From: Amoebophrya sp. A120
Taxonomy: Eukaryota; Protista; Dinoflagellata
NCBI GenBank assembly: GCA_905178155.1
Contig: CAJINV010000004.1
Span: forward strand, 1,240,881 to 1,304,880
Length of the DNA: 64,000 bases
Reading direction: 5' to 3'
Both the position numbers and the translations under genes were made by a program. Under the pieces are notes generated by a model, which worked only from the letters and a program-made list of their open reading frames with translations, made no database searches and was not told the DNA's origin. Shown piece after piece: positions 1 to 64,000 of the stretch. The number at the start of each line of letters is the position of its first letter. The first letter of the stretch is position 1.

Positions 1-1006
1 AACAAATATCATGAAATAACGCACCTGTGGTATCTATCAGTCGATGCTGACGAATTCAGAACGAGAGCGACGCTGCACCCGTTTGTTTTCACAACGTGTT
101 TTTCTAGTCTCGTCCTCTCCGTTTGTGTTCGTTCTCCCGCACTCGTAACGATCGCTCTGCGACGCTCAACACGATCGCTTTCCAACGCTCGACTCACAGC
201 ACTCGAGAAACTCAACAATTTCGTCCAAAGACTTCGACTAAGTAGAGTTGTGTACTTACGTACTTACACCGCTTCCAGAAAGAACTTCAACGGGCTGGCC
301 ACGTCAACAAGTTGTCCATATTATTCTCTGCTGTTTTTTTTCAAAATCTTCTTGCCACGAGAATCTATCAATTCAGCAGAAGATCTTCGTCTATCAACGA
401 TGAAGAGGACAGTCTTCACGCTGCATCTGCAATCAATACGCGAGCGCGTGGGCGTGCGCCACAACCGAGCTGCATGAAGATGAACACGGCCGCACGACAG
501 ACAGCGGTGCTTAAACTACATCAGCAGACAACAAGTGGGCTACAAATGGGAAACGAAACTTTTCATGCGTTCGTGAAAATTGCTGGGTATCTATGGGGAT
601 TCAGGAGAAGTAAATTATATATGTATTGGGTCTCATTCATGAAAATACTTGGGTTGTACAGGCCTTCAACATAATCAGGAAAAAAATGCTCTAAAATAAA
701 CTGGGGTAAGATACTTAGTTAGGTATAGCTACTCAAAGCTTGTTTCGATAACTGCTAGCATGTACTAACTTCCTATGTCTATGTTGGCGCGATCTATCAC
801 CTTAGTGTTAGTACTTAGTAGACATTTATCAAAACCAAAAAATAAAAACTTCTCGTCCTCTTAGCTGTTTTTATCAACGAACTAGCAACACATCACAGGC
901 CGAAATAGTAAAGGAGTATGTAGTTGATAGCCTGATGATGAACCAAAATTCTACACATATTCCTCCTCCACGATTTCTCGTCGCACCTTCGCAACTTCCC
1001 TTTCGC

Positions 1007-4000
1007 CTAGCAACACCCCTCCAAACTGCCGATCTCCGAAGTTGGTGCGTTGCTTGCATGAACAAGGCCTCCAGACCCTTGGCCGCCCCGTATCCTGTGT
1101 AAAAGCGTCCCCACCTCCCCCTAGTCAAGTTGGGACGAGCTCTGCAACGCAACTCCCGAAGTTTGGGGAGTCAACAAGCATATAAAAAGTTTTTCTCTGT
1201 ATTGTAGTGCAGGTTGAGGTTATAGCAAGGACCGCCGGATCACAAAGCCAGCTCCTTATCCTCCTGTAACTGTTTACAGCATTACTACACATAGAATAAT
1301 TATCCAAAACACGACTGAATCAGCACGGCTCTCCTGGGCGATATGTGCAATTTTGTTACGACTCTTCCTGTAATAATTGCATCCAATCTGCGCGACTACA
1401 ACTCTGGGCTGGGAACGTTTTTGCTCAGGATACCGCCTCCGGGACCACGTTCGATGTCCTCGATGACAACCCCGGGTTTACGCGTCGACCCCGAATTGTC
1501 AATCCACGTGATCTATGAAGTGTAAAAATGTCTGGGTCTGGAAGAATCCAACTTGTCATGCTGATTTCGGATTCTAAAAAAATCTGTATTGCATGAGCAG
1601 CCAAGAGGATCCAAGTTTTGCTACACGGAAAGAGCATTTGTCATGCAGATTAGGCATCAGGAAGCCCTCTAAAAATCTGTGATGCTAGGGCATGCATCAC
1701 AGACATCAGGAGTCATGCAAAATGTGCATGACAAACCTGGCAATCTTCCAGACCCAGACATATTTGCATTTGATATGATCGGGGCTCGTGTCGTGCTCGA
1801 AGGTGGTGGGTTGTGATTGTCACCAGCAGCGCTCGCGGTCGTTGTTGTGCTAGAAGAAGAGGCGGGCCCAGAAGTTCTTGTACTGCCATTACCTCCATCC
1901 CCCGTGCTGGCCAGGAAAAACGGCCCCTTCCGCATTTGCTCCCGGGTCAGGAGCAAATCGCGCTCCAACAGTCTGCCGGAATCTTGCGCGGCTTCCAACA
2001 ACGCCTCCCATGCGTCCTGACCTTCGTCCCAACCCCCAGAGTTGGGCCACTGCCTGTTCTCCCCAACTGTCGGGTTGTCTCCGTAAACAAACCCCGACTT
2101 GTATCGCAAACACTGCGCCGTCTCGTGCCAAATGCAACCATTCGCATACTGTGTGGGAGACTGGTCGTTTTCCCACCACTTTCGCAGCACGTCATTCAAC
2201 CTCGTCCACTTTACCTTCGCGGAGAGAATTTCCTTGTTCCAGGTCCCGAGCAACACGTGGCCCACCGACGCGGACACGAAAAACGAGGGGGCGGAAGAGA
2301 GCGGGACAAGTGCGGTCAGCTCCCGGAGTTCGTCCAGGTACTGCTTTCCCCGTTGTTTCGCGTGGCCAACCTCTCCCCTCAAATTCTTCGACACCCCGTC
2401 CTTACCCATCAAATAGGTATCGTAGCCGTGCATCGCGACGAAGTGCCGCACCTTCACGTTGGCGAGGTTGTCGGTATTGCACACCTCGTTGCGGCTGTTC
2501 GGCAGGAAAAAGAGGGCGTTTTTCCGGGGGAAAAAGCACGTCCAAGAAGCAGGGGCGCCACCAGTTGCAGTAGTACTCGTTCCGCGCACATTTTCATGGT
2601 CACAGCCGGACTCGATTTTCGCATTCCAAACGGGCGCACCGACCATGTAATCCTGTTCCAGTCCGTTCGGAGCGTAAGTTGTTGTATCACCATAATTCTC
2701 GTCGTCCATTTCGAGTGGCGTGTTTGCCGCGAGCACTCTCGTGGCGCGCGCGTCGTTTTTCAAGTACCCCGGGGTTGCGAACGCCGCACTCGGGGGTCCA
2801 CGGACGTACCAGGCAGAGTCCTGCAGGATGCCGAATTTTTGGAACGGCACTTCGTGCAGGATTCTGTCCACCTCCGCCTCCGTTTCGAAGCCGCCCCGGG
2901 CGGTCGCGTCCTTTTTCTGCGCCAGAAACTGCAGGTTCAGCTCGTTGAAGACGTGGAAGACCGTGCAGGCCTGCAGCCCCGTGCCCGCCGCGCCGGCGGA
3001 ACTGCCGGCAAGGACGATTTCGAACGGTCGTTGCGCGAGCGTGAACGACGCACCAGGAAGTGCAAGGTCGTTCTGCGCCTTTTGTTGATCCACCACCTCC
3101 TGTCGGACGACAGCGTTCCGGATTGCGGTGGTCACCTGTTTGATAATTCGGTAGCCGTGGAAGAAGACGCCGTCACCCGTCGCGGCATCGGTATTGTAGT
3201 ACCCGACGTCGCTGTTCCCCGCCCACTTGTCACTGCTGCAGTAGGGGAAATACACCTTGTTAAAGTCGTATCCAGGAAAAAAACTGTGTAAGTGTAAGCT
3301 TCTTGGAGGAATAGCATCACAAGTTTGCTCTGCATGACACAGAAAACCTGTCATGCGTAGCTAGTACGTGAAAACATGCACGAAAATTGTCTCTGATGCA
3401 TGTCCAGCATGACAAGTGTAACAGTTTTGCATTTTCTGCAACACAAATTTACACTTACACAGTTTTTTTCTTGGATAAGTCGTGAAACACCAACTCGGTG
3501 TTCGTGGATCCGAGCAAGCGGTCGGCGTCGACGTCCATTTTGAAGCTTTCTCCGTATTACAATGAAAAATGCCCCCAGCCCAAACTTGGCAGCGTTTGTA
3601 TTGCAAACCTTTCCAATAGAAACATTCCCCGTCTTGCATATCTCAGCATCACGAATTTTCCATGCTGAATAGCTCAAATTTGTGTTGCGAAGGAGCCCAA
3701 CAGCAGGCGGATCTGTTTTGCACAAGGCACCTTGCGCACCTAGATTCTGCATCAGAAAGCCTCGCAATCCTTTCATGCAAGACAAAAAGCTTTCATTATG
3801 GAAACTTTGCATGCGAAACTTCTGCAAAGTCCGGGGTGAGCGCATTTTTCACTGTAATACTCCCTTCGACGACTTCAAGCCTTCGCTTCGGCCGTCTATC
3901 AAGTGCAAATATGTCTGGGTCTGGAAGAGTGTGGACTTGTCATGCAGGTTTTCCATGACCCATGAGGTCTGGTCTGGAATGCGGGACCTAGCATGACAGA

Positions 4001-4974
4001 CTCTGTGAGGTCACTGTCATGCCTATCCTGCATGAGAAACTCCCTCTTAACTTGTTCGAAAGTGGGCAGCTTTTGGCGCTCATGCAATACAGATTTTTGC
4101 ATGATTCAGATTTAGCATGACAAGTTGCGATCTTCCAGACCCAGACATATTTGCAATCCATACCGTCGTAGCTGCTGCGAGTCGGCGCGTCCCCACCAGA
4201 CTGGAGGTAGAAGACCCACCTGCCGACAGTGGACAGGTAATCAGCTCTGTCCAGCGCCAGACAGGGGTTCCAGTAGAAAACGTAGTCACTGCCGTCGTTG
4301 CACTTTATGTCGTTGATCGTAGTTCCGCTGGCTTGCGGTTGTTGTTCCAGCGAAAACAAATACAGGCGGTTCTTTTTCGCGCTGCTGTACTGATTCCCGG
4401 GATTCACGTCTTTCAGACGGTTGCAGGCGCTTTCCAGGCTGTCCGCTTCCTTTAGCTCGATCGTGACCGCCGCAGATGAAGCTGTGGCAGCTCTAGAAGC
4501 CTCTACTTCCTGAAGAAATGCTCGCTGGTCTACTTCTCCCTCTACTTCATCTCGTGTCGTCAGCGTCGTATCTGCTTCCGTTGTTTTTGCAAGTGGTAGT
4601 TCCGTTGTACTAGCGCCTTGTGGTTGTTCATCCTGACGACCACGACTAGCTCGTGGTAGTTCTACAACTGCGGTCGCGCCTTTTCTTCCAAAGGTTTTGC
4701 TCTGTTGTAGCAACGTGATTCTCGTCTCGCCGCCGCGGGTGGTGTGGTCTTCAACACGACTCTGCGTTCTTTCAGAGAACGAGTTGTCGGTCCTTTCTTG
4801 CATCAATCCCCGCGAGGACCGTAATGCGGTGGCAGTGGTCCTCTTCCATTCCCGGAGATTCTTATTCCGGCTCTCAACCTGCACTAGGGAAAATTGAAAA
4901 GTAGGCAGGAACGTGGATGAAAATAAGTAACTCGCCACAACCCGACCAGATTGGTGCGAAGATGTCCGCAACAT
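1007..4974 (-). CDS. Notum / pectin-acetylesterase-family secreted hydrolase, paralog 1 (6 exons, 5 TIR introners)
   Basis: Motifs CNDGS..FY, PYCSSDKW, FHGYRI, LAGSSAG (nucleophile elbow), DSAW and GHVLL; hydrophobic N-terminus. The frame is continuous after removing elements 3897-4162, 3555-3859, 3269-3477, 1514-1775 and 1091-1432 plus 5 nt each. Ends ...LEGCC* (last exon chosen by match to the paralog's GGCC*). Confidence 0.8.
1091..1432. mobile_element. TIR introner family B (342 bp)
   Basis: TATCCTGTGTAAAAGCGTCCCCACC...GGGAACGTTTTTGCTCAGGATA; flanks CCCCG/CCGCC (3/5). Removing 5 extra nt gives the GCC-ending frame. Confidence 0.7.
1514..1775. mobile_element. TIR introner family A (262 bp)
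   Basis: TATGAAGTGTAAAAATGTCTGGGTCTGGAAG...CTTCCAGACCCAGACATATTTGCATTTGATA; direct repeat TGATC; restores RAPITWIDNSG. Confidence 0.92.
3269..3477. mobile_element. TIR introner family D (209 bp)
   Basis: TATCCAGGAAAAAAACTGTGTAAGTGTAA TIR; repeat AGTCG; restores VFHDFNKVYFPYCSSD. Confidence 0.92.
3555..3859. mobile_element. TIR introner family C (305 bp)
   Basis: TATTACAATGAAAAATGC TIR; repeat CTCCG/CTCCC; near-identical to 33186-33490 in the opposite orientation. Confidence 0.9.
3897..4162. mobile_element. TIR introner family A (266 bp)
   Basis: Family A TIR; repeat CCGTC; restores SSYDGRSEG. Confidence 0.92.
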
Positions 4975-5856
4975 GGTGAAGGGGTTTTTTTGGAAATGAT
5001 TGAAGAGTTGATCTTATCAAAGAAAAAGTAAAATCGCAAGAAGATATTAAGACAGTAAACGCAACAGGATTTTTTCTACTCAGGGTCTACTACCGCCGGA
5101 TGATCATGATCCTGCTATTGTTTTTTCTTGAAAATTTTCGTTCTGTTCTGGCGGGAAAAAGGTCTGCAACATTCGACTAGTTGTAGCTACACTTCCTACA
5201 TCCTATTTTTAACTGACGATGACCTTCGTTCACGATAGGTGTAGCAAGTACGATGAGCCTGATAAAGCAATATGCGTGGTGAATCACCTTGTTCCTTCAC
5301 GACGGCAGAGACGAGTTCACATTGATAAAAATCCGTTTCAGCATGACGATAACGATTACAGGCGTTGGAAGAGTTCTTGCCTTCGAGATTCTTTTCAGGA
5401 CGATGATTACGATTGTTGCAAACCCATTCTTCTCGTTGGTTGTTCGGACGACCACGCACGGCAACATTATGGAACGCAAGCAGAAGAAAAACACAAATAA
5501 GACGTCAAAAAAAGCTGAGCTGTCAGGCTCCATTCAACAAAATCACCATACAAGCCAAGGAAGCGCCATGGTCGAAATAGAATTCAAAATCGTGCGGCTC
5601 AGCTTCATATAGCATGGTCGAAGGCAAATCTGGGATTGGGAAAAATTTTCTCTGGGACCATGGAAAATAAAAGGATAAAGACAAAAACCTAAACGATCGA
5701 ACAAAATTATGCTACAAGAAATCATGTGAATAGTATAATCGACAAGAACTTTTCGGGTTGTTCAGCTGCTGTAGCGTAACTCATGAACATGGTGTTAAAC
5801 AGACCACCATAATCATCTTGTACATGAATAGAAGAAACAAAATCGAATTCATATAA

Positions 5857-8518
5857 TTAGCAACACCCACCGCCTCCCACTTCCCCCTCTCCTCCTGGCG
5901 GCCCCATGCGAGTCGGCTCCGCGGGGGCGTCGCTCGACTCAAAAATGGTTGTATTTCCTCCCGCTCCGCCCTGTTCTTTCGACACGCCGGAATTGGGAAT
6001 CCAAATCACCGGAGGCCGCTTGGGCTTGGTTGTAGCAGTACTTGCTCCTCCAAGATTAATCCCCAGCGTCGTCGTTGTTGAAGTTGTGGTCTTAGTGGTC
6101 GTTACAGTTGTGGTGCTCGTAGTCGTCGTAGTCGTCGTCGTGCTTGTAAATTGTTCCCGCATGCGCTTCTGCGCTTTTTGGAGCTTTTTTTCCTTCTGCT
6201 CGCTTGCATCGATTGCTGGAGCAAGGACTTCGTTTTTCCATTTCTCCTCCTGACACCTCGGCTCTTGCTCCGGAAGACCGCGGTTTTCCCCCAATGTTGG
6301 ATTGGCGCCGTACAGTCTCATCTGCGATGAGTGTGTGTCGGCTAGCATCAGACAGTCAACACAGTTCTCGTCGTTTTGAAACCAGAGACAGCTGTCGGCG
6401 TACTGTGTGGGGGCACCGTCGGTTTCCCACCAGTTGCGGACCACTTGATCTAGTGACTTGTCCATCACCTCTCCGTCCCACAATACCGTGCCGCCATACG
6501 CAGACAAGAATAACATTCCGGACGACGCGGACACGAAAAACGAGGGGGCGGAGGAGAGCGGGACGCTGGCTGTCAATGTTTTCATTTCGTCCAAAATTTG
6601 CCACCCCCGTTGTTTCCGTGGATTCAACTCAGTGGACGTCATTGGTTGCAGTGCATATTCCATTCCGACGTCATTGGTCCATATTTTATCGTCGTATCCA
6701 TGATTCAAAACGAAGTGCCGCACTTTCACCATGGCACTATTTTCCACGCCACACAATTTGTTCTCCTTGTCCGGCAAGAAAAAAAGCGCGTTTGTCCGCG
6801 GAAAAAAACACTGCCACGTATTTCCAGCCCCGACTTCTTGCGGACACCCCGATTCCAGCTTCGCGTTCCAAGCGCTTGCGCCGACCACAGCCTCCTCTTC
6901 TGCACCGCTCAACTTCTTGTTGCCCACTTGGGCAGTGACGAAAGGCAATAGCTCTTTGGCACGACTTATCAAATGCGAAAGTGTCTGGGTCTGGAAGGAT
7001 GGAACTTGCGATGCTTCCTGTGGGTCACACAAAAATCTGTGTTGCGTGATCACCAAAAGTTGTTTTTTTTTGACCAACACGAGCGGGAGTTTCTCATGCA
7101 GGATAGGCATGATAGACACTTCGCAGAATCTGTCATGGTAGGTCCTGTATTCCAGATGTCATGGGGTATTTTTGAAAATATGCATGACAAGTCTGCACTC
7201 TTCCAGACCCAGACATTTTTGCATTTGATATGACTGTCATTTTGCAACTCCTCCGGCGTTTCGTATTTTGCGGTTGGTGGCCCGCGCAACGACCAGCCAG
7301 AGTCCTGAAATATCCCGAACTTTCTAAATGGGGCTTGCGTGGTGAGAATTTGTTTCACATCATCGTCCGTCACCAACGGTCCCTGTTCTTGTTTTCCATG
7401 GACATTTGCCAAAAACCGCGTATTCAATTCGTTAAAAACGTGAAAGACCGTGCAGGCCTGCAGCCCCGCTCCGACGGCACCGCTAAGGGTCCCAGCAAGC
7501 ACAACTTCGTACGGCGTGCTTCTACGTTCCTCCTGCGATTGTACCTTGGCCCGCGTCTCCTCTATCACGTTGCGAACCGTGGTGGCCACTTGCTTCACGA
7601 TTCTGTGGCCGTGAAAGTAGATTCCATCGCTGAACCCTTTGTCAGTGTCCCCGGACCACTGGTCGCTGCTGCAGTACGAAAAGTGGATCCGGTTGAACGC
7701 CGAAAAAACGGTATCGTCATAACCTGGCTTGAACGGAGGGAAGAGCCAGAAGTGGTTGTTCCTGATTGTTCGCTCGTTGGAGCTCGTCGTCTTCACCGTG
7801 TAAGTTCGGGAATCTTTGTAGTTCTGAAGTGTGGGTGCGCTGCCGCCAGGCCAATCCAGATACAACAGCCACTTCCCGAGGCTGGAACCAATCCGAGCTT
7901 CAGATTCGAACGCACGGCAGGGATTCCAGTAAAACACGTAGTCACTGCCGTCGTTGCACTTCAATGCTGAGTTCTCGATGGAAAACGCATACAATTCGTT
8001 CTGCAGCCTGTCCCCGAGGCTGCCATCGTAAATCTCGGGATTGTTTTGTAACTGGATAGAGTATCACCAGGACGCAGTTTGATGGTCTTCGCGTCAGTTC
8101 CTTTATTTGTCGTCAGTGTAGCACGACTCGACGTAGTTCTTTGGCGCCCCTGCTGGTGCTGCTGCTCCTCTTGCTCTACTACTTTCTTCTCGTGCATACT
8201 AGCAGTCGCAGCAGCTTCCGCTTGTTCCGCCAAAAGCAAAGCACTTGAGGACCCGCTGCCACTTCGGGTGGTCCTCGTTTGCTCGGCATCGTCCCGCGTC
8301 TGGGTAGTTTCCCTTTCCTCCCATGGAGGCGACCGCGTGATTTTTCTCCTCATCTGGTCACGATGTCGCGCATTCTTCCTTGTTGTTTCACTGTTCACGA
8401 CCTTCAGCGACAACTGAAGCGTGGGCAGAAACAGGGAAAAATAGAGCGCTACTCGTCGAACGCTTCCGCTTAGCAACATGACGCTTGGAGGTAGAAGCGG
8501 ATTTTTAGTTGAGTTCAT
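5857..8518 (-). CDS. Notum / pectin-acetylesterase-like paralog 2 (probably catalytically dead; apparent frameshift near 8055)
   Basis: Collinear with paralog 1 (CNDGSDYVFYWNPC, YCSSDQW, CFFPR.NALFFLP, VPLSSAPSFFVSAS). GSSAG is replaced by GTLSG. One introner at 6967-7230. Confidence 0.72.
6967..7230. mobile_element. TIR introner family A (264 bp)
   Basis: Family A TIR; repeat CGACT/TGACT; restores QNDS(R/H)AKELL. Confidence 0.92.
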
Positions 8519-8752
8519 CCTGCAGAAGATTGCAACAGGAACGATTTTTGCACTGGTTTGGAAGGGCAGATTGGTGTACAACGGGGTCGTGGTCGTGCTT
8601 TTGCTAGTGCTGTTTCGCTAACTTTTACTTAAATAACTGACAGCAAAAACCGCAGTCTTGTGTCCGGGGAATAAAAAGATATGTGTACCTTAATACGGGG
8701 GTAGCTGTTCTTGTACGTAATTTGTAGAGTTTTGCCTGAGCGGACGAAAGTA

Positions 8753-11013
8753 CTGAAATAACATTGGACGACGACGACACGAGGTGAAATTTTGATCCTA
8801 GAGCAAACCTGCATTACAAATTTTGTCTCCCATGCAGAGCAAATTTGTCATGCATTTTATGAACTAGTGCGATGCTTTTGCAGTTCATAAGCTTCGAGGT
8901 CGCGCTGACGACGAATGTTCGCAGCAAGTTCCTTCACCCTTCGCGCGTGCTGGTGCTCCGACCGGTTCTCAGATTGGTCACGACTATGCACCCTGCCCCC
9001 CACAAGCTTTTCCGCCTCAACCACGAACGGCAGGTTGTGTGCTGTCAGTGTGGAAGCACAAAATCCGACGGCTGCTACGTCTCCATCCTCCAAATGCTGC
9101 GGCGGAATGAAATAAATCTCATCCCCCTCGGAGAACGTGGTAAACTCGCAAAATTCGGCTGTTTTCCAAAACAATGCGCCGCCATTCCGTACCCGCGTTT
9201 GCTCTTCTAAAAGTACGCCGCCAAGGAAGAAGGGCTGAAAGAACATTGGACGACGACGACACGAAGTGAAATTTTGATTTTCATCGTAGGGGTAGCGAGC
9301 GATAAACATCGACGCCGACACATACCACGACATCCATCGAGCCAGCATACATCTTCCCACCAAGCCACGAAGCTCTACCAGCCTCCGAGCAGACGCACGA
9401 GAAGGCGCGTCCAAAATCGGGGCGCAGTTGCTCCATCAGTAAGAAGCATCGGTGACCCGCCGCCGGCTGCCATAGTCTGGGCAAACCTCACTCCTTCCAG
9501 GTAGAGGCCGACCAGGGCCGGACAGCGGTGATTTTCGCTCGACACACGCTGGAGCAGCGACAGGAAAGTACTTGAGTGGAGAACTTGCACTTGACGACAA
9601 CGAAAGCAATACAACAATTTGATGGAGTTGCGGGCCGAAACGGAGTGAATCCCCTCCGAGCGAAAGAGTGATCCACAACGAACCGCCATAGTCCGGACTG
9701 GGGCGCCCTCGTCTGGGGTCCGTTGTTGGTGATTTAAAGCAGCCCTACCTCGGCGGAACACGCAACGACATCCACATCAACAGGCAACAACAGATAGAAG
9801 TGGGGCACGCAAAAGCACGGAGCGAACCAGCATGACCAAATGCCGTGCAGACGAGACCCGTCTCTCCTTGAAACCCTGGAGGCCAAGAACCTCGTAACCC
9901 CTCAAGAGGTACAGCAACATCGATGCAGAACAAGGGATACGAAGCAGCACCTACCGGCATTGTCACACATCCCCTTCCTACTACACCACTGCCCAACGGT
10001 ATTGATCAAGCGAGAACGCGACCACGAGGGGCAGGCGCTGGGGAGCAAGGAGCAGAGATTGCAGCACCGCGAGGAGGGATTGTTGGAATTCTCGTCATTT
10101 CGCGGAGGGTTCGCGAATTTCTTTTACGAGTTCCACAACATCGCCCCACTCCTTCAGCTTATCACTACAAGGCCGGCGCAGCGCGTTCTCGTCGGTAGCG
10201 ATCGAATAGCTGGCGTCGTCAAGGATCTCCTCCGGCAGACCGCGGAGGGCCGCAGTTGGTTCGTGCAGGTGGAGGCGATCCAGCAGGCACACGGCGAGAC
10301 GATTGACAAAGCACGACCACTCATTGTCAGCCTGATCTATTCGCCTTTTGGGGGCGATTCCGCACTCCCCATCCTGATATCTAGAATCGAAGCGGCAGCG
10401 GAGGAGGAGGCGACCACGCGTTTCCAGGACCGGCACAGGCAGACACGACGGGAAATCGCAGATGTCCAGCGGGAAATAGAAGTGTTGCGAAGCAGCAAGC
10501 GCGTAGGGGACACGGGAGGGACGCCGGACCATGGCGTAGACGACAGCCAGCCTACTACCATCTGGAACAGCGGACAGCTATATAGGACCCCGAGGTAGGA
10601 AGAACCGAGTCCGCGCAGCGGACCTAGAGCAACAGTGTGAAGCGGCAAGGAAAGTAGACCGCAGCCTCCCACCCGACCGCAGGTGACGGAAACACCAGAC
10701 ACAGCCCCCAGAAGCGCGTTTGCCTCCAGACACGACCGGGCGACTCTTTGATGCCGAGGGCGCAACCCGGAGACGCAGCGAAATTGGAGCACGCCGCTGG
10801 GTCTGAAGACGAGCGGCGGAGGCTATACGCCGGCGCACATTCCGGCTTGCCGGGTTACATCTTTAACCCCCAGATCCTGTAGCACCGTCGGGAAAAAGCA
10901 ACCGCAGACGAAAGCGGGGGAGATTAAACGCCGTAACCACGCGCGACAGCAGCAGTTCCTCTTCTTCTGAAATAACATTGGACGACGACGACGACACGAG
11001 GTGAAATTTTGAT
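8753..11013 (+). repeat. Three dispersed ~45-bp direct repeats (8753-8796, 9235-9278, 10967-11013)
   Basis: CTGAAA(T/G)AACATTGGACGACGACGACACGA(G/A)GTGAAATTTTGAT seen three times. Confidence 0.85.
9840..10598 (+). CDS. Hypothetical ORF with coiled-coil C-terminus, possibly part of a mobile element
   Basis: 252-aa ORF in a GC-rich block between repeat copies 2 and 3, on the opposite strand to all neighbouring genes; no recognised domain. Confidence 0.3.
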   Translation: MPCRRDPSLLETLEAKNLVTPQEVQQHRCRTRDTKQHLPALSHIPFLLHHCPTVLIKRERDHEGQALGSKEQRLQHREEGLLEFSSFRGGFANFFYEFHNIAPLLQLITTRPAQRVLVGSDRIAGVVKDLLRQTAEGRSWFVQVEAIQQAHGETIDKARPLIVSLIYSPFGGDSALPILISRIEAAAEEEATTRFQDRHRQTRREIADVQREIEVLRSSKRVGDTGGTPDHGVDDSQPTTIWNSGQLYRTPR

Positions 11014-11528
11014 TTATTTCATCAGCGGACGACAGTTCCGACAACAGCACGATTGATCACAACGACACAGCGTTTTATTACGACGGATGCTTCTACTTTT
11101 CTTGTACGCAACGGCAGCTAAGTAAGGGGCTGCAAGCAGCACGTTCACGAAAAATGAAGAAGTAGAAATGCACGGTTCTTGAATGGAGCGCTGTACTACT
11201 TCTAAAGAAGCTTGCCCTAGTTCCTGTACCAGGCGCTGCTGCATAACGTGATCGCACAGGAAATAAAATTTTCGGAGCTGTAGTTGAACAAAACACGTGC
11301 ATAATTCTGCTCGCCATCCCCAACACAACTTCTGTGCGTCGTACTAGCACCGCCGCGCGTTGAGAATACCAAGACGTATTTTCGTTTCTATGCATCACAA
11401 TTCAACAGCAAGAAGTCACGTCATGATCATTGCCATTACGATAGACCGCGTTGAAAGTAAATCGTCAACTAAAATTATGCGCTGCGTCTATATACAAATC
11501 GGATAAGCTCAGGAGGAGGATATAAAAC

Positions 11529-14500
11529 TCAGGCTTTGTTTTGCTTTTTCTTTTTCCCCCCCTTTTTGAGTTCTTTCCTTTTGCTAGTGAGCAAGACCGC
11601 TTTGTCTACTTTGTCCTTCTCCGTTTTCTCGATTCTCTGCAGCAGGCGCTGGTGCTTCTTCGGCATCATCGCTTTTCTCCTCGCCAAGTCCTCCGCGGCT
11701 TCCCGTTCAGCCTTTGTCAGCTTCTTCTCGACAGGAGGCGCTGTACTAGTTGTGCCTGCAGCTGCAGCTGCTTTCTCTGCTGCTCCTGGTCCTGCTGTGT
11801 CGTCTTCATTTTTCAACATCATCTCTGAGCTTGCTGCTTCCGGTTTATTTGACGCTGCATCTTCAGCCTCCTCGTTCTCCTCTGCGCTTGTTGAGCTGCC
11901 ATCGTCCTCCGCATCATCATCGTCCTCTGCCTCCTTCTGCCTCGCGAACTCACTGGCCCAGACGCCCTTGGCTTCGGCCTGCAGTTCCTTCAGAAATTGT
12001 GCTTCGTGGTCTATTTCCTCGTCGTTCTTGTCAGCTGCATTGACGTTCTTCTCCGCGCCTGCGAAGGATGAACTGCTCGAAGATCCACCGCTGAGCAGTT
12101 TGTTCAAGATTTCCCGTCTCTCCGGCACGTAACCCTCCTCCTTGTCGTCCACAAAGGGGGACAAATGCGGCGGGCAGATTTTGTCCGGCAGGTAGGGATC
12201 CACCGGGAGTTTCAGGTTTTCGTTGAAGGAGTCCAGCACCCACTGCGGCTGCACGTATTCCCGCCCGGGGATTTGGGTGAACTGACTGGAGGGCCGGTCA
12301 ATGATCTGGTGCGTGATCTTCTTGTCGTTCTCCTTGAAGGGAGAGGCTGGGAGAAGCGACCAGCCGACCTGTGGGATTGGATTTCGGTTTTTTTTCACAT
12401 AGTGCATTTATATCCAGCAAACAAAACCAAAACACCTTTAGCTTTACTTCTTTTTTCCGTTTTCATCACTCTGTCTGTCATCATGCAAAAAAATTCCTCC
12501 ATCATTTCACAAGTATAGATACCTCCGCCCCACCGGACTTGAGCACAAAGTAGATGGAGTGGAAGGGCACTTCCCTTTGGATAAAAACCCGCATGCCGGA
12601 AAAGACGCCTTTAGAACTACTTGGCTGCTTCAGCAGCTGTAGTTGCTGAACTTCTTCGGATATCAAATGTAAAAATGTCTGGGTCTGGAAGAGTGCATGT
12701 TTGTCATGCTTGTCTGGCATGAGTCTTGAATCTGTCATGCACGTTACCCAAGAGCTCCATTTTTCTGCGATGCAGAACCGCAGTTTGTCATGCAGAATAG
12801 GCAACACCTAGAGGCTCAGGAACTTGTCATGCTGAGCCAGCCTTTGTGGCCCCATCATGAGACGCCACCCAGCATCACAAGTTTCCAGACCCAGACACTT
12901 TTACATTTGATATCGGACACGGCTGCGAAATCCTGGATTGTCGCCGCCTCCACCTCGCGCTTCTCGTTCTGTCGCTGCTCTTCGGTCTGCTGAACCTAAT
13001 GTATCAATATTTTTGCCATGTTGCACTCGCACGCTTCTTGCGCTAGTACATTATCTAGAAGTAAGAACTAGCATTCTTGTACAGGAGCAGTCTACCCCGC
13101 ACGTGTCAGTCGTTACTTATCTTCCTACAGGTGCAAAGATGTTGAAAATGGTTATTTTCTCTCATTAGTAGTGTGTGCAACTACAGGCTTCTTGTACTTC
13201 AATAGTAAATACCTTCTTCGAGTCCGCATTTTTGACGTAGAATTTCGCCATGTCTGCGGCATCCCGTTTGTAGTTGAATTTTGGTGGGTACTCAAATTTC
13301 GCCTCCGCGAAATATCAACTATAAAAATGTCTGGGTCTGGAATTGTCATGCTGATTTTGGATTCTAAAAAAATCTGTATTGCATGAGCAGGAAAGAGAGT
13401 CCAAGTTTCGCTACACGGAAAGAGCATTTGTCATGCGGTATAGGCATCAGGAAGCCCTCACAAAATCTGTGATGCTAGGGCATGCATCACAGGCATCAGG
13501 AGTCATGCAAAATGTGCATGACAACCCTGGCAATCTTCCAGACCCAGACATTTTTACATTTGATACGAAAAGCTTGAAGTTGATAAACTTCAGCATGGTG
13601 CGGTAGAATTCGTTGAAGGTGCCCATCACCTGTTTTTTGAATTTGAATAATTTTCCGGGTCTTTTCATCAAGATTTTTCTTGTCTTGTCGACTTCCCAGT
13701 CGTGCAAGATATAAATATTTATTTTTCCAAATGCGAACAACAGACCTGATGAACAGCACTCATTTTCTTGTCATGCTGCAAATGAGGCAAAGTAAGGAGA
13801 TGATTCCGATCATTTTTACTGCCACGAGCACAAACAGCAGAAAAACGAAGCAATTTATCATATCGTAAGTACCCGAAAGTCCACCTCGGCCGGCAGTTCC
13901 TGGGTGTACTTGTGCGGCACGAGCCAGGTGACGGTTTCCCCCTGGATGTCTGCTTGGAAGTAGTAGCCCTTGATGCTCGCAAAGCACTTCTTCAAAGACT
14001 TTGTCTGGATCACGTACAGGAAAAATTCGTGCACCAGCCTGGCACTCTCCTGCACCACGTCGCCACGGATTTCATTTTTCTGGTCGGTTGGCAGGCAGTC
14101 GTAGAGCGCGACCATGGAAAGCGAATCATCCAAATCCCGGATCGCGTCGCTGAAAGTCGGGTAGCGCTCGCGGACCTGTGGTATGGTGATGTTCGAAATT
14201 CTTGTCTTGATGTGTAATGCAGCATCACAAAGTACGTCGTTGGTTCCTCAACACACTACATCAGTATGCAATGCGAGTCGTGGTCTTCTTGCTCCTGCTC
14301 GATTCCATGACACATCGAAATCCCGTGCTGCAACCAAGGGAAATCGAAATGAAAATAAGTAAGTAAGCCCAAAATAAACCTTCGAGAATGAAAAAAATAC
14401 CAGATGATGCAGCGTGTATTCCGGTTTGTTTTCCTGCACCCGTTTCGCGGTGTTCTTATCCCCCCTCCCCAAACATTTTTTGTACTTCTTCATGTAGGTT

Positions 14501-14817
14501 TTCAGCTCGAAGAATTTCATCAACAGCGGCTCGTGCTGCAGAAACCGGATGTCTTTCACATGGTAGTAGGTTTTGTCGTTCCCCTGCGGCTTCTTCTTCG
14601 GATCGCGGGGGTAAATCCCCTTCAAAATGCACAGCCGCCGAAAGTCGACGAGGGAAAGCTGCAGCTTTTTCAAACTCTGCGCCCGGGTGAGGTACTGCGC
14701 GGCGATGCCCTTGGCACCGGCTTTGATCCCGTGAATCGCATCCTTCTTCGGGCCCTTGTTGTTCTTCTTCTTCGGCCCCTTGTCGTGCTTCGACCCGTGC
14801 TTGCGGAACTTACCCAT
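11529..14817 (-). CDS. PES1: Pescadillo homolog (Nop7), 60S biogenesis, BRCT domain
   Basis: [71 protein letters not shown] introns 14176-14400, 13630-13872, 12996-13212, 12369-12522; introners 13313-13565 and 12661-12912. Confidence 0.96.
12661..12912. mobile_element. TIR introner family A (252 bp)
   Basis: Repeat TCGGA; restores AVSEEVQQ. Confidence 0.92.
13313..13565. mobile_element. TIR introner family A (253 bp)
   Basis: Repeat CGAAA; restores [14 protein letters not shown]. Confidence 0.93.
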
Positions 14818-15847
14818 GTTGATCCTGGTCGTTTTCTATGGGAAGAAATAAGGATTTGGAAAGATTTAACGTACGAGTCTGTGGAAAAGCGGCGTGCAGG
14901 TCGCTTACTACTACAACTTGTATTGGTGAAATACCAGGCCTGGTCTCTTACTCTTCCTCTAATACAACCCTGAAAGTAATAAAATCTATCTTCTAGGTCG
15001 AAGCTCGTAGTCGTACTGACAAATGTGCAATTCACGAGCGACTAGTATACATAGTTGTACAACCAATGTTCTTTCTGCACATCAGCCTGTGGTGTAGATA
15101 AGGAAGGGTCTCATGATAATGTGCGTGCCTAAGAAGTGCGGCACAGGAATGGTGGATCCTCCAGCCTAGCATCATCATCTACGCCTCCTTTTGTAGATCC
15201 GTACAGGCATGATCATCAGAGATCATCTCAATCTTGGATTTCGGTCTTGCCTGCTGATTTACGAGCACGATAACGATCTGATCTGCGTCACATAGTTGCA
15301 TGCGAACGAAGATCTGTGCGGAAGGGGAAGCGAGTCGACGCGATTTGTGATCGTTTATAGGCTGCTCACGAAGATCTTCATTTTGTTTCGCGTCACGGCT
15401 CAATGTCATTTGCAGGCCTGCATCCAAGGATAGAAAATCTGCACCTACAGCAAAAGGCACGCTTGCAACCGATAAAATTTTTGCAATGACATTCTAAACG
15501 CACCTATTTTTATATGTGACGGTGACCGTCAATTTTTTTGCATGATCTTCAGCTGCCCTAAAGCAGCGAACAAGCTTCTCACAGGCCAACAGAAAGCTGA
15601 AACCAATCTGCCTGTTTTTGAAACAGCCCCTTCAGCTATTATCGTAGTACTGCAAGGATCGCGTCGAATAATGTATTTTTGCAAGAGGTGAATAATTTCC
15701 GTCATCTACCTATAGAAAAACGGCAAGCGTTGTCGTCGCAGAAGCATTGTACATGGTGCAGGGACATACTTAAACACAACAACCAAGGCGTGGCGATAAA
15801 CTTGACACAGAACATCATCAAGTGAAGAATTTCAATCCCTTTCACTT

Positions 15848-18800
15848 CTATTCCAGCCTCAATTTTTCTCTCTTTTTCTGTTCCGCCTGCCCCGCTTTCA
15901 CGTGCTTCATCTTCCGGTTGTTCCTCGTGTGCGCGTCCCGCAAAGCCTGGATCTTCGCTTCCTTCGACGCCTTTTCCGCCCACTTCTGCTTCTTGTGGTC
16001 CTTGTTCTTCTTCACCTTGTCCTTCCGCACCACGTTTAACCGATCCAGTAACGACCGTTGCTTCCGCTCCTCGTCCGTCCGTATCACCGCCGTGACCGCC
16101 TTGTTGATCTTGCGCGACTCGGTGCCGGGCTTCGGCATGGATTTCTTGCTTTCGTTCTTCGGCACGGTTTTGAACGGTAGGTTCGCTTCGACGGACTTCG
16201 GGAGCTGGAGCTTGCTGAACTTCCGCCGCTGCCGGAGTAATTGCTTCCCGTACAGGCTGTCCTTCTTGTGCTGGATTTGCAGATTCTGCTCGAACCGCAG
16301 TTCGCCCGCGGACTTCATGCGCCGCCAGTCCTCGATGTCCAGCATCGGGTTGTAAAACTGCTTCGGCTCGACCTGATAGGATTTATAATTTGGAATGCAA
16401 GTGTTGCATTACAAATCTTGTTCCCAAGGCAAATCTGCATTACAAATCTTGTTTCTCATGCTGAGGAAATTTGGAATGCATTTATACGAGTACGATACTT
16501 TTGCAATTCAGAAGTCGTGTGGAAGATTCTTTTGAATCCTGCCACCTGGGACAAGTACATCATTCGTATCTATACAACTTGAGAATGAACCCAATACCGA
16601 GATCGCTGCTTGACATGCAAGGGACGATGGAGCAACGGAATAAATTAACAAATTGCGAATAGGAATAAAGTGCTGATGATATCTCTAAAAGCATGATTGA
16701 TAGTTGTACCTGCACCCAACTTTTGAGCAGGACCAAATCGCTCATGAGTAATCTGTCTTCGAACGTCGCCCGAAAATGTCCCTCCGTGCCTTCCGCCTTC
16801 TTGATCTCACCGCGGATCCCGGACACGGTTTGCAATTTTGCGTGTAATGCCTTGTTGCACTCCAAGTCTGAGTTGAACATATTTTTCACGAAGCACGTGT
16901 TTTTGAAAATCTTGTAGGGCTCGCCAGTCAATTTTAGCTTCTTCACGACTTGGAACCCCGTGTTCGACTCCAAAACGAGCCCAGTGGCTGACACGCGGTA
17001 GTTCGCGATGTTCTTCATGTTTTTCACGACAATGCAGCCCGTTTTCGGCGGCACCACCGGTCCGTAAAACGTCATGTGGCAGTGCATGTGCTCGGGGGTG
17101 TATTTTAGGAACTTCATGCGTTTCTCGTTCCGGTCTTCCAAGGAATACATCGGGAGCGTTTGAAACCGTCGCCACCCAATGGAGCAGAACACCGGATCGT
17201 TGGACTTCATCACCCGCGGCGCCCACCGGTGGTTCTTGATGCGCAACTGCATCACCCCCATCTTCAGTTCCCCCGGCAGGAGGCCGCCGACCACGATGGG
17301 TTTGTCGAGTGATAACGCTTCAACGGAGAGCTCGGGGACATTTTCCAATACAATTCGCACGTACGCGCCAATCGGGATGGCATCCTGGTGCTCTAGCATG
17401 TCGTTCGGGTTCAGTTTCTTCACGAGATTCCGTCGGCCAAATTCGTCCTGGTGCTCGGTGGAATTCGCTTTGGTGGACGAGGAGTTTGTTGTTCCAAGCC
17501 CGTTTTCTTCGTTTTCCTGCTTTTTCCGCATGATCCTATCCTTGCGTTCGCGGATCTCCTCGGCGGAGAGCTTGGAATAATCGACGTTGTCGTCGTCTAA
17601 GTTATGCATTGCAAATATGTCTGGGTCTGGACGAATGCACCCTTGTGATGCGCATTTCACAACACATAAAAATCTCTCATGCATAGGCAGCAAAAGCTGC
17701 CCGCTTTCTGTCACCAAAGTCGAGCATTTGTGACGCAGGTTCGGCATTGCGGAAGCTTCTCGAAGCCTGTGATGCTAGAGCTTCCATGCCAGACCTTCTG
17801 TGTCATGCAAAAGCAGCATGACTCTTCCAGACCCAGACACTTTTGCATTTGATATAAGTCGTCATCATTCAAATCCATGTCCACATCGCTATCGTTGTCT
17901 CCTTCGCCGGGTGCTCCTCCGTTTTTTCTCCTTATCCCGCCGTCAGCGTTCCAGTCGCCGGTGACAAACTTCGATTTTTTCAGCTCGGCACGAAGCTCCT
18001 CGTCGAAGAGCCAGCGCGCGTCTAAGGGCAAGGATTTCAACCGCCAGGAATCCAAGCCGTCGTCGACGATTTTACTAGAACTTGCATTTACCTTTACACC
18101 GTCACGACCTTTCGCGGAGCAGAGCATCAGTTCATCATTCTCATCTCCGTCCTCATCCGAGTCATCGGCGAAGAGGCTCAATTTCTTCGGCTTGCTTGGA
18201 TCCTCGTCCTGTTGGTCGGAAGCGGTAGATTTCGATTTGCTTTTGCTTTTAACAGATCCAGCTGAAGATGATGATGTCGCCAGAAAGGCAGCGTCTTGGA
18301 AATCGACGGTCCGCTTCGGACCATTTCCATTGGAAGAGGAACTGCTCCCGCCAGCCTGCAGGTTGCGCGCGTGTTGGGACCGGTACTGCTTCCCGTACAC
18401 GAGCTCCTCGAGCGGGATATCCTTCGCGAATCTTTGCTTGGCTTCCGCGAAAAACTGCTTTTTTGAGTTGTCGCGGGCGGTCTCCTCTTCACTGTCGTTT
18501 TCGTCCGCAGAAGATTCGGCGTCATTTTTGTCGGAATCGTCTTCTTCCTCCGAGCCCTCCTCTTCCTCGCCCGACGAGGTGCCATATTCTTGTTCCGAGT
18601 CGGAGTTTGTTCCAGATTTTATCTTCCACTCGTCTTTACCGTTTCCCTCCGCATCCCCCCCCTCGACAAAATCCGGGGCGACGCGGCGCCTCAAGCCGTT
18701 TGTGCTTTCTTTGTCTTTCCCCCCAGCAGCACTCTCGTTCGCCAACACTTTCCTCGCTTTGTCCGTGAGCCTCAGCTTGCTTCCGCTACCGACGTCATTC

Positions 18801-20420
18801 AATGCGCCCACTTTCTGCTGCAGTTCGCGCACGAGCTGCACGGCTTCCGGTAAGTGGCTGGCCTTTTTGCCTTCCAATTCCTCGTCCGAATTTTGATCCT
18901 CATCCTCCGACTCGTCGTCCCGCTTGGTGAACCCCTTTTTGTGCTTCGGTAGATTTATGTACACCGCGTCCTTGTCCATCAACACGTTCCCGATGTCGCA
19001 CCCGGGCGCGTAAATCGCCTTGTGCTTCTCTTGCAAGGTGCGCAAATTGTTCACCTTCTTCTTCTCGAGCCGACCCGTCGCTTTATTCCGTTTTGGATCA
19101 TTCAACGACAACAATTCCGCGTTCGGCTTGCCCTCCGCGACTTCCATCGCCAGCGGACTCGGGCAGGGATCCGTGTACTTCTCGATCGACGCGATCGGGA
19201 AGTCCCCGACCCCGCAAACGTGTACAAACTGCCCCGCGCGCATGCGGGCGCCGTAGCAGTAGCCGTAGAGATGGAGCTTGCGGAAAGGAGATGTAGTTTT
19301 TGTTATTGATGTTTTACTAGTCGTGGATAATATTTTTAAAGCCTGTTGATCTTCTGATGCTCTTCTATCCTCCAGAAATAAATTTTTATCCACCGCTTCC
19401 GTCTGGTCCTCGAACCGCAATGCCACCAAGTACGGGTGCGCCTGGCGCCAGGACAGCAGCGGCACCTTCTGGACCGCGATAAACCTCGCCAGGTTCGTCA
19501 CCTCCGTTTTCAAATACCGGACCCCATACTGCAGGCCGGAGAAGTAGAACAGCTTCGCGCCGTCGTAGATCTCCGCCCAGAACCGGGCCTTGAACTCCTT
19601 CTTCTTCTTCCGGATCATTTTCGTCTCCGGAAATTTGTCCAGGTGGGTCAAAACCCCCATGACCTTCGGGAACCCCGCGTTTTGCAGTAAGTTGATCCAC
19701 TCAAAGGTTTCCATTTCGAACCCCACGGACGCGTCGATCAGGCAGAGTGCCAAATCCGCGATTTTCGCCAGGTCCATCATGCTCGCAATGTCATTGGGCG
19801 CCTCGTAAATGGTCAGCCGGCGGTGCTTGCTGGTGACCACGGTGATCGGGCCGTTCACCTCGCTGATGTTCTGCTTGGTGTAGTGCTTCACCAGCGAACG
19901 GATCAGGGTGGACTTACCGGAACCGCGGGGACCTGGTGGATACGGTTACGGATAGAAGTAGAACATCATGTACGTACAAAATAAAGTTTAGTCTGCTCCG
20001 TGGGATAGCCATGCTATCCTGTACAGTGCTGCTTGTGCTCACCATTACATCATGCGAAAATACGGCAGTGCCATCAATATCTCGACGACCTGCCCTCGTC
20101 TCCTGAGCCATCAAATAAAACGTACCTACAGAAGAAACTACAGCAAAGCATCCAAATTCTATACCTTGCACCACCACCACATACGGCGGGGCGATGTCCG
20201 GTGTTTTATCCAGAATCGGCGCGTGGGTTTTCCGGGCATTCTGGTCCGCGGACTGTTGCACTTTTCGCTGCACCGACTTCTTCCCCCCACTAAAGGTAAA
20301 TGCCTTGCGGTTATGTCGCTCTTTCCCATCCTTCTCCTGCTTCTTTTTCACCTTCTTGCCGCTCTTCTTGCCGCGGAAGGCGGACTTCTTCTCGGCGCCG
20401 CCGCCGGCGGAGGAGTCCAT
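15848..20420 (-). CDS. BMS1: Ribosome biogenesis GTPase BMS1
   Basis: PPYVVVVQGPRGSGKSTLIRSLVKHY, GFEMETFE, SIGWRRFQT, KYTPEHMHC, TVSGIRGEIKKA. GT-AG introns 19933-20164 and 16373-16709; introner 17603-17854. Confidence 0.96.
17603..17854. mobile_element. TIR introner family A (252 bp)
   Basis: Repeat TAAGT; joins ORFs 17711-19891 and 16560-17747 as DDLDDDNVDY. Confidence 0.93.
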
Positions 20421-21299
20421 GGTGGCGGAAAATGATCAAATGAAGTAGAAGCAGGTTGTTCTTTAGTCGCACAATTCTTCACTTCCAAGAAATAAAATCA
20501 CTTGCGACAAGACAGAAAAAACTACTTTGCTGAGCACGACATACTTATAGATCGGGGTCGAAGTCGCACAAGAATGAGGTAATAAGCTGGTGATGCAACC
20601 TCCACTGCTTCGGCTATCGAAATGAAAAATCACAAGGAATCGTCTCCACCATTCCGCCTTTCTGCTTCTCGGTTAAACTCAAATTCACACGGCATTCTTT
20701 CTGCGACCATGATATTCCTGGTGAGCTTTTGGATGAAAGCGAATAAAAACAAATCAACCTTTAGAAGAAGCATAAGCATTTGATGAATTTCATCTCAGGT
20801 CGATCTCAACAAAGATCTACAGCAACATGAACATGGGCGCGTCGATTTCCTGAACGATTTTTAAAGAACATTTGCAAAAGCGGATCACCATTCTATCACG
20901 AACTACACTCTGATCATGGACACAACACACTTTTCGATTTCTGATTATGAGCCAGCATGACCTTTTTCTCGTCGAAAATGCAAAGTCGATCCTTTGTTTT
21001 GTTCCTCCACTGCTGATTTCAATCAAAATCAAGAAAGATCGCCACAGGAGCAAAAGCTCGAGAACGAGATTCTCAAAAATCACGACCACCTCCATTTTTT
21101 TGCAGAGCAATTACATTGCATTGATCACGAGTCACGTATTGATTTCGGCAACGCGGTTACACCGAGAATATCTCTCCTTACGGCATCAAAGTGGATGAGT
21201 TTGAAGAAAGCAAATGCCAGTACAGCTTCTCATCATGTTATTTCTTGTTACAACTAGCTTCGCATGCGGTTTCAATTTTAGTCCGACAGCATCACCACA

Positions 21300-23468
21300 A
21301 CGACAAGTCCACTGTACTTAAAAGAGACACAGGCTTCTTCGAGACGAGGAAGTCCAAAGCCGCAGATACTACGTGTACGTACGAATGCAGTCTTGAGTCC
21401 AACGAGGAACGAATCATTTTTACGGAAATTTCTCCCTGGCGAGAAAACTTCTACTTCAAGCCAGTATGATGAGAGGAACAGTCACCAGCCTTACAGACCG
21501 ACGGCGGGGCATTGTAGTTGTAGCGCGTCGACTTCGGAAAGATCTACATACAATGTCGATGATGTATCAACTATCAAAATCCACTCCACTCCGTTTTTTA
21601 CTCGACCACACTTTCCGATACCTTCAGACGAGTAAAACTAATTTTCTTCAACGCAGTCATTGTTTCTTCCCGATCCCGACAGGCATTTCCAACATCGCTA
21701 TCACCGTGCTGGTATTGCACACAATCAGCCAATTTCGCGACCTGGTATCGCCCGATTATTCGCATTGGGTGGACGCCACGGTTCGTCCGGATGTCTTACC
21801 GTTGTAAGCCCCCGCAGAGTTTTCTCGCCGTACCACTTGTCGTGCTCTTCCTCTTGTGCTCGCTTCGCGTCCCACTGCGCCCCTGTCATTCCATCACGCA
21901 TGGCTGTTGGAGTCCCGCTCTCACCGGCGTTGTCACGTCCTTCATACGGCGAGTTAAACGCCGCCCCCGGCAGTCGTAGGCCAGGCGCGGAATTGGCGGA
22001 GGCGCTGCTAGGCGAACCGGAGCCGCTATGTGTGGTATCTGGCGCGAGCGATAAAATATGTTTAGAACCATCTCTAGGATTTCGCTTTCGTTACGTTCTC
22101 CATCATACTTGCGCAACACTTTGTCTTTGCATGCGGATGCGCAACTACATCGCTTTGCATAAAATAATTCAGTACCTGACGATCCAGTTCCACCTGCGGC
22201 CACGACATCGTGGAATGACGGGTCCGACTTCGCATGGTGATCATCATCTTGTCCGCCTAGCAGTGAAAGTTCTTCCACACGTGTGGTGCGGGAACGCCCA
22301 GGCAAAAATCTCGCCATCTGGCTTCTTGCTCGCGCCCATAGACCATTTCCTCCATCCGCCTTAGCCAGATAACTGTCACCTCGCTCGGGACCGGCGTCCT
22401 CGTCTATTGTGAGGAAAAATCCCCTTTCCGCATATCAGAATGGAAATTTGTGATCCTGGTCTGTGGTCACATTTCGCCTTTTTCTCGCCTATTGGATAAT
22501 GGGAGCAATATGGCGCATTCCAAAGCCAGTCTGTCACGCGCTTTTGACTACTGCAAACCTGTTTGCCAACATACCTAAGCACTAGCCTTCTGCATACCCA
22601 AACAGGCGTAAAGAATGCCGCCAAGCACTTTCCGCAAGACAGATCTGATTTGTCTACGGAACTCCAGCCTCAGAAACTTCGTCTTGATATGAGGAGGAGA
22701 GATTTTTCCTCACAATATCGTCTCGCTGTTGTACCTCGGCTGCTTCGACGTCGAGTTCCTGGTGCGATATCCCAGAAGACAAACCCTACCCGCCCCGCAA
22801 TCACGATATTTGTTCTCGTCATGCATCAACCATAGTCTTGATCTTGATGAAATACTTATAGTACTTCTAGAATCACCGTAGAAAAAAACGCAGAGTTGTT
22901 GAGACACGAGGCTTGCCTTTTTGATTGGGATATCGACATCACCATCTTGCTCTTCCGCGTTCTCGTGCTGCTTCGCGACGCCCGCGCTCGTCTTTTCATC
23001 CAACTGCTCCCCGTCGGCAGTGACAACCCGGCGGCGAGAAACTTCTTCCTCTTCGTCGCCCTTCGGTCCGGCTTCTGTATTGCGATTTTTGTTTTTCTTT
23101 TCTTATTTCGTGAACTAAATAAAAGTAGGTGGCGCATGAGGACAGCAGAAAAAGGAGAAGAACTCATTTTCATTTTCTCACTTCATCAACTTCTACGATT
23201 TCTTGTAAGTACCTGGTTTGTCTCCAGCAAAATAGAACTTCCGCGGTCTCAGATCCAGTTGGAGAAACTCCTCGCTGAGGCCCACCGGGGCGGCAGAGTC
23301 TGCGTCTTCCTTGTTTATTCCGTTCTGCAATTGCGGCTGCTGCTGCTGTTCTTGCTGCCCAACCGCTAACTGCTCCTCCGCGAAGACGGAAAAATTCAGG
23401 GAGACGAAGAACGCAACGACTACCCGGAGCTGCAGCCTGTTCTTGACGCAGAAGAATGGCGTTGACAT
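21300..23468 (-). CDS. Hypothetical multi-exon protein with N-terminal signal/anchor (3' end approximate)
   Basis: ATG at 23468 (MSTPFF...VVVAFFVSLNFSVFA); low-complexity acidic exons; frame EVQQRDEDAGPERG restored across introner 22405-22717. Downstream exons not resolved. Confidence 0.45.
22405..22717. mobile_element. TIR introner family E (313 bp)
   Basis: TATTGTGAGGAAAAATC...GATTTTTCCTCACAATA; repeat TCGTC. Confidence 0.88.
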
Positions 23469-25315
23469 CGTGAGTAGTTGGGTATCCGCTGATCGGCGCC
23501 GACGATGGACAAAAGCGATGTTGTTTTGTTCGTTGACGTTGTTTTTTAATGAATACGATTTGTTGATAATTTTATCCCCTGGAGCGCTACGAAGACCTCC
23601 CCGACACACAAGTCAGTGTTCCGTGGCGTTCCTGCGGTCCCACGTAGCGCTCGGAAAGAGGGGAGAGGACAAGGTTTTTTTCCTCGCCTTTCCAGGATGT
23701 TTTGTGAGTTCTCTTCCAACAATTCTCGGGTTTTCCCAAAAATGCGGAATCCGTATCTCGGATTCCGAAAAAATAGACACTGCTAGAGTTGGGTTCATTA
23801 TCAAAACGAAAAATATTAAAAACGGCACATGCGGTGTGAATGACTGTTCAACTGTCCCCCGTACCTTAAAGTCACTTTCCTTTCAGGCAAGCTTTTCGAA
23901 AACGATCAACACTCACGAGGTTCCCGACGAATTGGAGACGATAATGTAGAGCGAGAAGGTACGAAGATTTTCCTGTGCGTTTTTCGTTTCCCTTCTCTAT
24001 CTCTTCCAACACCAACGGGAACGGTAACGAAAGTGCATTACTTTTGCTTGGATTATAGATACGTATACGAATTGCTACGATTTTTTGCAGATGTCGTGAA
24101 GTCGTCGACGGCAACAACTACGGTTGATTTTCGGATACTTAGACCGACACAAACTTTTTCGACGAGACGAGGCGAGAGGCAGACAGCGTGGGTATCCGCA
24201 ACTACAAATTTGAGTCGAACACCAATCAAATGTTCGTTTTTAACAGAAGTAGTCTGATTCCAGCAAAATGCGGAAATACAAATATCCCTGTCACATACTT
24301 GCTTTTTTGTAGCGAAATTCCATGGAGTAGCGACACAAAGCCGCTGCTGAGAAGTTTCAGTGTTCATATCATTTCAACTACAACAATTATCCGGTAGAAA
24401 ACAAAATTCCAATAGTCCAATACTGTGCATATTGTAAAAAAGCTCACTATTTCCGTTCTTTCACCGTATTCACGACATTCACCACTTCGTAGCTTGAAGC
24501 CGAACTCTGACGCCTTGTTTTCAGCACCTCTTCATCACGTTTGGTTTCCCCTTTAAATAAATGTCACTTAGTATAGATCGGCCTCAAATAGTTCCAAAAA
24601 CTGAAGTTCGCGAATAGAGAAAAATCCATCCTTTGCAACTTGAATCAATGATGTCAACCTTGTGGCAGAGTTCAAAAACAAATCCGGTAGTTTCACAATT
24701 CAAATTAAAAGTTTGCGTTTGCTGACCACGGTCCTAAAAGCCCAGCGCAAAAACCCGGGTCAGTAACTGTCTCAGCAGCTACCGACGGGCATCATGATTG
24801 ACCTTCGAGCCGCGTGCGACAGGCCTATAAATTCAAATAAAGATCGCTAGATTTATTCAGAGGTGGTATTATGTATTCTTCTTCTGTTCATCTTCTCCCT
24901 TCACTATTTTGTTTTTTTATTGCGTCGCTGCAAGGCATACATAATGTGCCAGTGGCAGGCACCGCCATGCGTTAAAAACATCTTCAAATCCATTGAACAT
25001 AAAGCCAGTTCTTGTTCCCAGTGTGATCCGTACTATAGCTACTCCTATTCCAATTTTTTCTGCATGTTGATTTTGCTACTATCCTAACCCGTCTCTCTCT
25101 CTTTCCGAACTCTACCCTCTACCCGTAGACCATTTGGTGCTGGGCCCCGGCGACCGAGACCACCATGCCCTGCTCCCCCGAAATCGCGCTCGTGCAGCCG
25201 CTGGGGTTATTTTTGCAAGTTTTTCACCATGTGAAACTCGTTTATCATTCCAATTGATTCGAACTTCACACAAATTTACTACACAACTTCTGCAAAAAGA
25301 ACTGCACGACCGCCT

Positions 25316-28300
25316 CTATCGTGGTTGTACCTGAAAATTCCTAATATCTAAACCGTTCCACAAATACCTGATCCCAGCCAACTCTCCATCCGCAAACGTG
25401 ACCAGCCCCTGTCCGGCGGAAATGCAGCCTCCGCCACCCGACCCGAGTTCGATTTCCAGCGTTTTCTTGGATGCCACTGCACTCGACGTTCGTGGTCCAG
25501 CGGGTTTCGTTCTTCCCGCTTGTTTATTCCCCAGTCCACCGGTTACTATTTTTGCGCTTGTAGTTCCGTGCGAAAACTTCTCCGAAACCGGGCAGATTGG
25601 TCGCTTCCCGGCCGTCGCCAGCGTCGTGTAGCTGCTCGTGGGCCGGCGCGCCGCGAGCTGCTGCTGATTGTAGGTGGAGGAGAGGTTGAGCTTCTTCTTG
25701 TTGTACTGTAGAACCGAGTGGTGCACCGCGGAACTGTGAAGATAGTTCGCGAGATCGAGGGATGTTGTTCCCGGTTTGCTGTTAACGTTCTGTTGTTGTA
25801 CCACAACAGCCCCGGAAGAAGAGGAAGAAGATCCTGCTGTTCGACTCGACGGCGCAAAAGCAAACTTCGCGGAGGTACTGCTGCTGCTGGTAGTTGGTTG
25901 TCCTCTAGCTGGTTTTGACGGCGAGACAGCACTTGATGAAGTCACTTCCACACCACGTCCTGCTCCATCTTTCGAGAAATACCTTCCCGGGGCGAACTTC
26001 AAGTCCGCGACCAGAGACAGACTGGGCAGCCGCTGCCCCGTGTGCGTTTCGAAGGCGATTTTCTGCCCGTCGTACCCGCCGGAAAGCAGGAAATTTCCGC
26101 AGTCGCTAAACGCCAGCGACGTGACCGCGGTAGCGTGGCCGCGGAGCTGCTGGACCGCGGTGCCGCTTGCGTGGGTGGCTCGCTTCAGCCCCGACTGCGC
26201 GATGGACAGGCTCGGATTGTTGGCGAGAATGCACCGCGGGTTTTCCGTCCAGGCCGGGTTTGTCAACGTAAGTAGGAAAATTACGCCGTCCTGCCCCCCG
26301 ACCGCCAGCTTGTAGTTCTTCTGGATCGCGTTGTAGACGGAAAAGGCGCAGCTCGTCATGTTCACGTCCCCCGCCACACCGAGCGACCGGCTGAACACCA
26401 GATCCCGGCTGGGGAGGGAAAAAACGAACACTTTGCTGTTCGCACAACCGGCCGCGACGTAGTGCGGCAACACACTCGTCGGTCTCGTGGGCTTCACGAG
26501 GTTAGAGGCCGCGACGGAATACACGGGAAAGCGGCCCGGGATCTGGATGGGGTCCTGCACTTGCTTCGGGAAGTGGACCCACCCGTCCGTCGAACCCATG
26601 GCGTATTCTCCGGACTTCGCCTCGGCGGGGAGGGGACAGATACCTGTGGAGAGTCGTGTGGTGCTGGTGAAGTTCCTTACGTGCATGGAAACATTTCTTT
26701 GCGGATGCTGGTGCCACATCATGCAAGACACGTCGTCAGCACGCCGAAGCACGGAAGATGATGCGAGCAGCTGCAGTTGCAGATGGTCAATTCTTTAATA
26801 CCTGTGCACTCCTGGCAGGGCTGCGTGGCGACGACTTGCGCCGCCGCATCTCCGTCGTTTAGGAGGAAGAGCTGCCCTTTTGACGCGAAAAGATAGTCGT
26901 ACGTTCTTGCTTTCTGGTATGGAGTAGGTAGAAAAATCCTGATAAAGTTTCGGTGAGTAGTTGTATCTGGCTCTACGACGACTTCCGCTCTCACGTGCTC
27001 GTCGCGCATGACAAAAAATGAAAAACTTTCTGCGCAGAACCAACAAATCATGAGAGTTGTACATCAGATTTTCCCTGTCATACGCTTTTCCGCACGACTT
27101 TTGTCGCGGTCACATACTTCTTGTCGTTGATGGTGCTCTGCAGGTTGGCGGCGTCTATTGATGAGCGTTTGATGTTCATTTTCTACTTGTACTTCCGTCA
27201 ACATGCGAAGTGTCAAATTTAACAGCATGATCTCAAGTAACTGTACTATGAGTCACCGCGTTACAAGTACAACAACAGCGCATGAAAATGATCTGTAAAT
27301 ATCATAGAACTACCTGCTCTGTGAATCAGCGCCCTTCTCTCCATGTTGCGCAACACCTTTTTCTTCGGACTCCGGTCCTTCTCGACTAAGATCTCCGCTT
27401 CGTTGACTTCAAAGGCATTGACTTCAAATTTCCTCCCCGCGACCAACACGCTCGGGTTGGAAACCACACCGCCAAGGGAAATCGTGGCAATGTTCTCACG
27501 CTTCAGCGCCGCCGGTTTTTTCGAGAGCGGCTGGGCAGTGAGAGGCCGGGACGAAGCGGCCGACCTGGCAGTGCCTGTTGATGTTGCGGTTTCATTTACA
27601 TATGAAGGAGTTGATCTTGAGGACAAGAGCAGGACTCCGACTCACCACGTCGGAATAAAACTTTAATTAAAGTTCTGATGTGATGAGGATGCTTTGAGGG
27701 ATCTTCGACGTCGCCGTTGGTTGTACATTTGCAAACTATCGGGAAAAGAAATCAAAGTGCACGTCTAGGTAGAGACGCGTGCTGAAGAATTATACCTGGC
27801 CTACTAGAGCTCGCCGGCCTCGTCCCTGTGGCAATTTTCGTCGTGGCACTGGGCCCCCGAATACTGAGGTGGTTGGTGACCTCCTCGTAAAATGCGGATT
27901 CGTACACCCGGTGCACGTCGTATTGGTCGCCGATCAGCACCTCGCTCTGTTCCGTCGTACCGCTGACTGCGCCGTTGACCAAGGCGCGAATCGGGGCACT
28001 GGGCGCCGCGCGGATGTTGTTCAAGGTGAATACCCGCAAGGCCTGCGCGTCCTCGAAAAAAAAGATTTCGCCTTTTGTGGTGCCGAAAAGGGTGTGCACT
28101 CCGTCGGAAAGAACCACGCAACTTGTGACGGAATCTAGAAGAAAGCATGAGAGAAGAAATTTCTTTGATATAGAATTGAGCAGATCATGTTCAAAATCAT
28201 TCGAACTCTGCATGACAAACAAGGCGACTTCGGATGCAGCGCATATGCGACGCACCAAATCAATCACCAACAATAAAAAACTTACGGTGCTCTATGCTCG

Positions 28301-30080
28301 CGTTGCAGACGTTCAGCTCCTCGCAATTGAAGCTTGCCTTGCTACAGCACAGGTTCAGTTTCGGTTGCCTGCGATCCAACGCGTAGAAGCGCGTGCCACA
28401 CTGGGCGCCCCACGTGATAAACCGGAGCGGCGGCTTCTCACCCGGCGATTTGACCTTTTCATGGTATTCGTTGAAGATAAAACGCCGACTTTCGAAATTT
28501 CTGTATGTAGAACATGCGCAGCCGCGCCGGGCTCAGATACACGAACATGCTCTTCCTGTGGCTGTGGTGCCATGTGCTATGCATAATGCATTTGTCCACT
28601 CTTGCCCTCCTGAAACTGAACCTCTATACCTTATAAAAATATCTCTGCTCCACTGCGTTTGCCGTCGATTCGGAGCGAATGCTCCGGTCGACCACATTAT
28701 TTCCCGGGTTGTTGTTCTGCTTGTACTTGAGCGTGTGGAAATTGATGATCTTCTCGGAACTGTCCACGACAGGCATCGCGGTGATCCCCCGAATCCCGAC
28801 GGCGCCCACGCTCAGCGCACTCTGCATCCCGGACACTTGCCACAGCGGTTTCTCTGTTTCATTTTGAACAAAATCTGTCTCGTCGTATAATTCTTCTAGT
28901 ACTTTTAGCATCCGTATTCTTTTTGTTACCAATGTCGGGATTGAAACATCATTCATCCTTTTTCAAATCGCTCGTTGCACATGAAACCCGCATCAACATT
29001 TCTACAGCTCTGAAAGTACAACAACTCCACACCAAAATAGTAACCCCGCCCTGCAAGAACTTCTACCTTTGATCACCACTCCGCGTCGCAGCCGTGCCAG
29101 GTCCCAGACGCAGAGTGTGTGACTTGCGTTTTTCTCGATGGAAATCAATTTGGAACCGTCGGCTACGAAGGCGACCTGCTCGATATCGGTGAGGTGGTAG
29201 AGGAAGGGACCGTAGCCCTTCTCGCGGCCAAAATCCTTGAAGACGACGAGTTCCGTAAACTCCTGATCTGCTTGTTTCACCCCGCCTGCGGCAATCAACG
29301 GCGTGGCAGAGGAGAGGGGAGCCTTTGGTTTTTTTCATCTCTTGTTCCTATATGTAAAGATCATCGCAATTTTTTGGTTCACAGGATAAAACTTCGTGTC
29401 ATGCTGCTCAGACATCAACACCGTCTACATGCGAGCCGCTCTTCTTCCTCACGAGAAGTTAGTTGATTCCTGTTCCTCGAAGTTCAACTAAAGTTCTATA
29501 CCGAGGTGTCCAAAAAGCTGGCTGAAGGCGAGAACCCCAGTGCGGCGACCGGCGACTGCAGATGCAGAAAGGCCTGGGATATGGGAGTGTCAGAATCGAA
29601 ATTGACAAAATCGAAAAATTTGCGATGCACAAAATCGATGTCAGTTGGAGCCTCAGTTTTCAAGTGGCGCATGACAAATTTCGGGAGCATCAAAATCCAG
29701 TCTGTCATGCTTTTTGGGGAAAGAAGGCTGCTCCTGTCATGCTACTGTGGCAGCACATTGCATACCCCTAAACAGGCTTACAATCGGCCTCATATGCCTG
29801 CTCCCCAATACAGGCCTTCAGTGCTCATGCTCTACATTTTAAGTATGCATGACAAGTTTTTCGATTTTGACGACTTCGATCCTGACACATCCATATGGGA
29901 GTCGTCTTCGATGTTGTGCACGACGACAACACTGGACGCCGCGTAAATGAGACTCTCCTCGAAGGGAAACACGCCAATGTCCGCGTTCCAGCCGGTGACT
30001 CGTTGCAGTGCCGGCGCAATGGCGCTAGTTTCCGTGGCCGCGGGCGCAGGAGACATTTCGATGTCCTGTTCCGCCGACAT
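25316..30080 (-). CDS. WD40-repeat protein, EML/CFAP52-like (multi-exon; internal boundaries approximate)
   Basis: LIYAASSVVVVHN, VAFVADGSKLISI...HTLCVWD, LRGHATAVTSLAFSDCGNFLLSGGYDG; one introner at 29580-29895. Confidence 0.7.
29580..29895. mobile_element. TIR introner family G (316 bp)
   Basis: TATGGGAGTGTCAGAATCGAAATTGACAAAATCGAAAAA / TTTTTCGATTTTGACGACTTCGATCCTGACACATCCATA (~40-bp TIR); repeat TGGGA; restores DDSQAFLHLQSPV. Confidence 0.88.
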
Positions 30081-31064
30081 CGTGGATGTATTGAAGTATT
30101 ACTTAGCCTATCCCTGTGTGCTTGTACTCTTGAAGACTTTCAAGGTTGTTGTTAGTTCCGTAAGAACACTAGTAGTTGTAACAGCTTAGTCAAAAAAAGA
30201 AAAACCTGCTGTCCAAGCACTAGAACCCGTACAACTACTGCACCAGACACGCCCAAACGACGCCACATTCTAGCTTTTTTGCAGCTGTTTCCCTCCACGC
30301 TTCTTTTTGCCATTTTGAGTAGAGAACGTTCCTCTCCTTTGTTTGAACTACGTGCGTCCATGACGATACTCTCCAGAAAGTGAAAAAACTCTCTTATATC
30401 GAATTTCCCGCTTCAACTTTCGCGATCAACAGCTACGGAAAAGCAAAAGGACCAAAGACGAAAATTTGAAAGAAAAACCGCCAATATGATGCAGTGCACG
30501 ATTTACCAGGTCGTGGTACCAAGCACGGTTAAAGTAGTGTATTAACCGCACGGCAAGAATAGGTTTGTCCTCGCGAACACCAAAATACAGATCTTGCCTG
30601 ATGTGCTTCTGAAATTTCTCCGTTTCCGACTTTTTTACTTCCTTATGACAGTCGTAGCATCCGATAAAGCGCATGAGGAGTCGCTACCGTGGTCACAACG
30701 CGCAGGGGATAGCTCGCCTGTGAAAGTCAACAGCTTCATCTACGCACTGTTTCATGAGGTTTGAAAAAATCGTCATGCTGTGTCGCTGAAAGAGAGGAAG
30801 CAATACTAGACAAGCCGCCGAACAAGCAGGGTCGTGTCGTACACGCCGCTGTGGAGGTCCTTCGCGGCATTTTTACCTGTCGTATGATATTTGTGACGTA
30901 GGTAGACACGATGCTTGCACCACTCACTGCTAAGCGTAGCAAGGCACGAGTAAGTTGTTTGCCCTGCATCAAACGTCGCAACGTTGACTTGTTTGACTTG
31001 ATGCAGTATACTGTAGACTACCGCAATAAAAATAAATCAACAGCACTTCTTTATTCAGCTATAC

Positions 31065-34060
31065 TCACTTTTTCTTCGTCATTTTCGCCTTTGCGTCTTG
31101 AATCATGCGTTCCTTTTGTATATGGATTGTAAAACTGTCTGGGTCTGGAAGGATGTGAACTTGTGATGCGCATTTCAGAACACAGACAAATCTCTCATGC
31201 ATAGGCAGCAAAAGATGTCCATTTCCTGTCACCAAAGTGGGGGATTTGTCATACGGAACAAGCAATGCGGAAGCTTCTCGAAATCTGTGATGCTAGGGCT
31301 TCCAGGAAAGATACCCTGTGTCCTGCAAAAACAGCATGACTCTTCCAGACCCACACATTTTTGCATTTGATATTGTATCAGATGCCCGGTTTCTTTCACC
31401 AAATCCAGAACCCGGTCGATGCACCCGGCCCAGTTGTTCAGTTTGTCCTCCGGCTTGGGCTCGTCCCCAAACCGCACCAGGCCGGCGGGTCGGTCGATCC
31501 GCGCGTGGATCATCTTGTCGATGACAAGTTCGGAAAGTTCGGTCTCCAGCTCGTTTTGGGTTAGGTGGAGCAGCTGCATCAGCCGCTTGGTTTCTATCCT
31601 GGTGTAGTAGAGGGACACGATCCGCAAGTTGTGCTGGATCACCCGCTTGCGCATCACGCTCCACCTCAGTTCGCCGAAGCTGGAGTCTGTGTTTTAGGAT
31701 TTTGCAGCAAGATTTTTGAATATGTTGCGCATCAGACAAACTGCCACTCGTCAGGTAGTTCAAATGGAAATCAAGACTATAACGACCGCGTTCTTTCCGG
31801 TCATGCTGCACAGGAAACTTGTTCGTTGTGGTCTCACTGTTGCAAAGAACGCGGGCGGCTCCCATTCAAAAAAATCCGATGGGTCTGCTAGTAACTAACA
31901 TCAATCGTATACTCAATAGTAAAAAAATACCGGTAAAGAGCGGGTGCTGCTTCAGTAAACTTTCAAATTTGAGTGGCCATGCGATCAACTTCGAAGTTCG
32001 GAACTGCTGCATCAAGTCCCTCAGTTTCTCGACCGCCTCCAACTTCTTTCTTGGTACTTCTTTCTCCAACAACGTTGTCATCAGCTCCGTCTGCTCGTCG
32101 GATTTTTTTGCCAACAGCACTAGTAACAGCAAGTGGGACAGGATCGGCTCCCATTTCGGTTGCTCCCCGTCTGCTATAATTTTTGTGGAGAGCGACTTCT
32201 GGTAGCACTTCGCGGCCTCGAGGTACTGCTCTTCGTGGAGGTAGTACTTGACCATGTTACTGTTAAACTCGAGTTTTATCTCTTGGAAATCGTCCGCCTC
32301 CAGAAACTTTTCGTTGATTTTCCTGGACGCAATCTGCACCCGGATGTAGTCCTTGCGAAGGAGCATCAGCCGCATTTGGTTCAAGATGTATTTTGCTTTC
32401 TCCATCTTGTCCATACTGCCGAAGGTCTCGACCTGATACAGTTTTTTTGCGAAGCTGTTTGCACGATATGCCAATTTTATTTTTTTTGCGAAGATTACTG
32501 ACAAAATGCTGCCGAATTGTACGTAATTCTATTTCCTTCTCCGCATGGTACAAATACAATCACAGTCATCACGTAGCTAATATTACTCTCTCTCTACCTA
32601 ATATCACCGATATTTCTTACCTGCACTTCCTGCAACAACTGCGCGGCTTCGTCCAATTTCCCCTCGGCTTCCCTGTCGTCCGCCAATATCCGGATTAACC
32701 TCGCCCGCTCCACTTCAACAAAGATTTTTCCCTCGGTGATACTGTCCAACACTTTCATCAACTCCTCCTTTTTCGGTTTGTTTTTTTCCTTCCCATATTC
32801 CTCTACCCACTTCATCCCCAGGTGCGTGAGGTCCACGATGCACCGCCGCAGCTGCCCGCGTTTTTTGCACAGAATCCCGAAGTATCAAATGCAAAAATGT
32901 CTGGGTCTGGAAAACTTGTGATGCTAAAATGTGAGTGGTGGGCGCACTGCAATACGCAGCCAAGCATGACAAATTTTTGAGCTGCTCTTGTGTTTCGTTT
33001 TCCGCATGGCAAACTGCGTTCTGCATGACAGACAAGAGGCCCTTTTCGTGCCTATGCAACACAGATTCTCGAGTCATACCAGACAAGCATGACAAACTTG
33101 CATTCTTCCAGACCCAGACATTTTTGCATTTGATACGAAGTAGTCCAGCATCTTGCCCCAGTCCTTCGCGTCGTCTTTGTACATGTATTACAATGAAAAA
33201 TGGCCCCACCCCAGAATTTGCAGAAGTTTGTCATGCAAAGTTTCCCAATGAAAGCTTTTTGTATTGCATGAAAGGACTGCGAGCCTTTCTGATGCAGAAT
33301 CTAGGTGCGCAAGGTGCCTTGTGCATAACAGATCCGGCTGCTGTTGGGCTCCTCCGCAACACAAATTTGAGCTGTTCAGCATGGAAAATTTGTGATGCTG
33401 AGATATGCAAGACGGGGAATGTTTCTATTGGAAAGGTTTGCAATACAAATGCTGCCAAGTGCAGGGGTGGGGGCATTTTTCCTTGTAATAACATGAGGAT
33501 CACCTTCTGGCAGAGCTTGCTGCAGTTGAGCGCGTCGCAGGCCTGGCGGCATTTTTTCTCCAGGAGCAAAATCTCCTCCACCGCGTCGTCGTACCGCTTC
33601 GCCTGGATCTGCTATCAAAAGGAAAAATCCCACCTCCCCATACCAAAACGAACTTTCTGATGCTGGATTTGGATACACAAATCGAGTTTGTGTTGCAGTA
33701 GAGGAATGCACGCAGATCCTGAGCCTCGGCGGGGGCCTTTTGGGGTAGGCGCCTAGCATGGTAGACGGCTACCCTGTAGGCCTTACAGCATTACAAAGCG
33801 CCAGCATAACGCGGCGGACAGCCTGAGTGTGCCTTCTTGCAAGACAGACCCGATTTGTGGTCACAAATCAGCAACACAAATTTTCGGATACATATCTTTT
33901 CGATATGGGAAGGGGGGATTTTTCCTTTTGATATCAGCTGGGGAATCTTCTTTTCCAGCAGCTCCTTCACTTCGGTTGTGTAGTCCTCCGTGGCCTTCGC
34001 ATCCTGCGTCAGGCTGTCCAAGCCCATGTGCAGGATCTGCGAAGTGTTCTCGTCCGTCAT
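31065..34060 (-). CDS. PSMD12: 26S proteasome regulatory subunit RPN5/PSMD12
   Basis: LLLEKKCRQ, KKRGQL, ITEGKIFVEVERARL, QVETFGSM, RVIQHNLRIVSLYYTRI, ARIDRPAG. Introners at 33613, 33186, 32883 and 31121; GT-AG introns 32433-32620 and 31687-31930. Confidence 0.96.
31121..31372. mobile_element. TIR introner family A (252 bp)
   Basis: Repeat TTGTA; restores GHLIQKERM; interior similar to 17603-17854. Confidence 0.93.
32883..33135. mobile_element. TIR introner family A (253 bp)
   Basis: Repeat CGAAG; restores LDYFGILCKKRGQL. Confidence 0.93.
33186..33490. mobile_element. TIR introner family C (305 bp)
   Basis: Repeat ACATG; restores VILMYKDDAKDW. Confidence 0.92.
33613..33933. mobile_element. 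TIR introner family E (321 bp)
   Basis: TATCAAAAGGAAAAATCCC TIR; repeat TCTGC/TCAGC; restores IPQ(L/Q)IQAKRYDDAVEE. Confidence 0.9.
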
Positions 34061-34767
34061 TCTTGTGATGTGGTGCTGTAGTCAGGAACGTAGTCTGGTA
34101 CAATTCTATCTATTGAAACGGCACAATTATCCAAACACAAAACCACTTCGGCTAATGGTCCAGAGGGATGATGAACAACGTCGAATGACTTTTATGAGGG
34201 TCTATCTATCGGTACCATGAAAGAGGTCGCTAGAGCAGAAAGTATAGAAAAATTTTCGTTGTTGATACAGGGCTACAACTACTTCTACTTCAAGAGTCAA
34301 AAAGAACTAAGGCGTCGGTTGTTGTGATGTCGTCGCTGATATTGAGGTGACATCCGAGTCTAGCACTAAAATAAGCTTTTGGTCGTGGTGAACTTGAACT
34401 AGTGCAGTCTTACGGAGGAAAGAAATTTTATGATCTGTTCCGGAAAAGACCGTCTGACCTTGTTACAACGGGATAAATCTGTAAAAAGCATACTGCGCTT
34501 GCAGTCTTCATTCGTCGTTGTCGCGGATACAAGTTACGTGAAGTTGAACATCGTAATACACCAGTGCATGCACAGCACAGCAGTGATGGTATGCCTATGT
34601 GCACTTTGCACCACTCAAAATCGTGGTTGCGATTGGTGCTGCGTACACCCAACAAAGGAGTCATTGGTGGTCTTCAAAGTGATAGCGCAAGTCAAAATCA
34701 AATTCAAAACGAACATGCATGTGAGTGGCACGCAAAAATTCTTGTCCGGTCGCCTCGTCGATCATTT

Positions 34768-37700
34768 TCAGTACTCATCATCATCCGGCGACCTCCCACC
34801 GGTATACCCGCTCGTCATCCAGCTTGATCTCTGCTCGTCTTCCCCGCTTTCCCCCAGGTAAGATCCAAACTCTATTCTGCGGAAAGACGTCCCCACACCA
34901 GAGTCAAGATGGGCAATCTGCTAGACAAATCAGCCAGCTTTGGTTGTTTCGCATGACAAGTTTGTCGTCGTGGTGTAGTCCTGTTTAGGTAGTTCAGCAG
35001 CATTACAGGTCTAGCATATCATGCTGATCACAGCATCACAAATTCCAAAACACGAATGGAAAATGCCTCTCAAGGCACTCCGCATGAGAAACTTTTTTGG
35101 CATGCAGATTTGCATGGGGACGTTCTTACTCAGAATAAACTCCGGCATCGGGGCGGAATCGCCGTTCCCGCCCAGAAATTCTTCAAATAACGCGTATCAC
35201 AGGAAAAAAGTGTTACAGTTACACGACATTTGTTGGAGTTTCTGCATCACAAAGTTGCTCGACATGGCAACGAAAACCTGTGATGCGCAGACTATAAGGG
35301 AAAACACGAATCAAATGAGGCTGGCATGCATTTCCTGCATGACAGAGGTTGTCTGTCTTGCTTGTCTTCCATCAGTAGAGTGTGTAACTGTAACAGTTTT
35401 TTCTCGGGATAGCGCGGCGTCAGATTTTACTGGAACTTGGTGTTTCTCAGCGAGAACGTCAATGTCCACATCGGCGATCTGAGACGATAGAAAAATGAAC
35501 ATAATAGAGACATATGATAGCGTGATGAAGAGCGCGCAAGACAAACGGCACTGCAAGTGCGAATTTCGCATGACAAAATCAAAAACTAGTATCTATACAT
35601 CCACTTCCACTTCTGTGCCGAACGTCGCTGCCCCCGCCGGATCGTTGCCACTGTACAGGTGTGAAAAGGTTGAATTGTCGCTGACGGGCCGTGCAATTTC
35701 CCCGTGATGCTCCGCGACATAATACGAAGTGACGGAATGTGTCGAAAAAGCGGAGGACCCCGCACTCGTAGACGATCCGGTAGAACTCACCGACCCGGTA
35801 GAGTGTGCGCCCTTGCTGTGTGAGGACTGATGCGGCTGTTCTTGCGATGAGGCCGCTGTGCCGCTGACAGCGCTCGTTTTCATGGGCGAAAACGTTGGGA
35901 ATAGGCTGGGTTTGTTCATCTGCGATTGATCCGTTGTAACTCCATAGTGGCTATCTTGTGCAAGAACGTGCGGTGCCACTGATGCTCCTCTCGGGGGCTC
36001 GTCTGAAGACGTAATAATTCCAGGACCGCTGGATAAGTTGTAACTGGAGTTGCCTATTGATGTTCCTTCAGTGGAGGTCCTCTCATGATTCGAGACCCGC
36101 CCCATCTCCAAATCAGAGAGCTGGTCCGGATTCATCCCCACAGCTTGCTTCTCGCTCCTATTCGCATTGGAACTTATTTCCTCCGGATCCACCGTTGGAA
36201 CGGGTTGGAATCTTGTTGTTCCACCGCGCTGTGGTGGTCCTGGTCCTATTTGTATTTGCTGTCCACCAGCACCACTCGCTAGCAAAGTCGCGTTGTGCCT
36301 TCCACTATACAAATAGCTGCTGCAGAAGAAGATCACAAGAGCGAGACAGAAGGAGATGTTCACATCCTTATGAAATGCAAAAATGTCTGGGTCTGGAAGA
36401 GTGCAGAAGTTTGTCATGCACGTTTTGTATGGGCCATGGTGTCTGTGATGCATGCCCTAGCATCACAGACTTCGTGATGCCTATTCCGCATGACAAATGC
36501 CCTCTCCGCGACGTAGCCAAAATTGCATTCCCTTTGCTGCTTATGCAATACAGGTTTTTTTGGAATCCAGATGCAGCATCACAAGTTCGGATTCTTCCAG
36601 ACCCAGACATTTTTGCAGTTGATAATCCTCACCGGCGAACAACAAGTAGTTGAAAAACGTGACCGCCAGCACTTGCACGCAGCTTGCATATCAAGTGCAA
36701 AAGTGTAGTCTGGATCTGGAAACTTGTGATGCTGGGTGGCGTATCATGAGGAGGCCGCAAGTGCTGCCTCAGCATGAGAAGTTTCTGAGCCTCTAGGTGT
36801 TGCCTATTCTGCATGACAAACTGCGTCTCTGCATGACAGAAAAATGGTGCGCTTGGGCAACGCGCATGACAGATTTGAGAGTCATGCCAGACAAGCATGA
36901 CAAACATGCATTCTTCCAGACCCAGACACTTTTACATTTGATAGTGCAAACCCTTTCACAATGTTGTCGAAGTAGGAAAGTAGGAAGCTCGCGCCCAACC
37001 CCTCGGCGGCCTTCACGAGGATGAGGAGTATCACTGGTAAATTGAAGCCGTGGAAGAAGGTTTGGTTGCTGTTTAGCGAAACGAAGCACGCGGTCCCGTT
37101 GAGCAAACAGCCCCACTGGTACATCCAGAGGTTCTTCTTCATAAAACTTTCCTCACTGTCCATCCGCTTCAGCAAAAACTCGTTTACCACCCCGCTGGAA
37201 CCGCTCAGAACGCAGGTCGCGATCACGGCCAGAAACCCGAAAAAGAACTTCTGGTGCTGCTGCGAGCTCAATATTTTTGCGTTTTCTGTTGCACTGTCCG
37301 TTGGTGTTGTAGCTGCTGTGCCAACATCCTGCTCTACTACTACGCCTGGTTGTGGTTGTTCTACAATCGCCTTATTCATCTGCTCGTCGTGGTGTACTAG
37401 GAGTTCTCTGTCCTTCCCCACTTTCGCCACGCACAGACTGCACGCAAGCAAAACGAGCGCGACCCACTGGATCTCATTCAGCTTCTTCTGCATTAACACT
37501 CTCGCAGCGACGGCGGCGCAAAGGACCTTCCCGGTCGAGAAAAGCGCGTAGTAGTGGGGACCAAGGCCGTAGGTGGCGTAGAAGGTCAGGTTGTTCAGAA
37601 TTGCATACCTGAGTTGTATAGGTTGTTCGGCAATAAAAAGTAAAAGGTTTTTGGCATGCATAATTAGAACAAGTAGAGTACCGTTCGAGGGATAGCACCA

Positions 37701-39045
37701 CTGACATTTACAAATCGTATACAAAATCATCTCAGTAGAACAAGAAGCAACACCAAATTATAAGCAAGGAAGAAAAAACACAATACTTTGTACAGGAAGC
37801 TGGGTATCCCGTAGACCGCCCACTGATTCCAAGAGATTTTTCCCGTACTACTGCCAAACTGCTGTTTTCTCGGAACGGGAGTGTTATTCCCTTTTTTGTC
37901 CGCTTCCCTCCGCAGCTCGCTAGCGTAGCAAACCGCCAACTTCACCGCTTCGATGCAAAGAACCGCCGACGCGGTATGGATTGCAAAAATGTCTGGGTCT
38001 GGAAGAATCCAACTTGTCATGCTGATTTTGGATTCTGAAAAATTCTGTATTGCATGAGCAGCAAAGAGAGTCCAAGTTTTGCTACACGGGTGTCATGCGG
38101 TATAGGCATCAGGAAGCCCTCACAAAATCTGTGATGCTAGGGCATGCATCACAGACATCAGGAGTCATGTAAAATGTGCATGACAAACCTGGCAATCTTC
38201 CAGACCCGGACATTTTTACATTTGATACGCGGTGTTGTATTCCAACTTCCCGCATCAACTGTAAAAATGTCTGGGTCTGGAAGGTTCTGACACTTGTCAT
38301 GCACGTTTTGCACGAGCCCTGATGTCTGTGATGCATGCCCTAGCATCACAGATTTTTTGAGAGCTTCTTGATGCCTATTCCGCATGACAAATGCCCTCTC
38401 CGCGTAGCAAAAATTGCATTCCTTTTGGCACTCATGCAATACAGATTTTTCTGGAATCCAAATGCAGCATCACAAGTTGCATTCTTCCAGACCGAGACAT
38501 TTTTACATTTGATATCCCGCTGTCCTCTTCCGAAAACCGGATCAACAGCGTTTATCCTGAGTAAAAACGTACCCACACCAGAGTTGTAATGCAGATTTGC
38601 AAAAACAGGAAGACTTGTAATGCGCATCCCCATGAGATTCATTTCCAATTGTGTTTTGGAATTTGTGATGCTGTGAACAGGATGAGCAGATGAATCTGTG
38701 ATGCGGCTGCACTTGCTAACCTGCACTACGCTGCAGAGTGCAACTTGTCATGCGTGACTCACAAAACTCCTAGGTTTGTGTTGCAAAATCCCCATCCTGA
38801 CTCTGGTGTGGGTACGTTTTTACTCAGGATAGCGGTCCCAGGCTGCTCATCGTGACGTAGTAGACAAAGACCGCAATGTGGAGGGGGGAAAGACCAATGA
38901 TTGCATGAGGTTCCATACTGATCCCGCCTGTGGTCGTGTTGCTGTTTTTGCTGTCTCGTGGTCCAGAATGTTGTTGAAAGTAGCGCTGCAAAGAGGACCA
39001 GAGCTGGCCGTGCAAAACGGAGGCTGACGTCGTGGGCGCGACCAT
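34768..39045 (-). CDS. SLC35A-type nucleotide-sugar transporter with long C-terminal tail (7 introners, 2 GT-AG introns)
   Basis: LLIRFS, YNTASAVLCIEAVKL, IPSFLYAILNNL, QWVALVLL, SGVVNEFLLK, YFDNIVKGFA. GT-AG introns 37609-37793 and 35479-35598; the tail exons are less certain. Confidence 0.88.
34873..35137. mobile_element. TIR introner family B (265 bp)
   Basis: TATTCTGCGGAAAGACGTCCCCA / TGGGGACGTTCTTACTCAGAATA; repeat AACTC. Confidence 0.85.
35195..35411. mobile_element. TIR introner family D-like (217 bp)
   Basis: TATCACAGGAAAAAAGTGTTACAGTTACAC / GTGTAACTGTAACAGTTTTTTCTCGGGATA; repeat ACGCG/GCGCG. Confidence 0.85.
36369..36624. mobile_element. TIR introner family A (256 bp)
   Basis: Repeat ATCCT; restores FAGEDVNISF. 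Confidence 0.92.
36689..36943. mobile_element. TIR introner family A (255 bp)
   Basis: Repeat TTGCA/GTGCA; inverted relative of 12661-12912; restores KGFA(S/R)CVQV. Confidence 0.92.
37975..38227. mobile_element. TIR introner family A (253 bp)
   Basis: Repeat CGCGG; restores YNTASAVL. Confidence 0.92.
38253..38514. mobile_element. TIR introner family A (262 bp)
   Basis: Repeat TCCCG; left end reads CAT instead of TAT; restores DSGKLEY. Confidence 0.9.
38553..38831. mobile_element. TIR introner family B (279 bp)
   Basis: Perfect 32-bp TIR TATCCTGAGTAAAAACGTACCCACACCAGAGT; repeat GCGTT/GCGGT. Confidence 0.93.
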
Positions 39046-39694
39046 CTTGTGTTTTCCCTAGGGAAATCGCTTTAGAGTTGTCGCTGAAAATATCTAATCT
39101 AAGCTACTGAAGCGGACTAAGCAGCAAGAATTGCAGACCGAAGGTCAATGACTTCTTTGTTGTTTCATGCCTTTCTTCGTTCAAAGATGCAAATGTAGAA
39201 TGTGTAGCCAAGAGACCCTGCTCCGGTAAGTGTGCCTTACTCACTCTCAAACTCGCTCCGGCTACTGCTTAATCACTTGAAGCTGTCCTCGAACAGCTGT
39301 ACTCGAACAACTGTGAAAAGAGGAGCCAAGCAGCACCGTCAGCCGCGCGAAAAAGTAGGAAGCGCGGGACTGTTCCGCGCTTCCTACTTTTTCGGGCGGA
39401 GCATGTTCAACATGCTTCGGAAATAAACTTATCTTCTTCTGTCGTTCATTTTTTGAAATTTTCCGTAGCGCGCGTGCTAGCGAAATTATACTATGCTGTT
39501 ACAAAGACGGAACCAGACACATATACGACCTTTGTCGCAGCTGCGAGGCAGCGTTGCTCGCGGGGGGGCCGCACTGTCGTGTGTCGAACGTCGTGTAGGT
39601 ACATTGATACTGTCGCTGGGAGAGGGGGGTTGGGGTAGATTGTTTTTCTTTGGCGAGCTCAATCAGGTCTCGAAGAACAACACGACCACAATCG

Positions 39695-40436
39695 CTACAC
39701 CGGTAGTCTTCGGTTGTCGTTTATGTAGTCCACTGCGTAGGAAACTGGTGGCGTCTCCAACACTGTACTTACACCCGGCACCATCTTCAGCGTTGCAACG
39801 ACGTTGGGCAGGAAAGTGGCGAATAATTTCCAAACGCCATACAGCTCGAGGAGGAAACCTAGATTTTTTTTATTCGTGATTTTTTACACTTACCTGTCAC
39901 GCGTTTGCGAACGTCGTTGCATGGAACTAATTTATACATCCCTTTCAATGGCTGTATGAGTCGCGTGCATACTATGCAAGGAATCAGCAAGCAGGCGCTG
40001 GTGCTACCTAGTGCCAATCAAAAAAAAATAATCATTTATACCGACAAATGGCCAGCCGTATATGATTATTATGACTCCGCCGAAGAATATGAGTGATGGC
40101 ACGGTCTTCTTCACGAAAAACTTCGTCGTTTTTTCCGGTCCGAGCAGAAAAACCAGCCCTGCGAGGAAGCCGAGGTTCCCGAGTGTAAGGAGTGCTCGGT
40201 CGAACAGGAAGAGGCAGCCGAGGAATATCAGGAGCTGTTTTTCGAGTTTTACGGAACATACTTTCATCATACGATACCACGCTCGCGTTCTGACTCTGAG
40301 ATATCTTTTTGGTTTTAGATCAAATAGAATGATTATCGTGGATGGAGCAAATGAAGCAAAACAATCAAGAAGTTCATTTTTATACCAGGCCAAGGGCACA
40401 AAGCCCCATGCCAATCTTCCTGTTGTCGTCTATCAT
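39695..40436 (-). CDS. GOT1: Vesicle transport protein GOT1
   Basis: MIDDNRKIGMGLCALG, FLFDRALLTLGNL, GWPFVGFLLELYG, ends RLPV*. GT-AG introns 40235-40385 and 39859-40041. Confidence 0.93.
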
Positions 40437-41349
40437 TTTTCAATGCTGTTGATGCAACCCCGCCGGGATGCGCCTGGATGTCGTTCTTGCGGGGCCGGAC
40501 AGCACCCGGTGTTGGGATGAACTCGTTCTAACTGAAGTGAGACGTCGTGCTTCTCCACCTCGTCATTTTGATACTCCAGCCCCGGTTTTATGTTTCCGCA
40601 GAATTAGTTCTGGTGCTTCGGCTGCAGACGCCAGAACGGTCGTGGTGCAGCCATGATTTTCTTCGTATTGCTCCTCCCAATCGTGTACGCAGTTCTTACA
40701 CTTTGTAAATAAACAACGAAAACTTATGGGTCAAGATCCGGCGAGGATAAAAATTCCTTGAAAAAGTACTCAACAACACTGTATTCTATACTCTACTACT
40801 ACTGCACCTAAGATGTTCTTTACCTGAAAAGTAGAAAAGGATAAGAAAATTTCTAGGCATCAGAATATTTCAAAGCACTTCCTAGCACGACCTACGGCCT
40901 TACGCAATGGATTTTACTTTTACAGCGGTCCTGTCATATTAGATGAAATTACTTCACAAATCATCAAAAGCGAGACAACCTTGCACGCGACTCGATGTGT
41001 TAGATTGTTCTTGGCTGTAGTTTCTGCTCACTTCTCGTCGAGCGAGTATCCTCGTACTTTGCTTCGTCTGAACATCTTCCGTTTTGCTTTTTTTCCACGA
41101 AGAGTCGTGCGTTTCCGACTCACCGTCAACTTACTTATTTTGTCTCATTTTATTCGATTGCGCGAGCGAGTATCAACAAATCAGGAAGGTGTAGTACAAT
41201 GCAGTAATTCGAAACTCATAGAAATGCTGCGACCAGTACGACCATCAACAGGATCCTTGCCACTATACGTGACAAGTAAGCTCTTGAAGATGACAACTAG
41301 ACAGGACGTCCTGTTATCGCGGCCCATATCAACATTTATTCATGATCTA

Positions 41350-43173
41350 TCAGCATGCATTCAGTAGTCTCCGCCACTTCCATGTTTCGCCGTTTCTGTA
41401 TACCCCGTCATCTTCCTCTTCGTCCACGTAGACTATCGACAGCCATATCTTCCCCTGCGGAAACAGCTTAAACTGCTGCACATATCAAAGTGAAAGAAGC
41501 CCCCTCCCCATATTGAAGCGGAAGCTTCTGTTGCTGGATTTGTGTACACACATCAGATTTGTCTTGCTGTAGAAGACTGCAGGCCTATAGGAAGCCTGAG
41601 CGGAGAGGTTTTGGGCAAGGCGCCGAGCATGGCAGACGTCTAGTCTGCACGGCCAACAGCATCACAAACCGCCTGCAGGATGCGGCGGAGCCTGTGGAGT
41701 TCCGTTCTTGCAAGACAGAGACGATTTGTGGTCACAAATCAGCATCGCAAATTTTTTGAAAGGCGCCTTTTCGATATGGGGAGGGGCGATTTTTCCTCAC
41801 GATAGCACGTCATCCATCTCGATGATGCTCTTCACGTCCGTAGAGCTCAACTATCGAATGCAAACATGTCTGGGTCTGGAGGGTTGGAACTTGTGATGCT
41901 GCATTTGGATACCAAAAAAATCTGTATTGCACGAGCAGCAAAAGGAGTCTAATTTTTGCTACGCAGCAAGGGCATTTGTCATGCGGAACAGGCATCAAGA
42001 AGCCCTCAGAAAAACTGTGACGCTAGGGCATGCATCACAGACATCATGGCTCATGCAAAACGTGCATGACAGGTCTCAGAACCTTCCAGACCCAGACATA
42101 TTTGCAACGCATATCAACTCAAGCGACCCGATCTCGCTGCTACCAAGCAGATCTTGGGAGCGACAGGTGATGTGCAGCTTGTCCTCTTCCTCAGTGGGGT
42201 CGAAATTCAGCTGCAGACACTCTTTCAGGACCTGATATTAACGGAATTTTTGTTATTGTTTTTCATTCTACTATAATTTCATGCACAAACACAAACAACG
42301 TCGACATTATTTGATGCAACAGAAACACGCTTGAAACTGAGCTCCCCGGCGCGCCACGAATTCGTATGCTACACGTCAGACGCATCTTTTCCTTCGCAGG
42401 CACTATAGTAGTATACCGCCCCGCTTCCCGCACTCTTGTGCACCCTCGTCCTTACCCTTTCGTTGCTCGCGAGGCTGAGTTCCACGAAGAGGTCGTTCGT
42501 TTTCATGATAGATGACGCGGATAGCTCCTCGACTTTGAAAACGTATACCTCTATTGGCCGTTCGCTTGTCCCAAGTCCGCAGCAGGCGTACACGTCCTTC
42601 ATGCTAAATCTGATAGAGGAGAGTCGCAGAGATGAATTATGTTGACACGATAACTGTACTAGTCGTAGTCCTAGTCGTACGTAGTGCTTCTCGAATAAAC
42701 AAAATTACATTTTTCATTCCGAATAAAAGAACCTGAAATAGCTCCACGGCCGCGCAAACAAAACATCCAAATTCATGAACTTACCTGACCAAAACCTGGT
42801 TTTCGATGCCGAGCAGGATCTTGATTCTTTCCCGCATGATGAAAAGCAAAAAGAACGCGAAGAGAATCAGCCCCGAGCTGGCGAAAACATTCAAATGCAC
42901 GCCGATTTCCGCCAACCCAATTCCCACCCACTCAAAATATTGCCCGACGTTCCAGTCCGGCAGAATGGCCAACACCAGGAGAAGAAACACGAAGTTCGCA
43001 ACGAACGCAAGGGTGTAAAACGCAAGTAACTTCGCTTGCAAGTGCTGGCCCAGTTTCCGTGCGGCGGGGGTAGGCAGCCCGGTCAGGTAGAAGGGGAGGA
43101 TGACGATAGCAAAGAAGCCGAAGGTAATGATGAGCAGCAGCCAATCCTGATATTCCACCGGGAACGAGGACAT
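41350..43173 (-). CDS. Membrane protein (3 N-terminal TM segments) with C2-like C-terminal domain
   Basis: Hydrophobic exon 1; NDLFVELSL...RVRTRV, LHITCRSQDLLGSSEIG, GKIWLSI. GT-AG introns 42610-42784 and 42232-42416; two introners. Confidence 0.7.
41483..41804. mobile_element. TIR introner family E (322 bp)
   Basis: Ends ...GATATGGGGAGGGGCGATTTTTCCTCACGATA; repeat GCACA/GCACG; restores MDDVQQFKL. Confidence 0.87.
41852..42113. mobile_element. TIR introner family A (262 bp)
   Basis: Repeat TCAAC; restores SLELSSTDV. Confidence 0.92.
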
Positions 43174-44016
43174 TTTCGCTGACTTCAAGTTGTAGCACCT
43201 TGGTTCAGCTCTCCGATCAAAACGTAACTGGTTTTTAACCACGCGAGGAACCACACTGCGTGTGGAGATGTTGTCAAGTGCGCAACAACTCCAGAGTAAA
43301 CCACGGGACGGCGGCCATAGTTTAGTTCTTCATGGACATTATAATCCTGCTGGCTCTTACTTCCTCCCTCATGATCTGTTGAAAAGTAGTCTCCACGCTT
43401 GTTGTGGGTCTAGATAGGTCGATGCGTCTTTCACATGTTTCTGGACCACGGAGGCGCTACTTTATAAATCCATTCACCGACTGGTTGTGGTAAGTACTCC
43501 TCGCGAGATTTCTCCTGCCAAGGGCAGCATCGGAAAAGAACAACCCAGTCTTGGGTTCCTGCGGACCCCAAATCCACAACAGCAGTGCTGGAATGCAAAG
43601 CAGAGAACCACCCGATGCGGGTACTACGCTGTGGGTTCTTGTGTAGCAACTTCTATATTTGACTGGTTTTCTCTCTTCTTGTTATTCTCGTTTGAAAACT
43701 TCATTGTCGACGTCAATGCGTGCTTCTTAATTGAATACAGAGTGTCTCTTTGGAAGTGTGAATATATAACCTTCTTCACTACAGGGAACCATGCTAGTAA
43801 AAGCAGCACAAAGCCCCTGCCTCCCGGTTCTAATTTGAGTTGATGCTCTTGAAGATAAACTGAAGAAGTCTAGACTAGACAATAAAGCGTGTGCTTTGCA
43901 ATTGCAAAAATCATTAGAAAGTCGTACAAACCACGATCGATCCGTTCAACGAATCGATACGATTCGTACGGCTCGGCGCGTAGAGTACGTTCGTGTTTAG
44001 TTGCGCCGCAACTTCT

Positions 44017-47000
44017 TCAACCCCGGCCTCCGCCTCCGCCCCGCCGGCTGTTCGGAGGGGTTTTCTGCGCATTCCCTTTTTTCTTGTTTTTTTCCCGCAT
44101 TTCGGCCTCCCGTTCCTGCCGTTCGCGGAAGCGTTGCCGGCGTTCCAAGCGCTCGGCCTGCTTTTCGCTTCCGACGCGCATCGAGACAAAGAACAGCTTC
44201 CACATAATCAGGGCCTGATAGTACATGACGATCATTTTTGTATGTGATTTCTTGGTCTACTTCCAAAGCGTCATCAACATGGCAAACCGACACGTCGATA
44301 AAAACGTGAAATCGCTATCGCAAGATGAAAATGATCTAGAATCTTCAATTAATACAATTATTGTTGTGCTGCCGTCCTTCCAGGGGAATATCAACTTCGA
44401 GTTCGCGCCCCACTCTGCGTAGGGGCCCCACCAGCGCTGTTCCCCACATTCTATTTGCTCTGCCGCGGCCTGAGCGAGTTCTATCCCAGTGACCCGGTGC
44501 GCGTGTACATCCCACCATCGATTCGACCGGATGTCATACTCTATGTCACGGTACTGGTAGATCAGCTGAATTCGCTGGGTGGCATTGCGGTTACTGTTTT
44601 GGATACAAGTTTTTAGGTCAGTGTCAGTTTTCTCAACTGGGAGTTTGTTTTCATTGCATACAGTCCGACATTTTTTGTCATGTGCACTATGGTTTACCCT
44701 TAGAAAATGAGTTACTCGTGCGTACCACAATTCATATGCGCGACATGGGAAAAAAATTATGTCGATAATACTTCTCATAGCCATCCTGCAACTCCTTCAG
44801 ATCGCCCCGGAGAAGGCTCCAAGATTCCGGCGCTCGGGATCCCAGCAGCGAGGCGAGGCTGTTTTTCACATGATCACAAAACATCAACTCCATGTGTTCT
44901 ACTAAAAATACCTCGAGCACGCAACTACTTCTGAGCCCATTGAAGAAGCGGTCGGTAAATTTGCAAGAACCGTGAGCAACAAGCAGTACTAGCAGTGCTG
45001 CTCGTTGCTGATGTTTCTGCGCATCTACTTTGTCCAAAAGCAAGCATCCAAACAATTACCATGCACAACTATTATTTGTTTCCTACCTCTTGATCCACCC
45101 GGGTAGCGGCGCCTTCCCGTGACTCGCAATCTATCAAATGCAAAAATGTCTGGGTCTGGAAACTTGTGATGCAAGAAAGGGAAGAGTAGGGAGCTCACTG
45201 TAATGCGCTGTCCAGCATGACAAGTTTTTCCGTGGTTCAGAGTTGCGTAATCCGCATGAGAAACCACGTTTTTGAATGACAGATAGGAAGCGCTTTTCGC
45301 GGGCACGCAATACAGAGTTCAGAGTCATGCCAGACTAGCATGACAAATCTGGCAATCTTCCAGACCCAGACATATGTGCAGTTCATACAATCATCCGCGG
45401 CACGATCTGGTGCAGCGTGGTCTCTACCCGCGAGGAGGTTTATCGAAATGAAAAAACCCCCCTCCCCCTATCAAAACGAAAATCTGTGTTGCGGGATTTG
45501 CGTACACAAATCAGCTTTGTCTTGCAGTACAGGACTGCAGGCAGATGCAAAGCCTGGAAAGGGGCGCTTAGAGGTGGCCGCTTCGCATGGCAGACGTCTG
45601 CCCTGTTGGCACAATAGCACTACAAATCGCCTGTGTAATGCGGGAGGAGGGACCTGGCTTTGCTCTCTTGCAAGACAGACCCTATTTGTGGCCGCAAATC
45701 TGCATGACAAATTTTCAGAAGGATGCGCTTTCGATATGGGGAGGGGGGATTTTTCCTCACAATAAGGTTGGCACGATCCCGACACTGGGCCGATCCTCGT
45801 CATCTTGGATTCTGTTCCGCATCGCCAGCCAGTTGTTGGATTCCGCGACCCGGAAAGTGAGCATTTTCCTATACGCCGGCTTTTCCTCCGGCGGTTGTGC
45901 CGCCGCAGCTCCGGTTTCCTCCCGCGACTTACCCCCTCCCGTGTATTCCTTCGACAAATGTTGCTGCGCATTTGCAGCAGCAGCTTCCACCCCCATCGCG
46001 GGCACCTCGTAGTAGTCTTTTTTCTTATTCCGCGTCCCCCGGTTTTCTTCCAACTGCACCACTCGCGGCGGGCTCTTCACCGCCGCCTTCTGCCCCGGCG
46101 CGGCCTGCTTCTTCGGCGGCAGGGAAACGGAGTTGGGGCAGAAGAACTCGGTCCCGTAAATGGGCGGGGAAAGGAGTTGCCGCACGTTCAGGGAGAAAGG
46201 CGGGTCGGCCGAGGTGGTAGTTGTAGTTTTGTCTAACGCGTCAAATTATGAACTGCAAAAATGTCTGGGTCTGGAAGAATGCGAGATTTCTTTGTCATGC
46301 TGATTTTCCATGACCCCTGACTTCTGTGATGCATGCCCTAGCGTCACAGATTAAAATCTTTTTTCGTAGAAAAAAGATTTTACTTCCTGATGCCTATACC
46401 GCATGACAAATGCTCTTTCCGTGTAGCAAAAATTGGACTCTCTTTGCTGCTCATGCAATACAGATTTTTTTAGAATCCAAATGCAGCATCACAAGTTCCA
46501 ACTTTCCAGACCCAGACACTTTTGCAATCCATACAAATGCTTCTGAAGTTGTATCGAACACCACATGGAAGTGGTGGTACCAGGAAAGCAAGCTGGTCAG
46601 CAAATAGACAAAAACCAACACCTGCTTTTTCACAAAGTGCCCCCCCGGATACAAGATCCCGACCCCCGCGGCCTCGACCGCCGACAGACCGCCGGGACCG
46701 AACACTTTGCCCGCCTTTTCGTCGATCTTCCTCGCCGTGCGAAACAGTTTCAACCCAAACACGATGGTGGTCAGGAAAAACACGAAGGTTAAGACGGTCT
46801 GCAGCTCGTCCGGGGTCGTTAGGGTGTTCAGATTGGCTGTCGTGAGCCGCGCGACCAGGAACAGTATTGGGTAGAAGCATACGACGGCGAGGAATATGTG
46901 CCGCATTTCCGCCCAGGAATATTCTACTTGCTCGTTGTCGAAATGAAGCGATACGCTCTTCACTTCCCCCTCTTCGTCGTAATCTGCTAGTTTTTCCTGC

Positions 47001-48899
47001 TCGTTGTTCTTTCTCTTATTTAATAGCGTTGTGTTCTTCTTGTTCTCCAATGCTTGTTGTACTCCCTCCCCCTCCGAGTTTGATCCTGTTCCTGTAGCAC
47101 CACTGCCCGATGAACCACTGGCGATTTTGCTCGCGATCTCCACCTGCTGGGCAAACGCTTCTTCGTCCAAGCAGCCCCAGTTCTTCACCACCTCCCGGGG
47201 GAGACGGAGCCAGTGGTAGGTCCGCCCGACGTTCCGGTTGTCTAAGCGGCAGCCGATGGAGATGAAGAGGGCGATCAGCAGGAGCGGCGTCCAGGCGGAG
47301 GCTTGCAGTCCGACAAAGTACATGAGCACGTTCCCGGCGAGGAGAAAGAGGGCGACTTCCTTATCCAAGAAAAAAACACCATCACAATCACACTTGGGAA
47401 GTTTTGCATCAGAAATTTGTCTCGCATACTAAATTTTTCTTGTATTGCAAAAACACAAAGGGAAATCGCCTACAACTCTTGACTGTGATGCAGTTTTGCG
47501 CATGACAAAAATTTTTGTATTGCAAAACTGCGCAAAAGTGATTGTGATGGTGTTTTTTTCTTGGATATTCCTTCACCCACATGTATTTCGAGGTCCAGCT
47601 GTTCCCGCACAACGCCATATGCACTGCAAAAGCATCGTACTAGTATAAATCGCATGACAAATTAGCTCAGCAGGAGAAATGAAATTTGTAATGCGGGTTC
47701 AACTTAACAAAGAAATTTCTAATGCAGAAATGCGATCGGTACGAGTACGATACTTTTGCAATGCATAAGCCACGATGGGCAGCAACACCGTCGCGGAGAC
47801 GATCCAGAACCAGGTCAGGTACCGCACGAACACCGGGCGCGGGTCCAACCGCAGGTACCAGGCCAGGCTGCTCGGCTCCGGGAACTCGTAGCTGTAGGTG
47901 AGCCACGTAAAGTCCCAGAGCGACGCGCACACCAGCGGTGTCCGGTCAAACTGGTCGTTGCCGAAAAGGGGCAGCACCTGGCTGCCGGTGGTGGAAGAGG
48001 AGAAAAAGGTGAAGAGAAACCGGAACAAACAGAAATTCAGGGCGGGTCTGGTGCAGTGGCTCCAGTCGGCGGTGCTGATACCGAGAACGGAAACGAGAAG
48101 CCCCACTTCAATCAGCAGATTGTCGTAGTCCCTGATAAAATAATTTGCAAAACATCTAGAAGCGAGATTTATGCTGCTCGTCTAGAAGATGTTGAAAGAG
48201 GTTGTATCTACTATACACTTCAAATTTTGACACGACCGATGCCGATCATCTATGACCATCAAAATGTTGAAAGAACAGGTTGTAAACAAATAAAGTTGTA
48301 CTTCCAAAACAGCATGGGCCCGGAAATTGCGTTCACTGCTGCGTACACGATGGTGTTAAACAGCAGAATTATCCGCGGCCCATTGACGCCGAGCTCATAG
48401 TCGCCCAATAGACTGAGCAAGATGCTCAAAACGAGGCCGCTGACGAGGGCGTAGCCCTGGTTGATAGTTTAAGAAATTATGATTGTGGTGATTTATTCTG
48501 CAACCTCCCTGTGTGACGGTGAGTTTGATCGGTGAACAAAAGCACAAAAAACTAAATGAAGCCGCTCCGACAATCAAGAAGTACTTACTAACTTACCACA
48601 ATATCCTTCATCGTTGTCGGGCTCAACCAGGACGGAAAGACCGCATCCAATTTCGAACCCAGAATCCCTTGGCACCCGTACAGTCCCTCCACATGCTGCA
48701 ATACCGACGCGAAGGCGAAGAGGAAGCAAACGCCAAGAATTCTCGTGATCAGAAAGGATGTCTCCGTGGTCGCCGATATCCTGTCGACAACATCCTTGGC
48801 CGCTTCTTGTTCTGTAGAAGCCGTGTCTTGCTCATTTTTGTTCTTCCCCCGGGCACTTCCCGGGGCGCTACGAGGCGTAGTCGTCGCGCTGGCGCTCAT
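44017..48899 (-). CDS. Lipase maturation factor (LMF)-like ER membrane protein (some exons unresolved)
   Basis: RILGVCFLFAFASVLQHVEGLYGCQGIL, DNLLIEVGLL, FCLFRFLF, LWDFTWLTYSYEFPEPSSLAWY, IYQY...RWW resemble LMF motifs; five introners. Confidence 0.65.
45132..45387. mobile_element. TIR introner family A (256 bp)
   Basis: Repeat CAATC; restores PRMIASHGK. Confidence 0.9.
45441..45764. mobile_element. TIR introner family E (324 bp)
   Basis: Repeat AGGTT; interior related to 41483 and 33613; restores VPTSSRVE. Confidence 0.9.
46247..46533. mobile_element. TIR introner family A (287 bp, carries an extra hairpin)
   Basis: Repeat CAAAT; inverted relative of 13313-13565; restores SEAFDALDK. Confidence 0.9.
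47362..47567. mobile_element. TIR introner family D-like (206 bp)
   Basis: Perfect TIR TATCCAAGAAAAAAACACCATCACAATCAC; repeat TTCCT; restores WVKEVALF. Confidence 0.92.
47618..47767. mobile_element. TIR introner family F (150 bp)
   Basis: TATGCACTGCAAAAGCATCGTACT / AGTACGATACTTTTGCAATGCATA; repeat CGCCA/AGCCA; restores PIVALCGN. Confidence 0.88.
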
Positions 48900-50064
48900 G
48901 GACGTTTATTGTGCTCTTAGCGGCACCCCAGGGCGGCCGGCGGGGTTTACTTGGTTCGCGGCAAGCAGGCAGAGCGGAGCAAGTCGGCGGGGGATAAATG
49001 TATGACGAGAGCAGAAATACCACTACCACGTCATCTTCGCCGGTATGCTTGTTGTAGGTCGAAAAACAGAAATGAATTCTTGGAATCTTCTCTACTTCGT
49101 GACAAATTTACTACACTGTATTGAAACGAGGGCAAGGTACTTCTGTGGTGATGGGTTTATGTGATCGTGTGGCAGTCACTTTTTATGAATGTTGGCATCG
49201 GGTTTTTGTTCATACCTTTACTTTATGCTTACAAATCAATGTTGAAAATAAAAGGAACGTTGAAAAAGGGTTTCAAAAAAAATGTTGAAATCTTTGCACT
49301 ATGCGGCGAGTTGTGTTCATCACAAGGAGACCACAACAACTTCATCTTGTTTGATATGTTGTAAAGTCGACATGATAGACTCCCAGAACTCTTCAAATGC
49401 TGGATCTATTCATTGATGAAAAAAAAACTTCTGACCGTACTATTGCTCGTAGTACTAGAGTACGGCTAAACAAAGTATTTTCTGTACAAGTGCGTTTCTG
49501 TTCAAACACAATGGAAATTCAGATCTTCATAGGGAAGAAAAAACCTCTTAGCCCGAGCCACAATATGGACTTCCACACACATGGACTTCTGATCCGGCCT
49601 GCTTACGAGGACCAGATCTGCTCGTAGGGTAAAGATGTCGCTGAAAAGAAAAAGGAAGAGAAAGTTCACAAATAAAAATGGAAGGTAATGCGGATGGGAA
49701 AATCTTCTTGCATCTAAAACCGGCAGTTGAAAAATCGTAAAAAAAATTCTGGATCGTCTGGACCAAGCGGATCATCGCGATTTCGCAGCTGCTGGAGGTC
49801 GTGCCCTTGATTAAATTACCGAAAAGCAACATGCAGCGGGGAAAGGGTCACACAACTCTGTCATCTGGCAAAGTACTTGAAATTTCATCTTGAGAATGCT
49901 TCATCTCCTGGTTCGTCTACGAAGAGTGAAGGATGAGGATCTATCTTTTGGAAAAAAAAAATAAGCGGTGGTCCTATGTTGTATGTTCACACACGCCGTG
50001 AAAGAATGCAAAGGAAAACATCACATCAGCCACATGATTCACTGTTTCGCAAATTAAATCATCC

Positions 50065-51452
50065 TCACTCATCGTCCTCCGTGAAGGCCTCGTGCTCGGC
50101 CAGCCGGTCCGCATCCGACATTGGCGGCACGTTGTTCGTAACCACCGGAACCTGTTCCTGTTCCTGCTCACCTTCCATCTCGTCCCCGCCCGTGTTCGCC
50201 GTGGTGGAAAACTTTTTCTCCACTTGCAAAAACGCTGCCTTGGTGCTCGCGGAGGCTGCTGCTGTCAATAATGTACAACTCATGAAGATGAATCAATGTG
50301 GAGAAAAATGCCGCAAAACATAGTAGTAAGCCTATTTCTCCATGTTGAATTATATTTTAGCATCCCATTCGCACAACATTTTCGCATATCCTGCAGAAAA
50401 TTTGAAAACATTTCATTTTTTCATACCTTCATTCTCCCCACCTTTGTTCAGCCCCGATTTCGTCGTTTTGGAAGTTCCGGCCACCAGCTGCAGCAACACG
50501 GACCTCTGCTGGTTCAGCTGTTTCAACTCCGAACGCAGCTGCGACTGCATGAACTGGTAATTCTTCAACTCCTTTTCGGCTTGTTCTGTGGTGGCGCTAG
50601 TAGAAGAGGACAAAGTGCTGGCACTACTACTCGACAGCTTTTTCGAGTTCTTCATCCGCTCCAACGCCATCTTCGCCCCCGTGGTTTTCGCCCTCGTCTG
50701 CAACAGCGACTCCACCGTGTTGATTTGGTGTTGCTGCGCCCAGGTCTGTTGCGAGTACTTGGTCGCAGACTTATCAAATGCAAAAATGTCTGGGTCTGGA
50801 AGATAGATAATTCCGAGATTTGTCATGCAAGTTTTTCCAAGCTCCACCAAGTCTGGAATGCAGGACCTAGCATCACAGGATCTGCAGCCCCTTTTTGATG
50901 CCTGTTCTGCATGAGAAATGCCCCCTCAGCATGGCCAGAAATGAGCACCTTTTGCAAGTCACGCAATACAGATCTTTGTATGATGCGCAACATGCATCAC
51001 AAGTTGCGTCCTTCCAGACCCAGACATTTTTGCATTTGATAAGATTTGAACTCCGCCAGTTCCGCGTTGCACTTCGCTAAATTCAGGTCGTGCTGCTCTA
51101 GCTGTTTCCGCATCGCGGACAACGCCCTCTGCATACTGGTCACGGAAAACATGGACTGGGAATTGGCGAGAAGCAGCGATTGCAGCATCGAGCGCGTCTG
51201 TTGCGCAGTGTCGGTAAGCGACTCCACCATTTTCGCCGTTCTGTCGGTCACGGAAACGGCACTGCCGACGGGCGCGGACTGGGCCAAAACCTGCTGGATT
51301 GGCAGGAGACTCAGCAGCGACGACGACGAGAGGAAATAAAGCATTGTGGCAGAAAAAGACGCAGCGAATAGTTGTACACGACCAGGCCGCATTCTGGCCT
51401 TAGGCCAGGCCATCATGGTGGGAGTGAATGGTTTTATTTGTGGCGTGGTCAA
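50065..51452 (-). CDS. Hypothetical secreted/anchored coiled-coil protein
   Basis: Hydrophobic N-terminal segment and heptad-rich body; introner 50772-51041; probable GT-AG intron 50262-50426. Confidence 0.6.
50772..51041. mobile_element. TIR introner family A (270 bp)
   Basis: Repeat AGACT/AGATT; restores AEFKSATKY. Confidence 0.92.
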
Positions 51453-51779
51453 AACTGATGCTACAACCCTTCTTAAGATTTATTTTTACCGATCCACGAA
51501 ACGCAAGAAGCGAGAACAGAATGACCTACAGGGCGTGTTTCAACCACTCCCTCTCCTCTTCTCCCTCTTGCTCTTGCGTTGGCACGCCGCAGAACGCAAT
51601 ATGTAGTTGTGCTGAACAACAGTAAAACTACTAAATTCGTACTCGCATCAAATGCCGCAACGTCGTGATTGTACTTACTTACCCTGCTCAGATCCAATTT
51701 TTGCTTCACGTGCTCTTTTGTGTTGCAAGATAGGCGCTTCGGAGGCTCATGATTCATGAAAGGAAAACCGCAAACAGGA

Positions 51780-53474
51780 TCACAAAAACTGCACTTTCCT
51801 TGTGTCAAACCGCAACACTTCCGCGGGAATGGACAGTGGCGTCGCCAGCAGCGCTTTCTCCTCCGCAACTGTTAATCCGAAGGGCACCGCAGTGATGGCG
51901 ATTTTCTCGCTTTGTGCCCTCGGAATAGGCGCCGCCTGGAGCAGCTGCTGTGCTTCCCGCAAAACCGGGTCCCGCTCGTCGAAGAGGACTCGGGCGGAGA
52001 AACAGTTCCGCTCGGTGTACAACGCAAGGTTGACTGCTTTGTAGAGTTGTTGCCCTAAAGAAAGCTTCGATGTAGTCGCGCTGGCTGTAGTGGTCTCAGC
52101 GGCAGAATTACTGCCACGACGACGACTTCGAGGCACCAACACCAACTGGCCAAAGGGGAGGCGCCCGACCACTTCGACGCCTAGCGTGGAATGGTTGTCC
52201 TCTGCCGTAGAGAAGTAGCAGGTTGGGAGGTCCATCTGACGATTTTCCGCATGCTCGGCTGCTCCTCGTGGCGCCGGCAGCACCTGGTTAACGTTCTCAC
52301 GAAAGATGCTCAGCCGATCGGCATCGTCTTCTAGCTCGCTTCCGTCTCCTGCCTCATCAGGCGCACCGGTTGGCTCATCAGCATCGCAGCCAGCGCCAGC
52401 AGTCGTCCTTCTCCTTCGAGAAGAAGATAAAACCCAAGAATCCGGCAAAAACGCAGAAAAAACGCTTTTCCTAAAAGTGCACGACTGCACGGTCGTTAGA
52501 ATCCGGTGCGCTCCGGTTTCCAGCAATTTGCGCGAAATAATTCCTGACGTAGCGGAAGAAGAAGCTACGGCGTTTTCCTCATTAGTGCCAGAACTTGTCG
52601 TCTCGCATCCAACATTCCCTACAGATGCCTCCACATTGTGGTGGCAGAGAAGCATGACGCCTTTTTTCCGCACTGAACTCGCGTCACAATCAGCTACGCT
52701 AACGCGGTTCGCCTGTAGTCGTTCCTGACCACTTGTCGTAGTTCCTCCCGCGGAAAAGTACTGGCCCGCCACCTTCTCGCAGAGCCTCCGGCCCTGCTCG
52801 GCCCAAAAATCGCGGTTGTGCCGGTCGAGGGAAAGATTCAGGCAGGCAAACATCACGGGGATAGTAGCATCAATATCTCTTGTCCTTTCCTCTCGTCCTG
52901 CTCGGGGCCACGCGTCGGCAGACTCAGTCTCGGAGAGAACAGTCTGTTGTTGTTCACCGCCATTGTCTTGCAGCTTCATTTGTATCTGCCCCCGGGCTAA
53001 AGCCACGATTGCTTTATCCCTCGTCGTTTCCTCTTCCCGGAGCATGAGAAGGTCCAAGGGAAGTTTCGACTTTTTCCTCCAAGAAAGCAGTCCAAGTTTG
53101 TCGCCGAGCTCCGCATTGCACAAGATACGGCCGGGGATCGAGGGTAAAACGATACTGAAGTGACGACGGTGAGTTCTCGTTGACGTGTGGTGTGTTTCGC
53201 TTGAGCTGCTGGCGCAAGAGTTGGTTCTGCAGCAGTCGATTGTACCATTTATTCGAGGTGGAGGAAGACAACATATCCTCTGCGTGCCTGCTGCCCGCGC
53301 TCGAGCGATCAACGCTTGTCCAGAGTCGGACATAGCCACGAGAATATTTGGTGCGGCCGACATTTTCGTGAATCCTGACCTCGCTACAATAGTGGATTTG
53401 AAACCGAAACTGATTTCGATCCGATACCGATTCTGAGCGAAGCAGCTGATGAAGGTAAAATTTCTATAAACCAA
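51780..53474 (-). CDS. Hypothetical protein (likely ATG near 53363)
   Basis: 564-codon ORF on the cluster strand; no family recognised. Confidence 0.55.
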   Translation of the reverse strand: MVYRNFTFISCFAQNRYRIEISFGFKSTIVARSGFTKMSAAPNILVAMSDSGQALIARARAAGTQRICCLPPPRINGTIDCCRTNSCASSSSETHHTSTRTHRRHFSIVLPSIPGRILCNAELGDKLGLLSWRKKSKLPLDLLMLREEETTRDKAIVALARGQIQMKLQDNGGEQQQTVLSETESADAWPRAGREERTRDIDATIPVMFACLNLSLDRHNRDFWAEQGRRLCEKVAGQYFSAGGTTTSGQERLQANRVSVADCDASSVRKKGVMLLCHHNVEASVGNVGCETTSSGTNEENAVASSSATSGIISRKLLETGAHRILTTVQSCTFRKSVFSAFLPDSWVLSSSRRRRTTAGAGCDADEPTGAPDEAGDGSELEDDADRLSIFRENVNQVLPAPRGAAEHAENRQMDLPTCYFSTAEDNHSTLGVEVVGRLPFGQLVLVPRSRRRGSNSAAETTTASATTSKLSLGQQLYKAVNLALYTERNCFSARVLFDERDPVLREAQQLLQAAPIPRAQSEKIAITAVPFGLTVAEEKALLATPLSIPAEVLRFDTRKVQFL

Positions 53475-54985
53475 TGGACATCTGGTAAGCGTCGATCGCG
53501 TTCAGCCAATGCCGCACTGATTGTGCTCCTTAGCAGCGCGCTGAAATCTCTCGACATTCTGATGAGCAAAGCAGCAAGAAACCAGAAACCCAACAAACAC
53601 ATGGACAGCCAGAAGACAAGGCGCTGCTATACTTTACGTTGGCATGATTCAGAAAAAGACCGTCTTCGAGTTTGCATCCAAAAAGCTCGGTCAGCGGTGG
53701 TCATCTTGATCTTTTTGTTTCTCATATTGGGTGTCGAGATCTTCATTGTCATGCTGTTGCTCTTGTTTTTGATCTTCATGTGGACACGATCCGATTAACT
53801 TTTCGTGTGGAAAGAGCAAAAAGCACGAAAAGGCTTTTCCGTCCAATTCTTTCAAGGGTCCTTGGAGAGATTCGCTTTTGCTTCCTCCAATACAAGGGTA
53901 ACAAGAGAAAACGATTTTCCTATTTGTCCGCATTCAGTTGAGAGAGGAATCTTTTGACATGTGCATTTTCAACGAGTTTCAAATTTGTTCTCTGCATAAA
54001 ATTAATTGAGGCAAGTGTAAAAATAGGAAACGTATATCCAGGTCGAGTTTTGTGTCACCACGAAACTGCATTTTCTACGAAGAGCAAAGATAAAGTCGCC
54101 CCACGAAGAGGAGACCGTTTGAGTAGCAAAGCTATCCCGTTGAAGACGAGACACTTACGACCACAACACAAATACTCCGCGTTGGCATGCGTGCATGTCA
54201 GGTCTCTAGAGGGTGACACGACACCAAAAGTGTCAGCGTCAACAGTGGATCTTCGTCCTAGTGTAGATAGTAACTGCAAGAATGATAACAAGTTAATTTG
54301 AGCTTGTAGTATAAAAGAAAATTGTAAGTAAAGGTGTTGAGTATTTTCATCTTTGAATTTACATTACTACTCTAGGTTAACATTATAAATATTGTACGAC
54401 TGAACTTGTTTCATCACCTCCACCAGTTCTCATCCACGCAAACTCATCTCCATTCTGGTGGTTTCAGAGGGGGAGTTGGATGTCTTAGTGTTACAAACAT
54501 AATTCTCTGGTAGTTCTTTCTTCAACAGAATAAATGCGAGACAGAATCTTAGGTTGGTTGGTTGGTTGGTGGTATACTCTGAGTGCCCTCCTCGGCTACA
54601 GTGTGTATTGTTTCCGACGTGCCTGAGAAGAGGCGCTACGAAACTTGGCAATTAATGGCTATTGTCACAACTCTCCATTGCATTCGTAGGATCGATCTTA
54701 TCAAGCAGATGCCTGGAAACAGTAGTAATTGTGTGGGCACGAACTAGCACGGGAAAGACAATGAAGTGCACGCTTCTATAAACAAAAATCTCGGTTTACA
54801 GCCATAGCGACATCCACATCAGCACTACAATATATAATGATACAAAATCACAACTGGTGGAATCTGGACATTGCGAAAGCCTAAAGGCTTGCCCGCTCCT
54901 ATCGGAGGGCAAAGCCGCTGGGGGCCTTTCCTTTTGAAAAAGATAGACGGCAAATTCGATAGGCACAACCAAAAACAAGGAAGCC

Positions 54986-55008
54986 CACACACACACACAC
55001 ACACACAC
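54986..55008. repeat. (CA)n microsatellite
   Basis: About 11 CA units. Confidence 0.9.
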
Positions 55009-58000
55009 GGAAGAAAACATGGCATTGCCTCGCGGGGCGGCAAACTCAGTCTGGGGCGGCCCTGCGCTGCGCGTTTTTCTGGGTTGGCCACGAGGCATGC
55101 GATGTGGCTTCCTTAAATTGGCGCTAGATGTGGCTGGCCAGCCTTTGAACTAAAGCCCGTGAGCAGGGCGGATTTCCGGCGTTGCCTAGACCATCCGCAA
55201 ACCTGCACACCCTAGGGGGGTGCCTAGAGGGGGGCCTTTTCAGGACGACTTCGCGAATGCGCTCTGTACGCCTTTAATTCCGCTAAATATAAGGCCAAAG
55301 CCCCCTGCACTTTTGTTTTGCATTTCGCCCTGTCCAGCGTTCCGGGTCGTGAATGTCTTTTAGATTTAGTTGACTTCTGATTAGAATTACAATTTATCAG
55401 TTTGCCCGCATTTCTCCTCATCCCACTCGCAGGTCTCGGGCTTGCAGCACCTCTGCGTCATTTCTTCCTCGGATTCAAACGAGATCTGCTGATGTGTCCC
55501 GGCGAACCAAGACAGGGAAATCCGCAAAACGGAAAATAGAAAAACGACAACAGAAATCGCGCAAAAAATCCTACCAGAGTGTTACTCTAGGCCACCGAAC
55601 CAACCGCACAGGCCCCGCCAACGTCGTGCCCCCCCTCTCTGCACAGCACGGCCACGAGCCACGCCCCGGCACCACTAGTGGCGCCGCTGTTGTTGATCAA
55701 CCTGGCGCGGGTGAAATACAGGGCGTCCCGATGCCGCAGCCCGGGCCGGCAAGCTGCGTGCCCATATGTACAGCCGGCGACCGACTGCCAGGAGGTTGGC
55801 GCGCTTTGGTGACTATGCTGGCAGTGCGCTCTTTCGCAGGCTGCTGTGCGCTAGTTGCCCCCTCCCCCAGCCCGAAAGAGACTGAGCACCCAACTTAACA
55901 AGGCGGGCAGGCAAATTATACCATGGGGGCGCGGCTGTTATTTCCTTCAAGCGCGGGCGCTTTAAAGGTAGTAGGCTACGCTTTTTCGCGCTTTGGGGAT
56001 GATCGCCTTTGGGGATGATCGTCCTCGGGGATCCGTCTGTCTCCGGGCTACAGGAGGTGTCAACGCTCGCTGGCACATTCGGAGCCAACCCCTATTATCC
56101 AGTTCCAGACGACGCGGCATGGGGCTCTGCCTCTGTCATACCCCGTAAAAAAATAGAGTAGCACAACAACTCAAGAGGACGTAGCCGAAATTGGTGGAAA
56201 ACACAGCAAGGGGAGGGTGCGTGGGTGGGAGATGCGCGAACTGGCGCGCCTGAATATCTTCACGCCGCGCCGCCTCTTCGGCTTCGGATGCCATTGGGCC
56301 TGGGCGTACTATTGGCTACGCCCACAAAACACCGACCGCCCAGTAACCGGCCTTTGCCCACAGGCCCACACGGGCTGGCAACCAATGCCACGGCTGCCCG
56401 GCGGGGTGCTTTCCACCAAAATCAGCCGGGCTGGGAACTGAAAGACGCACGGGGCGGGGGCCTCGGGCTGCCTTGTATCCTGTGCCGGCTCATTCACCAA
56501 GGCCCCATCGCTATGGGCTCCATCACTTCCCCCCAGTAGGGTGCAGACAAGAGGCAACGCATAGGGCTGCCAGGACACACCCCGCAAAGAACAAAGAACG
56601 CCACACACCTCAAGAAGCCGCTCCCGGATCTCTAGCGAAGCTGCAGACCTGGCCTTGGTACGATTGTGGCCACATGAACGACAAAAACGCTTAAGTATGC
56701 AAATCTGCGAGACCTCCGTCTTGCTCGTGAAGATCTAAAGCAGCTTTTTCCCAAAACTAATTAGGCGCAACCCCTGGCACGGAAGCCATAAAACTAAAAA
56801 CGGCCTGAAGCACGGCGACAGACCTTCGTAGCGCTTTGCTAGGTTTTGTGGGGTTTCCAAGGTTTTCGCTATTTTGCTTTTCAGGCACATTGGCCTTCAG
56901 CTCCGCCACAGTGGCAAGATGGCCGGGGGCCCTTTTGATTCGGCAACAATTGCCGGCGCTCCGGCACATATCAATCGCGCCCGTGAATTCGGCAGCCTGA
57001 ATTTCGGTCATGCCACAAGCGGAAAAACTGTCGCGGGCGGCGCGCGGCAATTTTCGATCAAACACAAAGCGCCGGCGCCGCGTTTCGTTTCCGCGATGCA
57101 TGTGGCGACTCCGCCCGCCGTTTGCTCAGGCCGATTAGATCTTGATTTTGGCTTTGCAACCAAACGAGCGAAGCGGGAGCGCAAGCAAGCGCCCAAGAAC
57201 ATCGAACCGACTCACTTGGTACTCCACGGCCGCCTGCTAAGGTTCTCGCTGTTTGCTTCTGTTCCTCGCGCCAGTTGCTCTTTGGTATTTTCAAGAAAAA
57301 TCCGGGCTCTGCTGCGGTTCCTGGCTTCCAGAAGTGCGATGCAAAATTTTATTTCAGTTTTACGGATTTTACTATCTTCAATGTCGGGACATATGACGGG
57401 CGTTAGAACGTTTGACTAGGAAAGCGCGGCACACACCCGCTCCATCCTTCGCACACGTGTACTTCCATTTGTATCCTGCAGAAAAACGCCCCCGCCGCAT
57501 AATCAAATTGAGAACTCTGCAAAAAGCCAGAAGCTTCTGAAGTCACGCATGAAAATTTGTTTTCCCTAAAATTGCAGTGCAGGCTGGCAAGGCGAGCCGC
57601 ATCACAAAGCCATCTCCTTATGAATGTACAGCGTTACAAATGCCAAAACACGAACGCGAACGCATCTCATGGGCATGCGCATTGCATTTGTTCCGCTAAT
57701 TGCAAATCTGCATAACAACTCTGGCGAAGGTGCGTTTTCTTGAATAACTTGGATCCTGTTGTCGTTGCTTCTTATTTTGTATGAAAGAACCACTCCCCGC
57801 GGCCGCGACTGCGTCGCGGGGCTGCAATCATGACATTTATTCCTTCCGGTGGCTATCAAAGAACCAAGTATTCGTGCGGGCGGGGTGTGGGTCGCCAAGC
57901 TAGGCGCGCCCAGAAAAAAACTCGCCCGCGCGGAGGAGAATGTGGCGCGAGTTGTGGCCTTCGTTTTGTGGGGCCGGGCGCTCCAACCAACATCGCGCCA

Positions 58001-59080
58001 GCCGTCCTCGCGCATGCTCCTGGACTCTGCCGCCCCGCTGCTCACGCGAAGCTTTGATGCCCTCCCGTCAAAAGTCCCGCCCCCTACTTACTGTGGTAGG
58101 TAGCGCGTGGCGTCCCTCACCACACGCTGATGCGATGCCACTGCTAATCTGCCCTTCATGCGGAGTCGCATGCTCGTTCGTGGGTCTCCCCAAGCGTCGG
58201 CCTCCATCCCGCTTCCCGATCACTACTGCGTCATTGACAAGAAGCTTTTTCTTCCCAGGGGTGGTGCAACAGGGTGTGGGCAAGAATAAATAATCTAAAG
58301 CTTAACAAGCAATGGTCTACAGGTACTTACAATACGGCATGCAAAGGCAATCGACGGCATGCAAAGAAACAGACGCAACAACATGAATGCCCCACCCCTT
58401 AATCAATTTAATATACTAACACTGCCTCCCACAGCGATGGACAATCGACCCAGCCGCCTTTCTCCAGGCGGGACTGTAGTTCCAAGCGGAACACTCGAGA
58501 AGGAGGCGCATCACTCTGAGGGTGGTTCTGCTCTTAGAGGACAACAGCGCGGCCGACCACCGGGCCGCGGCAGTCTCGTGACGCTGCTGCTGCTGCCTGT
58601 TACTACGTGCCTTCAGCGTGGTCCCGAACCCGATGTGGCACCCAAGACCCCGGCAGTGGGGGGAGCGGCCCCGGCCGTTCTCCGCCTTGGGATGTTGTTG
58701 AAACGCTTCGCACGGCTGGCAGCCACAGGCCTGGCAGTGCTGCCTGCTGATTGGTCCAGAGGAGGGGGCTAGCATGTTCCTTTTCGGCGGTGCTGACGAG
58801 CCTCTACTTTTTGCTGGTGTGTACCGCGGCGACAAAAAAAGAACAAGAACCAGCTCTACGGTAAATGGCATAAACTTACCTCGCCGCATTCGAGGGCGAT
58901 AAACGTGTTGACCTGTGAACCCGCCTAGTGCGGTGGAGCGACTGGTGGCGCGGACAATGTAGAAACTGATAAAGCCAAAAAAATGCCGTCGCTCTTTAGC
59001 GCTAAAAGAGGATCTTTTCTGCTCTTCTACACCAGTCGCTCCTATCCCTATGTGTGCTCTATTATGATACGGCAACAAGA

Positions 59081-59113
59081 CAGAGCCAAAAAGACTTGAG
59101 CCAAATGACTTGA
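59081..59113 (-). other. Tandem relic dinoflagellate spliced-leader-like sequence
   Basis: Minus strand TCAAG-TCATTTGGCTCAAG-TCTTTTTGGCTCTG versus the DinoSL 3' end CCATTTTGGCTCAAG. Confidence 0.55.
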
Positions 59114-59453
59114 TGCATCATATTTAGAAAAAAATAACGAAGAACAATTATAACATTATACTTTCCCTCATCTCGTTCAGCGGGCCCATTCCCCTATACG
59201 AATCCGTTCTCCGCCACGACGTGTCGACGACGGGTCCGCTCTCCCCATTCGGCTGCAAGGACGACATACCTGGTGTGATCCGTTAATACGTTTGTGTATT
59301 CTAGTATTGTTTATTGAATGTGGTCATGCACAGCTCGACATGTATGTCATCCATATTTTTTTATCACGTAGTGGAATTCTTCATTGCTGTATCGAGCTTG
59401 CTGAGCAGGTGCAGCGTAAGTATGTATTGAGCTAGTACTCCTGCTACTTCCAA

Positions 59454-59684
59454 TCAAGTACCTTCCCCACCGTCGGCGCTGGTCACGTCGGTGCCTTCCG
59501 TCTCCCCATCCGGGGTCAGGGTGAAATCACCCCTCCCCGACTTCGACGCCTGGTCGAACGCGGAAGCGCCCAGGATGTTCGCGACACCGGCACTCGCGGT
59601 CAAAGCCCCGAGGCAGTTGCGCTTGACGATGCCAAAACGCGGAGCGGACTTGTAGTTGTCCGGTTTGTTCTGGTGGGCGGGCAT
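59454..59684 (-). CDS. Small hypothetical protein (76 aa)
   Basis: ATG-started, GC3-rich ORF between AT-rich flanks on the cluster strand. Confidence 0.45.
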   Translation of the reverse strand: MPAHQNKPDNYKSAPRFGIVKRNCLGALTASAGVANILGASAFDQASKSGRGDFTLTPDGETEGTDVTSADGGEGT

Positions 59685-60702
59685 CTTTTCTCGAGCCGAA
59701 AAAAAAAACTGCTTTTCTCTGCTAGGTTTCCTGCAATTCGATTAGAAATGCCTCAAATGAAACCAGCACTCCCGTCAGGTCGATGACTTTGCACCGCTCG
59801 AAAAGCGCCAACAGAGCAGCTTTCCGTCCTCGGGTCATTTAAGCGTCCCACACCTGCGCCTGATTTGCATGTCACGAGGATACACGAATCTACCTGGCTT
59901 CGCTCTGTCTCTCTTTTCTTTCTCACGTTCTACTGCCCCACGACGTCTGATTGAAAGACAAACGAGAAGTGTATCTGCCCCGGTACTACACATTCACATG
60001 ATGCCGCATGAAAACAACTATTACGGCTTCTTTAAACTTTTTCGAGGAGCCCCAGACGAATTCGAAACACGTGAAATCTCTTCTCTTTTCCTGCCGCAGC
60101 GGGAAGCTTTTACGGTTACTTGCAACGCCTCGCTTTTATTTTTCGATACAGTATGACAAGTACCAAATTAGTTTGACGGGGATACCGTAGTATATTCAAA
60201 GCAAGCTTAAGACTCACCTTTTATCTCCTTTCGCCAAGCGGCAGCGCACTTTTGTTTTCTCGTTTGTCTAGAAAGGGGCACATCACAAACAGGAAAAAAG
60301 CACGCAGAAAAGTTCTCTAGGAGTTCAGTTGTTGTTGTACGGTTGCGAGTATATTAGAGTTGCGTTTGAGGGCAGCTCAAAGAAATGGTATATTAGATTA
60401 TATATCCAAATTTTATTTTGCCGGGGCTACCGACGGTGGCCGAAACAAGCGCTGCGTCGAAGACAGCACTCGCAGCCTCCTCTGAGTGGTGTGATATCAA
60501 CGAAAGGAAAGTCTCCATGTTCGCTGCTACGTATAGTCAAGGTTGCAAAAGTCAAATCGTAATCTTGGAATGTTGAATTTCTAAAGTTACTTCGCATGCG
60601 GTAAACCAGATTCGGAATTTTAGAGGCTACCAACGCGCCGCTCCGTCGTGATAAAACAAAACGCGCAGCTAGTGCTTTATTTTGTTGAAAAGATTTCCAT
60701 TC

Positions 60703-60954
60703 TTACACCTCTTCTTTCTCCTCCTCCTCATCGTCCTCCTCCTCCTCATCCTGCTTCTTTGCCTCCGCGTCTGCAGCCTTGCTACTCCGCGACTTTCGCT
60801 CCTCTGTCTTTTCCTCCCCATCTGCGGCCTTACTGCTCCGGGACTTTCGGTCTGCCTTGGAGCCCGACTTGCGCACGATCGGCGCGGCCTCGTCGGCCGT
60901 AGCGGCGTCGGCCGGGGCACCACCACAGCAGGAACAGCACGGGCACAGAGGCAT
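60703..60954 (-). CDS. Small charged protein with N-terminal Cys cluster (possibly only the first exon)
   Basis: MPLCPCCSCCGG start, duplicated RKSRSSKAAD, acidic tail. Confidence 0.5.
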   Translation of the reverse strand: MPLCPCCSCCGGAPADAATADEAAPIVRKSGSKADRKSRSSKAADGEEKTEERKSRSSKAADAEAKKQDEEEEDDEEEEKEEV

Positions 60955-61500
60955 TTTGATAGAGTCGACTTCTACCACGGAACTCTTTATTACGGTAAGG
61001 GGAAGAAGCGTACTTCTACTAGAGTAGACAAGGTCAAGGTTTTCTCGCAAGCAAAAGCTTCTGAAGATTGTTCGACGTCGGGGAGTGTTTCCTTTGAAAT
61101 GCGAGAAGAGAGTTTTTCTTTCGTGCTTGTTGCGGAGAGGCTGTTCTTAGGTGCTTGAGAGATACTCTTAGAGCGAGGTGTTTGCTGGTCGTAATTTTGG
61201 TGCGATAGTCTATTGTTTGACGAAAACTTACCCTTCAATATCTTGCGACATTGAGGAGGCAAACACGACTAAAACGGTCATCTAAAATGGATAGAGGAAC
61301 GACCACGAAACGGGACGACAAAGCGAATCCAATGTTATCTACGCCCGATCGTGTTGAGGAAATTGCCTCAAAGTGAACGACCGGAAATTCAGGAGGACGA
61401 GCACCGAAGGACAGAAGGACGAAAGCTACAGAAGTACAAGAACCGACGAAATTCTCTGTTCTACGAAAAGAAACACTTCCTTGCTCCACCACAACCACGA

Positions 61501-61592
61501 ACCGAAGCTAGATGCGAGTGACGAGTACGAGAGTTAACCGAAGTTAAAAGCCAGTGAGTACGAGAGTTAACCGAAGTGTAGATGCCAGTGAG
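61501..61592. repeat. ~33-36-bp tandem repeat, about 2.7 copies
   Basis: ACCGAAG...AGTG(AC)GAGTACGAGAGTTA repeated. Confidence 0.75.
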
Positions 61593-61741
61593 AACAACGC
61601 ACTGCTCATTAAGTGGCACTACTACTTGAAAAGCACGATAAAAAACATCTTTTTCAAAATCTGCCATGCACGCAAACTTTCAAACAACTTAAGAGGAGCG
61701 CTGAATCGTCGATAATAAACGCGGTCGCTGCGCTCACGTTT

Positions 61742-62653
61742 TCAAGATTTTTCCAATTCCAAAATTTTTTCCAGTTCCCGAGCAGCATCAAAATTGTCGT
61801 TATTAACGACGAAAATATTTTCACCAACATCTGCTCTCATAATTCCTTCGTCTGCATCCTTATCCCAAAAAGGCTCTCGGTAGAAGTAGAACCGCCATTC
61901 GACGAATTTTTTGTAGTTTTCCTCGTTCCCCTTCCATTCAGGCCCGTAAAAATTTCGCAACATCGCAAACCGCTCGCCCGGGTCTTCTCTCCAGCGGGCT
62001 TCGTGGTCTAGGCCGGCTGCGATTTCACGTTGGACAAACCTATTTAGCAAAGTTCTCCGGTCCACTTTGACCTCGATGATTTTCCCCTCTGGGAAAAACG
62101 TCTGGAAAAGATCAACCGTCCAGTTCCGCCAGATGTGGTAGGAAAAGATGACCTTTTTTGACGACTCTGGCATACTTTCTTGAATTATTTGCTCTTTCAG
62201 CTTCGAAAACACCGCACGGAAGAAGGGCTCCATAACCGCGCGAACTTCCTCGTCGTGTCTTTTAACTTCTGCGATTATACGCGCATCCTTTTCGTCATTG
62301 TCTCCCTCTCCAGGAGCAAACGTTCCCCGCATCTTCGAAATCACTTTGCCGCTCGCTGCTTTCATCCATGAGTTTAGCTCAGGATCGCTGTCGACGAACT
62401 CGTCGCCGTCGATAAACTGCCAGTTGCTGCTGCTGTACTTCTCCGCGATGTAGCGGCCTAGAGACGTTTTGCCCGCGGCGTTTTCCCCGGTAAGGTAGAC
62501 TATCTCGAGATCTTGCCGCGGCTCCTCATGTGCATGAAGATTCATCTGGGTGTCTTCCATATTATCGGTTGTAGTGTCGGATAGTGGGCGGAGGGATTTG
62601 GCGCTCAGGCCATCTGTTTGGAGCAGTGACTCTGGTGCTGGCGGGGTAGACAT
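61742..62653 (-). CDS. P-loop kinase-like protein (gluconokinase/shikimate-kinase-like fold), intronless
   Basis: IVYLTGENAAGKTSLGRYIA (Walker A) followed by FIDGDEF; ATG taken at MSTPPAP. Confidence 0.7.
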   Translation of the reverse strand: MSTPPAPESLLQTDGLSAKSLRPLSDTTTDNMEDTQMNLHAHEEPRQDLEIVYLTGENAAGKTSLGRYIAEKYSSSNWQFIDGDEFVDSDPELNSWMKAASGKVISKMRGTFAPGEGDNDEKDARIIAEVKRHDEEVRAVMEPFFRAVFSKLKEQIIQESMPESSKKVIFSYHIWRNWTVDLFQTFFPEGKIIEVKVDRRTLLNRFVQREIAAGLDHEARWREDPGERFAMLRNFYGPEWKGNEENYKKFVEWRFYFYREPFWDKDADEGIMRADVGENIFVVNNDNFDAARELEKILELEKS

Positions 62654-64000
62654 TTTGGCACCAGGTATGGTAGGTGGGACATGGAAGAAAAGCGTAGCTG
62701 CGAAAATGTGGTAAGGTGCGAAACCTCCAGCTGAGGGAAGTTGGAATCGGCAAACAACTGTCTGGATCATTACTTCGTGTCATGTACTAGCCAGAATGAT
62801 GCGCGATTGCGCTGCTATAACCATGTGCGAGCTAGTGCACCACTCTCACTGATCGAATACTAATTTCCAAGGTTCCTTCTTGTTAACTCTGAAAACCACT
62901 TGCATTTCATTTGATTCGACCACGCACAACGTGCCCAACATGGAATTCTGGAGTAATTTGTAAACACAGAACAACCACGAAAGCAAGGATACTTGCCTCA
63001 ACTTAGTGCCACATGTGCTCTAACTTCCACGCCCCTCGCGCTCGCAGTCTTCGCCGGTAGTACAAGAAAACGGGAAGAAGCTGCAAACGGTGCCAGGCAC
63101 ACGTCAGGCACGAGGGCAATCCGCCTGGTTGCTCCGCCCTGGGGCAATCTATCTCGCAGCGGAGCCGGCAACACCAACAAGCGCCGGCCAACGCGCCAGT
63201 GTGCGGCCGCAGCCTGGCGCGCCTGCTCGGGCTGCGGTCGGGGTGTGGCTTCTGCGCGCAGGGGCACCCTCCTGCCCCGCGGGGCAGACTCACAACTGAA
63301 GCCACGCGCGCGCAGCGGGCGCGGCCGCCCCTTGAGCCTGTTGAGTCTCCGACCGAACCGCCCGCGCGAGACCGGCCTGCCCTCCGCCCAAGGAGCGGCG
63401 GCGGCGATGGCGGCGGCGCCGGCCTTCCGCGGCGCTACCTGCTTGGCTGCGTGGGAGAATCATCCGCCTCGGTCTGCTGGCTCGCCGGGGGGCAGCTACG
63501 TAATTTTGGTAGGCAGTTCTGAGGGAGCTGGCCCCGCTCGGCAGTGGCGGCCTACCTTGAAGGGCCTTCGGCGTGCCTGCCCGCCTGGGACGAAAGTCCG
63601 GGGCGGGCCGGCCATACTAGCCCCCGGGCTTCGGCGCGGCACTGTGCCGCAGAACCGCTTGCGGAGCCAAGTCCGCAAGGGCTGCGCCGTGTCCAACAGG
63701 TGCTGTCTGCGGTCGCGTTCCGGCTTGCGTCGAACAGGGGCCCACTCCGCAGCGCCTTTGCTGCGCGCCCCGGGCCCTCCACGACCAACGCCGCTCGAAG
63801 CTTCGGCACCAGGGCCCGGACCACCTCCGTGGCCCCAAGGCCCTGCCTCCGGCCGCGTCCCCTCGATGTACGAGAGCGCGCGGCCCAAGCAGCCCCAAGG
63901 GAATGAAGCAGGCCCCGGCCGGCGCCGTTATCGCACGCGACGCGCCCCGGGTGCCCCCAAGAACTTTCCAGCGGGGAGCACGCGGGAAGCGTACGGGCAG

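Follow-up and report, generated by a model that had tools for sequence, protein, structure and literature searches.

Introners of Amoebophrya sp. A120 were described by Farhat (2021) as repeated families with a mean length of ~240 nt that carry an inverted-repeat motif of TAT, 7 looser bases, and three or more A, have direct repeats of 3 to 5 nt across the exon/intron border (a 5-bp case is shown in Fig. S19), and undergo RNA-supported removal with no fixed splice dinucleotides (PMC7789003). In Table S4 of that study, T occupies position +2 in nine of nine top A120 motifs and nine of nine top A25 motifs; these motifs are aligner dependent, and the border was not defined by the authors (PMC7789003). 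U2, U4, U5, and U6 are present in A120 together with 83 of 89 spliceosomal proteins, U1 snRNA and SNRNP27 were not detected, and U1 snRNA was undetected in A25 too (PMC7789003). Gozashti (2025) characterized A120 introners by a “5-bp TSD, TA/TA termini” (PMC12130899). About two thirds of the introns of this parasite lack GT-AG, and we found no published account of how they are cut.

Two other systems invite comparison. The introns of Fritillaria borealis are MITE derived, have a TIR and TSD, and are mostly non-GT-AG and handled by an altered U2 spliceosome, but they prefer AG-AC and AG-AT ends, whereas those of A120 are unconstrained both at +1 and at their 3' end; Fritillaria also keeps U1 and has a duplicated U2AF, whereas U1 snRNA is undetected in A120 (PMC13326754; PMC11282704). 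The nonconventional introns of euglenids share with the elements studied here an end-to-end stem, TSD-like repeats, and noncanonical borders, but they have pyrimidine/purine borders and leave as circles, whereas our elements show no base preference (PMC11282704).

We analyzed a window of 64,000 nucleotides from contig CAJINV010000004.1 of A120, in which 30 inverted-repeat elements of 150 to 342 nt lie inside genes (Table 1). An independent scan for TAT...ATA pairs whose arms match at 17 or more of 25 bases returned 44 pairs, 27 of which are single elements with a flanking 5-nt repeat; the other 17 paired arms of different elements, were internal, or had no repeat, and were dropped. Three more elements, at 36689-36943, 38253-38514, and 41483-41804, came from an end-motif scan. 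The direct repeats of 5 nt are perfect in 20 elements, have one mismatch in 9, and have two in 1, whereas perfect repeats at control lengths of 2 to 4 and 6 to 9 nt occur in only 0 to 2 of 30; among the candidate elements of a second assembly, 223 of 304 have a perfect 5-nt repeat. Grouping by end sequence and interior alignments gives seven TIR families of 16, 4, 3, 3, 2, 1, and 1 copies, with interiors alike among copies, and DNA-run depth over the elements, summed over contigs, exceeds the unique level by a factor of hundreds to thousands, as in repeated families. The scan thus reproduces each figure of an earlier, sequence-only reading of this locus, namely 30 elements, seven families, and the repeat counts. 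That reading had also given every element TAT...ATA ends, which holds for 29 of 30 (TAT starts 59 of 60 window ends): the element at 38253 starts with CAT on the + strand, so that its sense 3' end is ATG rather than ATA. Its count of ten host genes becomes 10 or 11, as the elements at 22405 and 29580 are perhaps in one gene.

The elements belong to a class that is already known, as the sequence-only reading had stated, and the window supplies further examples of it: host, TIR motif, direct repeat, GT-AG-free removal, and repeated families without a transposase ORF are all those of the published A120 introners, with no difference in kind; for the border, which that study did not define, the present data point to a cut before N-TAT (PMC7789003). 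A is found at TIR positions 11 to 13 in 90 to 98% of ends (225 elements), and the TIR type of 29580 is without the A run. The two orientations are about equally common (44:34, 12:11, 9:7, and 7:2), and the elements at 3555 and 33186 belong to one family in opposite orientations. In keeping with the lack of a transposase ORF, stop codons are present in 88 of 90 sense frames.

Table 1. Introners, host genes, and ordinary introns in the window.
Feature	Position	Strand	Support
Introner, PAE-like gene 1 (pectinacetylesterase), 2-mismatch repeat	1091..1432	-	removal matches annotated P0010
Introner, main family, PAE-like gene 1	1514..1775	-	scan; P0010 match
Introner, PAE-like gene 1	3269..3477	-	scan; P0010 match
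Introner, PAE-like gene 1, repeat mismatch at + position 5	3555..3859	-	P0010 match
Introner, main family, PAE-like gene 1	3897..4162	-	scan; P0010 match
Introner, main family, PAE-like gene 2	6967..7230	-	paralogue P0010 aligns across junction
Introner, PES1	12661..12912	-	frame from codon model only
Introner, PES1, adjoins Pescadillo_N match	13313..13565	-	scan
Introner, BMS1/TSR1-family gene	17603..17854	-	removal fuses 696 + 346 open codons
Introner, unnamed gene	22405..22717	-	frame from codon model only
Introner, own TIR type, unnamed gene	29580..29895	-	frame from codon model only
Introner, near RPN5 C-terminus	31121..31372	-	P0001 residues 349-470 continuous after removal
Introner, RPN5	32883..33135	-	transcript-contig size arithmetic; P0001 match
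Introner, RPN5	33186..33490	-	transcript-contig size arithmetic; P0001 match
Introner, RPN5	33613..33933	-	joint 33606/33933 skips 326, 4/4 runs
Introner, nucleotide-sugar transporter gene	34873..35137	-	joint skips 270, 4/4 runs
Introner, nucleotide-sugar transporter gene	35195..35411	-	joint skips 222, 4/4 runs
Introner, nucleotide-sugar transporter gene	36369..36624	-	joint skips 261, 4/4 runs
Introner, nucleotide-sugar transporter gene	36689..36943	-	joint skips 260, 4/4 runs
Introner, nucleotide-sugar transporter gene	37975..38227	-	joint over both flanking elements; intervening exon letters in 2/4 runs
Introner, sense 3' end ATG, precise removal kept	38253..38514	-	scan; transcript joint
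Introner, nucleotide-sugar transporter gene	38553..38831	-	joint skips 284, 4/4 runs
Introner, unnamed gene	41483..41804	-	joint skips 327, 4/4 runs
Introner, same unnamed gene as 41483	41852..42113	-	joint skips 267, 4/4 runs
Introner, predicted membrane-protein gene	45132..45387	-	transcript-contig size arithmetic
Introner, same gene as 45132	45441..45764	-	transcript-contig size arithmetic
Introner, same gene as 45132	46247..46533	-	transcript-contig size arithmetic; transcript piece begins 46534
Introner, same gene as 45132	47362..47567	-	transcript-contig size arithmetic
Introner, 150-nt type, same gene as 45132	47618..47767	-	transcript-contig size arithmetic
Introner, main family, unnamed gene	50772..51041	-	removal fuses 145 + 118 open codons
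31st element, beyond the 30, single mismatch in repeat, coding status of host doubtful	57472..57746		scan
RPN5/PSMD12 gene, 4 introners + 2 GT-AG introns	31066..34060	-	P0001 comparison
PAE-like gene (P0010), 5 introners, coding region without GT-AG intron	1010..4974	-	P0010 comparison
GT-AG intron, absent from same contigs as introners	35479..35598	-	transcript contigs
Second GT-AG intron skipped in those contigs	37609-37786	-	transcript contigs
GT-AG introns of neighboring gene, likewise skipped	39859-40041, 40235-40385	-	transcript contigs

Transcript contigs skip 10 of the 10 elements tested between 33500 and 42200 by exactly the element plus 5 nt, and a further 7 elements fit removal by exact transcript-contig size arithmetic; a single sample supplied all of these contigs, and its designation as RNA is on record as a guess. 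The contigs also lack the ordinary GT-AG introns. Contigs of a DNA run extend from the end of one element across the exon into the beginning of the following one, showing 0 differences and a unique-like depth of 42 to 46; the run is perhaps the source of the assembly and hence not independent of it, and 15 of its 1,417 joints were covered. As the elements are kept in the DNA run and absent from contigs spliced at GT-AG, removal takes place at the RNA level, and it is a precise removal of element plus 5 nt that needs no GT-AG. The central claim of the sequence-only reading, that these are non-GT-AG introns of live genes which leave precisely with one repeat copy, is therefore borne out by 10 exact junctions of 10. 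Its claim that the frame is restored each time stands for the annotated proteins: once element plus 5 nt is taken out, the window yields all 852 of 852 residues of P0010 (5 elements) and also yields RPN5 P0001 (4 elements), both of them A120 proteins according to their sources. For 12661, 22405, and 29580 the frame is that of the codon model alone. In their aligned portions the RPN5 and PAE proteins show 100% identity to A120 records, which by protein identity makes the host A120 or a strain nearly identical to it.

The elements lack the GT/GC donor and AG acceptor of a U2 intron. Over all registers within the repeat, GT-AG is available in 0 of 30 elements, and 3 of 30 have some other register (AT-AC in 33186 and GA-AG in 36369 and 47362); TACAA (31121), AACCT (45441), TCCCA (29580), and ACTTA (17603) indeed offer no GT/GC/GA-AG or AT-AC. 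Canonical registers are not in excess (36 versus 34.0 ± 5.4; for GT-AG, 13 versus 11.0 ± 3.3), G is not enriched at +1 (66 of 225, with 31% G in the flanks), and a bias of first and last bases at the 1-nt register (p = 0.002) weakens to p = 0.07 after codon-phase matching. Repeat positions have the base composition of the flanks and do not follow the euglenid-type pyrimidine/purine rule. By comparison, the GT-AG donors backed by joints, transcript-contig sizes, or P0001 read GTA in 9 of 9 and GTAT in 5 of 9.

Any register within the repeat yields the same mRNA because the repeat is duplicated; mismatched repeats restrict it. Of the left (+ strand) repeat copy, at least 1 nt is kept at 35195 and 36689, at most 2 nt at 33613, at most 3 nt at 38553, and at most 4 nt at 41483; together these limits would place a fixed cut 1 or 2 nt before TAT (sense), two positions between which the mismatches of the five junctions do not distinguish. 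The constant TIR offset proposed in the sequence-only reading agrees with all five informative junctions, but five are few, and random registers would satisfy them all about 1 time in 5 (0.19, hand calculation).

The two ends of the elements are not equally constrained. In a set of ~350 elements, mostly of the second assembly, the initial T is changed in 0 of 228 sense 5' ends, against 8 of 241 3' ends for its mirror A (Fisher p = 0.0075), a difference of 8 to 9 events at one of three positions tested; the register idea predated this test. With strands assigned at the locus level, the counts are 1 of 276 versus 8 of 291 (p = 0.038), and the lone exception gives a GC start; strands come from a codon model whose one check (29 of 30) used the window on which it was trained. 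Elsewhere in the TIR ~2.5% change per position, hence P(0) = 0.003. At TAT position 3 the trend is reversed (5 versus 2), which speaks against a simple strand bias in mutation. In the 1-nt register, U+2 is changed in 0 and A+3 in 1 of 228 sense 5' ends. We did not find such cut-position evidence, from mismatched repeats or from 5'/3' asymmetry, in print.

This asymmetry is more suggestive of the ordinary spliceosome working with loosened end requirements, and the “second excision system” of the sequence-only reading is not shown. On balance we lean toward N-UAU as a donor without G that is read by a modified, likely U2-type, spliceosome. The 5' cut would fall one base ahead of TAT, so that the intron begins N-U-A-U, which would be GUAU, the commonest donor of the genome, with its G relaxed. 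Because the TIR is symmetric, the same donor would be present in either orientation. The TIR stem may juxtapose the far end of the intron, and the 3' cut would be placed not by an AG but by position, 4 nt beyond the closing ATA; the exon would be restored from 4 bases of the upstream repeat and 1 base of the downstream repeat. The register and the asymmetry together predict exact intron ends, N-UAU ... AUA-NNNN, and the data already available would extend the two signals to tens of thousands of elements. A point against this reading is that spliceosomal chemistry normally depends on a pair between the two terminal bases of the intron, and random ends will not provide one in every case. We tentatively propose, at slightly less than an even chance, that the A120 spliceosome is U1-less and works without either terminal guanosine, accepting any +1 base, recognizing solely the U+2 and A+3 that the TIR supplies, and setting the 3' cut by stem distance rather than AG.

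A less probable but serious contender is a spliceosome-independent, structure-guided nuclease and ligase making fixed staggered cuts in the pre-mRNA at the foot of the TIR stem, a mechanism put forward for the nonconventional introns of euglenids, which exit as full circles (PMC11282704). It would suit element ends that have no canonical dinucleotide or selection for one, the near equality of orientations, and a U1 snRNA that is undetected in A120 and A25 and present in a canonical-splicing relative. Folding of one element gave an end-to-end stem of very high stability (−149.9 kcal/mol, z −9.1), and TIRs are found in all, but a strong stem is expected of any TIR element and is silent on the enzyme. 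Against it, the constrained 5' T and then A are the bases that donors in this genome also carry, and the 3' pairing partner can vary with removal kept (ATG at 38253), which would be unexpected of a pure stem reader. Improbable, in our view, is a spliceosomal cut 2 nt before TAT or one floating in the repeat: the 2-nt register satisfies all five informative junctions but puts the invariant T at +3, where canonical donors here have A (9 of 9), and for a floating cut, no alternative repeat variant occurs among the listed joints at mismatched sites, in contigs that drop rare forms.

DNA-level excision in a somatic or stage-specific genome, as for ciliate IESs with pointer repeats, was raised by the sequence-only reading and is now disfavored to the point of being very unlikely. 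The single repeat copy left behind has a geometry like that of pointer removal, but element-exon junctions are at unique depth in DNA contigs (of one run, contigs dropping rare forms), and the element-free contigs are spliced RNA, as they are also without GT-AG introns. To our knowledge, moreover, Amoebophrya has no separate germline nucleus in which elements could be retained. Seven of the 30 elements (6967, 12661, 13313, 17603, 22405, 29580, and 50772) are without RNA or annotated-protein support, but dead alleles or cryptic GT-AG sites away from the element ends are scarcely credible and largely refuted, since 10 of 10 tested junctions are exact in contigs that otherwise match the window.

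If the modified spliceosome is the correct reading, its catalysis copes with any base at either end of the intron, and this would account for the rise of transposons to ~17% of the genome without the loss of genes such as RPN5, PES1, and BMS1; if it also works U1-less, insertion at any exon site, in either orientation, would create a perfect intron at birth. Insertion itself was presumably the work of a transposase encoded elsewhere that makes TA..TA ends and a 5-bp target duplication with little target preference. IS3EU/GingerRoot DNA transposons share TA..TA termini and TIRs with the window elements, but they usually duplicate 6 bp of target, whereas the duplication of the window elements is strictly 5 bp (PMC10045372). 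A perfect 6-nt repeat occurs in 0 of 30 window elements and 0 of 304 second-assembly candidates, and we do not place the window elements in this group. Introner family 38 of A120 is ~808 nt long with integrase-like ORFs, whereas the window elements are shorter and noncoding, a comparison of size and content rather than of sequences (PMC12130899). Neither an integrase-like DDE transposase, as in autonomous IS3EU/GingerRoot copies, nor an autonomous-size copy was found in the window or in 140 loci; of two long candidates of ~1 kb, one consists of three adjacent elements.

The sequence-only reading had placed 30 TIR elements in the window, and our count agrees. A scan for TAT...ATA ends with matching arms returned 44 pairs, 27 of which were single elements with a 5-nt flanking repeat (the remaining 17 were dropped because their ends came from different elements, were internal, or had no repeat), and an end-motif scan supplied three more. 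The elements are 150 to 342 nt long, and of their 5-nt repeats 20 are perfect, 9 carry one mismatch, and 1 carries two, as first reported; at control lengths of 2 to 9 nt except 5, repeats were perfect in at most 2/30. TAT...ATA ends, claimed for all, are present in 29/30, the exception being element 38253 (elements are named by start coordinate), which begins CAT. The host genes lie on the minus strand throughout, and Pfam matches in the window comprise PES1, BMS1/TSR1, RPN5, a nucleotide-sugar transporter, and two pectinacetylesterase-like (PAE-like) genes. A GT-AG register, i.e., a cut position within the repeat, is available in 0/30 elements and a GA-AG or AT-AC register in 3/30. No Rfam family was found in the window.

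One exon of RPN5 has a 100% match in a protein assigned by name to Amoebophrya sp. A120, and the PAE-like gene likewise matched another protein of that name; the annotated PAE-2 protein was absent from the protein-search results. That inverted-repeat, noncanonical introners had been published for Amoebophrya is borne out by the available sections of Farhat 2021 (PMC7789003), which describe A120 inverted repeats of TAT, seven looser bases, and at least 3 A, direct repeats of 3 to 5 nt, and 29,850 copies making up 17% of the assembly, and which term the border position unknown. In the accessible part of Gozashti 2025 (PMC12130899), A120 family 38 is given as "5-bp TSD, TA/TA Termini." Element class, anatomy, and repeat length are therefore already published, and the class is known in A120. 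In the non-subscription literature covered, which dealt with Amoebophrya, Syndiniales, introners, splicing, and lariats, no paper fixing the cut register or reporting the 5'/3' asymmetry was found; the N-TAT register may nevertheless already appear in Farhat 2021 (Figs. 3 and S19-S25). What we add to these known elements is a modest, testable lead on how they are removed.

The elements are present in DNA and, at the junctions examined, absent from transcripts. Contigs of a DNA run (X1), possibly the assembly's own source and of a kind that loses rare forms, read from element end through exon to the next element start with 0 differences at a depth of 42 to 46 (8 records listed). Retention in mRNA, the outcome that the sequence-only reading had set against excision, is not what we observed: in contigs from four runs of one sample (X3-X6), whose RNA nature was a guess, 10/10 elements between 33500 and 42200 are skipped, 8 of them by direct joints of exactly element plus 5 nt in 4/4 runs. 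GT-AG introns are also skipped in the transporter-gene contigs, which are therefore spliced transcripts. Elements 37975 and 38253 are spanned by a single joint, and the letters of the 25-nt exon between them are shown in 2 runs. Both short exons between adjacent elements (see the table) are retained exactly, despite possible end-to-end pairing of same-family neighbors across the exon.

Contig record lengths fit seven further removals exactly, in contigs from a mapping that included the DNA run and of whose 1417 joints 15 were listed; for the third record in the table, four intron sets are possible and only the one given leaves an open frame. The claim that deleting an element plus 5 nt restores the frame also held: the annotated protein of PAE-like gene 1 (P0010) is reproduced at 852/852 residues, and RPN5 (P0001) is reproduced around its two GT-AG introns. 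Of the other elements, six are supported by annotated proteins and seven by reading frame alone. In a raw RNA run with the same species label (X9), 12 reads matched, all on elements.

Junctions, contig records, and other features, with window positions unless a locus is named
Feature	Position or record	Observation
Left (+) repeat copy in transcript	35195	at least 1 base kept
Left (+) repeat copy in transcript	36689	at least 1 base kept
Left (+) repeat copy in transcript	33613	at most 2 bases kept
Left (+) repeat copy in transcript	38553	at most 3 bases kept
Left (+) repeat copy in transcript	41483	at most 4 bases kept
Contig-length arithmetic	RPN5	756 = 310+258+188
Contig-length arithmetic	second record	676 = 366+170+140
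Contig-length arithmetic	third record	1429 = 882+141+178+228
Exon between adjacent elements	38228-38252	25 nt, repeats included
Exon between adjacent elements	38515-38552	38 nt, repeats included
31st TAT...ATA element	57472-57746	5-nt repeat mismatched at + position 2
Half or decayed 150-nt-family copy	16373-16512	one recognizable end
Half or decayed 150-nt-family copy	about 8780-8889	one recognizable end
Tandem PAE-like paralogues	1010-8063	38% identical; five elements vs one
Transporter-gene intron	37609-37786	
Transporter-gene intron, longer form	37609-37793	alternative GT donor, 7 nt apart; one low-depth contig; shifts frame
Long element in one of the 140 loci	L054:2501-3472	972 nt; main-family ends, perfect 5-nt repeat, unrelated interior

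The cut register is invisible with a perfect repeat and revealed by a mismatched one. By the five mismatched junctions in the table, any fixed cut must precede the TAT by 1 or 2 nt in the sense orientation. The fixed-offset boundary proposed earlier is thus compatible with all five, which are weak evidence for it, as random registers would satisfy them about one time in five. The annotated proteins at 1091 and 3555 rule out only retention of all 5 left bases. With the 1-nt register, the intron would be N-TAT...ATA-NNNN; supported GT-AG donors in the window are GTA in 9/9 cases and GTAT in 5/9. The 31st element would discriminate between the 1-nt and 2-nt registers if its host is transcribed from the minus strand. 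Repeat mismatches by sense position number 14, 12, 10, 6, and 11, and neither positions nor direction is informative.

For a larger sample, the main TIR motif was searched in a metagenome collection, giving 140 loci, the 80 listed all from one other assembly; viral contigs searched with this motif gave no match. No empty orthologous site was seen on comparing these loci with the window, because the two have only repeats in common. The repeat is perfect in 223/304 candidates; 285 elements have at most 2 repeat mismatches, 228 of them in a coding-like frame and 225 with sufficient flank. The claimed lack of a target consensus extends to these 225, among which there is also no orientation bias and canonical registers are not overrepresented (36 vs 34.0±5.4). 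In 102/222 elements (140 loci plus window; p = 2e-4), repeat positions 4 and 5 are separated by a codon boundary, an excess resembling the phase-0 excess of ordinary introns. This may reflect a symmetric target preference centered on the middle repeat base, and since such a preference yields an identical pattern, the excess carries no weight for the register. The elements share TA..TA ends with IS3EU/GingerRoot but differ in having 5-nt rather than 6-bp repeats, as far as the sections of PMC10045372 available to us describe them; no autonomous copy was found in the window or the 140 loci.

The two ends of the elements differ with transcription direction. A search without the TAT requirement gave 349 elements including those in the window, 286 with their own strand call; leaving out ends that matched the search pattern, at the sense 5' end the first T was changed in 0/228, and at the 3' end its mirror A in 8/241 (p = 0.0075). 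With locus strand instead, the counts were 1/276 vs 8/291 (p = 0.038), where the sole exception produces a GC start and comes from a locus whose strand call is weak, and in a stricter search they were 0/202 vs 7/210. Elsewhere in the TIR, about 2.5% of bases are changed per position, whichever end is considered. A simple mutation bias does not account for the difference, since position 3 leans the opposite way. As a symmetric transposon has no cause to differ with transcription direction, the constraint on the first T likely acts on RNA. Among the donor bases of spliceosomal introns, U at +2 varies least.

On balance, we slightly favor a modified U2-type spliceosome, for which N-UAU would serve as the donor and the stem would position the 3' cut; the evidence comprises few events, on strands taken from a model. 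In yeast, +4 U pairs with the unmethylated U6 ACAGA, and the +4 preference is tied to METTL16 and SNRNP27K (available sections of PMC10581693). In A120, Farhat 2021 reports U1 snRNA and SNRNP27 as undetected; the link from the missing SNRNP27 to the +4 preference is suggestive only. Canonical splicing is seen in a relative that has U1 snRNA (PMC12005148, in part), and Fritillaria provides a retuned U2 spliceosome. However, the first-last intron base pair emphasized there (PMC13326754, in the text available) means that the free ends of the A120 elements strain the spliceosome reading. Also against it, G at +1 is not enriched, and a first/last-base bias at the inferred register was gone once codon phase was matched. 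Removal by a stem-guided nuclease and ligase, as suspected in euglenids (review PMC11282704, in part), is a possible but rather doubtful alternative to the modified spliceosome.

Among the decayed copies in the table, the one starting at 16373 seems to lie inside a BMS1 GT-AG intron, near its 3' splice site. Several acceptors of the GT-AG introns in the window (e.g., 32433, 42232, 44215, 48132, and 16373) end in TATCAG, the tract before many canonical acceptors is A-rich and not pyrimidine-rich, and G at +5 of canonical donors is unconserved.

Follow-up and report, generated by a model that had tools for sequence, protein, structure and literature searches.

The introner elements of Amoebophrya sp. 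A120 were described by Farhat et al. 2021 (PMC7789003), in the parts of that paper on which we draw, as 29,850 copies in 1,954 families with 3-5-nt direct repeats and ends made up of TAT, seven less-conserved bases and at least three As. They are spliced as non-canonical introns with no clear splicing signature and with variable splice positions, and the same parts of the paper report no transposase in A120. All nine of the predominant A120 non-canonical sites in its Table S4 begin with N-T. Site calls in that table may mirror the choice of the aligner within the duplication. A120 keeps 83 of 89 spliceosomal proteins together with U2, U4, U5 and U6, and neither U1 snRNA nor snRNP27 was detected, again as given in the text consulted of PMC7789003; in yeasts, loss of snRNP27 goes with +4U donors (PMC10581693). 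Frames resembling Copia/Gypsy occur in one A120 family that has inverted ends (PMC12130899).

Several other systems share parts of this picture, as far as the portions of the sources consulted extend. The introners of A25 (PMC7789003) likewise have inverted and direct repeats, their main non-canonical sites begin with TT and their repeat with TTA; they differ in their motif (TTA-RR...G), in shorter introns and in fewer copies. In Fritillaria borealis, introns that stem from MITE-like elements, and have inverted ends and duplications, are removed by a changed U2-type spliceosome (PMC11282704; 10.1101/2025.08.15.670264), and in the introners of Polarella and Symbiodinium the splice site can straddle the duplication and the element, as in class 12 of Roy et al. 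(10.1101/2020.10.14.339549), where the terminal G of a 5-nt duplication combines with the first element base. Euglenid nonconventional introns, too, have non-canonical ends joined by inverted repeats, and duplication-like repeats at their junctions.

The elements analysed here, in a 64,000-nt stretch of A120 DNA (the window), are the published A120 introners: they are located in A120, have TAT-N7-AAA ends and a direct repeat, fall into repeated families and are removed free of GT-AG. An exon at 31932..32429 on the minus strand (PSMD12/RPN5; PF22241, E 2.9e-27) is 100% identical to protein P0001 of Amoebophrya sp. A120, and 75% identical to A25. Their end motif has been in print since 2021, and by itself adds nothing beyond that description. 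A fixed register of removal and a strand-dependent holding of bases were absent from the text passages searched, a scope outside which lie figures 3 and S19-S25 of Farhat et al., the PMC12130899 datasets and Roy et al. as published in Current Biology, any of which may bear on this. Neither an interior motif common to the families nor families devoid of an A-run are mentioned in the text examined of PMC7789003.

Element ends, families and probable transposon origin

TAT-N7-AAAAA matches the window 48 times (25 on the plus strand, 23 on the minus strand), whereas Markov-simulated sequences (orders 1, 3 and 5; 20 each) average 2.8-5.3 matches and never exceed 10, and other spacer lengths (2-6, 8-13) give 4-10 matches each. 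The motif put forward in a sequence-only reading of this DNA is therefore real, and the starts which that reading quoted for families A-G are present. Ends of 28 automatically called elements account for 36 of the 48 matches, and ten are without a partner end; the matches at 1432 and 57472 are ends of looser copies, namely a B-like introner at 1091..1432 (duplication 3/5) and a decayed family-B copy at 57472..57746 in apparently non-coding DNA (one spacer 3 nt short; duplication 4/5). The window element ends (n=56) start with TAT in 55 cases and carry AAAAA at positions 11-15 in 37 and AAA at 11-13 in 51. The family-A end was unmatched in viral contigs.

The elements are repeats of 150-350 bp that have inverted ends, are flanked by 5-bp duplications and lie within exons. 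Among the 28 window elements the duplication is exact in 20 and 4/5 in 8. Exact duplications flank, for example, family-A introners at 1514..1775, 3897..4162, 12661..12912, 13313..13565 and 17603..17854, a family-D introner at 3269..3477 and a family-E introner at 22405..22717; 4/5 duplications flank introners of family C at 3555..3859, A at 6967..7230 and 50772..51041, E at 41483..41804 and F at 47618..47767. Further called elements belong to family A (41852..42113 and 45132..45387) and family E (45441..45764). An exact 5-bp repeat was found for 314 of 377 elements, and TAT starts 506 of the 598 ends of 299 candidates with a 5-bp duplication, in whose calling positions 1-15 were unused (window and 147 loci); duplications of 6, 7 and 8 bp were seen in 11, 5 and 2 candidates in the window and loci L001-L029. 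The elements are thus short and non-coding, with inverted ends, a target duplication of fixed length and many copies, as expected of MITEs, and both orientations relative to genes occur (150 vs 136 pairs). By eye, no recognisable transposase frame was seen in the long copies L065:6792-7763 and L015:505-1608 (about 0.7 Mb covered). The IS3EU ends TAYGG..CCRTA (PMC12730594, in the part consulted) resemble families G and H, and the TAY..RTA termini are present here, but membership of IS3EU was rejected because the duplication is 5 bp instead of 6. A 5-bp duplication is shared with hAT5 (PMC12730594, same part), with no transposase here for placement.

Orphan ends were also surveyed (nine 5', fourteen 3' and nine unclear); many belong to copies whose partner end contains small insertions, and one case in the window was mis-oriented. 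Two half elements of family F lie on the minus strand: that at 8787..8889 retains just one end, the one towards the 5' side of its minus-strand gene, followed by a canonical-looking acceptor near 8754, and that at 16413..16512 has a decayed end triplet, with a canonical-looking acceptor coming after it near 16374.

Conservation by position was compared in the window and in 147 further loci (630 kb) from one second assembly, for which the best RPB1 match reached 74%. Since these loci were retrieved with a family-A pattern, which inflates the conservation of family A, the position statistics were repeated on the non-A families, where pairwise divergence (pairs non-independent, ends aligned ungapped) is 2-3% at positions 1-3, 15-29% at 4-10, about 7% at 11-15, 18-21% at 16-30 and 8-25% in the interiors. 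Positions 4-10 are thus freer than 1-3 and 11-15, as the sequence-only reading had it. Its inner block is not the best-held one in family A, in whose window copies positions 16-30 diverge by 2-4%, against 5-16% at 11-15.

That reading also proposed one terminal code shared by unrelated families, of which TAT alone proved universal. The consensus at positions 11-15 is AAAAA in families A-E, AAAAG in F and AAATT in K, and the A-run is missing from four of the eleven families (H TCAAA, I CACAA, J TCAAG, G TCAGG); for family G its absence had been noticed correctly. Nor are the families unrelated: an interior motif, TGT(C/G)ATGC, is present in all eleven (86 occurrences in 8,059 element bases vs 10 in 55,971 bases outside), and positions 1-10 of 57 of 76 family-F ends are also found on family-A ends. 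Judged by these sequences, the element families are related to one another. Depth over the elements in the X5 contigs is thousands of times that of unique DNA.

Removal from RNA and the register of the cut

Removal was followed in contigs whose RNA status is presumed (X1, X2 and X4; none is on record as RNA), and which also skip GT-AG introns. Five of the 15 joints listed for RNA-type contigs omit an element plus 5 nt, and the other ten are GT-AG introns. Because the addition of the X5 contigs filled the joint table (15 listed, 169 more) with repeat cross-matches, joints there were taken from the piece table; the raw-read runs X9-X11 matched 5, 2 and 0 reads. The five joints remove the family-G introner at 29580..29895, which has no A-run and an exact duplication (29574>29896, X2), two family-A introners, one in the PSMD12/RPN5 gene at 31121..31372 (31115>31373) and one with a long hairpin at 32883..33135 (32877>33136; fold -105 kcal/mol, z -6.4), a family-C introner at 33186..33490 (33180>33491) and a family-E introner at 33613..33933 (33606>33933).

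Contig piece counts indicate the removal of seven further elements, for a total of 12 of 30 window elements. In X1 and X4, 120 nt between pieces correspond to the loss of 34873..35137 (family B, A-run broken at both ends and still removed) and 35195..35411 (family D, duplication 4/5), each with 5 nt. Pieces at 36363 and 36945 sit 60 nt apart in X1, X2 and X4 around two family-A introners at 36369..36624 and 36689..36943, the latter with a 2-nt insertion in one inner repeat. Contig pieces also bear on the family-A introner at 37975..38227, first of a tandem pair, on the family-B introner at 38553..38831 (the X1, X2 and X4 piece begins at 38831) and on the family-D introner at 47362..47567; an X2 piece covers exactly 46534-47356, from the family-A introner at 46247..46533 up to the next element. 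The nucleotide-sugar transporter gene, with an exon at 36945..37604 on the minus strand (PF04142, E 3e-24), holds seven introners, and taking all seven out leaves a single open frame of 720 codons.

Removal of +2, +5 or +8 nt is indistinguishable by reading frame and is distinguished by the joints, where mismatches in the duplication bound the cut: after base 3 or later at 33613, base 4 or earlier at 36689 and base 2 or later at 38553. At introner 33613, protein P0001 agrees only with cuts after bases 3-5. The 20-nt micro-exon at 38233..38252 (minus strand), adjoining a family-A introner at 38253..38514 whose end on the intron's 3' side is without the terminal base (CAT read inward), is retained in the X2 contig and skipped in X1 and X4, whose skip joint is cut exactly after base 4. 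Four contig joints fit one register, a cut after base 4 of the duplication, so that the introns read N-TAT...ATA-NNNN. The form with the exact skip joint is out of frame and employs another donor 7 nt away as well; it may reflect noise or a decision of the assembler.

These introns do not have the GT...AG of canonical U2-type introns: both are present in 6 of 321 oriented copies, G at +1 has a frequency of 0.30, AG at -2/-1 occurs in 22 of 321 (no preference), and there is no sign that the duplication is used as a source of G or AG. In the portions of the sources consulted, the introners of Polarella and Symbiodinium need a G at +1 and a final AG, and therefore insert only at permissive sites, whereas the A120 copies show no such preference; Fritillaria borealis prefers the ends AG-AC and AG-AT, whereas the first and last intron bases are free in A120. 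The CAG/CTG at +4..+6 and -8..-6 and the pyrimidine-purine junctions of the euglenid introns are likewise not seen in N-TAT and ATA-NNNN.

Strand-dependent constraint at the ends

Gene direction was predicted by codon scores, which were trained on the window and were right for 25 of its 28 elements and wrong for none. It gave 321 gene-oriented copies, 293 of them from the second assembly, which is not necessarily A120. At positions 1-2 there is 1 change in their 5' ends and there are 15 in their 3' ends, and at position 3 the numbers are 7 and 1, against about 12 changes per position expected from duplication mismatches. Only +2U, +3A and -7A are held and their mirror bases decay (Fisher p=1.8e-4; 24 changes in total), a result that is stable at four orientation thresholds and is found in the non-A families alone (p=1e-3); within family A alone it is not significant (p=0.19). 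On the sense strand, T>C and A>G occur at free positions and at none of the held ones. Position 9 is also asymmetric (0 vs 10, p=0.002 among 30 tests). This constraint on TAT points to RNA splicing, and since only these three bases are held, TAT likely mimics the GTAT donors of this genome in a form lacking the G (canonical donors have GTA in 10 of 11 and GTAT in 7 of 11). A at -7 is found in only some canonical introns, so a branch role for it is a guess.

The A-run behaves otherwise. Of the 321 copies, 168 carry A5 at positions 11-15 of the 5' end and 153 carry U5 at those of the 3' end, and non-A bases at positions 11-13 (5-6 vs 3-9 of 273) are symmetric and near the background rate. The idea of a splice signal in the form of a U-tract, set a constant distance from the 3' end, is unsupported, as the run has decayed to the same extent at either end. 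G-U-compatible mismatches are not in excess (130:128, 47:56, 172:157), which leaves selection on RNA pairing undetected. The proposal of a recognition signal for excision or for a shared transposase can thus be kept for TAT on the side of splicing; the A-run is strand-neutral, and no transposase was found. We infer that the A-run may serve transposase binding or DNA mobility.

A probable double duty of the end motif

As a whole, these observations are best explained by an introner end that likely does double duty, in DNA mobility and in splicing, a reading to which we give a probability of roughly 0.6. The elements would be related non-autonomous DNA transposons moved by one kind of transposase, which would cut at TAT...ATA with a 5-bp duplication and bind the inner repeat, from the A-run onward, together with the repeated interior motif; positions 4-10 would form a spacer whose length is fixed and whose sequence is free. 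The RNA, as shown for 12 of the 30 window elements, lacks the element and 5 nt, one copy of the duplication, which restores the reading frame with no need of GT or AG. With the cut after duplication base 4, giving N-TAT...ATA-NNNN, a relaxed U2-type spliceosome could take TAT as donor positions +2 to +4 (GTAT minus its G), the A at -7 would be the predicted branch nucleotide and the 3' cut could be set by distance; pairing of the two ends probably aids splicing. As both ends are alike, a working intron would result in either orientation.

Were the motif a transposase signature only, with splicing reading a sequence-blind hairpin of the two ends, one would expect the ends to pair strongly, as they do (median of the 30-nt end duplex over 150 copies, -36 kcal/mol; one element at z -6.4), and the indifference to +1 G and to AG, as well as the removal of family G and of the copy with broken A-runs, would follow. 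This is unlikely, since neither a DNA enzyme nor a symmetric stem can explain held +2U, +3A and -7A with decaying partners, and at least two left-right mismatches at positions 4-10 in 233 of 377 copies mean that the outer stem is often weak. The identity of the held bases with +2/+3 of the genome's own canonical donors also speaks against a non-spliceosomal nuclease-ligase that recognises TAT and the pairing of the ends, a mechanism put forward for the nonconventional introns of euglenids. Such an enzyme would accommodate the dispensable terminal Gs of GT-AG, a staggered cut (1 nt on one side of the stem and 4 nt on the other) and the non-detection of U1 snRNA in the text consulted of PMC7789003, but it is made improbable by the spliceosomal proteins and snRNAs that A120 keeps (same source) and by the spliceosome of Fritillaria, which processes transposon-derived non-GT-AG introns (PMC11282704, in the part consulted).

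A splicing signal comprising the whole TAT-N7-A5, with its U-tract at a fixed 3' distance, would account for the low divergence of positions 11-15 in old non-A copies (about 7%), and the inferred register puts the U-run at -19 to -15. Pyrimidine tracts are often found around these positions of introns. The similar frequency of the run at both ends, the symmetric, near-background changes at 11-13, the four families that are without it, although family G is spliced, and the presence of a pyrimidine tract beside AG in only 2 of 11 canonical introns (by eye) nevertheless make this very unlikely. Spread via an RNA step, by reverse splicing or integrase-type insertion, has been weighed as a source of the symmetric ends, and 5-bp duplications are typical of integrase-type enzymes. 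It would also agree with the lack of a reported A120 transposase in the text examined of PMC7789003 and with the Copia/Gypsy-like frames of one family with inverted ends (PMC12130899, in the part consulted). We regard it as quite improbable: inverted ends, a fixed duplication length, both orientations and oriented interior repeats are features of DNA transposons, and plain reverse splicing would not produce intron and element boundaries that differ.

Building on the double-duty reading, we tentatively suggest that the A120 spliceosome may need neither terminal G and read only an N-U-A donor plus a single A at -7, in which case a symmetric transposon end would be a complete two-way splice signal, giving a scarless intron at any site. 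A question left by the 2021 paper is how an intron whose first and last bases vary can be cut out precisely; the register, together with +2U, +3A and -7A, makes this question testable with existing A120 RNA reads, and offers gene finders the rule of removing N-TAT...ATA-NNNN. Should this rule hold, it would show to what degree the specificity of a spliceosome can be relaxed under transposon invasion. If the N-U-A/-7A reading is true, it would supply the splicing rule that the non-canonical introns of A120, tens of thousands in number, have so far lacked and describe a portable, self-removing insert, and the same logic is predicted in A25, where TT/TTA starts would likewise put U at +2 and A at +3.

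The terminal motif and its published account

The motif TAT-N7-AAAAA, which the sequence-only reading had proposed as a terminal code, is real, with 48 matches in the window against means of 2.8-5.3 and a maximum of 10 in Markov simulations; alternative spacers from 2 to 13 gave 4-10 matches each. An inverted-repeat scan of the window yielded elements 150-350 bp long, and 28 were called automatically (flanking 5-bp repeat exact in 20, 4/5 in 8), to which the looser copies 1091-1432 and 36689-36943 were added manually. Ends of the 28 elements account for 36 of the 48 matches, ends of looser or decayed copies for 2, and 10 are partnerless. Counting inward (TAT at positions 1-3, spacer at 4-10, A-run at 11-15, inner repeat at 16-30), 55 of the 56 window ends start with TAT, 37 carry AAAAA and 51 have AAA at 11-13. 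Both element orientations occur. A decayed family-B copy at 57472-57746, in apparently non-coding DNA, has one end with a spacer 3 nt short, the sole such case seen in the window. Two adjoining minus-strand genes (1800-4900 and 5800-8300), paralogue-like by eye, carry introners at differing sites.

The PSMD12/RPN5 exon lying between elements matches a protein labelled Amoebophrya sp. A120 at 100% identity, and the elements show every tested feature of A120 introners. Given this match and the account of A120 introners by Farhat et al. (PMC7789003), which gives their ends as TAT, seven less-conserved bases and three or more As, the end motif as first noted is already in print. The accessible parts of that paper describe variable splice positions, report no clear end signature, leave the splicing mechanism open and report no U1 snRNA, no snRNP27 and no transposase for A120. 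According to the available text of PMC12130899, A120 introners trace back to diverse elements, of which one has Copia/Gypsy-like frames flanked by inverted ends; the available portions of PMC9860276 and PMC11453091 add nothing on the motif. No account of the splice register or the strand asymmetry described below was found in the literature within reach of the search, which excluded figures and some datasets.

The elements work like MITEs. Their ends resemble the TAY ends of IS3EU, whose 6-bp duplication they lack, and they have only duplication length in common with hAT5 (both from the accessible part of PMC12730594). Other dinoflagellate introners still require G and AG, unlike those of A120 (Roy et al., bioRxiv 10.1101/2020.10.14.339549, available text), and the fixed intron ends described for Fritillaria (10.1101/2025.08.15.670264) and euglenids, in the portions accessible, differ from those of A120.

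Families and the decay of element ends

Scanning metagenome contigs with a pattern taken from family A yielded 147 loci (630 kb, a single assembly), which carry the same families as the window, the best copies being 93-95% alike. Elements were called by an exact flanking repeat and an inverted match at positions 16-30 only. A 5-bp flanking repeat returned 299 candidates, and 506 of their 598 ends start with TAT; repeats of 6, 7 and 8 bp returned 11, 5 and 2 (window and L001-L029, the first of these loci), and a 3-bp repeat recovered these elements again at an offset of one base. Eleven TAT families were obtained; 10 further singleton families were dropped as false calls.

Family-weighted information is ~1.4-1.5 bits at positions 1-3, 1.2 at position 13 and 0.2-0.4 at 4-10. 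The A-run is AAAAA in A-E, AAAAG in F and AAATT in K, and is lacking in G, H, I and J. The prediction that positions 1-3 and 11-15 are held better than 4-10 was borne out in the non-A families, on which the search pattern imposed no selection: their copies diverge by 2-3% at 1-3, 15-29% at 4-10, ~7% at 11-15 and 18-21% at 16-30. In the window copies of family A, the inner repeat is better kept than the A-run.

The families had been described as unrelated, a description we do not retain. One interior motif, pointing inward from each element end, is present in all 11 and ~60-fold denser inside elements (86 in 8,059 bases) than outside (10 in 55,971), and in 57 of 76 F ends bases 1-10 also occur at family-A ends; judged by these sequence features, the families are therefore related. 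Among 13 pairs of close copies (window and loci), the spacer diverges by 17.6% and the interior by 3.7%, and the spacer takes a few recurring variants common to A and F. This fast divergence and recurrence suggest end exchange between copies rather than plain decay.

Removal from RNA and the register of the cut

Contigs from three sequencing runs (X1, X2 and X4) align to the window and skip introns; that these runs are of RNA type is an automated guess, also supported by the skipped GT-AG introns. The raw-read runs left the window uncovered. Among the 15 joints listed for X2, at least 10 GT-AG introns and at least 5 elements are skipped, every listed element joint removing the element plus 5 nt, and family G, without an A-run, is among those removed. 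In the transporter gene, piece coordinates from the three runs fit the loss of all seven elements, the middle pieces being inferred from record counts, and this loss leaves a single 720-codon frame (PF04142).

Where the duplication copies mismatch, the joint reveals which copy the mRNA keeps. Element 33613 is cut after base 3 or later (X2 joint, with the A120 PSMD12/RPN5 protein P0001 in agreement), 36689 after base 4 or earlier, and 38553 after base 2 or later. At the tandem pair 37975-38514, X1 and X4 join the outer ends with loss of a 20-nt exon, and the two unrelated duplications brought together place the cut exactly after base 4. The intron therefore consists of one duplication base, TAT...ATA and four duplication bases. 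In Table S4 of Farhat et al., 9/9 predominant A120 non-canonical sites begin N-T, which fits this register, with the reservation that such calls may carry an aligner bias.

The skip form breaks the reading frame and also uses a second canonical donor 7 nt away. The skipped element lacks its terminal base; that loss and the tiny exon could explain the skipping equally well. Across 37605-37790 and 37971-38515 of this nucleotide-sugar transporter, X1 and X4 contigs represent the out-of-frame form (20-nt exon absent, canonical donor 7 nt downstream used) and the X2 contig the in-frame form, the contigs giving no proportions. Two family-F half elements (8754-8889 and 16374-16512) retain only the end toward the gene's 5' side, and a canonical-looking acceptor follows each; they are candidates for hybrid introns that pair an introner donor with a normal AG.

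Bases probably held by splicing and the proposed machinery

Codon scores gave a direction to 321 of 377 elements, 28 in the window and 293 in the loci; the others were unclear or at an edge. Among the oriented copies neither G at +1 (0.30) nor terminal AG (22/321) is preferred, and both occur together in 6. Changes in the 5' triplet number 1 (positions 1-2) and 7 (position 3), those in the 3' triplet 15 and 1 (Fisher p=1.8e-4), with ~12 expected per free position from duplication mismatches. The asymmetry persists in non-A families (p=1e-3), in the loci only and at four thresholds, and is not significant in family A alone (p=0.19); position 9 is likewise asymmetric (0 vs 10 changes). The bases held are intron +2U, +3A and -7A.

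Anatomy, 5-bp duplication, precise removal and asymmetric decay are shown, and it is on the machinery that explanations diverge. In the favoured reading, a relaxed U2-type spliceosome would take N-UAU for a donor and use the A at -7, which may be the branch point. GTA opens 10 of the 11 canonical donors and GTAT opens 7. SNRNP27K loss accompanies +4U donors in yeasts (PMC10581693, available text), and snRNP27 was not detected in A120 according to the accessible parts of Farhat et al. (PMC7789003). Removal by a non-spliceosomal nuclease-ligase is a less probable rival. The U-tract at a fixed distance from the 3' end, first proposed as the splicing signal, fares poorly: positions 11-13 show 3-9 changes of 273 at either end, and the run lacks the asymmetry of the triplets, with A5 at 168 5' ends and U5 at 153 3' ends. 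Structure alone could also be the signal, and pairing of the ends may perhaps guide splicing; the hairpin fold of one element is strong (z -6.4), and G-U-compatible mismatches between ends are not favoured. The acceptors of the 11 canonical introns (28135-44355) mostly lack a pyrimidine tract and are A-rich ahead of AG. A 44-47-nt repeat in three copies 90-95% alike (8753-8796, 9235-9278 and 10967-11013) resembles, in each, a minus-strand canonical intron 3' end.

The ends themselves would be the product of a shared transposase whose requirements are TAT, a spacer fixed at 7 bases and the inner repeat; roughly one helical turn separates the two held blocks, as in bipartite transposon ends. An RNA-based route of spread is a less probable alternative. 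Two long copies have intact ends, L065:6792-7763 (972 bp, inside an RPB1 gene, with ~700 extra bases) and L015:505-1608 (1,104 bp), and a transposase frame was seen in neither. Of the two readers originally suggested for the motif, excision machinery or shared transposase, the former gains probably splice-held bases and the latter stays conjectural.

Beyond the end motif, which is real and already known as reported, the main value of the analysis lies in a testable splice rule met along the way; if true genome-wide, this rule would matter considerably more than the motif itself.

What the first reader, a model, noticed from the sequence alone, without database searches (positions are those of the whole stretch)
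3555..33490. Orientation independence: the same element occurs in both directions within minus-strand genes
Seen: family C 3555-3859 and 33186-33490 (both 305 bp) are near reverse complements. So are family A pairs 13313/46247, 12661/36689 and 3897/6967. All host genes are on the minus strand. Established: spliceosomal introns are polar (donor, branch point, acceptor). Inference: all required signals are symmetric and reside in the TIRs or in bidirectional internal motifs.
Basis: partly seen in the sequence, partly recalled or inferred. Interest (0 to 1): 0.75.

Follow-up and report, generated by a model that had tools for sequence, protein, structure and literature searches.

The report
Transposon introns spliced either way round
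Short transposon-like inserts in the genes of a marine parasite (Amoebophrya) are cut cleanly out of the RNA whichever way round they sit, likely because their mirror-image ends carry the cutting signals; the inserts themselves are already described, so this adds a property to a known element rather than a new system.

Summary
Observation confirmed. All four pairs are reverse complements (3555/33186: 92% overall, interiors 0.94 reversed vs 0.58 same way). They belong to 30 elements of 150-342 bp with TAT...ATA inverted ends and 5-bp direct repeats, in minus-strand genes. A window exon is 100% identical to an Amoebophrya A120 protein, and the ends match the introners of Farhat 2021. Spliced contigs (one study, two samples) drop element plus one repeat copy at 13 of 13 junctions whose size could be read, in both orientations in three families. 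In a relative's loci orientation is 79:83, the direct repeats show no base preference, and AG acceptors are rare. Mismatched repeats put the cut after repeat base 3 or 4; base 4 (donor N-TAT, like the canonical GTAT) is favoured, but one ortholog case points to base 3. No polar conservation or G-U bias was found. A bidirectional internal motif exists, but its 31-33 nt spacing looks like a DNA-binding site. Splicing efficiency by orientation and branch points could not be measured. Either-orientation introners are published for Polarella and Aureococcus; unbiased, GT/AG-free splicing in both orientations was not found in the papers searched.

The parts
3555..3859 (.). Family C element, 305 bp, TAT...ATA, repeat 4/5; in pectinacetylesterase-like gene 1 (minus)
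   Evidence: RNA joint 3549>3860 skips 310 = 305+5, upstream repeat base 1 kept
33186..33490 (.). Family C element, 305 bp, opposite orientation to 3555; in RPN5 (minus)
   Evidence: removal read from contig length: 162 nt for 177 exon nt over three junctions
13313..13565 (.). Family A1 element, orientation F; in Pescadillo
   Evidence: RNA joint 13307>13566 skips 258 = 253+5 in 4 of 4 runs
46247..46533 (.). Family A1 element, orientation R
   Evidence: X4 record 15 pieces 46534-47250 and 45765-46241 adjoin (717/718): skip 292 = 287+5
12661..12912 (.). Family A2 element, orientation F; in Pescadillo
   Evidence: RNA joint 12655>12913 skips 257 = 252+5 in 3 of 4 runs
36689..36943 (.). Family A2 element, orientation R; in nucleotide-sugar transporter; repeat mismatch at base 5
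   Evidence: no RNA row shown; annotated protein P0001 and two orthologs read the downstream copy
3897..4162 (.). Family A1 element, orientation R
   Evidence: RNA joint 3891>4163 skips 271 = 266+5
6967..7230 (.). Family A1 element, orientation F; repeat mismatch at base 5
   Evidence: RNA joint 6962>7232 skips 269 = 264+5, downstream base 5 kept
1514..1775 (.). Family A1 element, orientation F
   Evidence: RNA joint 1508>1776 skips 267 = 262+5
3269..3477 (.). Family F element, 209 bp
   Evidence: RNA joint 3262>3477 skips 214 = 209+5
17603..17854 (.). Family A1 element, orientation F; in BMS1
   Evidence: RNA joint 17597>17855 skips 257 = 252+5 in 4 of 4 runs
29580..29895 (.). Family H element, 316 bp
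   Evidence: RNA joint 29574>29896 skips 321 = 316+5 in X3 and X4, depth 0 in DNA run X1
32883..33135 (.). Family A2 element, orientation R; in RPN5
   Evidence: length bookkeeping of X3 record 10
33613..33933 (.). Family D element; in RPN5; repeat mismatch at base 3
   Evidence: X3 and X4 pieces run through the upstream repeat copy with 0 other letters, so upstream base 3 is kept
31121..31372 (.). Family A1 element, orientation F; in RPN5
   Evidence: RNA piece stops at 31373 with 49 nt left; size of skip not shown
45441..45764 (.). Family D element, same orientation as 33613
   Evidence: RNA piece stops at 45765
36369..36624 (.). Family A1 element, orientation R
   Evidence: absent from annotated protein P0001
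37975..38227 (.). Family A1 element, orientation F
   Evidence: absent from P0001
38253..38514 (.). Family A1 element, orientation R; outer base of the sense 3' end changed (ATA to ATG)
   Evidence: absent from P0001
38553..38831 (.). Family E element; repeat mismatch at base 2
   Evidence: P0001 and ortholog P0003 read the upstream copy (Pro)
34873..35137 (.). Family E element, opposite to 38553
   Evidence: P0001 reads into it, orthologs resemble the spliced form
35195..35411 (.). Family F element, same orientation as 3269
41483..41804 (.). Family D element
41852..42113 (.). Family A1 element, orientation F
45132..45387 (.). Family A2 element, orientation R
47362..47567 (.). Family F-like element, orientation not assigned
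47618..47767 (.). Family G element, 150 bp
50772..51041 (.). Family A1 element, orientation R
22405..22717 (.). Family D-like element, orientation not assigned
1091..1432 (.). Family E element, repeat 3/5, opposite to 38553 (weak score)
   Evidence: the RNA piece beside joint 1508>1776 is 76 nt, ending at this element's edge (inferred)

Best explanation
These are Amoebophrya A120-type introners, short elements with TAT...ATA inverted ends and a 5-bp flanking repeat that are removed from the RNA together with one repeat copy in either orientation, likely because the inverted ends are predicted to pair into a stem that marks both cuts for what is likely a modified spliceosome. Shown: structure, both orientations, exact removal, no GT/AG requirement. 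Inferred: a transposase acting in trans inserted them blind to gene direction; the intron starts one base before the 5' TAT (N-TAT mimics the local donor GTAT) and ends four bases after the 3' ATA, the 3' cut being set by distance from the stem rather than by AG; the internal GCAWNACA repeats serve transposition, not splicing.
For: Removal of element+5 at 13 of 13 junctions whose size could be read (9 joint rows, 1 pair of adjoining pieces, 3 by summed length), both orientations in families A1, A2 and C. The same contigs skip canonical introns, while DNA run X1 runs through them and lacks joint 29574>29896. Orientation 79:83 among 162 assigned copies. Repeat bases match codon-position expectation; with the cut after base 4, AG ends 19 of 205 and GT starts 59 of 205. 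Both family C copies fold end to end as sense RNA, z -7.3 and -7.9, 0 of 100 shuffles as good; sense folds better than antisense in 13 of 29. Cut after base 3 or 4: RNA keeps upstream bases 1 and 3 and downstream base 5; orthologs agree at bases 2 and 5. For base 4: 8 of 8 canonical donors start GTA, 5 GTAT; all 9 top A120 non-canonical pairs in Farhat Table S4 start N-T; phase would then be 0 in 95 of 193. Farhat: U2, U4, U5, U6 found in A120, U1 not.
Against: No direct sign that RNA pairing is selected: G-U 29 vs A-C 18 in the first 25 pairs, p 0.14; a stem is automatic for any TIR element. At the one base-4 mismatch with an ortholog (L129), the A120 protein has the downstream copy's residue (K), which fits a cut after base 3 or an exonic K-to-R change. 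The cut constraints come from different families, so a cut tied to element orientation is not formally excluded. Farhat's placements may be aligner-made and the figure legend calls the sites variable. No lariat, branch point, efficiency or transposase data. RNA evidence is contigs from one study (two samples), labelled RNA by guess.
Confidence: 0.58

Rival explanations
1. Same elements, but removed by a non-spliceosomal, hairpin-guided cut-and-ligate system, as proposed for euglenid nonconventional introns.
For: No AG or GT needed; strong end-to-end stem in both orientations; U1 not detected in A120; Euglena work argues that inverted repeats drive splicing by non-spliceosomal factors (PMC12501133 Discussion).
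Against: N-TAT matches the local canonical donor GTAT/GTAC; the outer T never changed at 139 sense 5' ends against 4 of 142 at 3' ends (p 0.12, weak); most spliceosome parts are present; a tunicate with TIR-derived non-canonical introns uses the U2 spliceosome.
Confidence: 0.25
2. A spliceosome reads ordinary polar signals that the element carries twice: the internal GCAWNACA motif is the branch point, and one sense copy always lies 35-50 nt before the 3' end.
For: Motif at 15.8 per kb in elements vs 0.54 outside, 64 sense and 63 antisense; a sense copy lies 34-52 nt from the 3' end in 19 of 30 elements; present in 4 of 8 canonical introns.
Against: 11 of 30 lack a copy there, including removed elements 3269, 6967, 29580 and 33613; spacing is 31-33 nt, three DNA helix turns, in 36 of 72 gaps and 161 of 420; no extra conservation at the sense 3' side.
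Confidence: 0.12
3. The elements are excised from DNA in a somatic or stage-specific genome (as ciliate IESs are), so orientation does not matter.
For: Exact removal leaving one repeat copy is what DNA excision can give; runs X3-X6 are only guessed to be RNA.
Against: Those contigs also skip GT-AG introns; DNA run X1 runs into element ends at even depth 39-46 and shows depth 0 for joint 29574>29896 (only the top 15 joint rows were shown); Farhat counted the introns from RNA-seq.
Confidence: 0.04

Closest known systems
Amoebophrya A120 introner elements (Farhat et al. 2021, PMC7789003)
   Same: Same organism by a 100% identical protein; ends TAT + 7 variable + A-run; 3-5 nt direct repeats; non-canonical borders; many families.
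   Different: In the sections and supplement text read, orientation of introners is not treated and the border is left as unknown or variable; here both orientations are removed, with element+5 each time and the cut narrowed to base 3 or 4.
Either-orientation introner classes of Polarella glacialis and Aureococcus anophagefferens (Roy et al. preprint 10.1101/2020.10.14.339549; Huff 2016 seen only through it)
   Same: TIR/TSD elements that make introns in either orientation.
   Different: Those recruit G-starting donors and AG acceptors from TIR or TSD, and the classes named there were biased to one orientation; here no base preference, AG rare, 79:83.
Euglenid nonconventional introns (PMC12501133, PMC11282704)
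   Same: Non-canonical borders, direct repeats at the borders, inverted ends that pair, MITE origin proposed.
   Different: CAG/CTG signature at +4-6/-8-6 there, TAT/ATA here; inverted repeats tested by mutagenesis there, untested here.
Fritillaria borealis MITE-derived non-canonical introns (seen through PMC11282704 and 10.1101/2025.08.15.670264)
   Same: TIR-derived borders handled without GT-AG.
   Different: Preferred AG-AC/AG-AT ends and a shown U2-spliceosome role there; ends here are taken from a random 5-bp repeat.

Membership tests
Amoebophrya A120 introner elements | Inverted ends start TAT, seven variable bases, then three or more A | tested here: met
   TAT 29/29 at 5' and 28/29 at 3'; A at positions 11-13 in 27-29 of 29; definition
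Amoebophrya A120 introner elements | Direct repeats of 3-5 nt at the borders | tested here: met
   5-bp repeats, 5/5 in 20, 4/5 in 9, 3/5 in 1 of 30
Amoebophrya A120 introner elements | Removed from transcripts with non-canonical borders | tested here: met
   13 of 13 readable junctions; borders not GT-AG
Amoebophrya A120 introner elements | Occurs in A120 | tested here: met
   exon 36945-37589 is 100% identical to P0001, named Amoebophrya sp. A120 by its sources
MITE (non-autonomous TIR DNA transposon) | Short, TIRs, fixed-length target duplication, many dispersed copies | tested here: met
   30 copies in the window, 273 in related loci
MITE (non-autonomous TIR DNA transposon) | Mobilised by a transposase of a cognate autonomous element | tested here: inconclusive
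   six longer copies had stop-free stretches of 85-151 aa, not searched against families; no whole genome held
Polarella/Aureococcus either-orientation introners | Introns formed in either orientation | tested here: met
Polarella/Aureococcus either-orientation introners | Canonical-type donor and AG acceptor supplied by TIR and TSD | tested here: not met
   GT-AG at most 7 of 205 for any cut position
U2 spliceosomal intron | GT/GC donor and AG acceptor | tested here: not met
U2 spliceosomal intron | Lariat with branch adenosine; snRNP dependence | not testable with these tools
   only assembled contigs covered the window; the raw-read run laid gave 12 reads
Euglenid nonconventional introns | Stem joining the intron ends | tested here: met
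   predicted only:
Euglenid nonconventional introns | CAG/CTG signature near the ends | tested here: not met
   ends are TAT/ATA; signature

The most novel reading that the evidence does not exclude
Amoebophrya A120 has a splicing route that needs no fixed base at either splice site: it reads only the TIR (a T-A-T next to a stem) and measures the two cuts from it, so any TAT...ATA transposon becomes a seamless intron at any sequence, in any frame and in either direction. The scarcity of repeat mismatches at bases 3-4 (base 1 vs base 4: 14 vs 2) may even mean that the 3' cut is chosen by matching the intron's last bases to the upstream exon's end.
Probability: 0.35. Interest if true: 0.75.

Novelty: new variant of a known kind. 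Interest (0 to 1): 0.42.

Why it matters
How Amoebophrya removes tens of thousands of introns without GT-AG ends, and apparently without U1, is open. Equal occurrence and exact removal in both orientations, at target sites with no base preference, confines the needed signals to the symmetric parts of the element and gives a simple test (invert, break and repair the stem, scramble the interior). It would also explain the invasion: every insertion in a coding exon is repaired at RNA level with no change to the protein. The elements and either-orientation introners are both known, so the gain is a sharper constraint, not a new system.

Tried and rejected
Symmetric cut leaving 3 extra bases (N-TAT...ATA-N): rejected, every readable skip is element+5. 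Palindromic interiors as the cause of the reverse matches: rejected, self-reverse scores are negative in 29 of 30. Polar conservation: Fisher p 1e-4 on column counts in one subfamily did not survive label permutation over 137 copies in 7 groups (p 0.26; sub-ranges 0.31-0.75). G-U bias in stems: none. Lack of A at repeat base 3 in the window (1 of 29): not seen in 193 related copies (59 vs 54 expected). The U-run at the 3' end as a pyrimidine tract: unlikely, canonical 3' ends here are A-rich. Phase test (19 of 29) used two wrong hand labels and is void; corrected 16 of 29, p 0.013. Viral contigs: 2 loci with a 22-nt match only, taken as chance. Rfam: 0 matches. Ortholog search for the second base-4 mismatch (L032): no hit. 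Earlier scan findings: none in 3 look-ups. No whole genome held. Huff 2016 not held.

Full report
Observation. Self-comparison of the window and global alignment confirm all four pairs as reverse complements: 3555-3859/33186-33490 at 282/306, 13313/46247 at 0.78, 12661/36689 at 0.89 and 3897/6967 at 0.77, against 0.60-0.65 the same way round. With 45 nt trimmed from each end the interiors align only reversed (0.94, 0.76, 0.86, 0.73; 150 shuffles score -129 on average, -46 at best), and interiors are not palindromes (self-reverse score negative in 29 of 30). Host genes are on the minus strand by Pfam hits (two pectinacetylesterase-like genes, Pescadillo, BMS1, RPN5, nucleotide-sugar transporter; 10 of 28 ORFs tested had a hit), by canonical introns (8 of 9 skipped stretches tested read GT-AG on minus) and by a codon model (29 of 29, partly circular).

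Anatomy. Scans for inverted ends with flanking repeats give 30 elements of 150-342 bp, picked by hand from those candidate lists, with TAT...ATA ends and a 5-bp direct repeat (5/5 in 20, 4/5 in 9, 3/5 in 1). Both ends share one consensus: TAT, variable positions 4-10, then an A-run (29 elements, 1091 left out). In sense orientation family A1 has 7 copies one way and 5 the other, A2 1 and 3, C 1 and 1, E 1 and 2; the three assigned D and two assigned F copies lie the same way. An internal motif GCAWNACA occurs 64 times sense and 63 antisense (15.8 per kb, 0.54 outside), spaced 31-33 nt in 36 of 72 gaps.

Identity. Exon 36945-37589 is 100% identical to P0001, named Amoebophrya sp. A120 by its sources. 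Farhat et al. 2021 (PMC7789003; I read the outline, passages, sections 10, 11, 12 and 16, and supplement passages with legends and rows of Tables S4 and S7; figures not seen) describe A120 introners with TAT ends, seven variable bases, an A-run and 3-5 nt direct repeats, 29,850 copies, U1 not detected, and borders left unknown or variable. The window's elements meet that description.

Removal from RNA. Eleven runs were listed. X3-X6 are contigs labelled RNA by guess, from one study and two samples; they skip GT-AG introns, whereas DNA run X1 reads through them. In 1300-18300 all 8 elements are skipped by their length plus 5. In 29300-48000 (tables cut to the best-supported rows) 29580 is skipped by 321 = 316+5 with depth 0 in X1; 46247 by 292 = 287+5 from adjoining pieces; and the three RPN5 elements 33613, 33186 and 32883 together leave 162 nt for 177 exon nt, which is 3 x 5 less (the sum is shown, not each junction). 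Both orientations are removed in A1 (1514, 6967, 13313, 17603 vs 3897, 46247), A2 (12661 vs 32883) and C (3555 vs 33186). For 36689 the support is the annotated protein and two orthologs. Efficiency could not be measured: contigs give none, and raw-read run X9 laid 12 reads.

Larger sample. I dropped 14 (over 400 bp or repeat under 4/5); of 259, the codon model called strand in 205 and frame in 193, and 51 of 52 loci with two or more calls were single-stranded. Of 205, 162 could be assigned a family and orientation: A1 37:39, A2 11:14, E 7:8, G 9:10, H 5:1, F 6:3, D 3:6, C 1:2; total 79:83. Repeat bases follow codon-position expectation, and GT-AG arises in at most 7 of 205 for any cut position. 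These copies have no RNA evidence; that they are spliced is inferred from open frames after removal.

Where the cut lies. Mismatched repeats show which copy reaches the mRNA: upstream base 1 (3555) and base 3 (33613) and downstream base 5 (6967) in RNA, upstream base 2 (38553) and downstream base 5 (36689) by annotation and orthologs. If one rule holds, the cut is after base 3 or 4. Base 4 is favoured because the intron would start N-TAT, like the local donors (8 of 8 GTA, 5 GTAT, 2 GTAC), because all 9 top A120 non-canonical pairs in Table S4 start N-T (placement may be aligner-made), and because phase would be 0 in 95 of 193 and 16 of 29 in the window. Against: at L129 the A120 ortholog has the downstream copy's residue at base 4. 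I put base 4 at about 65%, base 3 at 25%, variable at 10% (judgement). The constraints come from different families, so polarity by transcript rather than by element is inferred.

Mechanism. Insertion by a transposase in trans, blind to gene direction, is inferred from TIRs, the fixed repeat length and the even orientation; none was found. Both family C copies fold end to end as sense RNA (z -7.3, -7.9) and sense and antisense fold alike, so a stem is available either way, but there is no G-U bias (29 vs 18, p 0.14) and no polar conservation to show that it is used. I favour a modified spliceosome guided by the ends (0.58) over a non-spliceosomal hairpin route (0.25), a doubled internal branch point (0.12) and DNA excision (0.04). 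Reading the 31-33 nt spacing as three helix turns of a DNA-binding array rests on general knowledge, not on a call.

Literature. Either-orientation introners are reported for several Polarella classes and Aureococcus, with a bias to one orientation and G-starting donors and AG acceptors (Roy preprint 10.1101/2020.10.14.339549, passages; Huff 2016 not held). PMC9860276 (passages) allows opposite-orientation matches in its method; PMC12130899 (passages) lists A120 introners, one family with TIRs and LTR-like coding; PMC11282704 (passages), the tunicate preprint 10.1101/2025.08.15.670264 (passages), PMC8469720 (passages) and PMC12501133 (passages and Discussion) give the analogues. Seven searches found no statement on orientation of Amoebophrya introners; subscription papers, figures and the datasets of the introner surveys were not seen and may hold it.

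Verdict. A real feature of a known element family. The added facts are unbiased orientation, exact removal both ways and no base requirement at the target. Interest 0.42.

Noticed in passing
window elements and loci L001-L144: The 5-bp repeat is centred on a codon in 95 of 193 related copies and 16 of 29 window copies, in both orientations, although its bases show no preference; unexplained phase bias.
   Followed up: partly
window elements and loci L001-L144: Repeat mismatches by sense position are 14, 11, 5, 2, 10; base 1 vs base 4 (same codon position) p 0.004, base 2 vs base 4 p 0.02, uncorrected. Could reflect a matching constraint at the 3' cut or hairpin-templated mutation of the intronic copy.
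   Followed up: partly
window 16405-16518: Stretch inside a canonical GT-AG intron of BMS1 resembling family G element 47612-47726 reversed (76%); 4 of 8 canonical introns carry the internal motif, so some may be decayed introners.
   Followed up: no
window 34873-35137: The public protein P0001 reads into this element, while orthologs P0002 and P0003 resemble the spliced form; probably an annotation miss.
   Followed up: partly
window 57471-57747: Decayed family E copy with a damaged right end in a region with no obvious coding frame.
   Followed up: no
window 1400-8350: Two adjacent pectinacetylesterase-like paralogs carry elements at different positions, which suggests insertion after the duplication.
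   Followed up: no
window 8753-8796, 9235-9278, 10967-11013: A 44-nt sequence repeated three times at 90-95%, ending in TTTCAG on the minus strand; role unknown.
   Followed up: no
window 39343-39399: 57-nt near-perfect palindrome between genes.
   Followed up: no
window 61745-62779: 345-aa minus-strand ORF with a weak P-loop (AAA_16) match, E 4e-4, below cut-off, next to a GC-rich stretch at 63000-64000.
   Followed up: no
L063:3001-3972, L039:3315-3945, L075:4772-5919, L038:571-1051: Longer copies with element ends and extra interior sequence; longest stop-free stretch 85-149 aa; not searched for transposase.
   Followed up: partly
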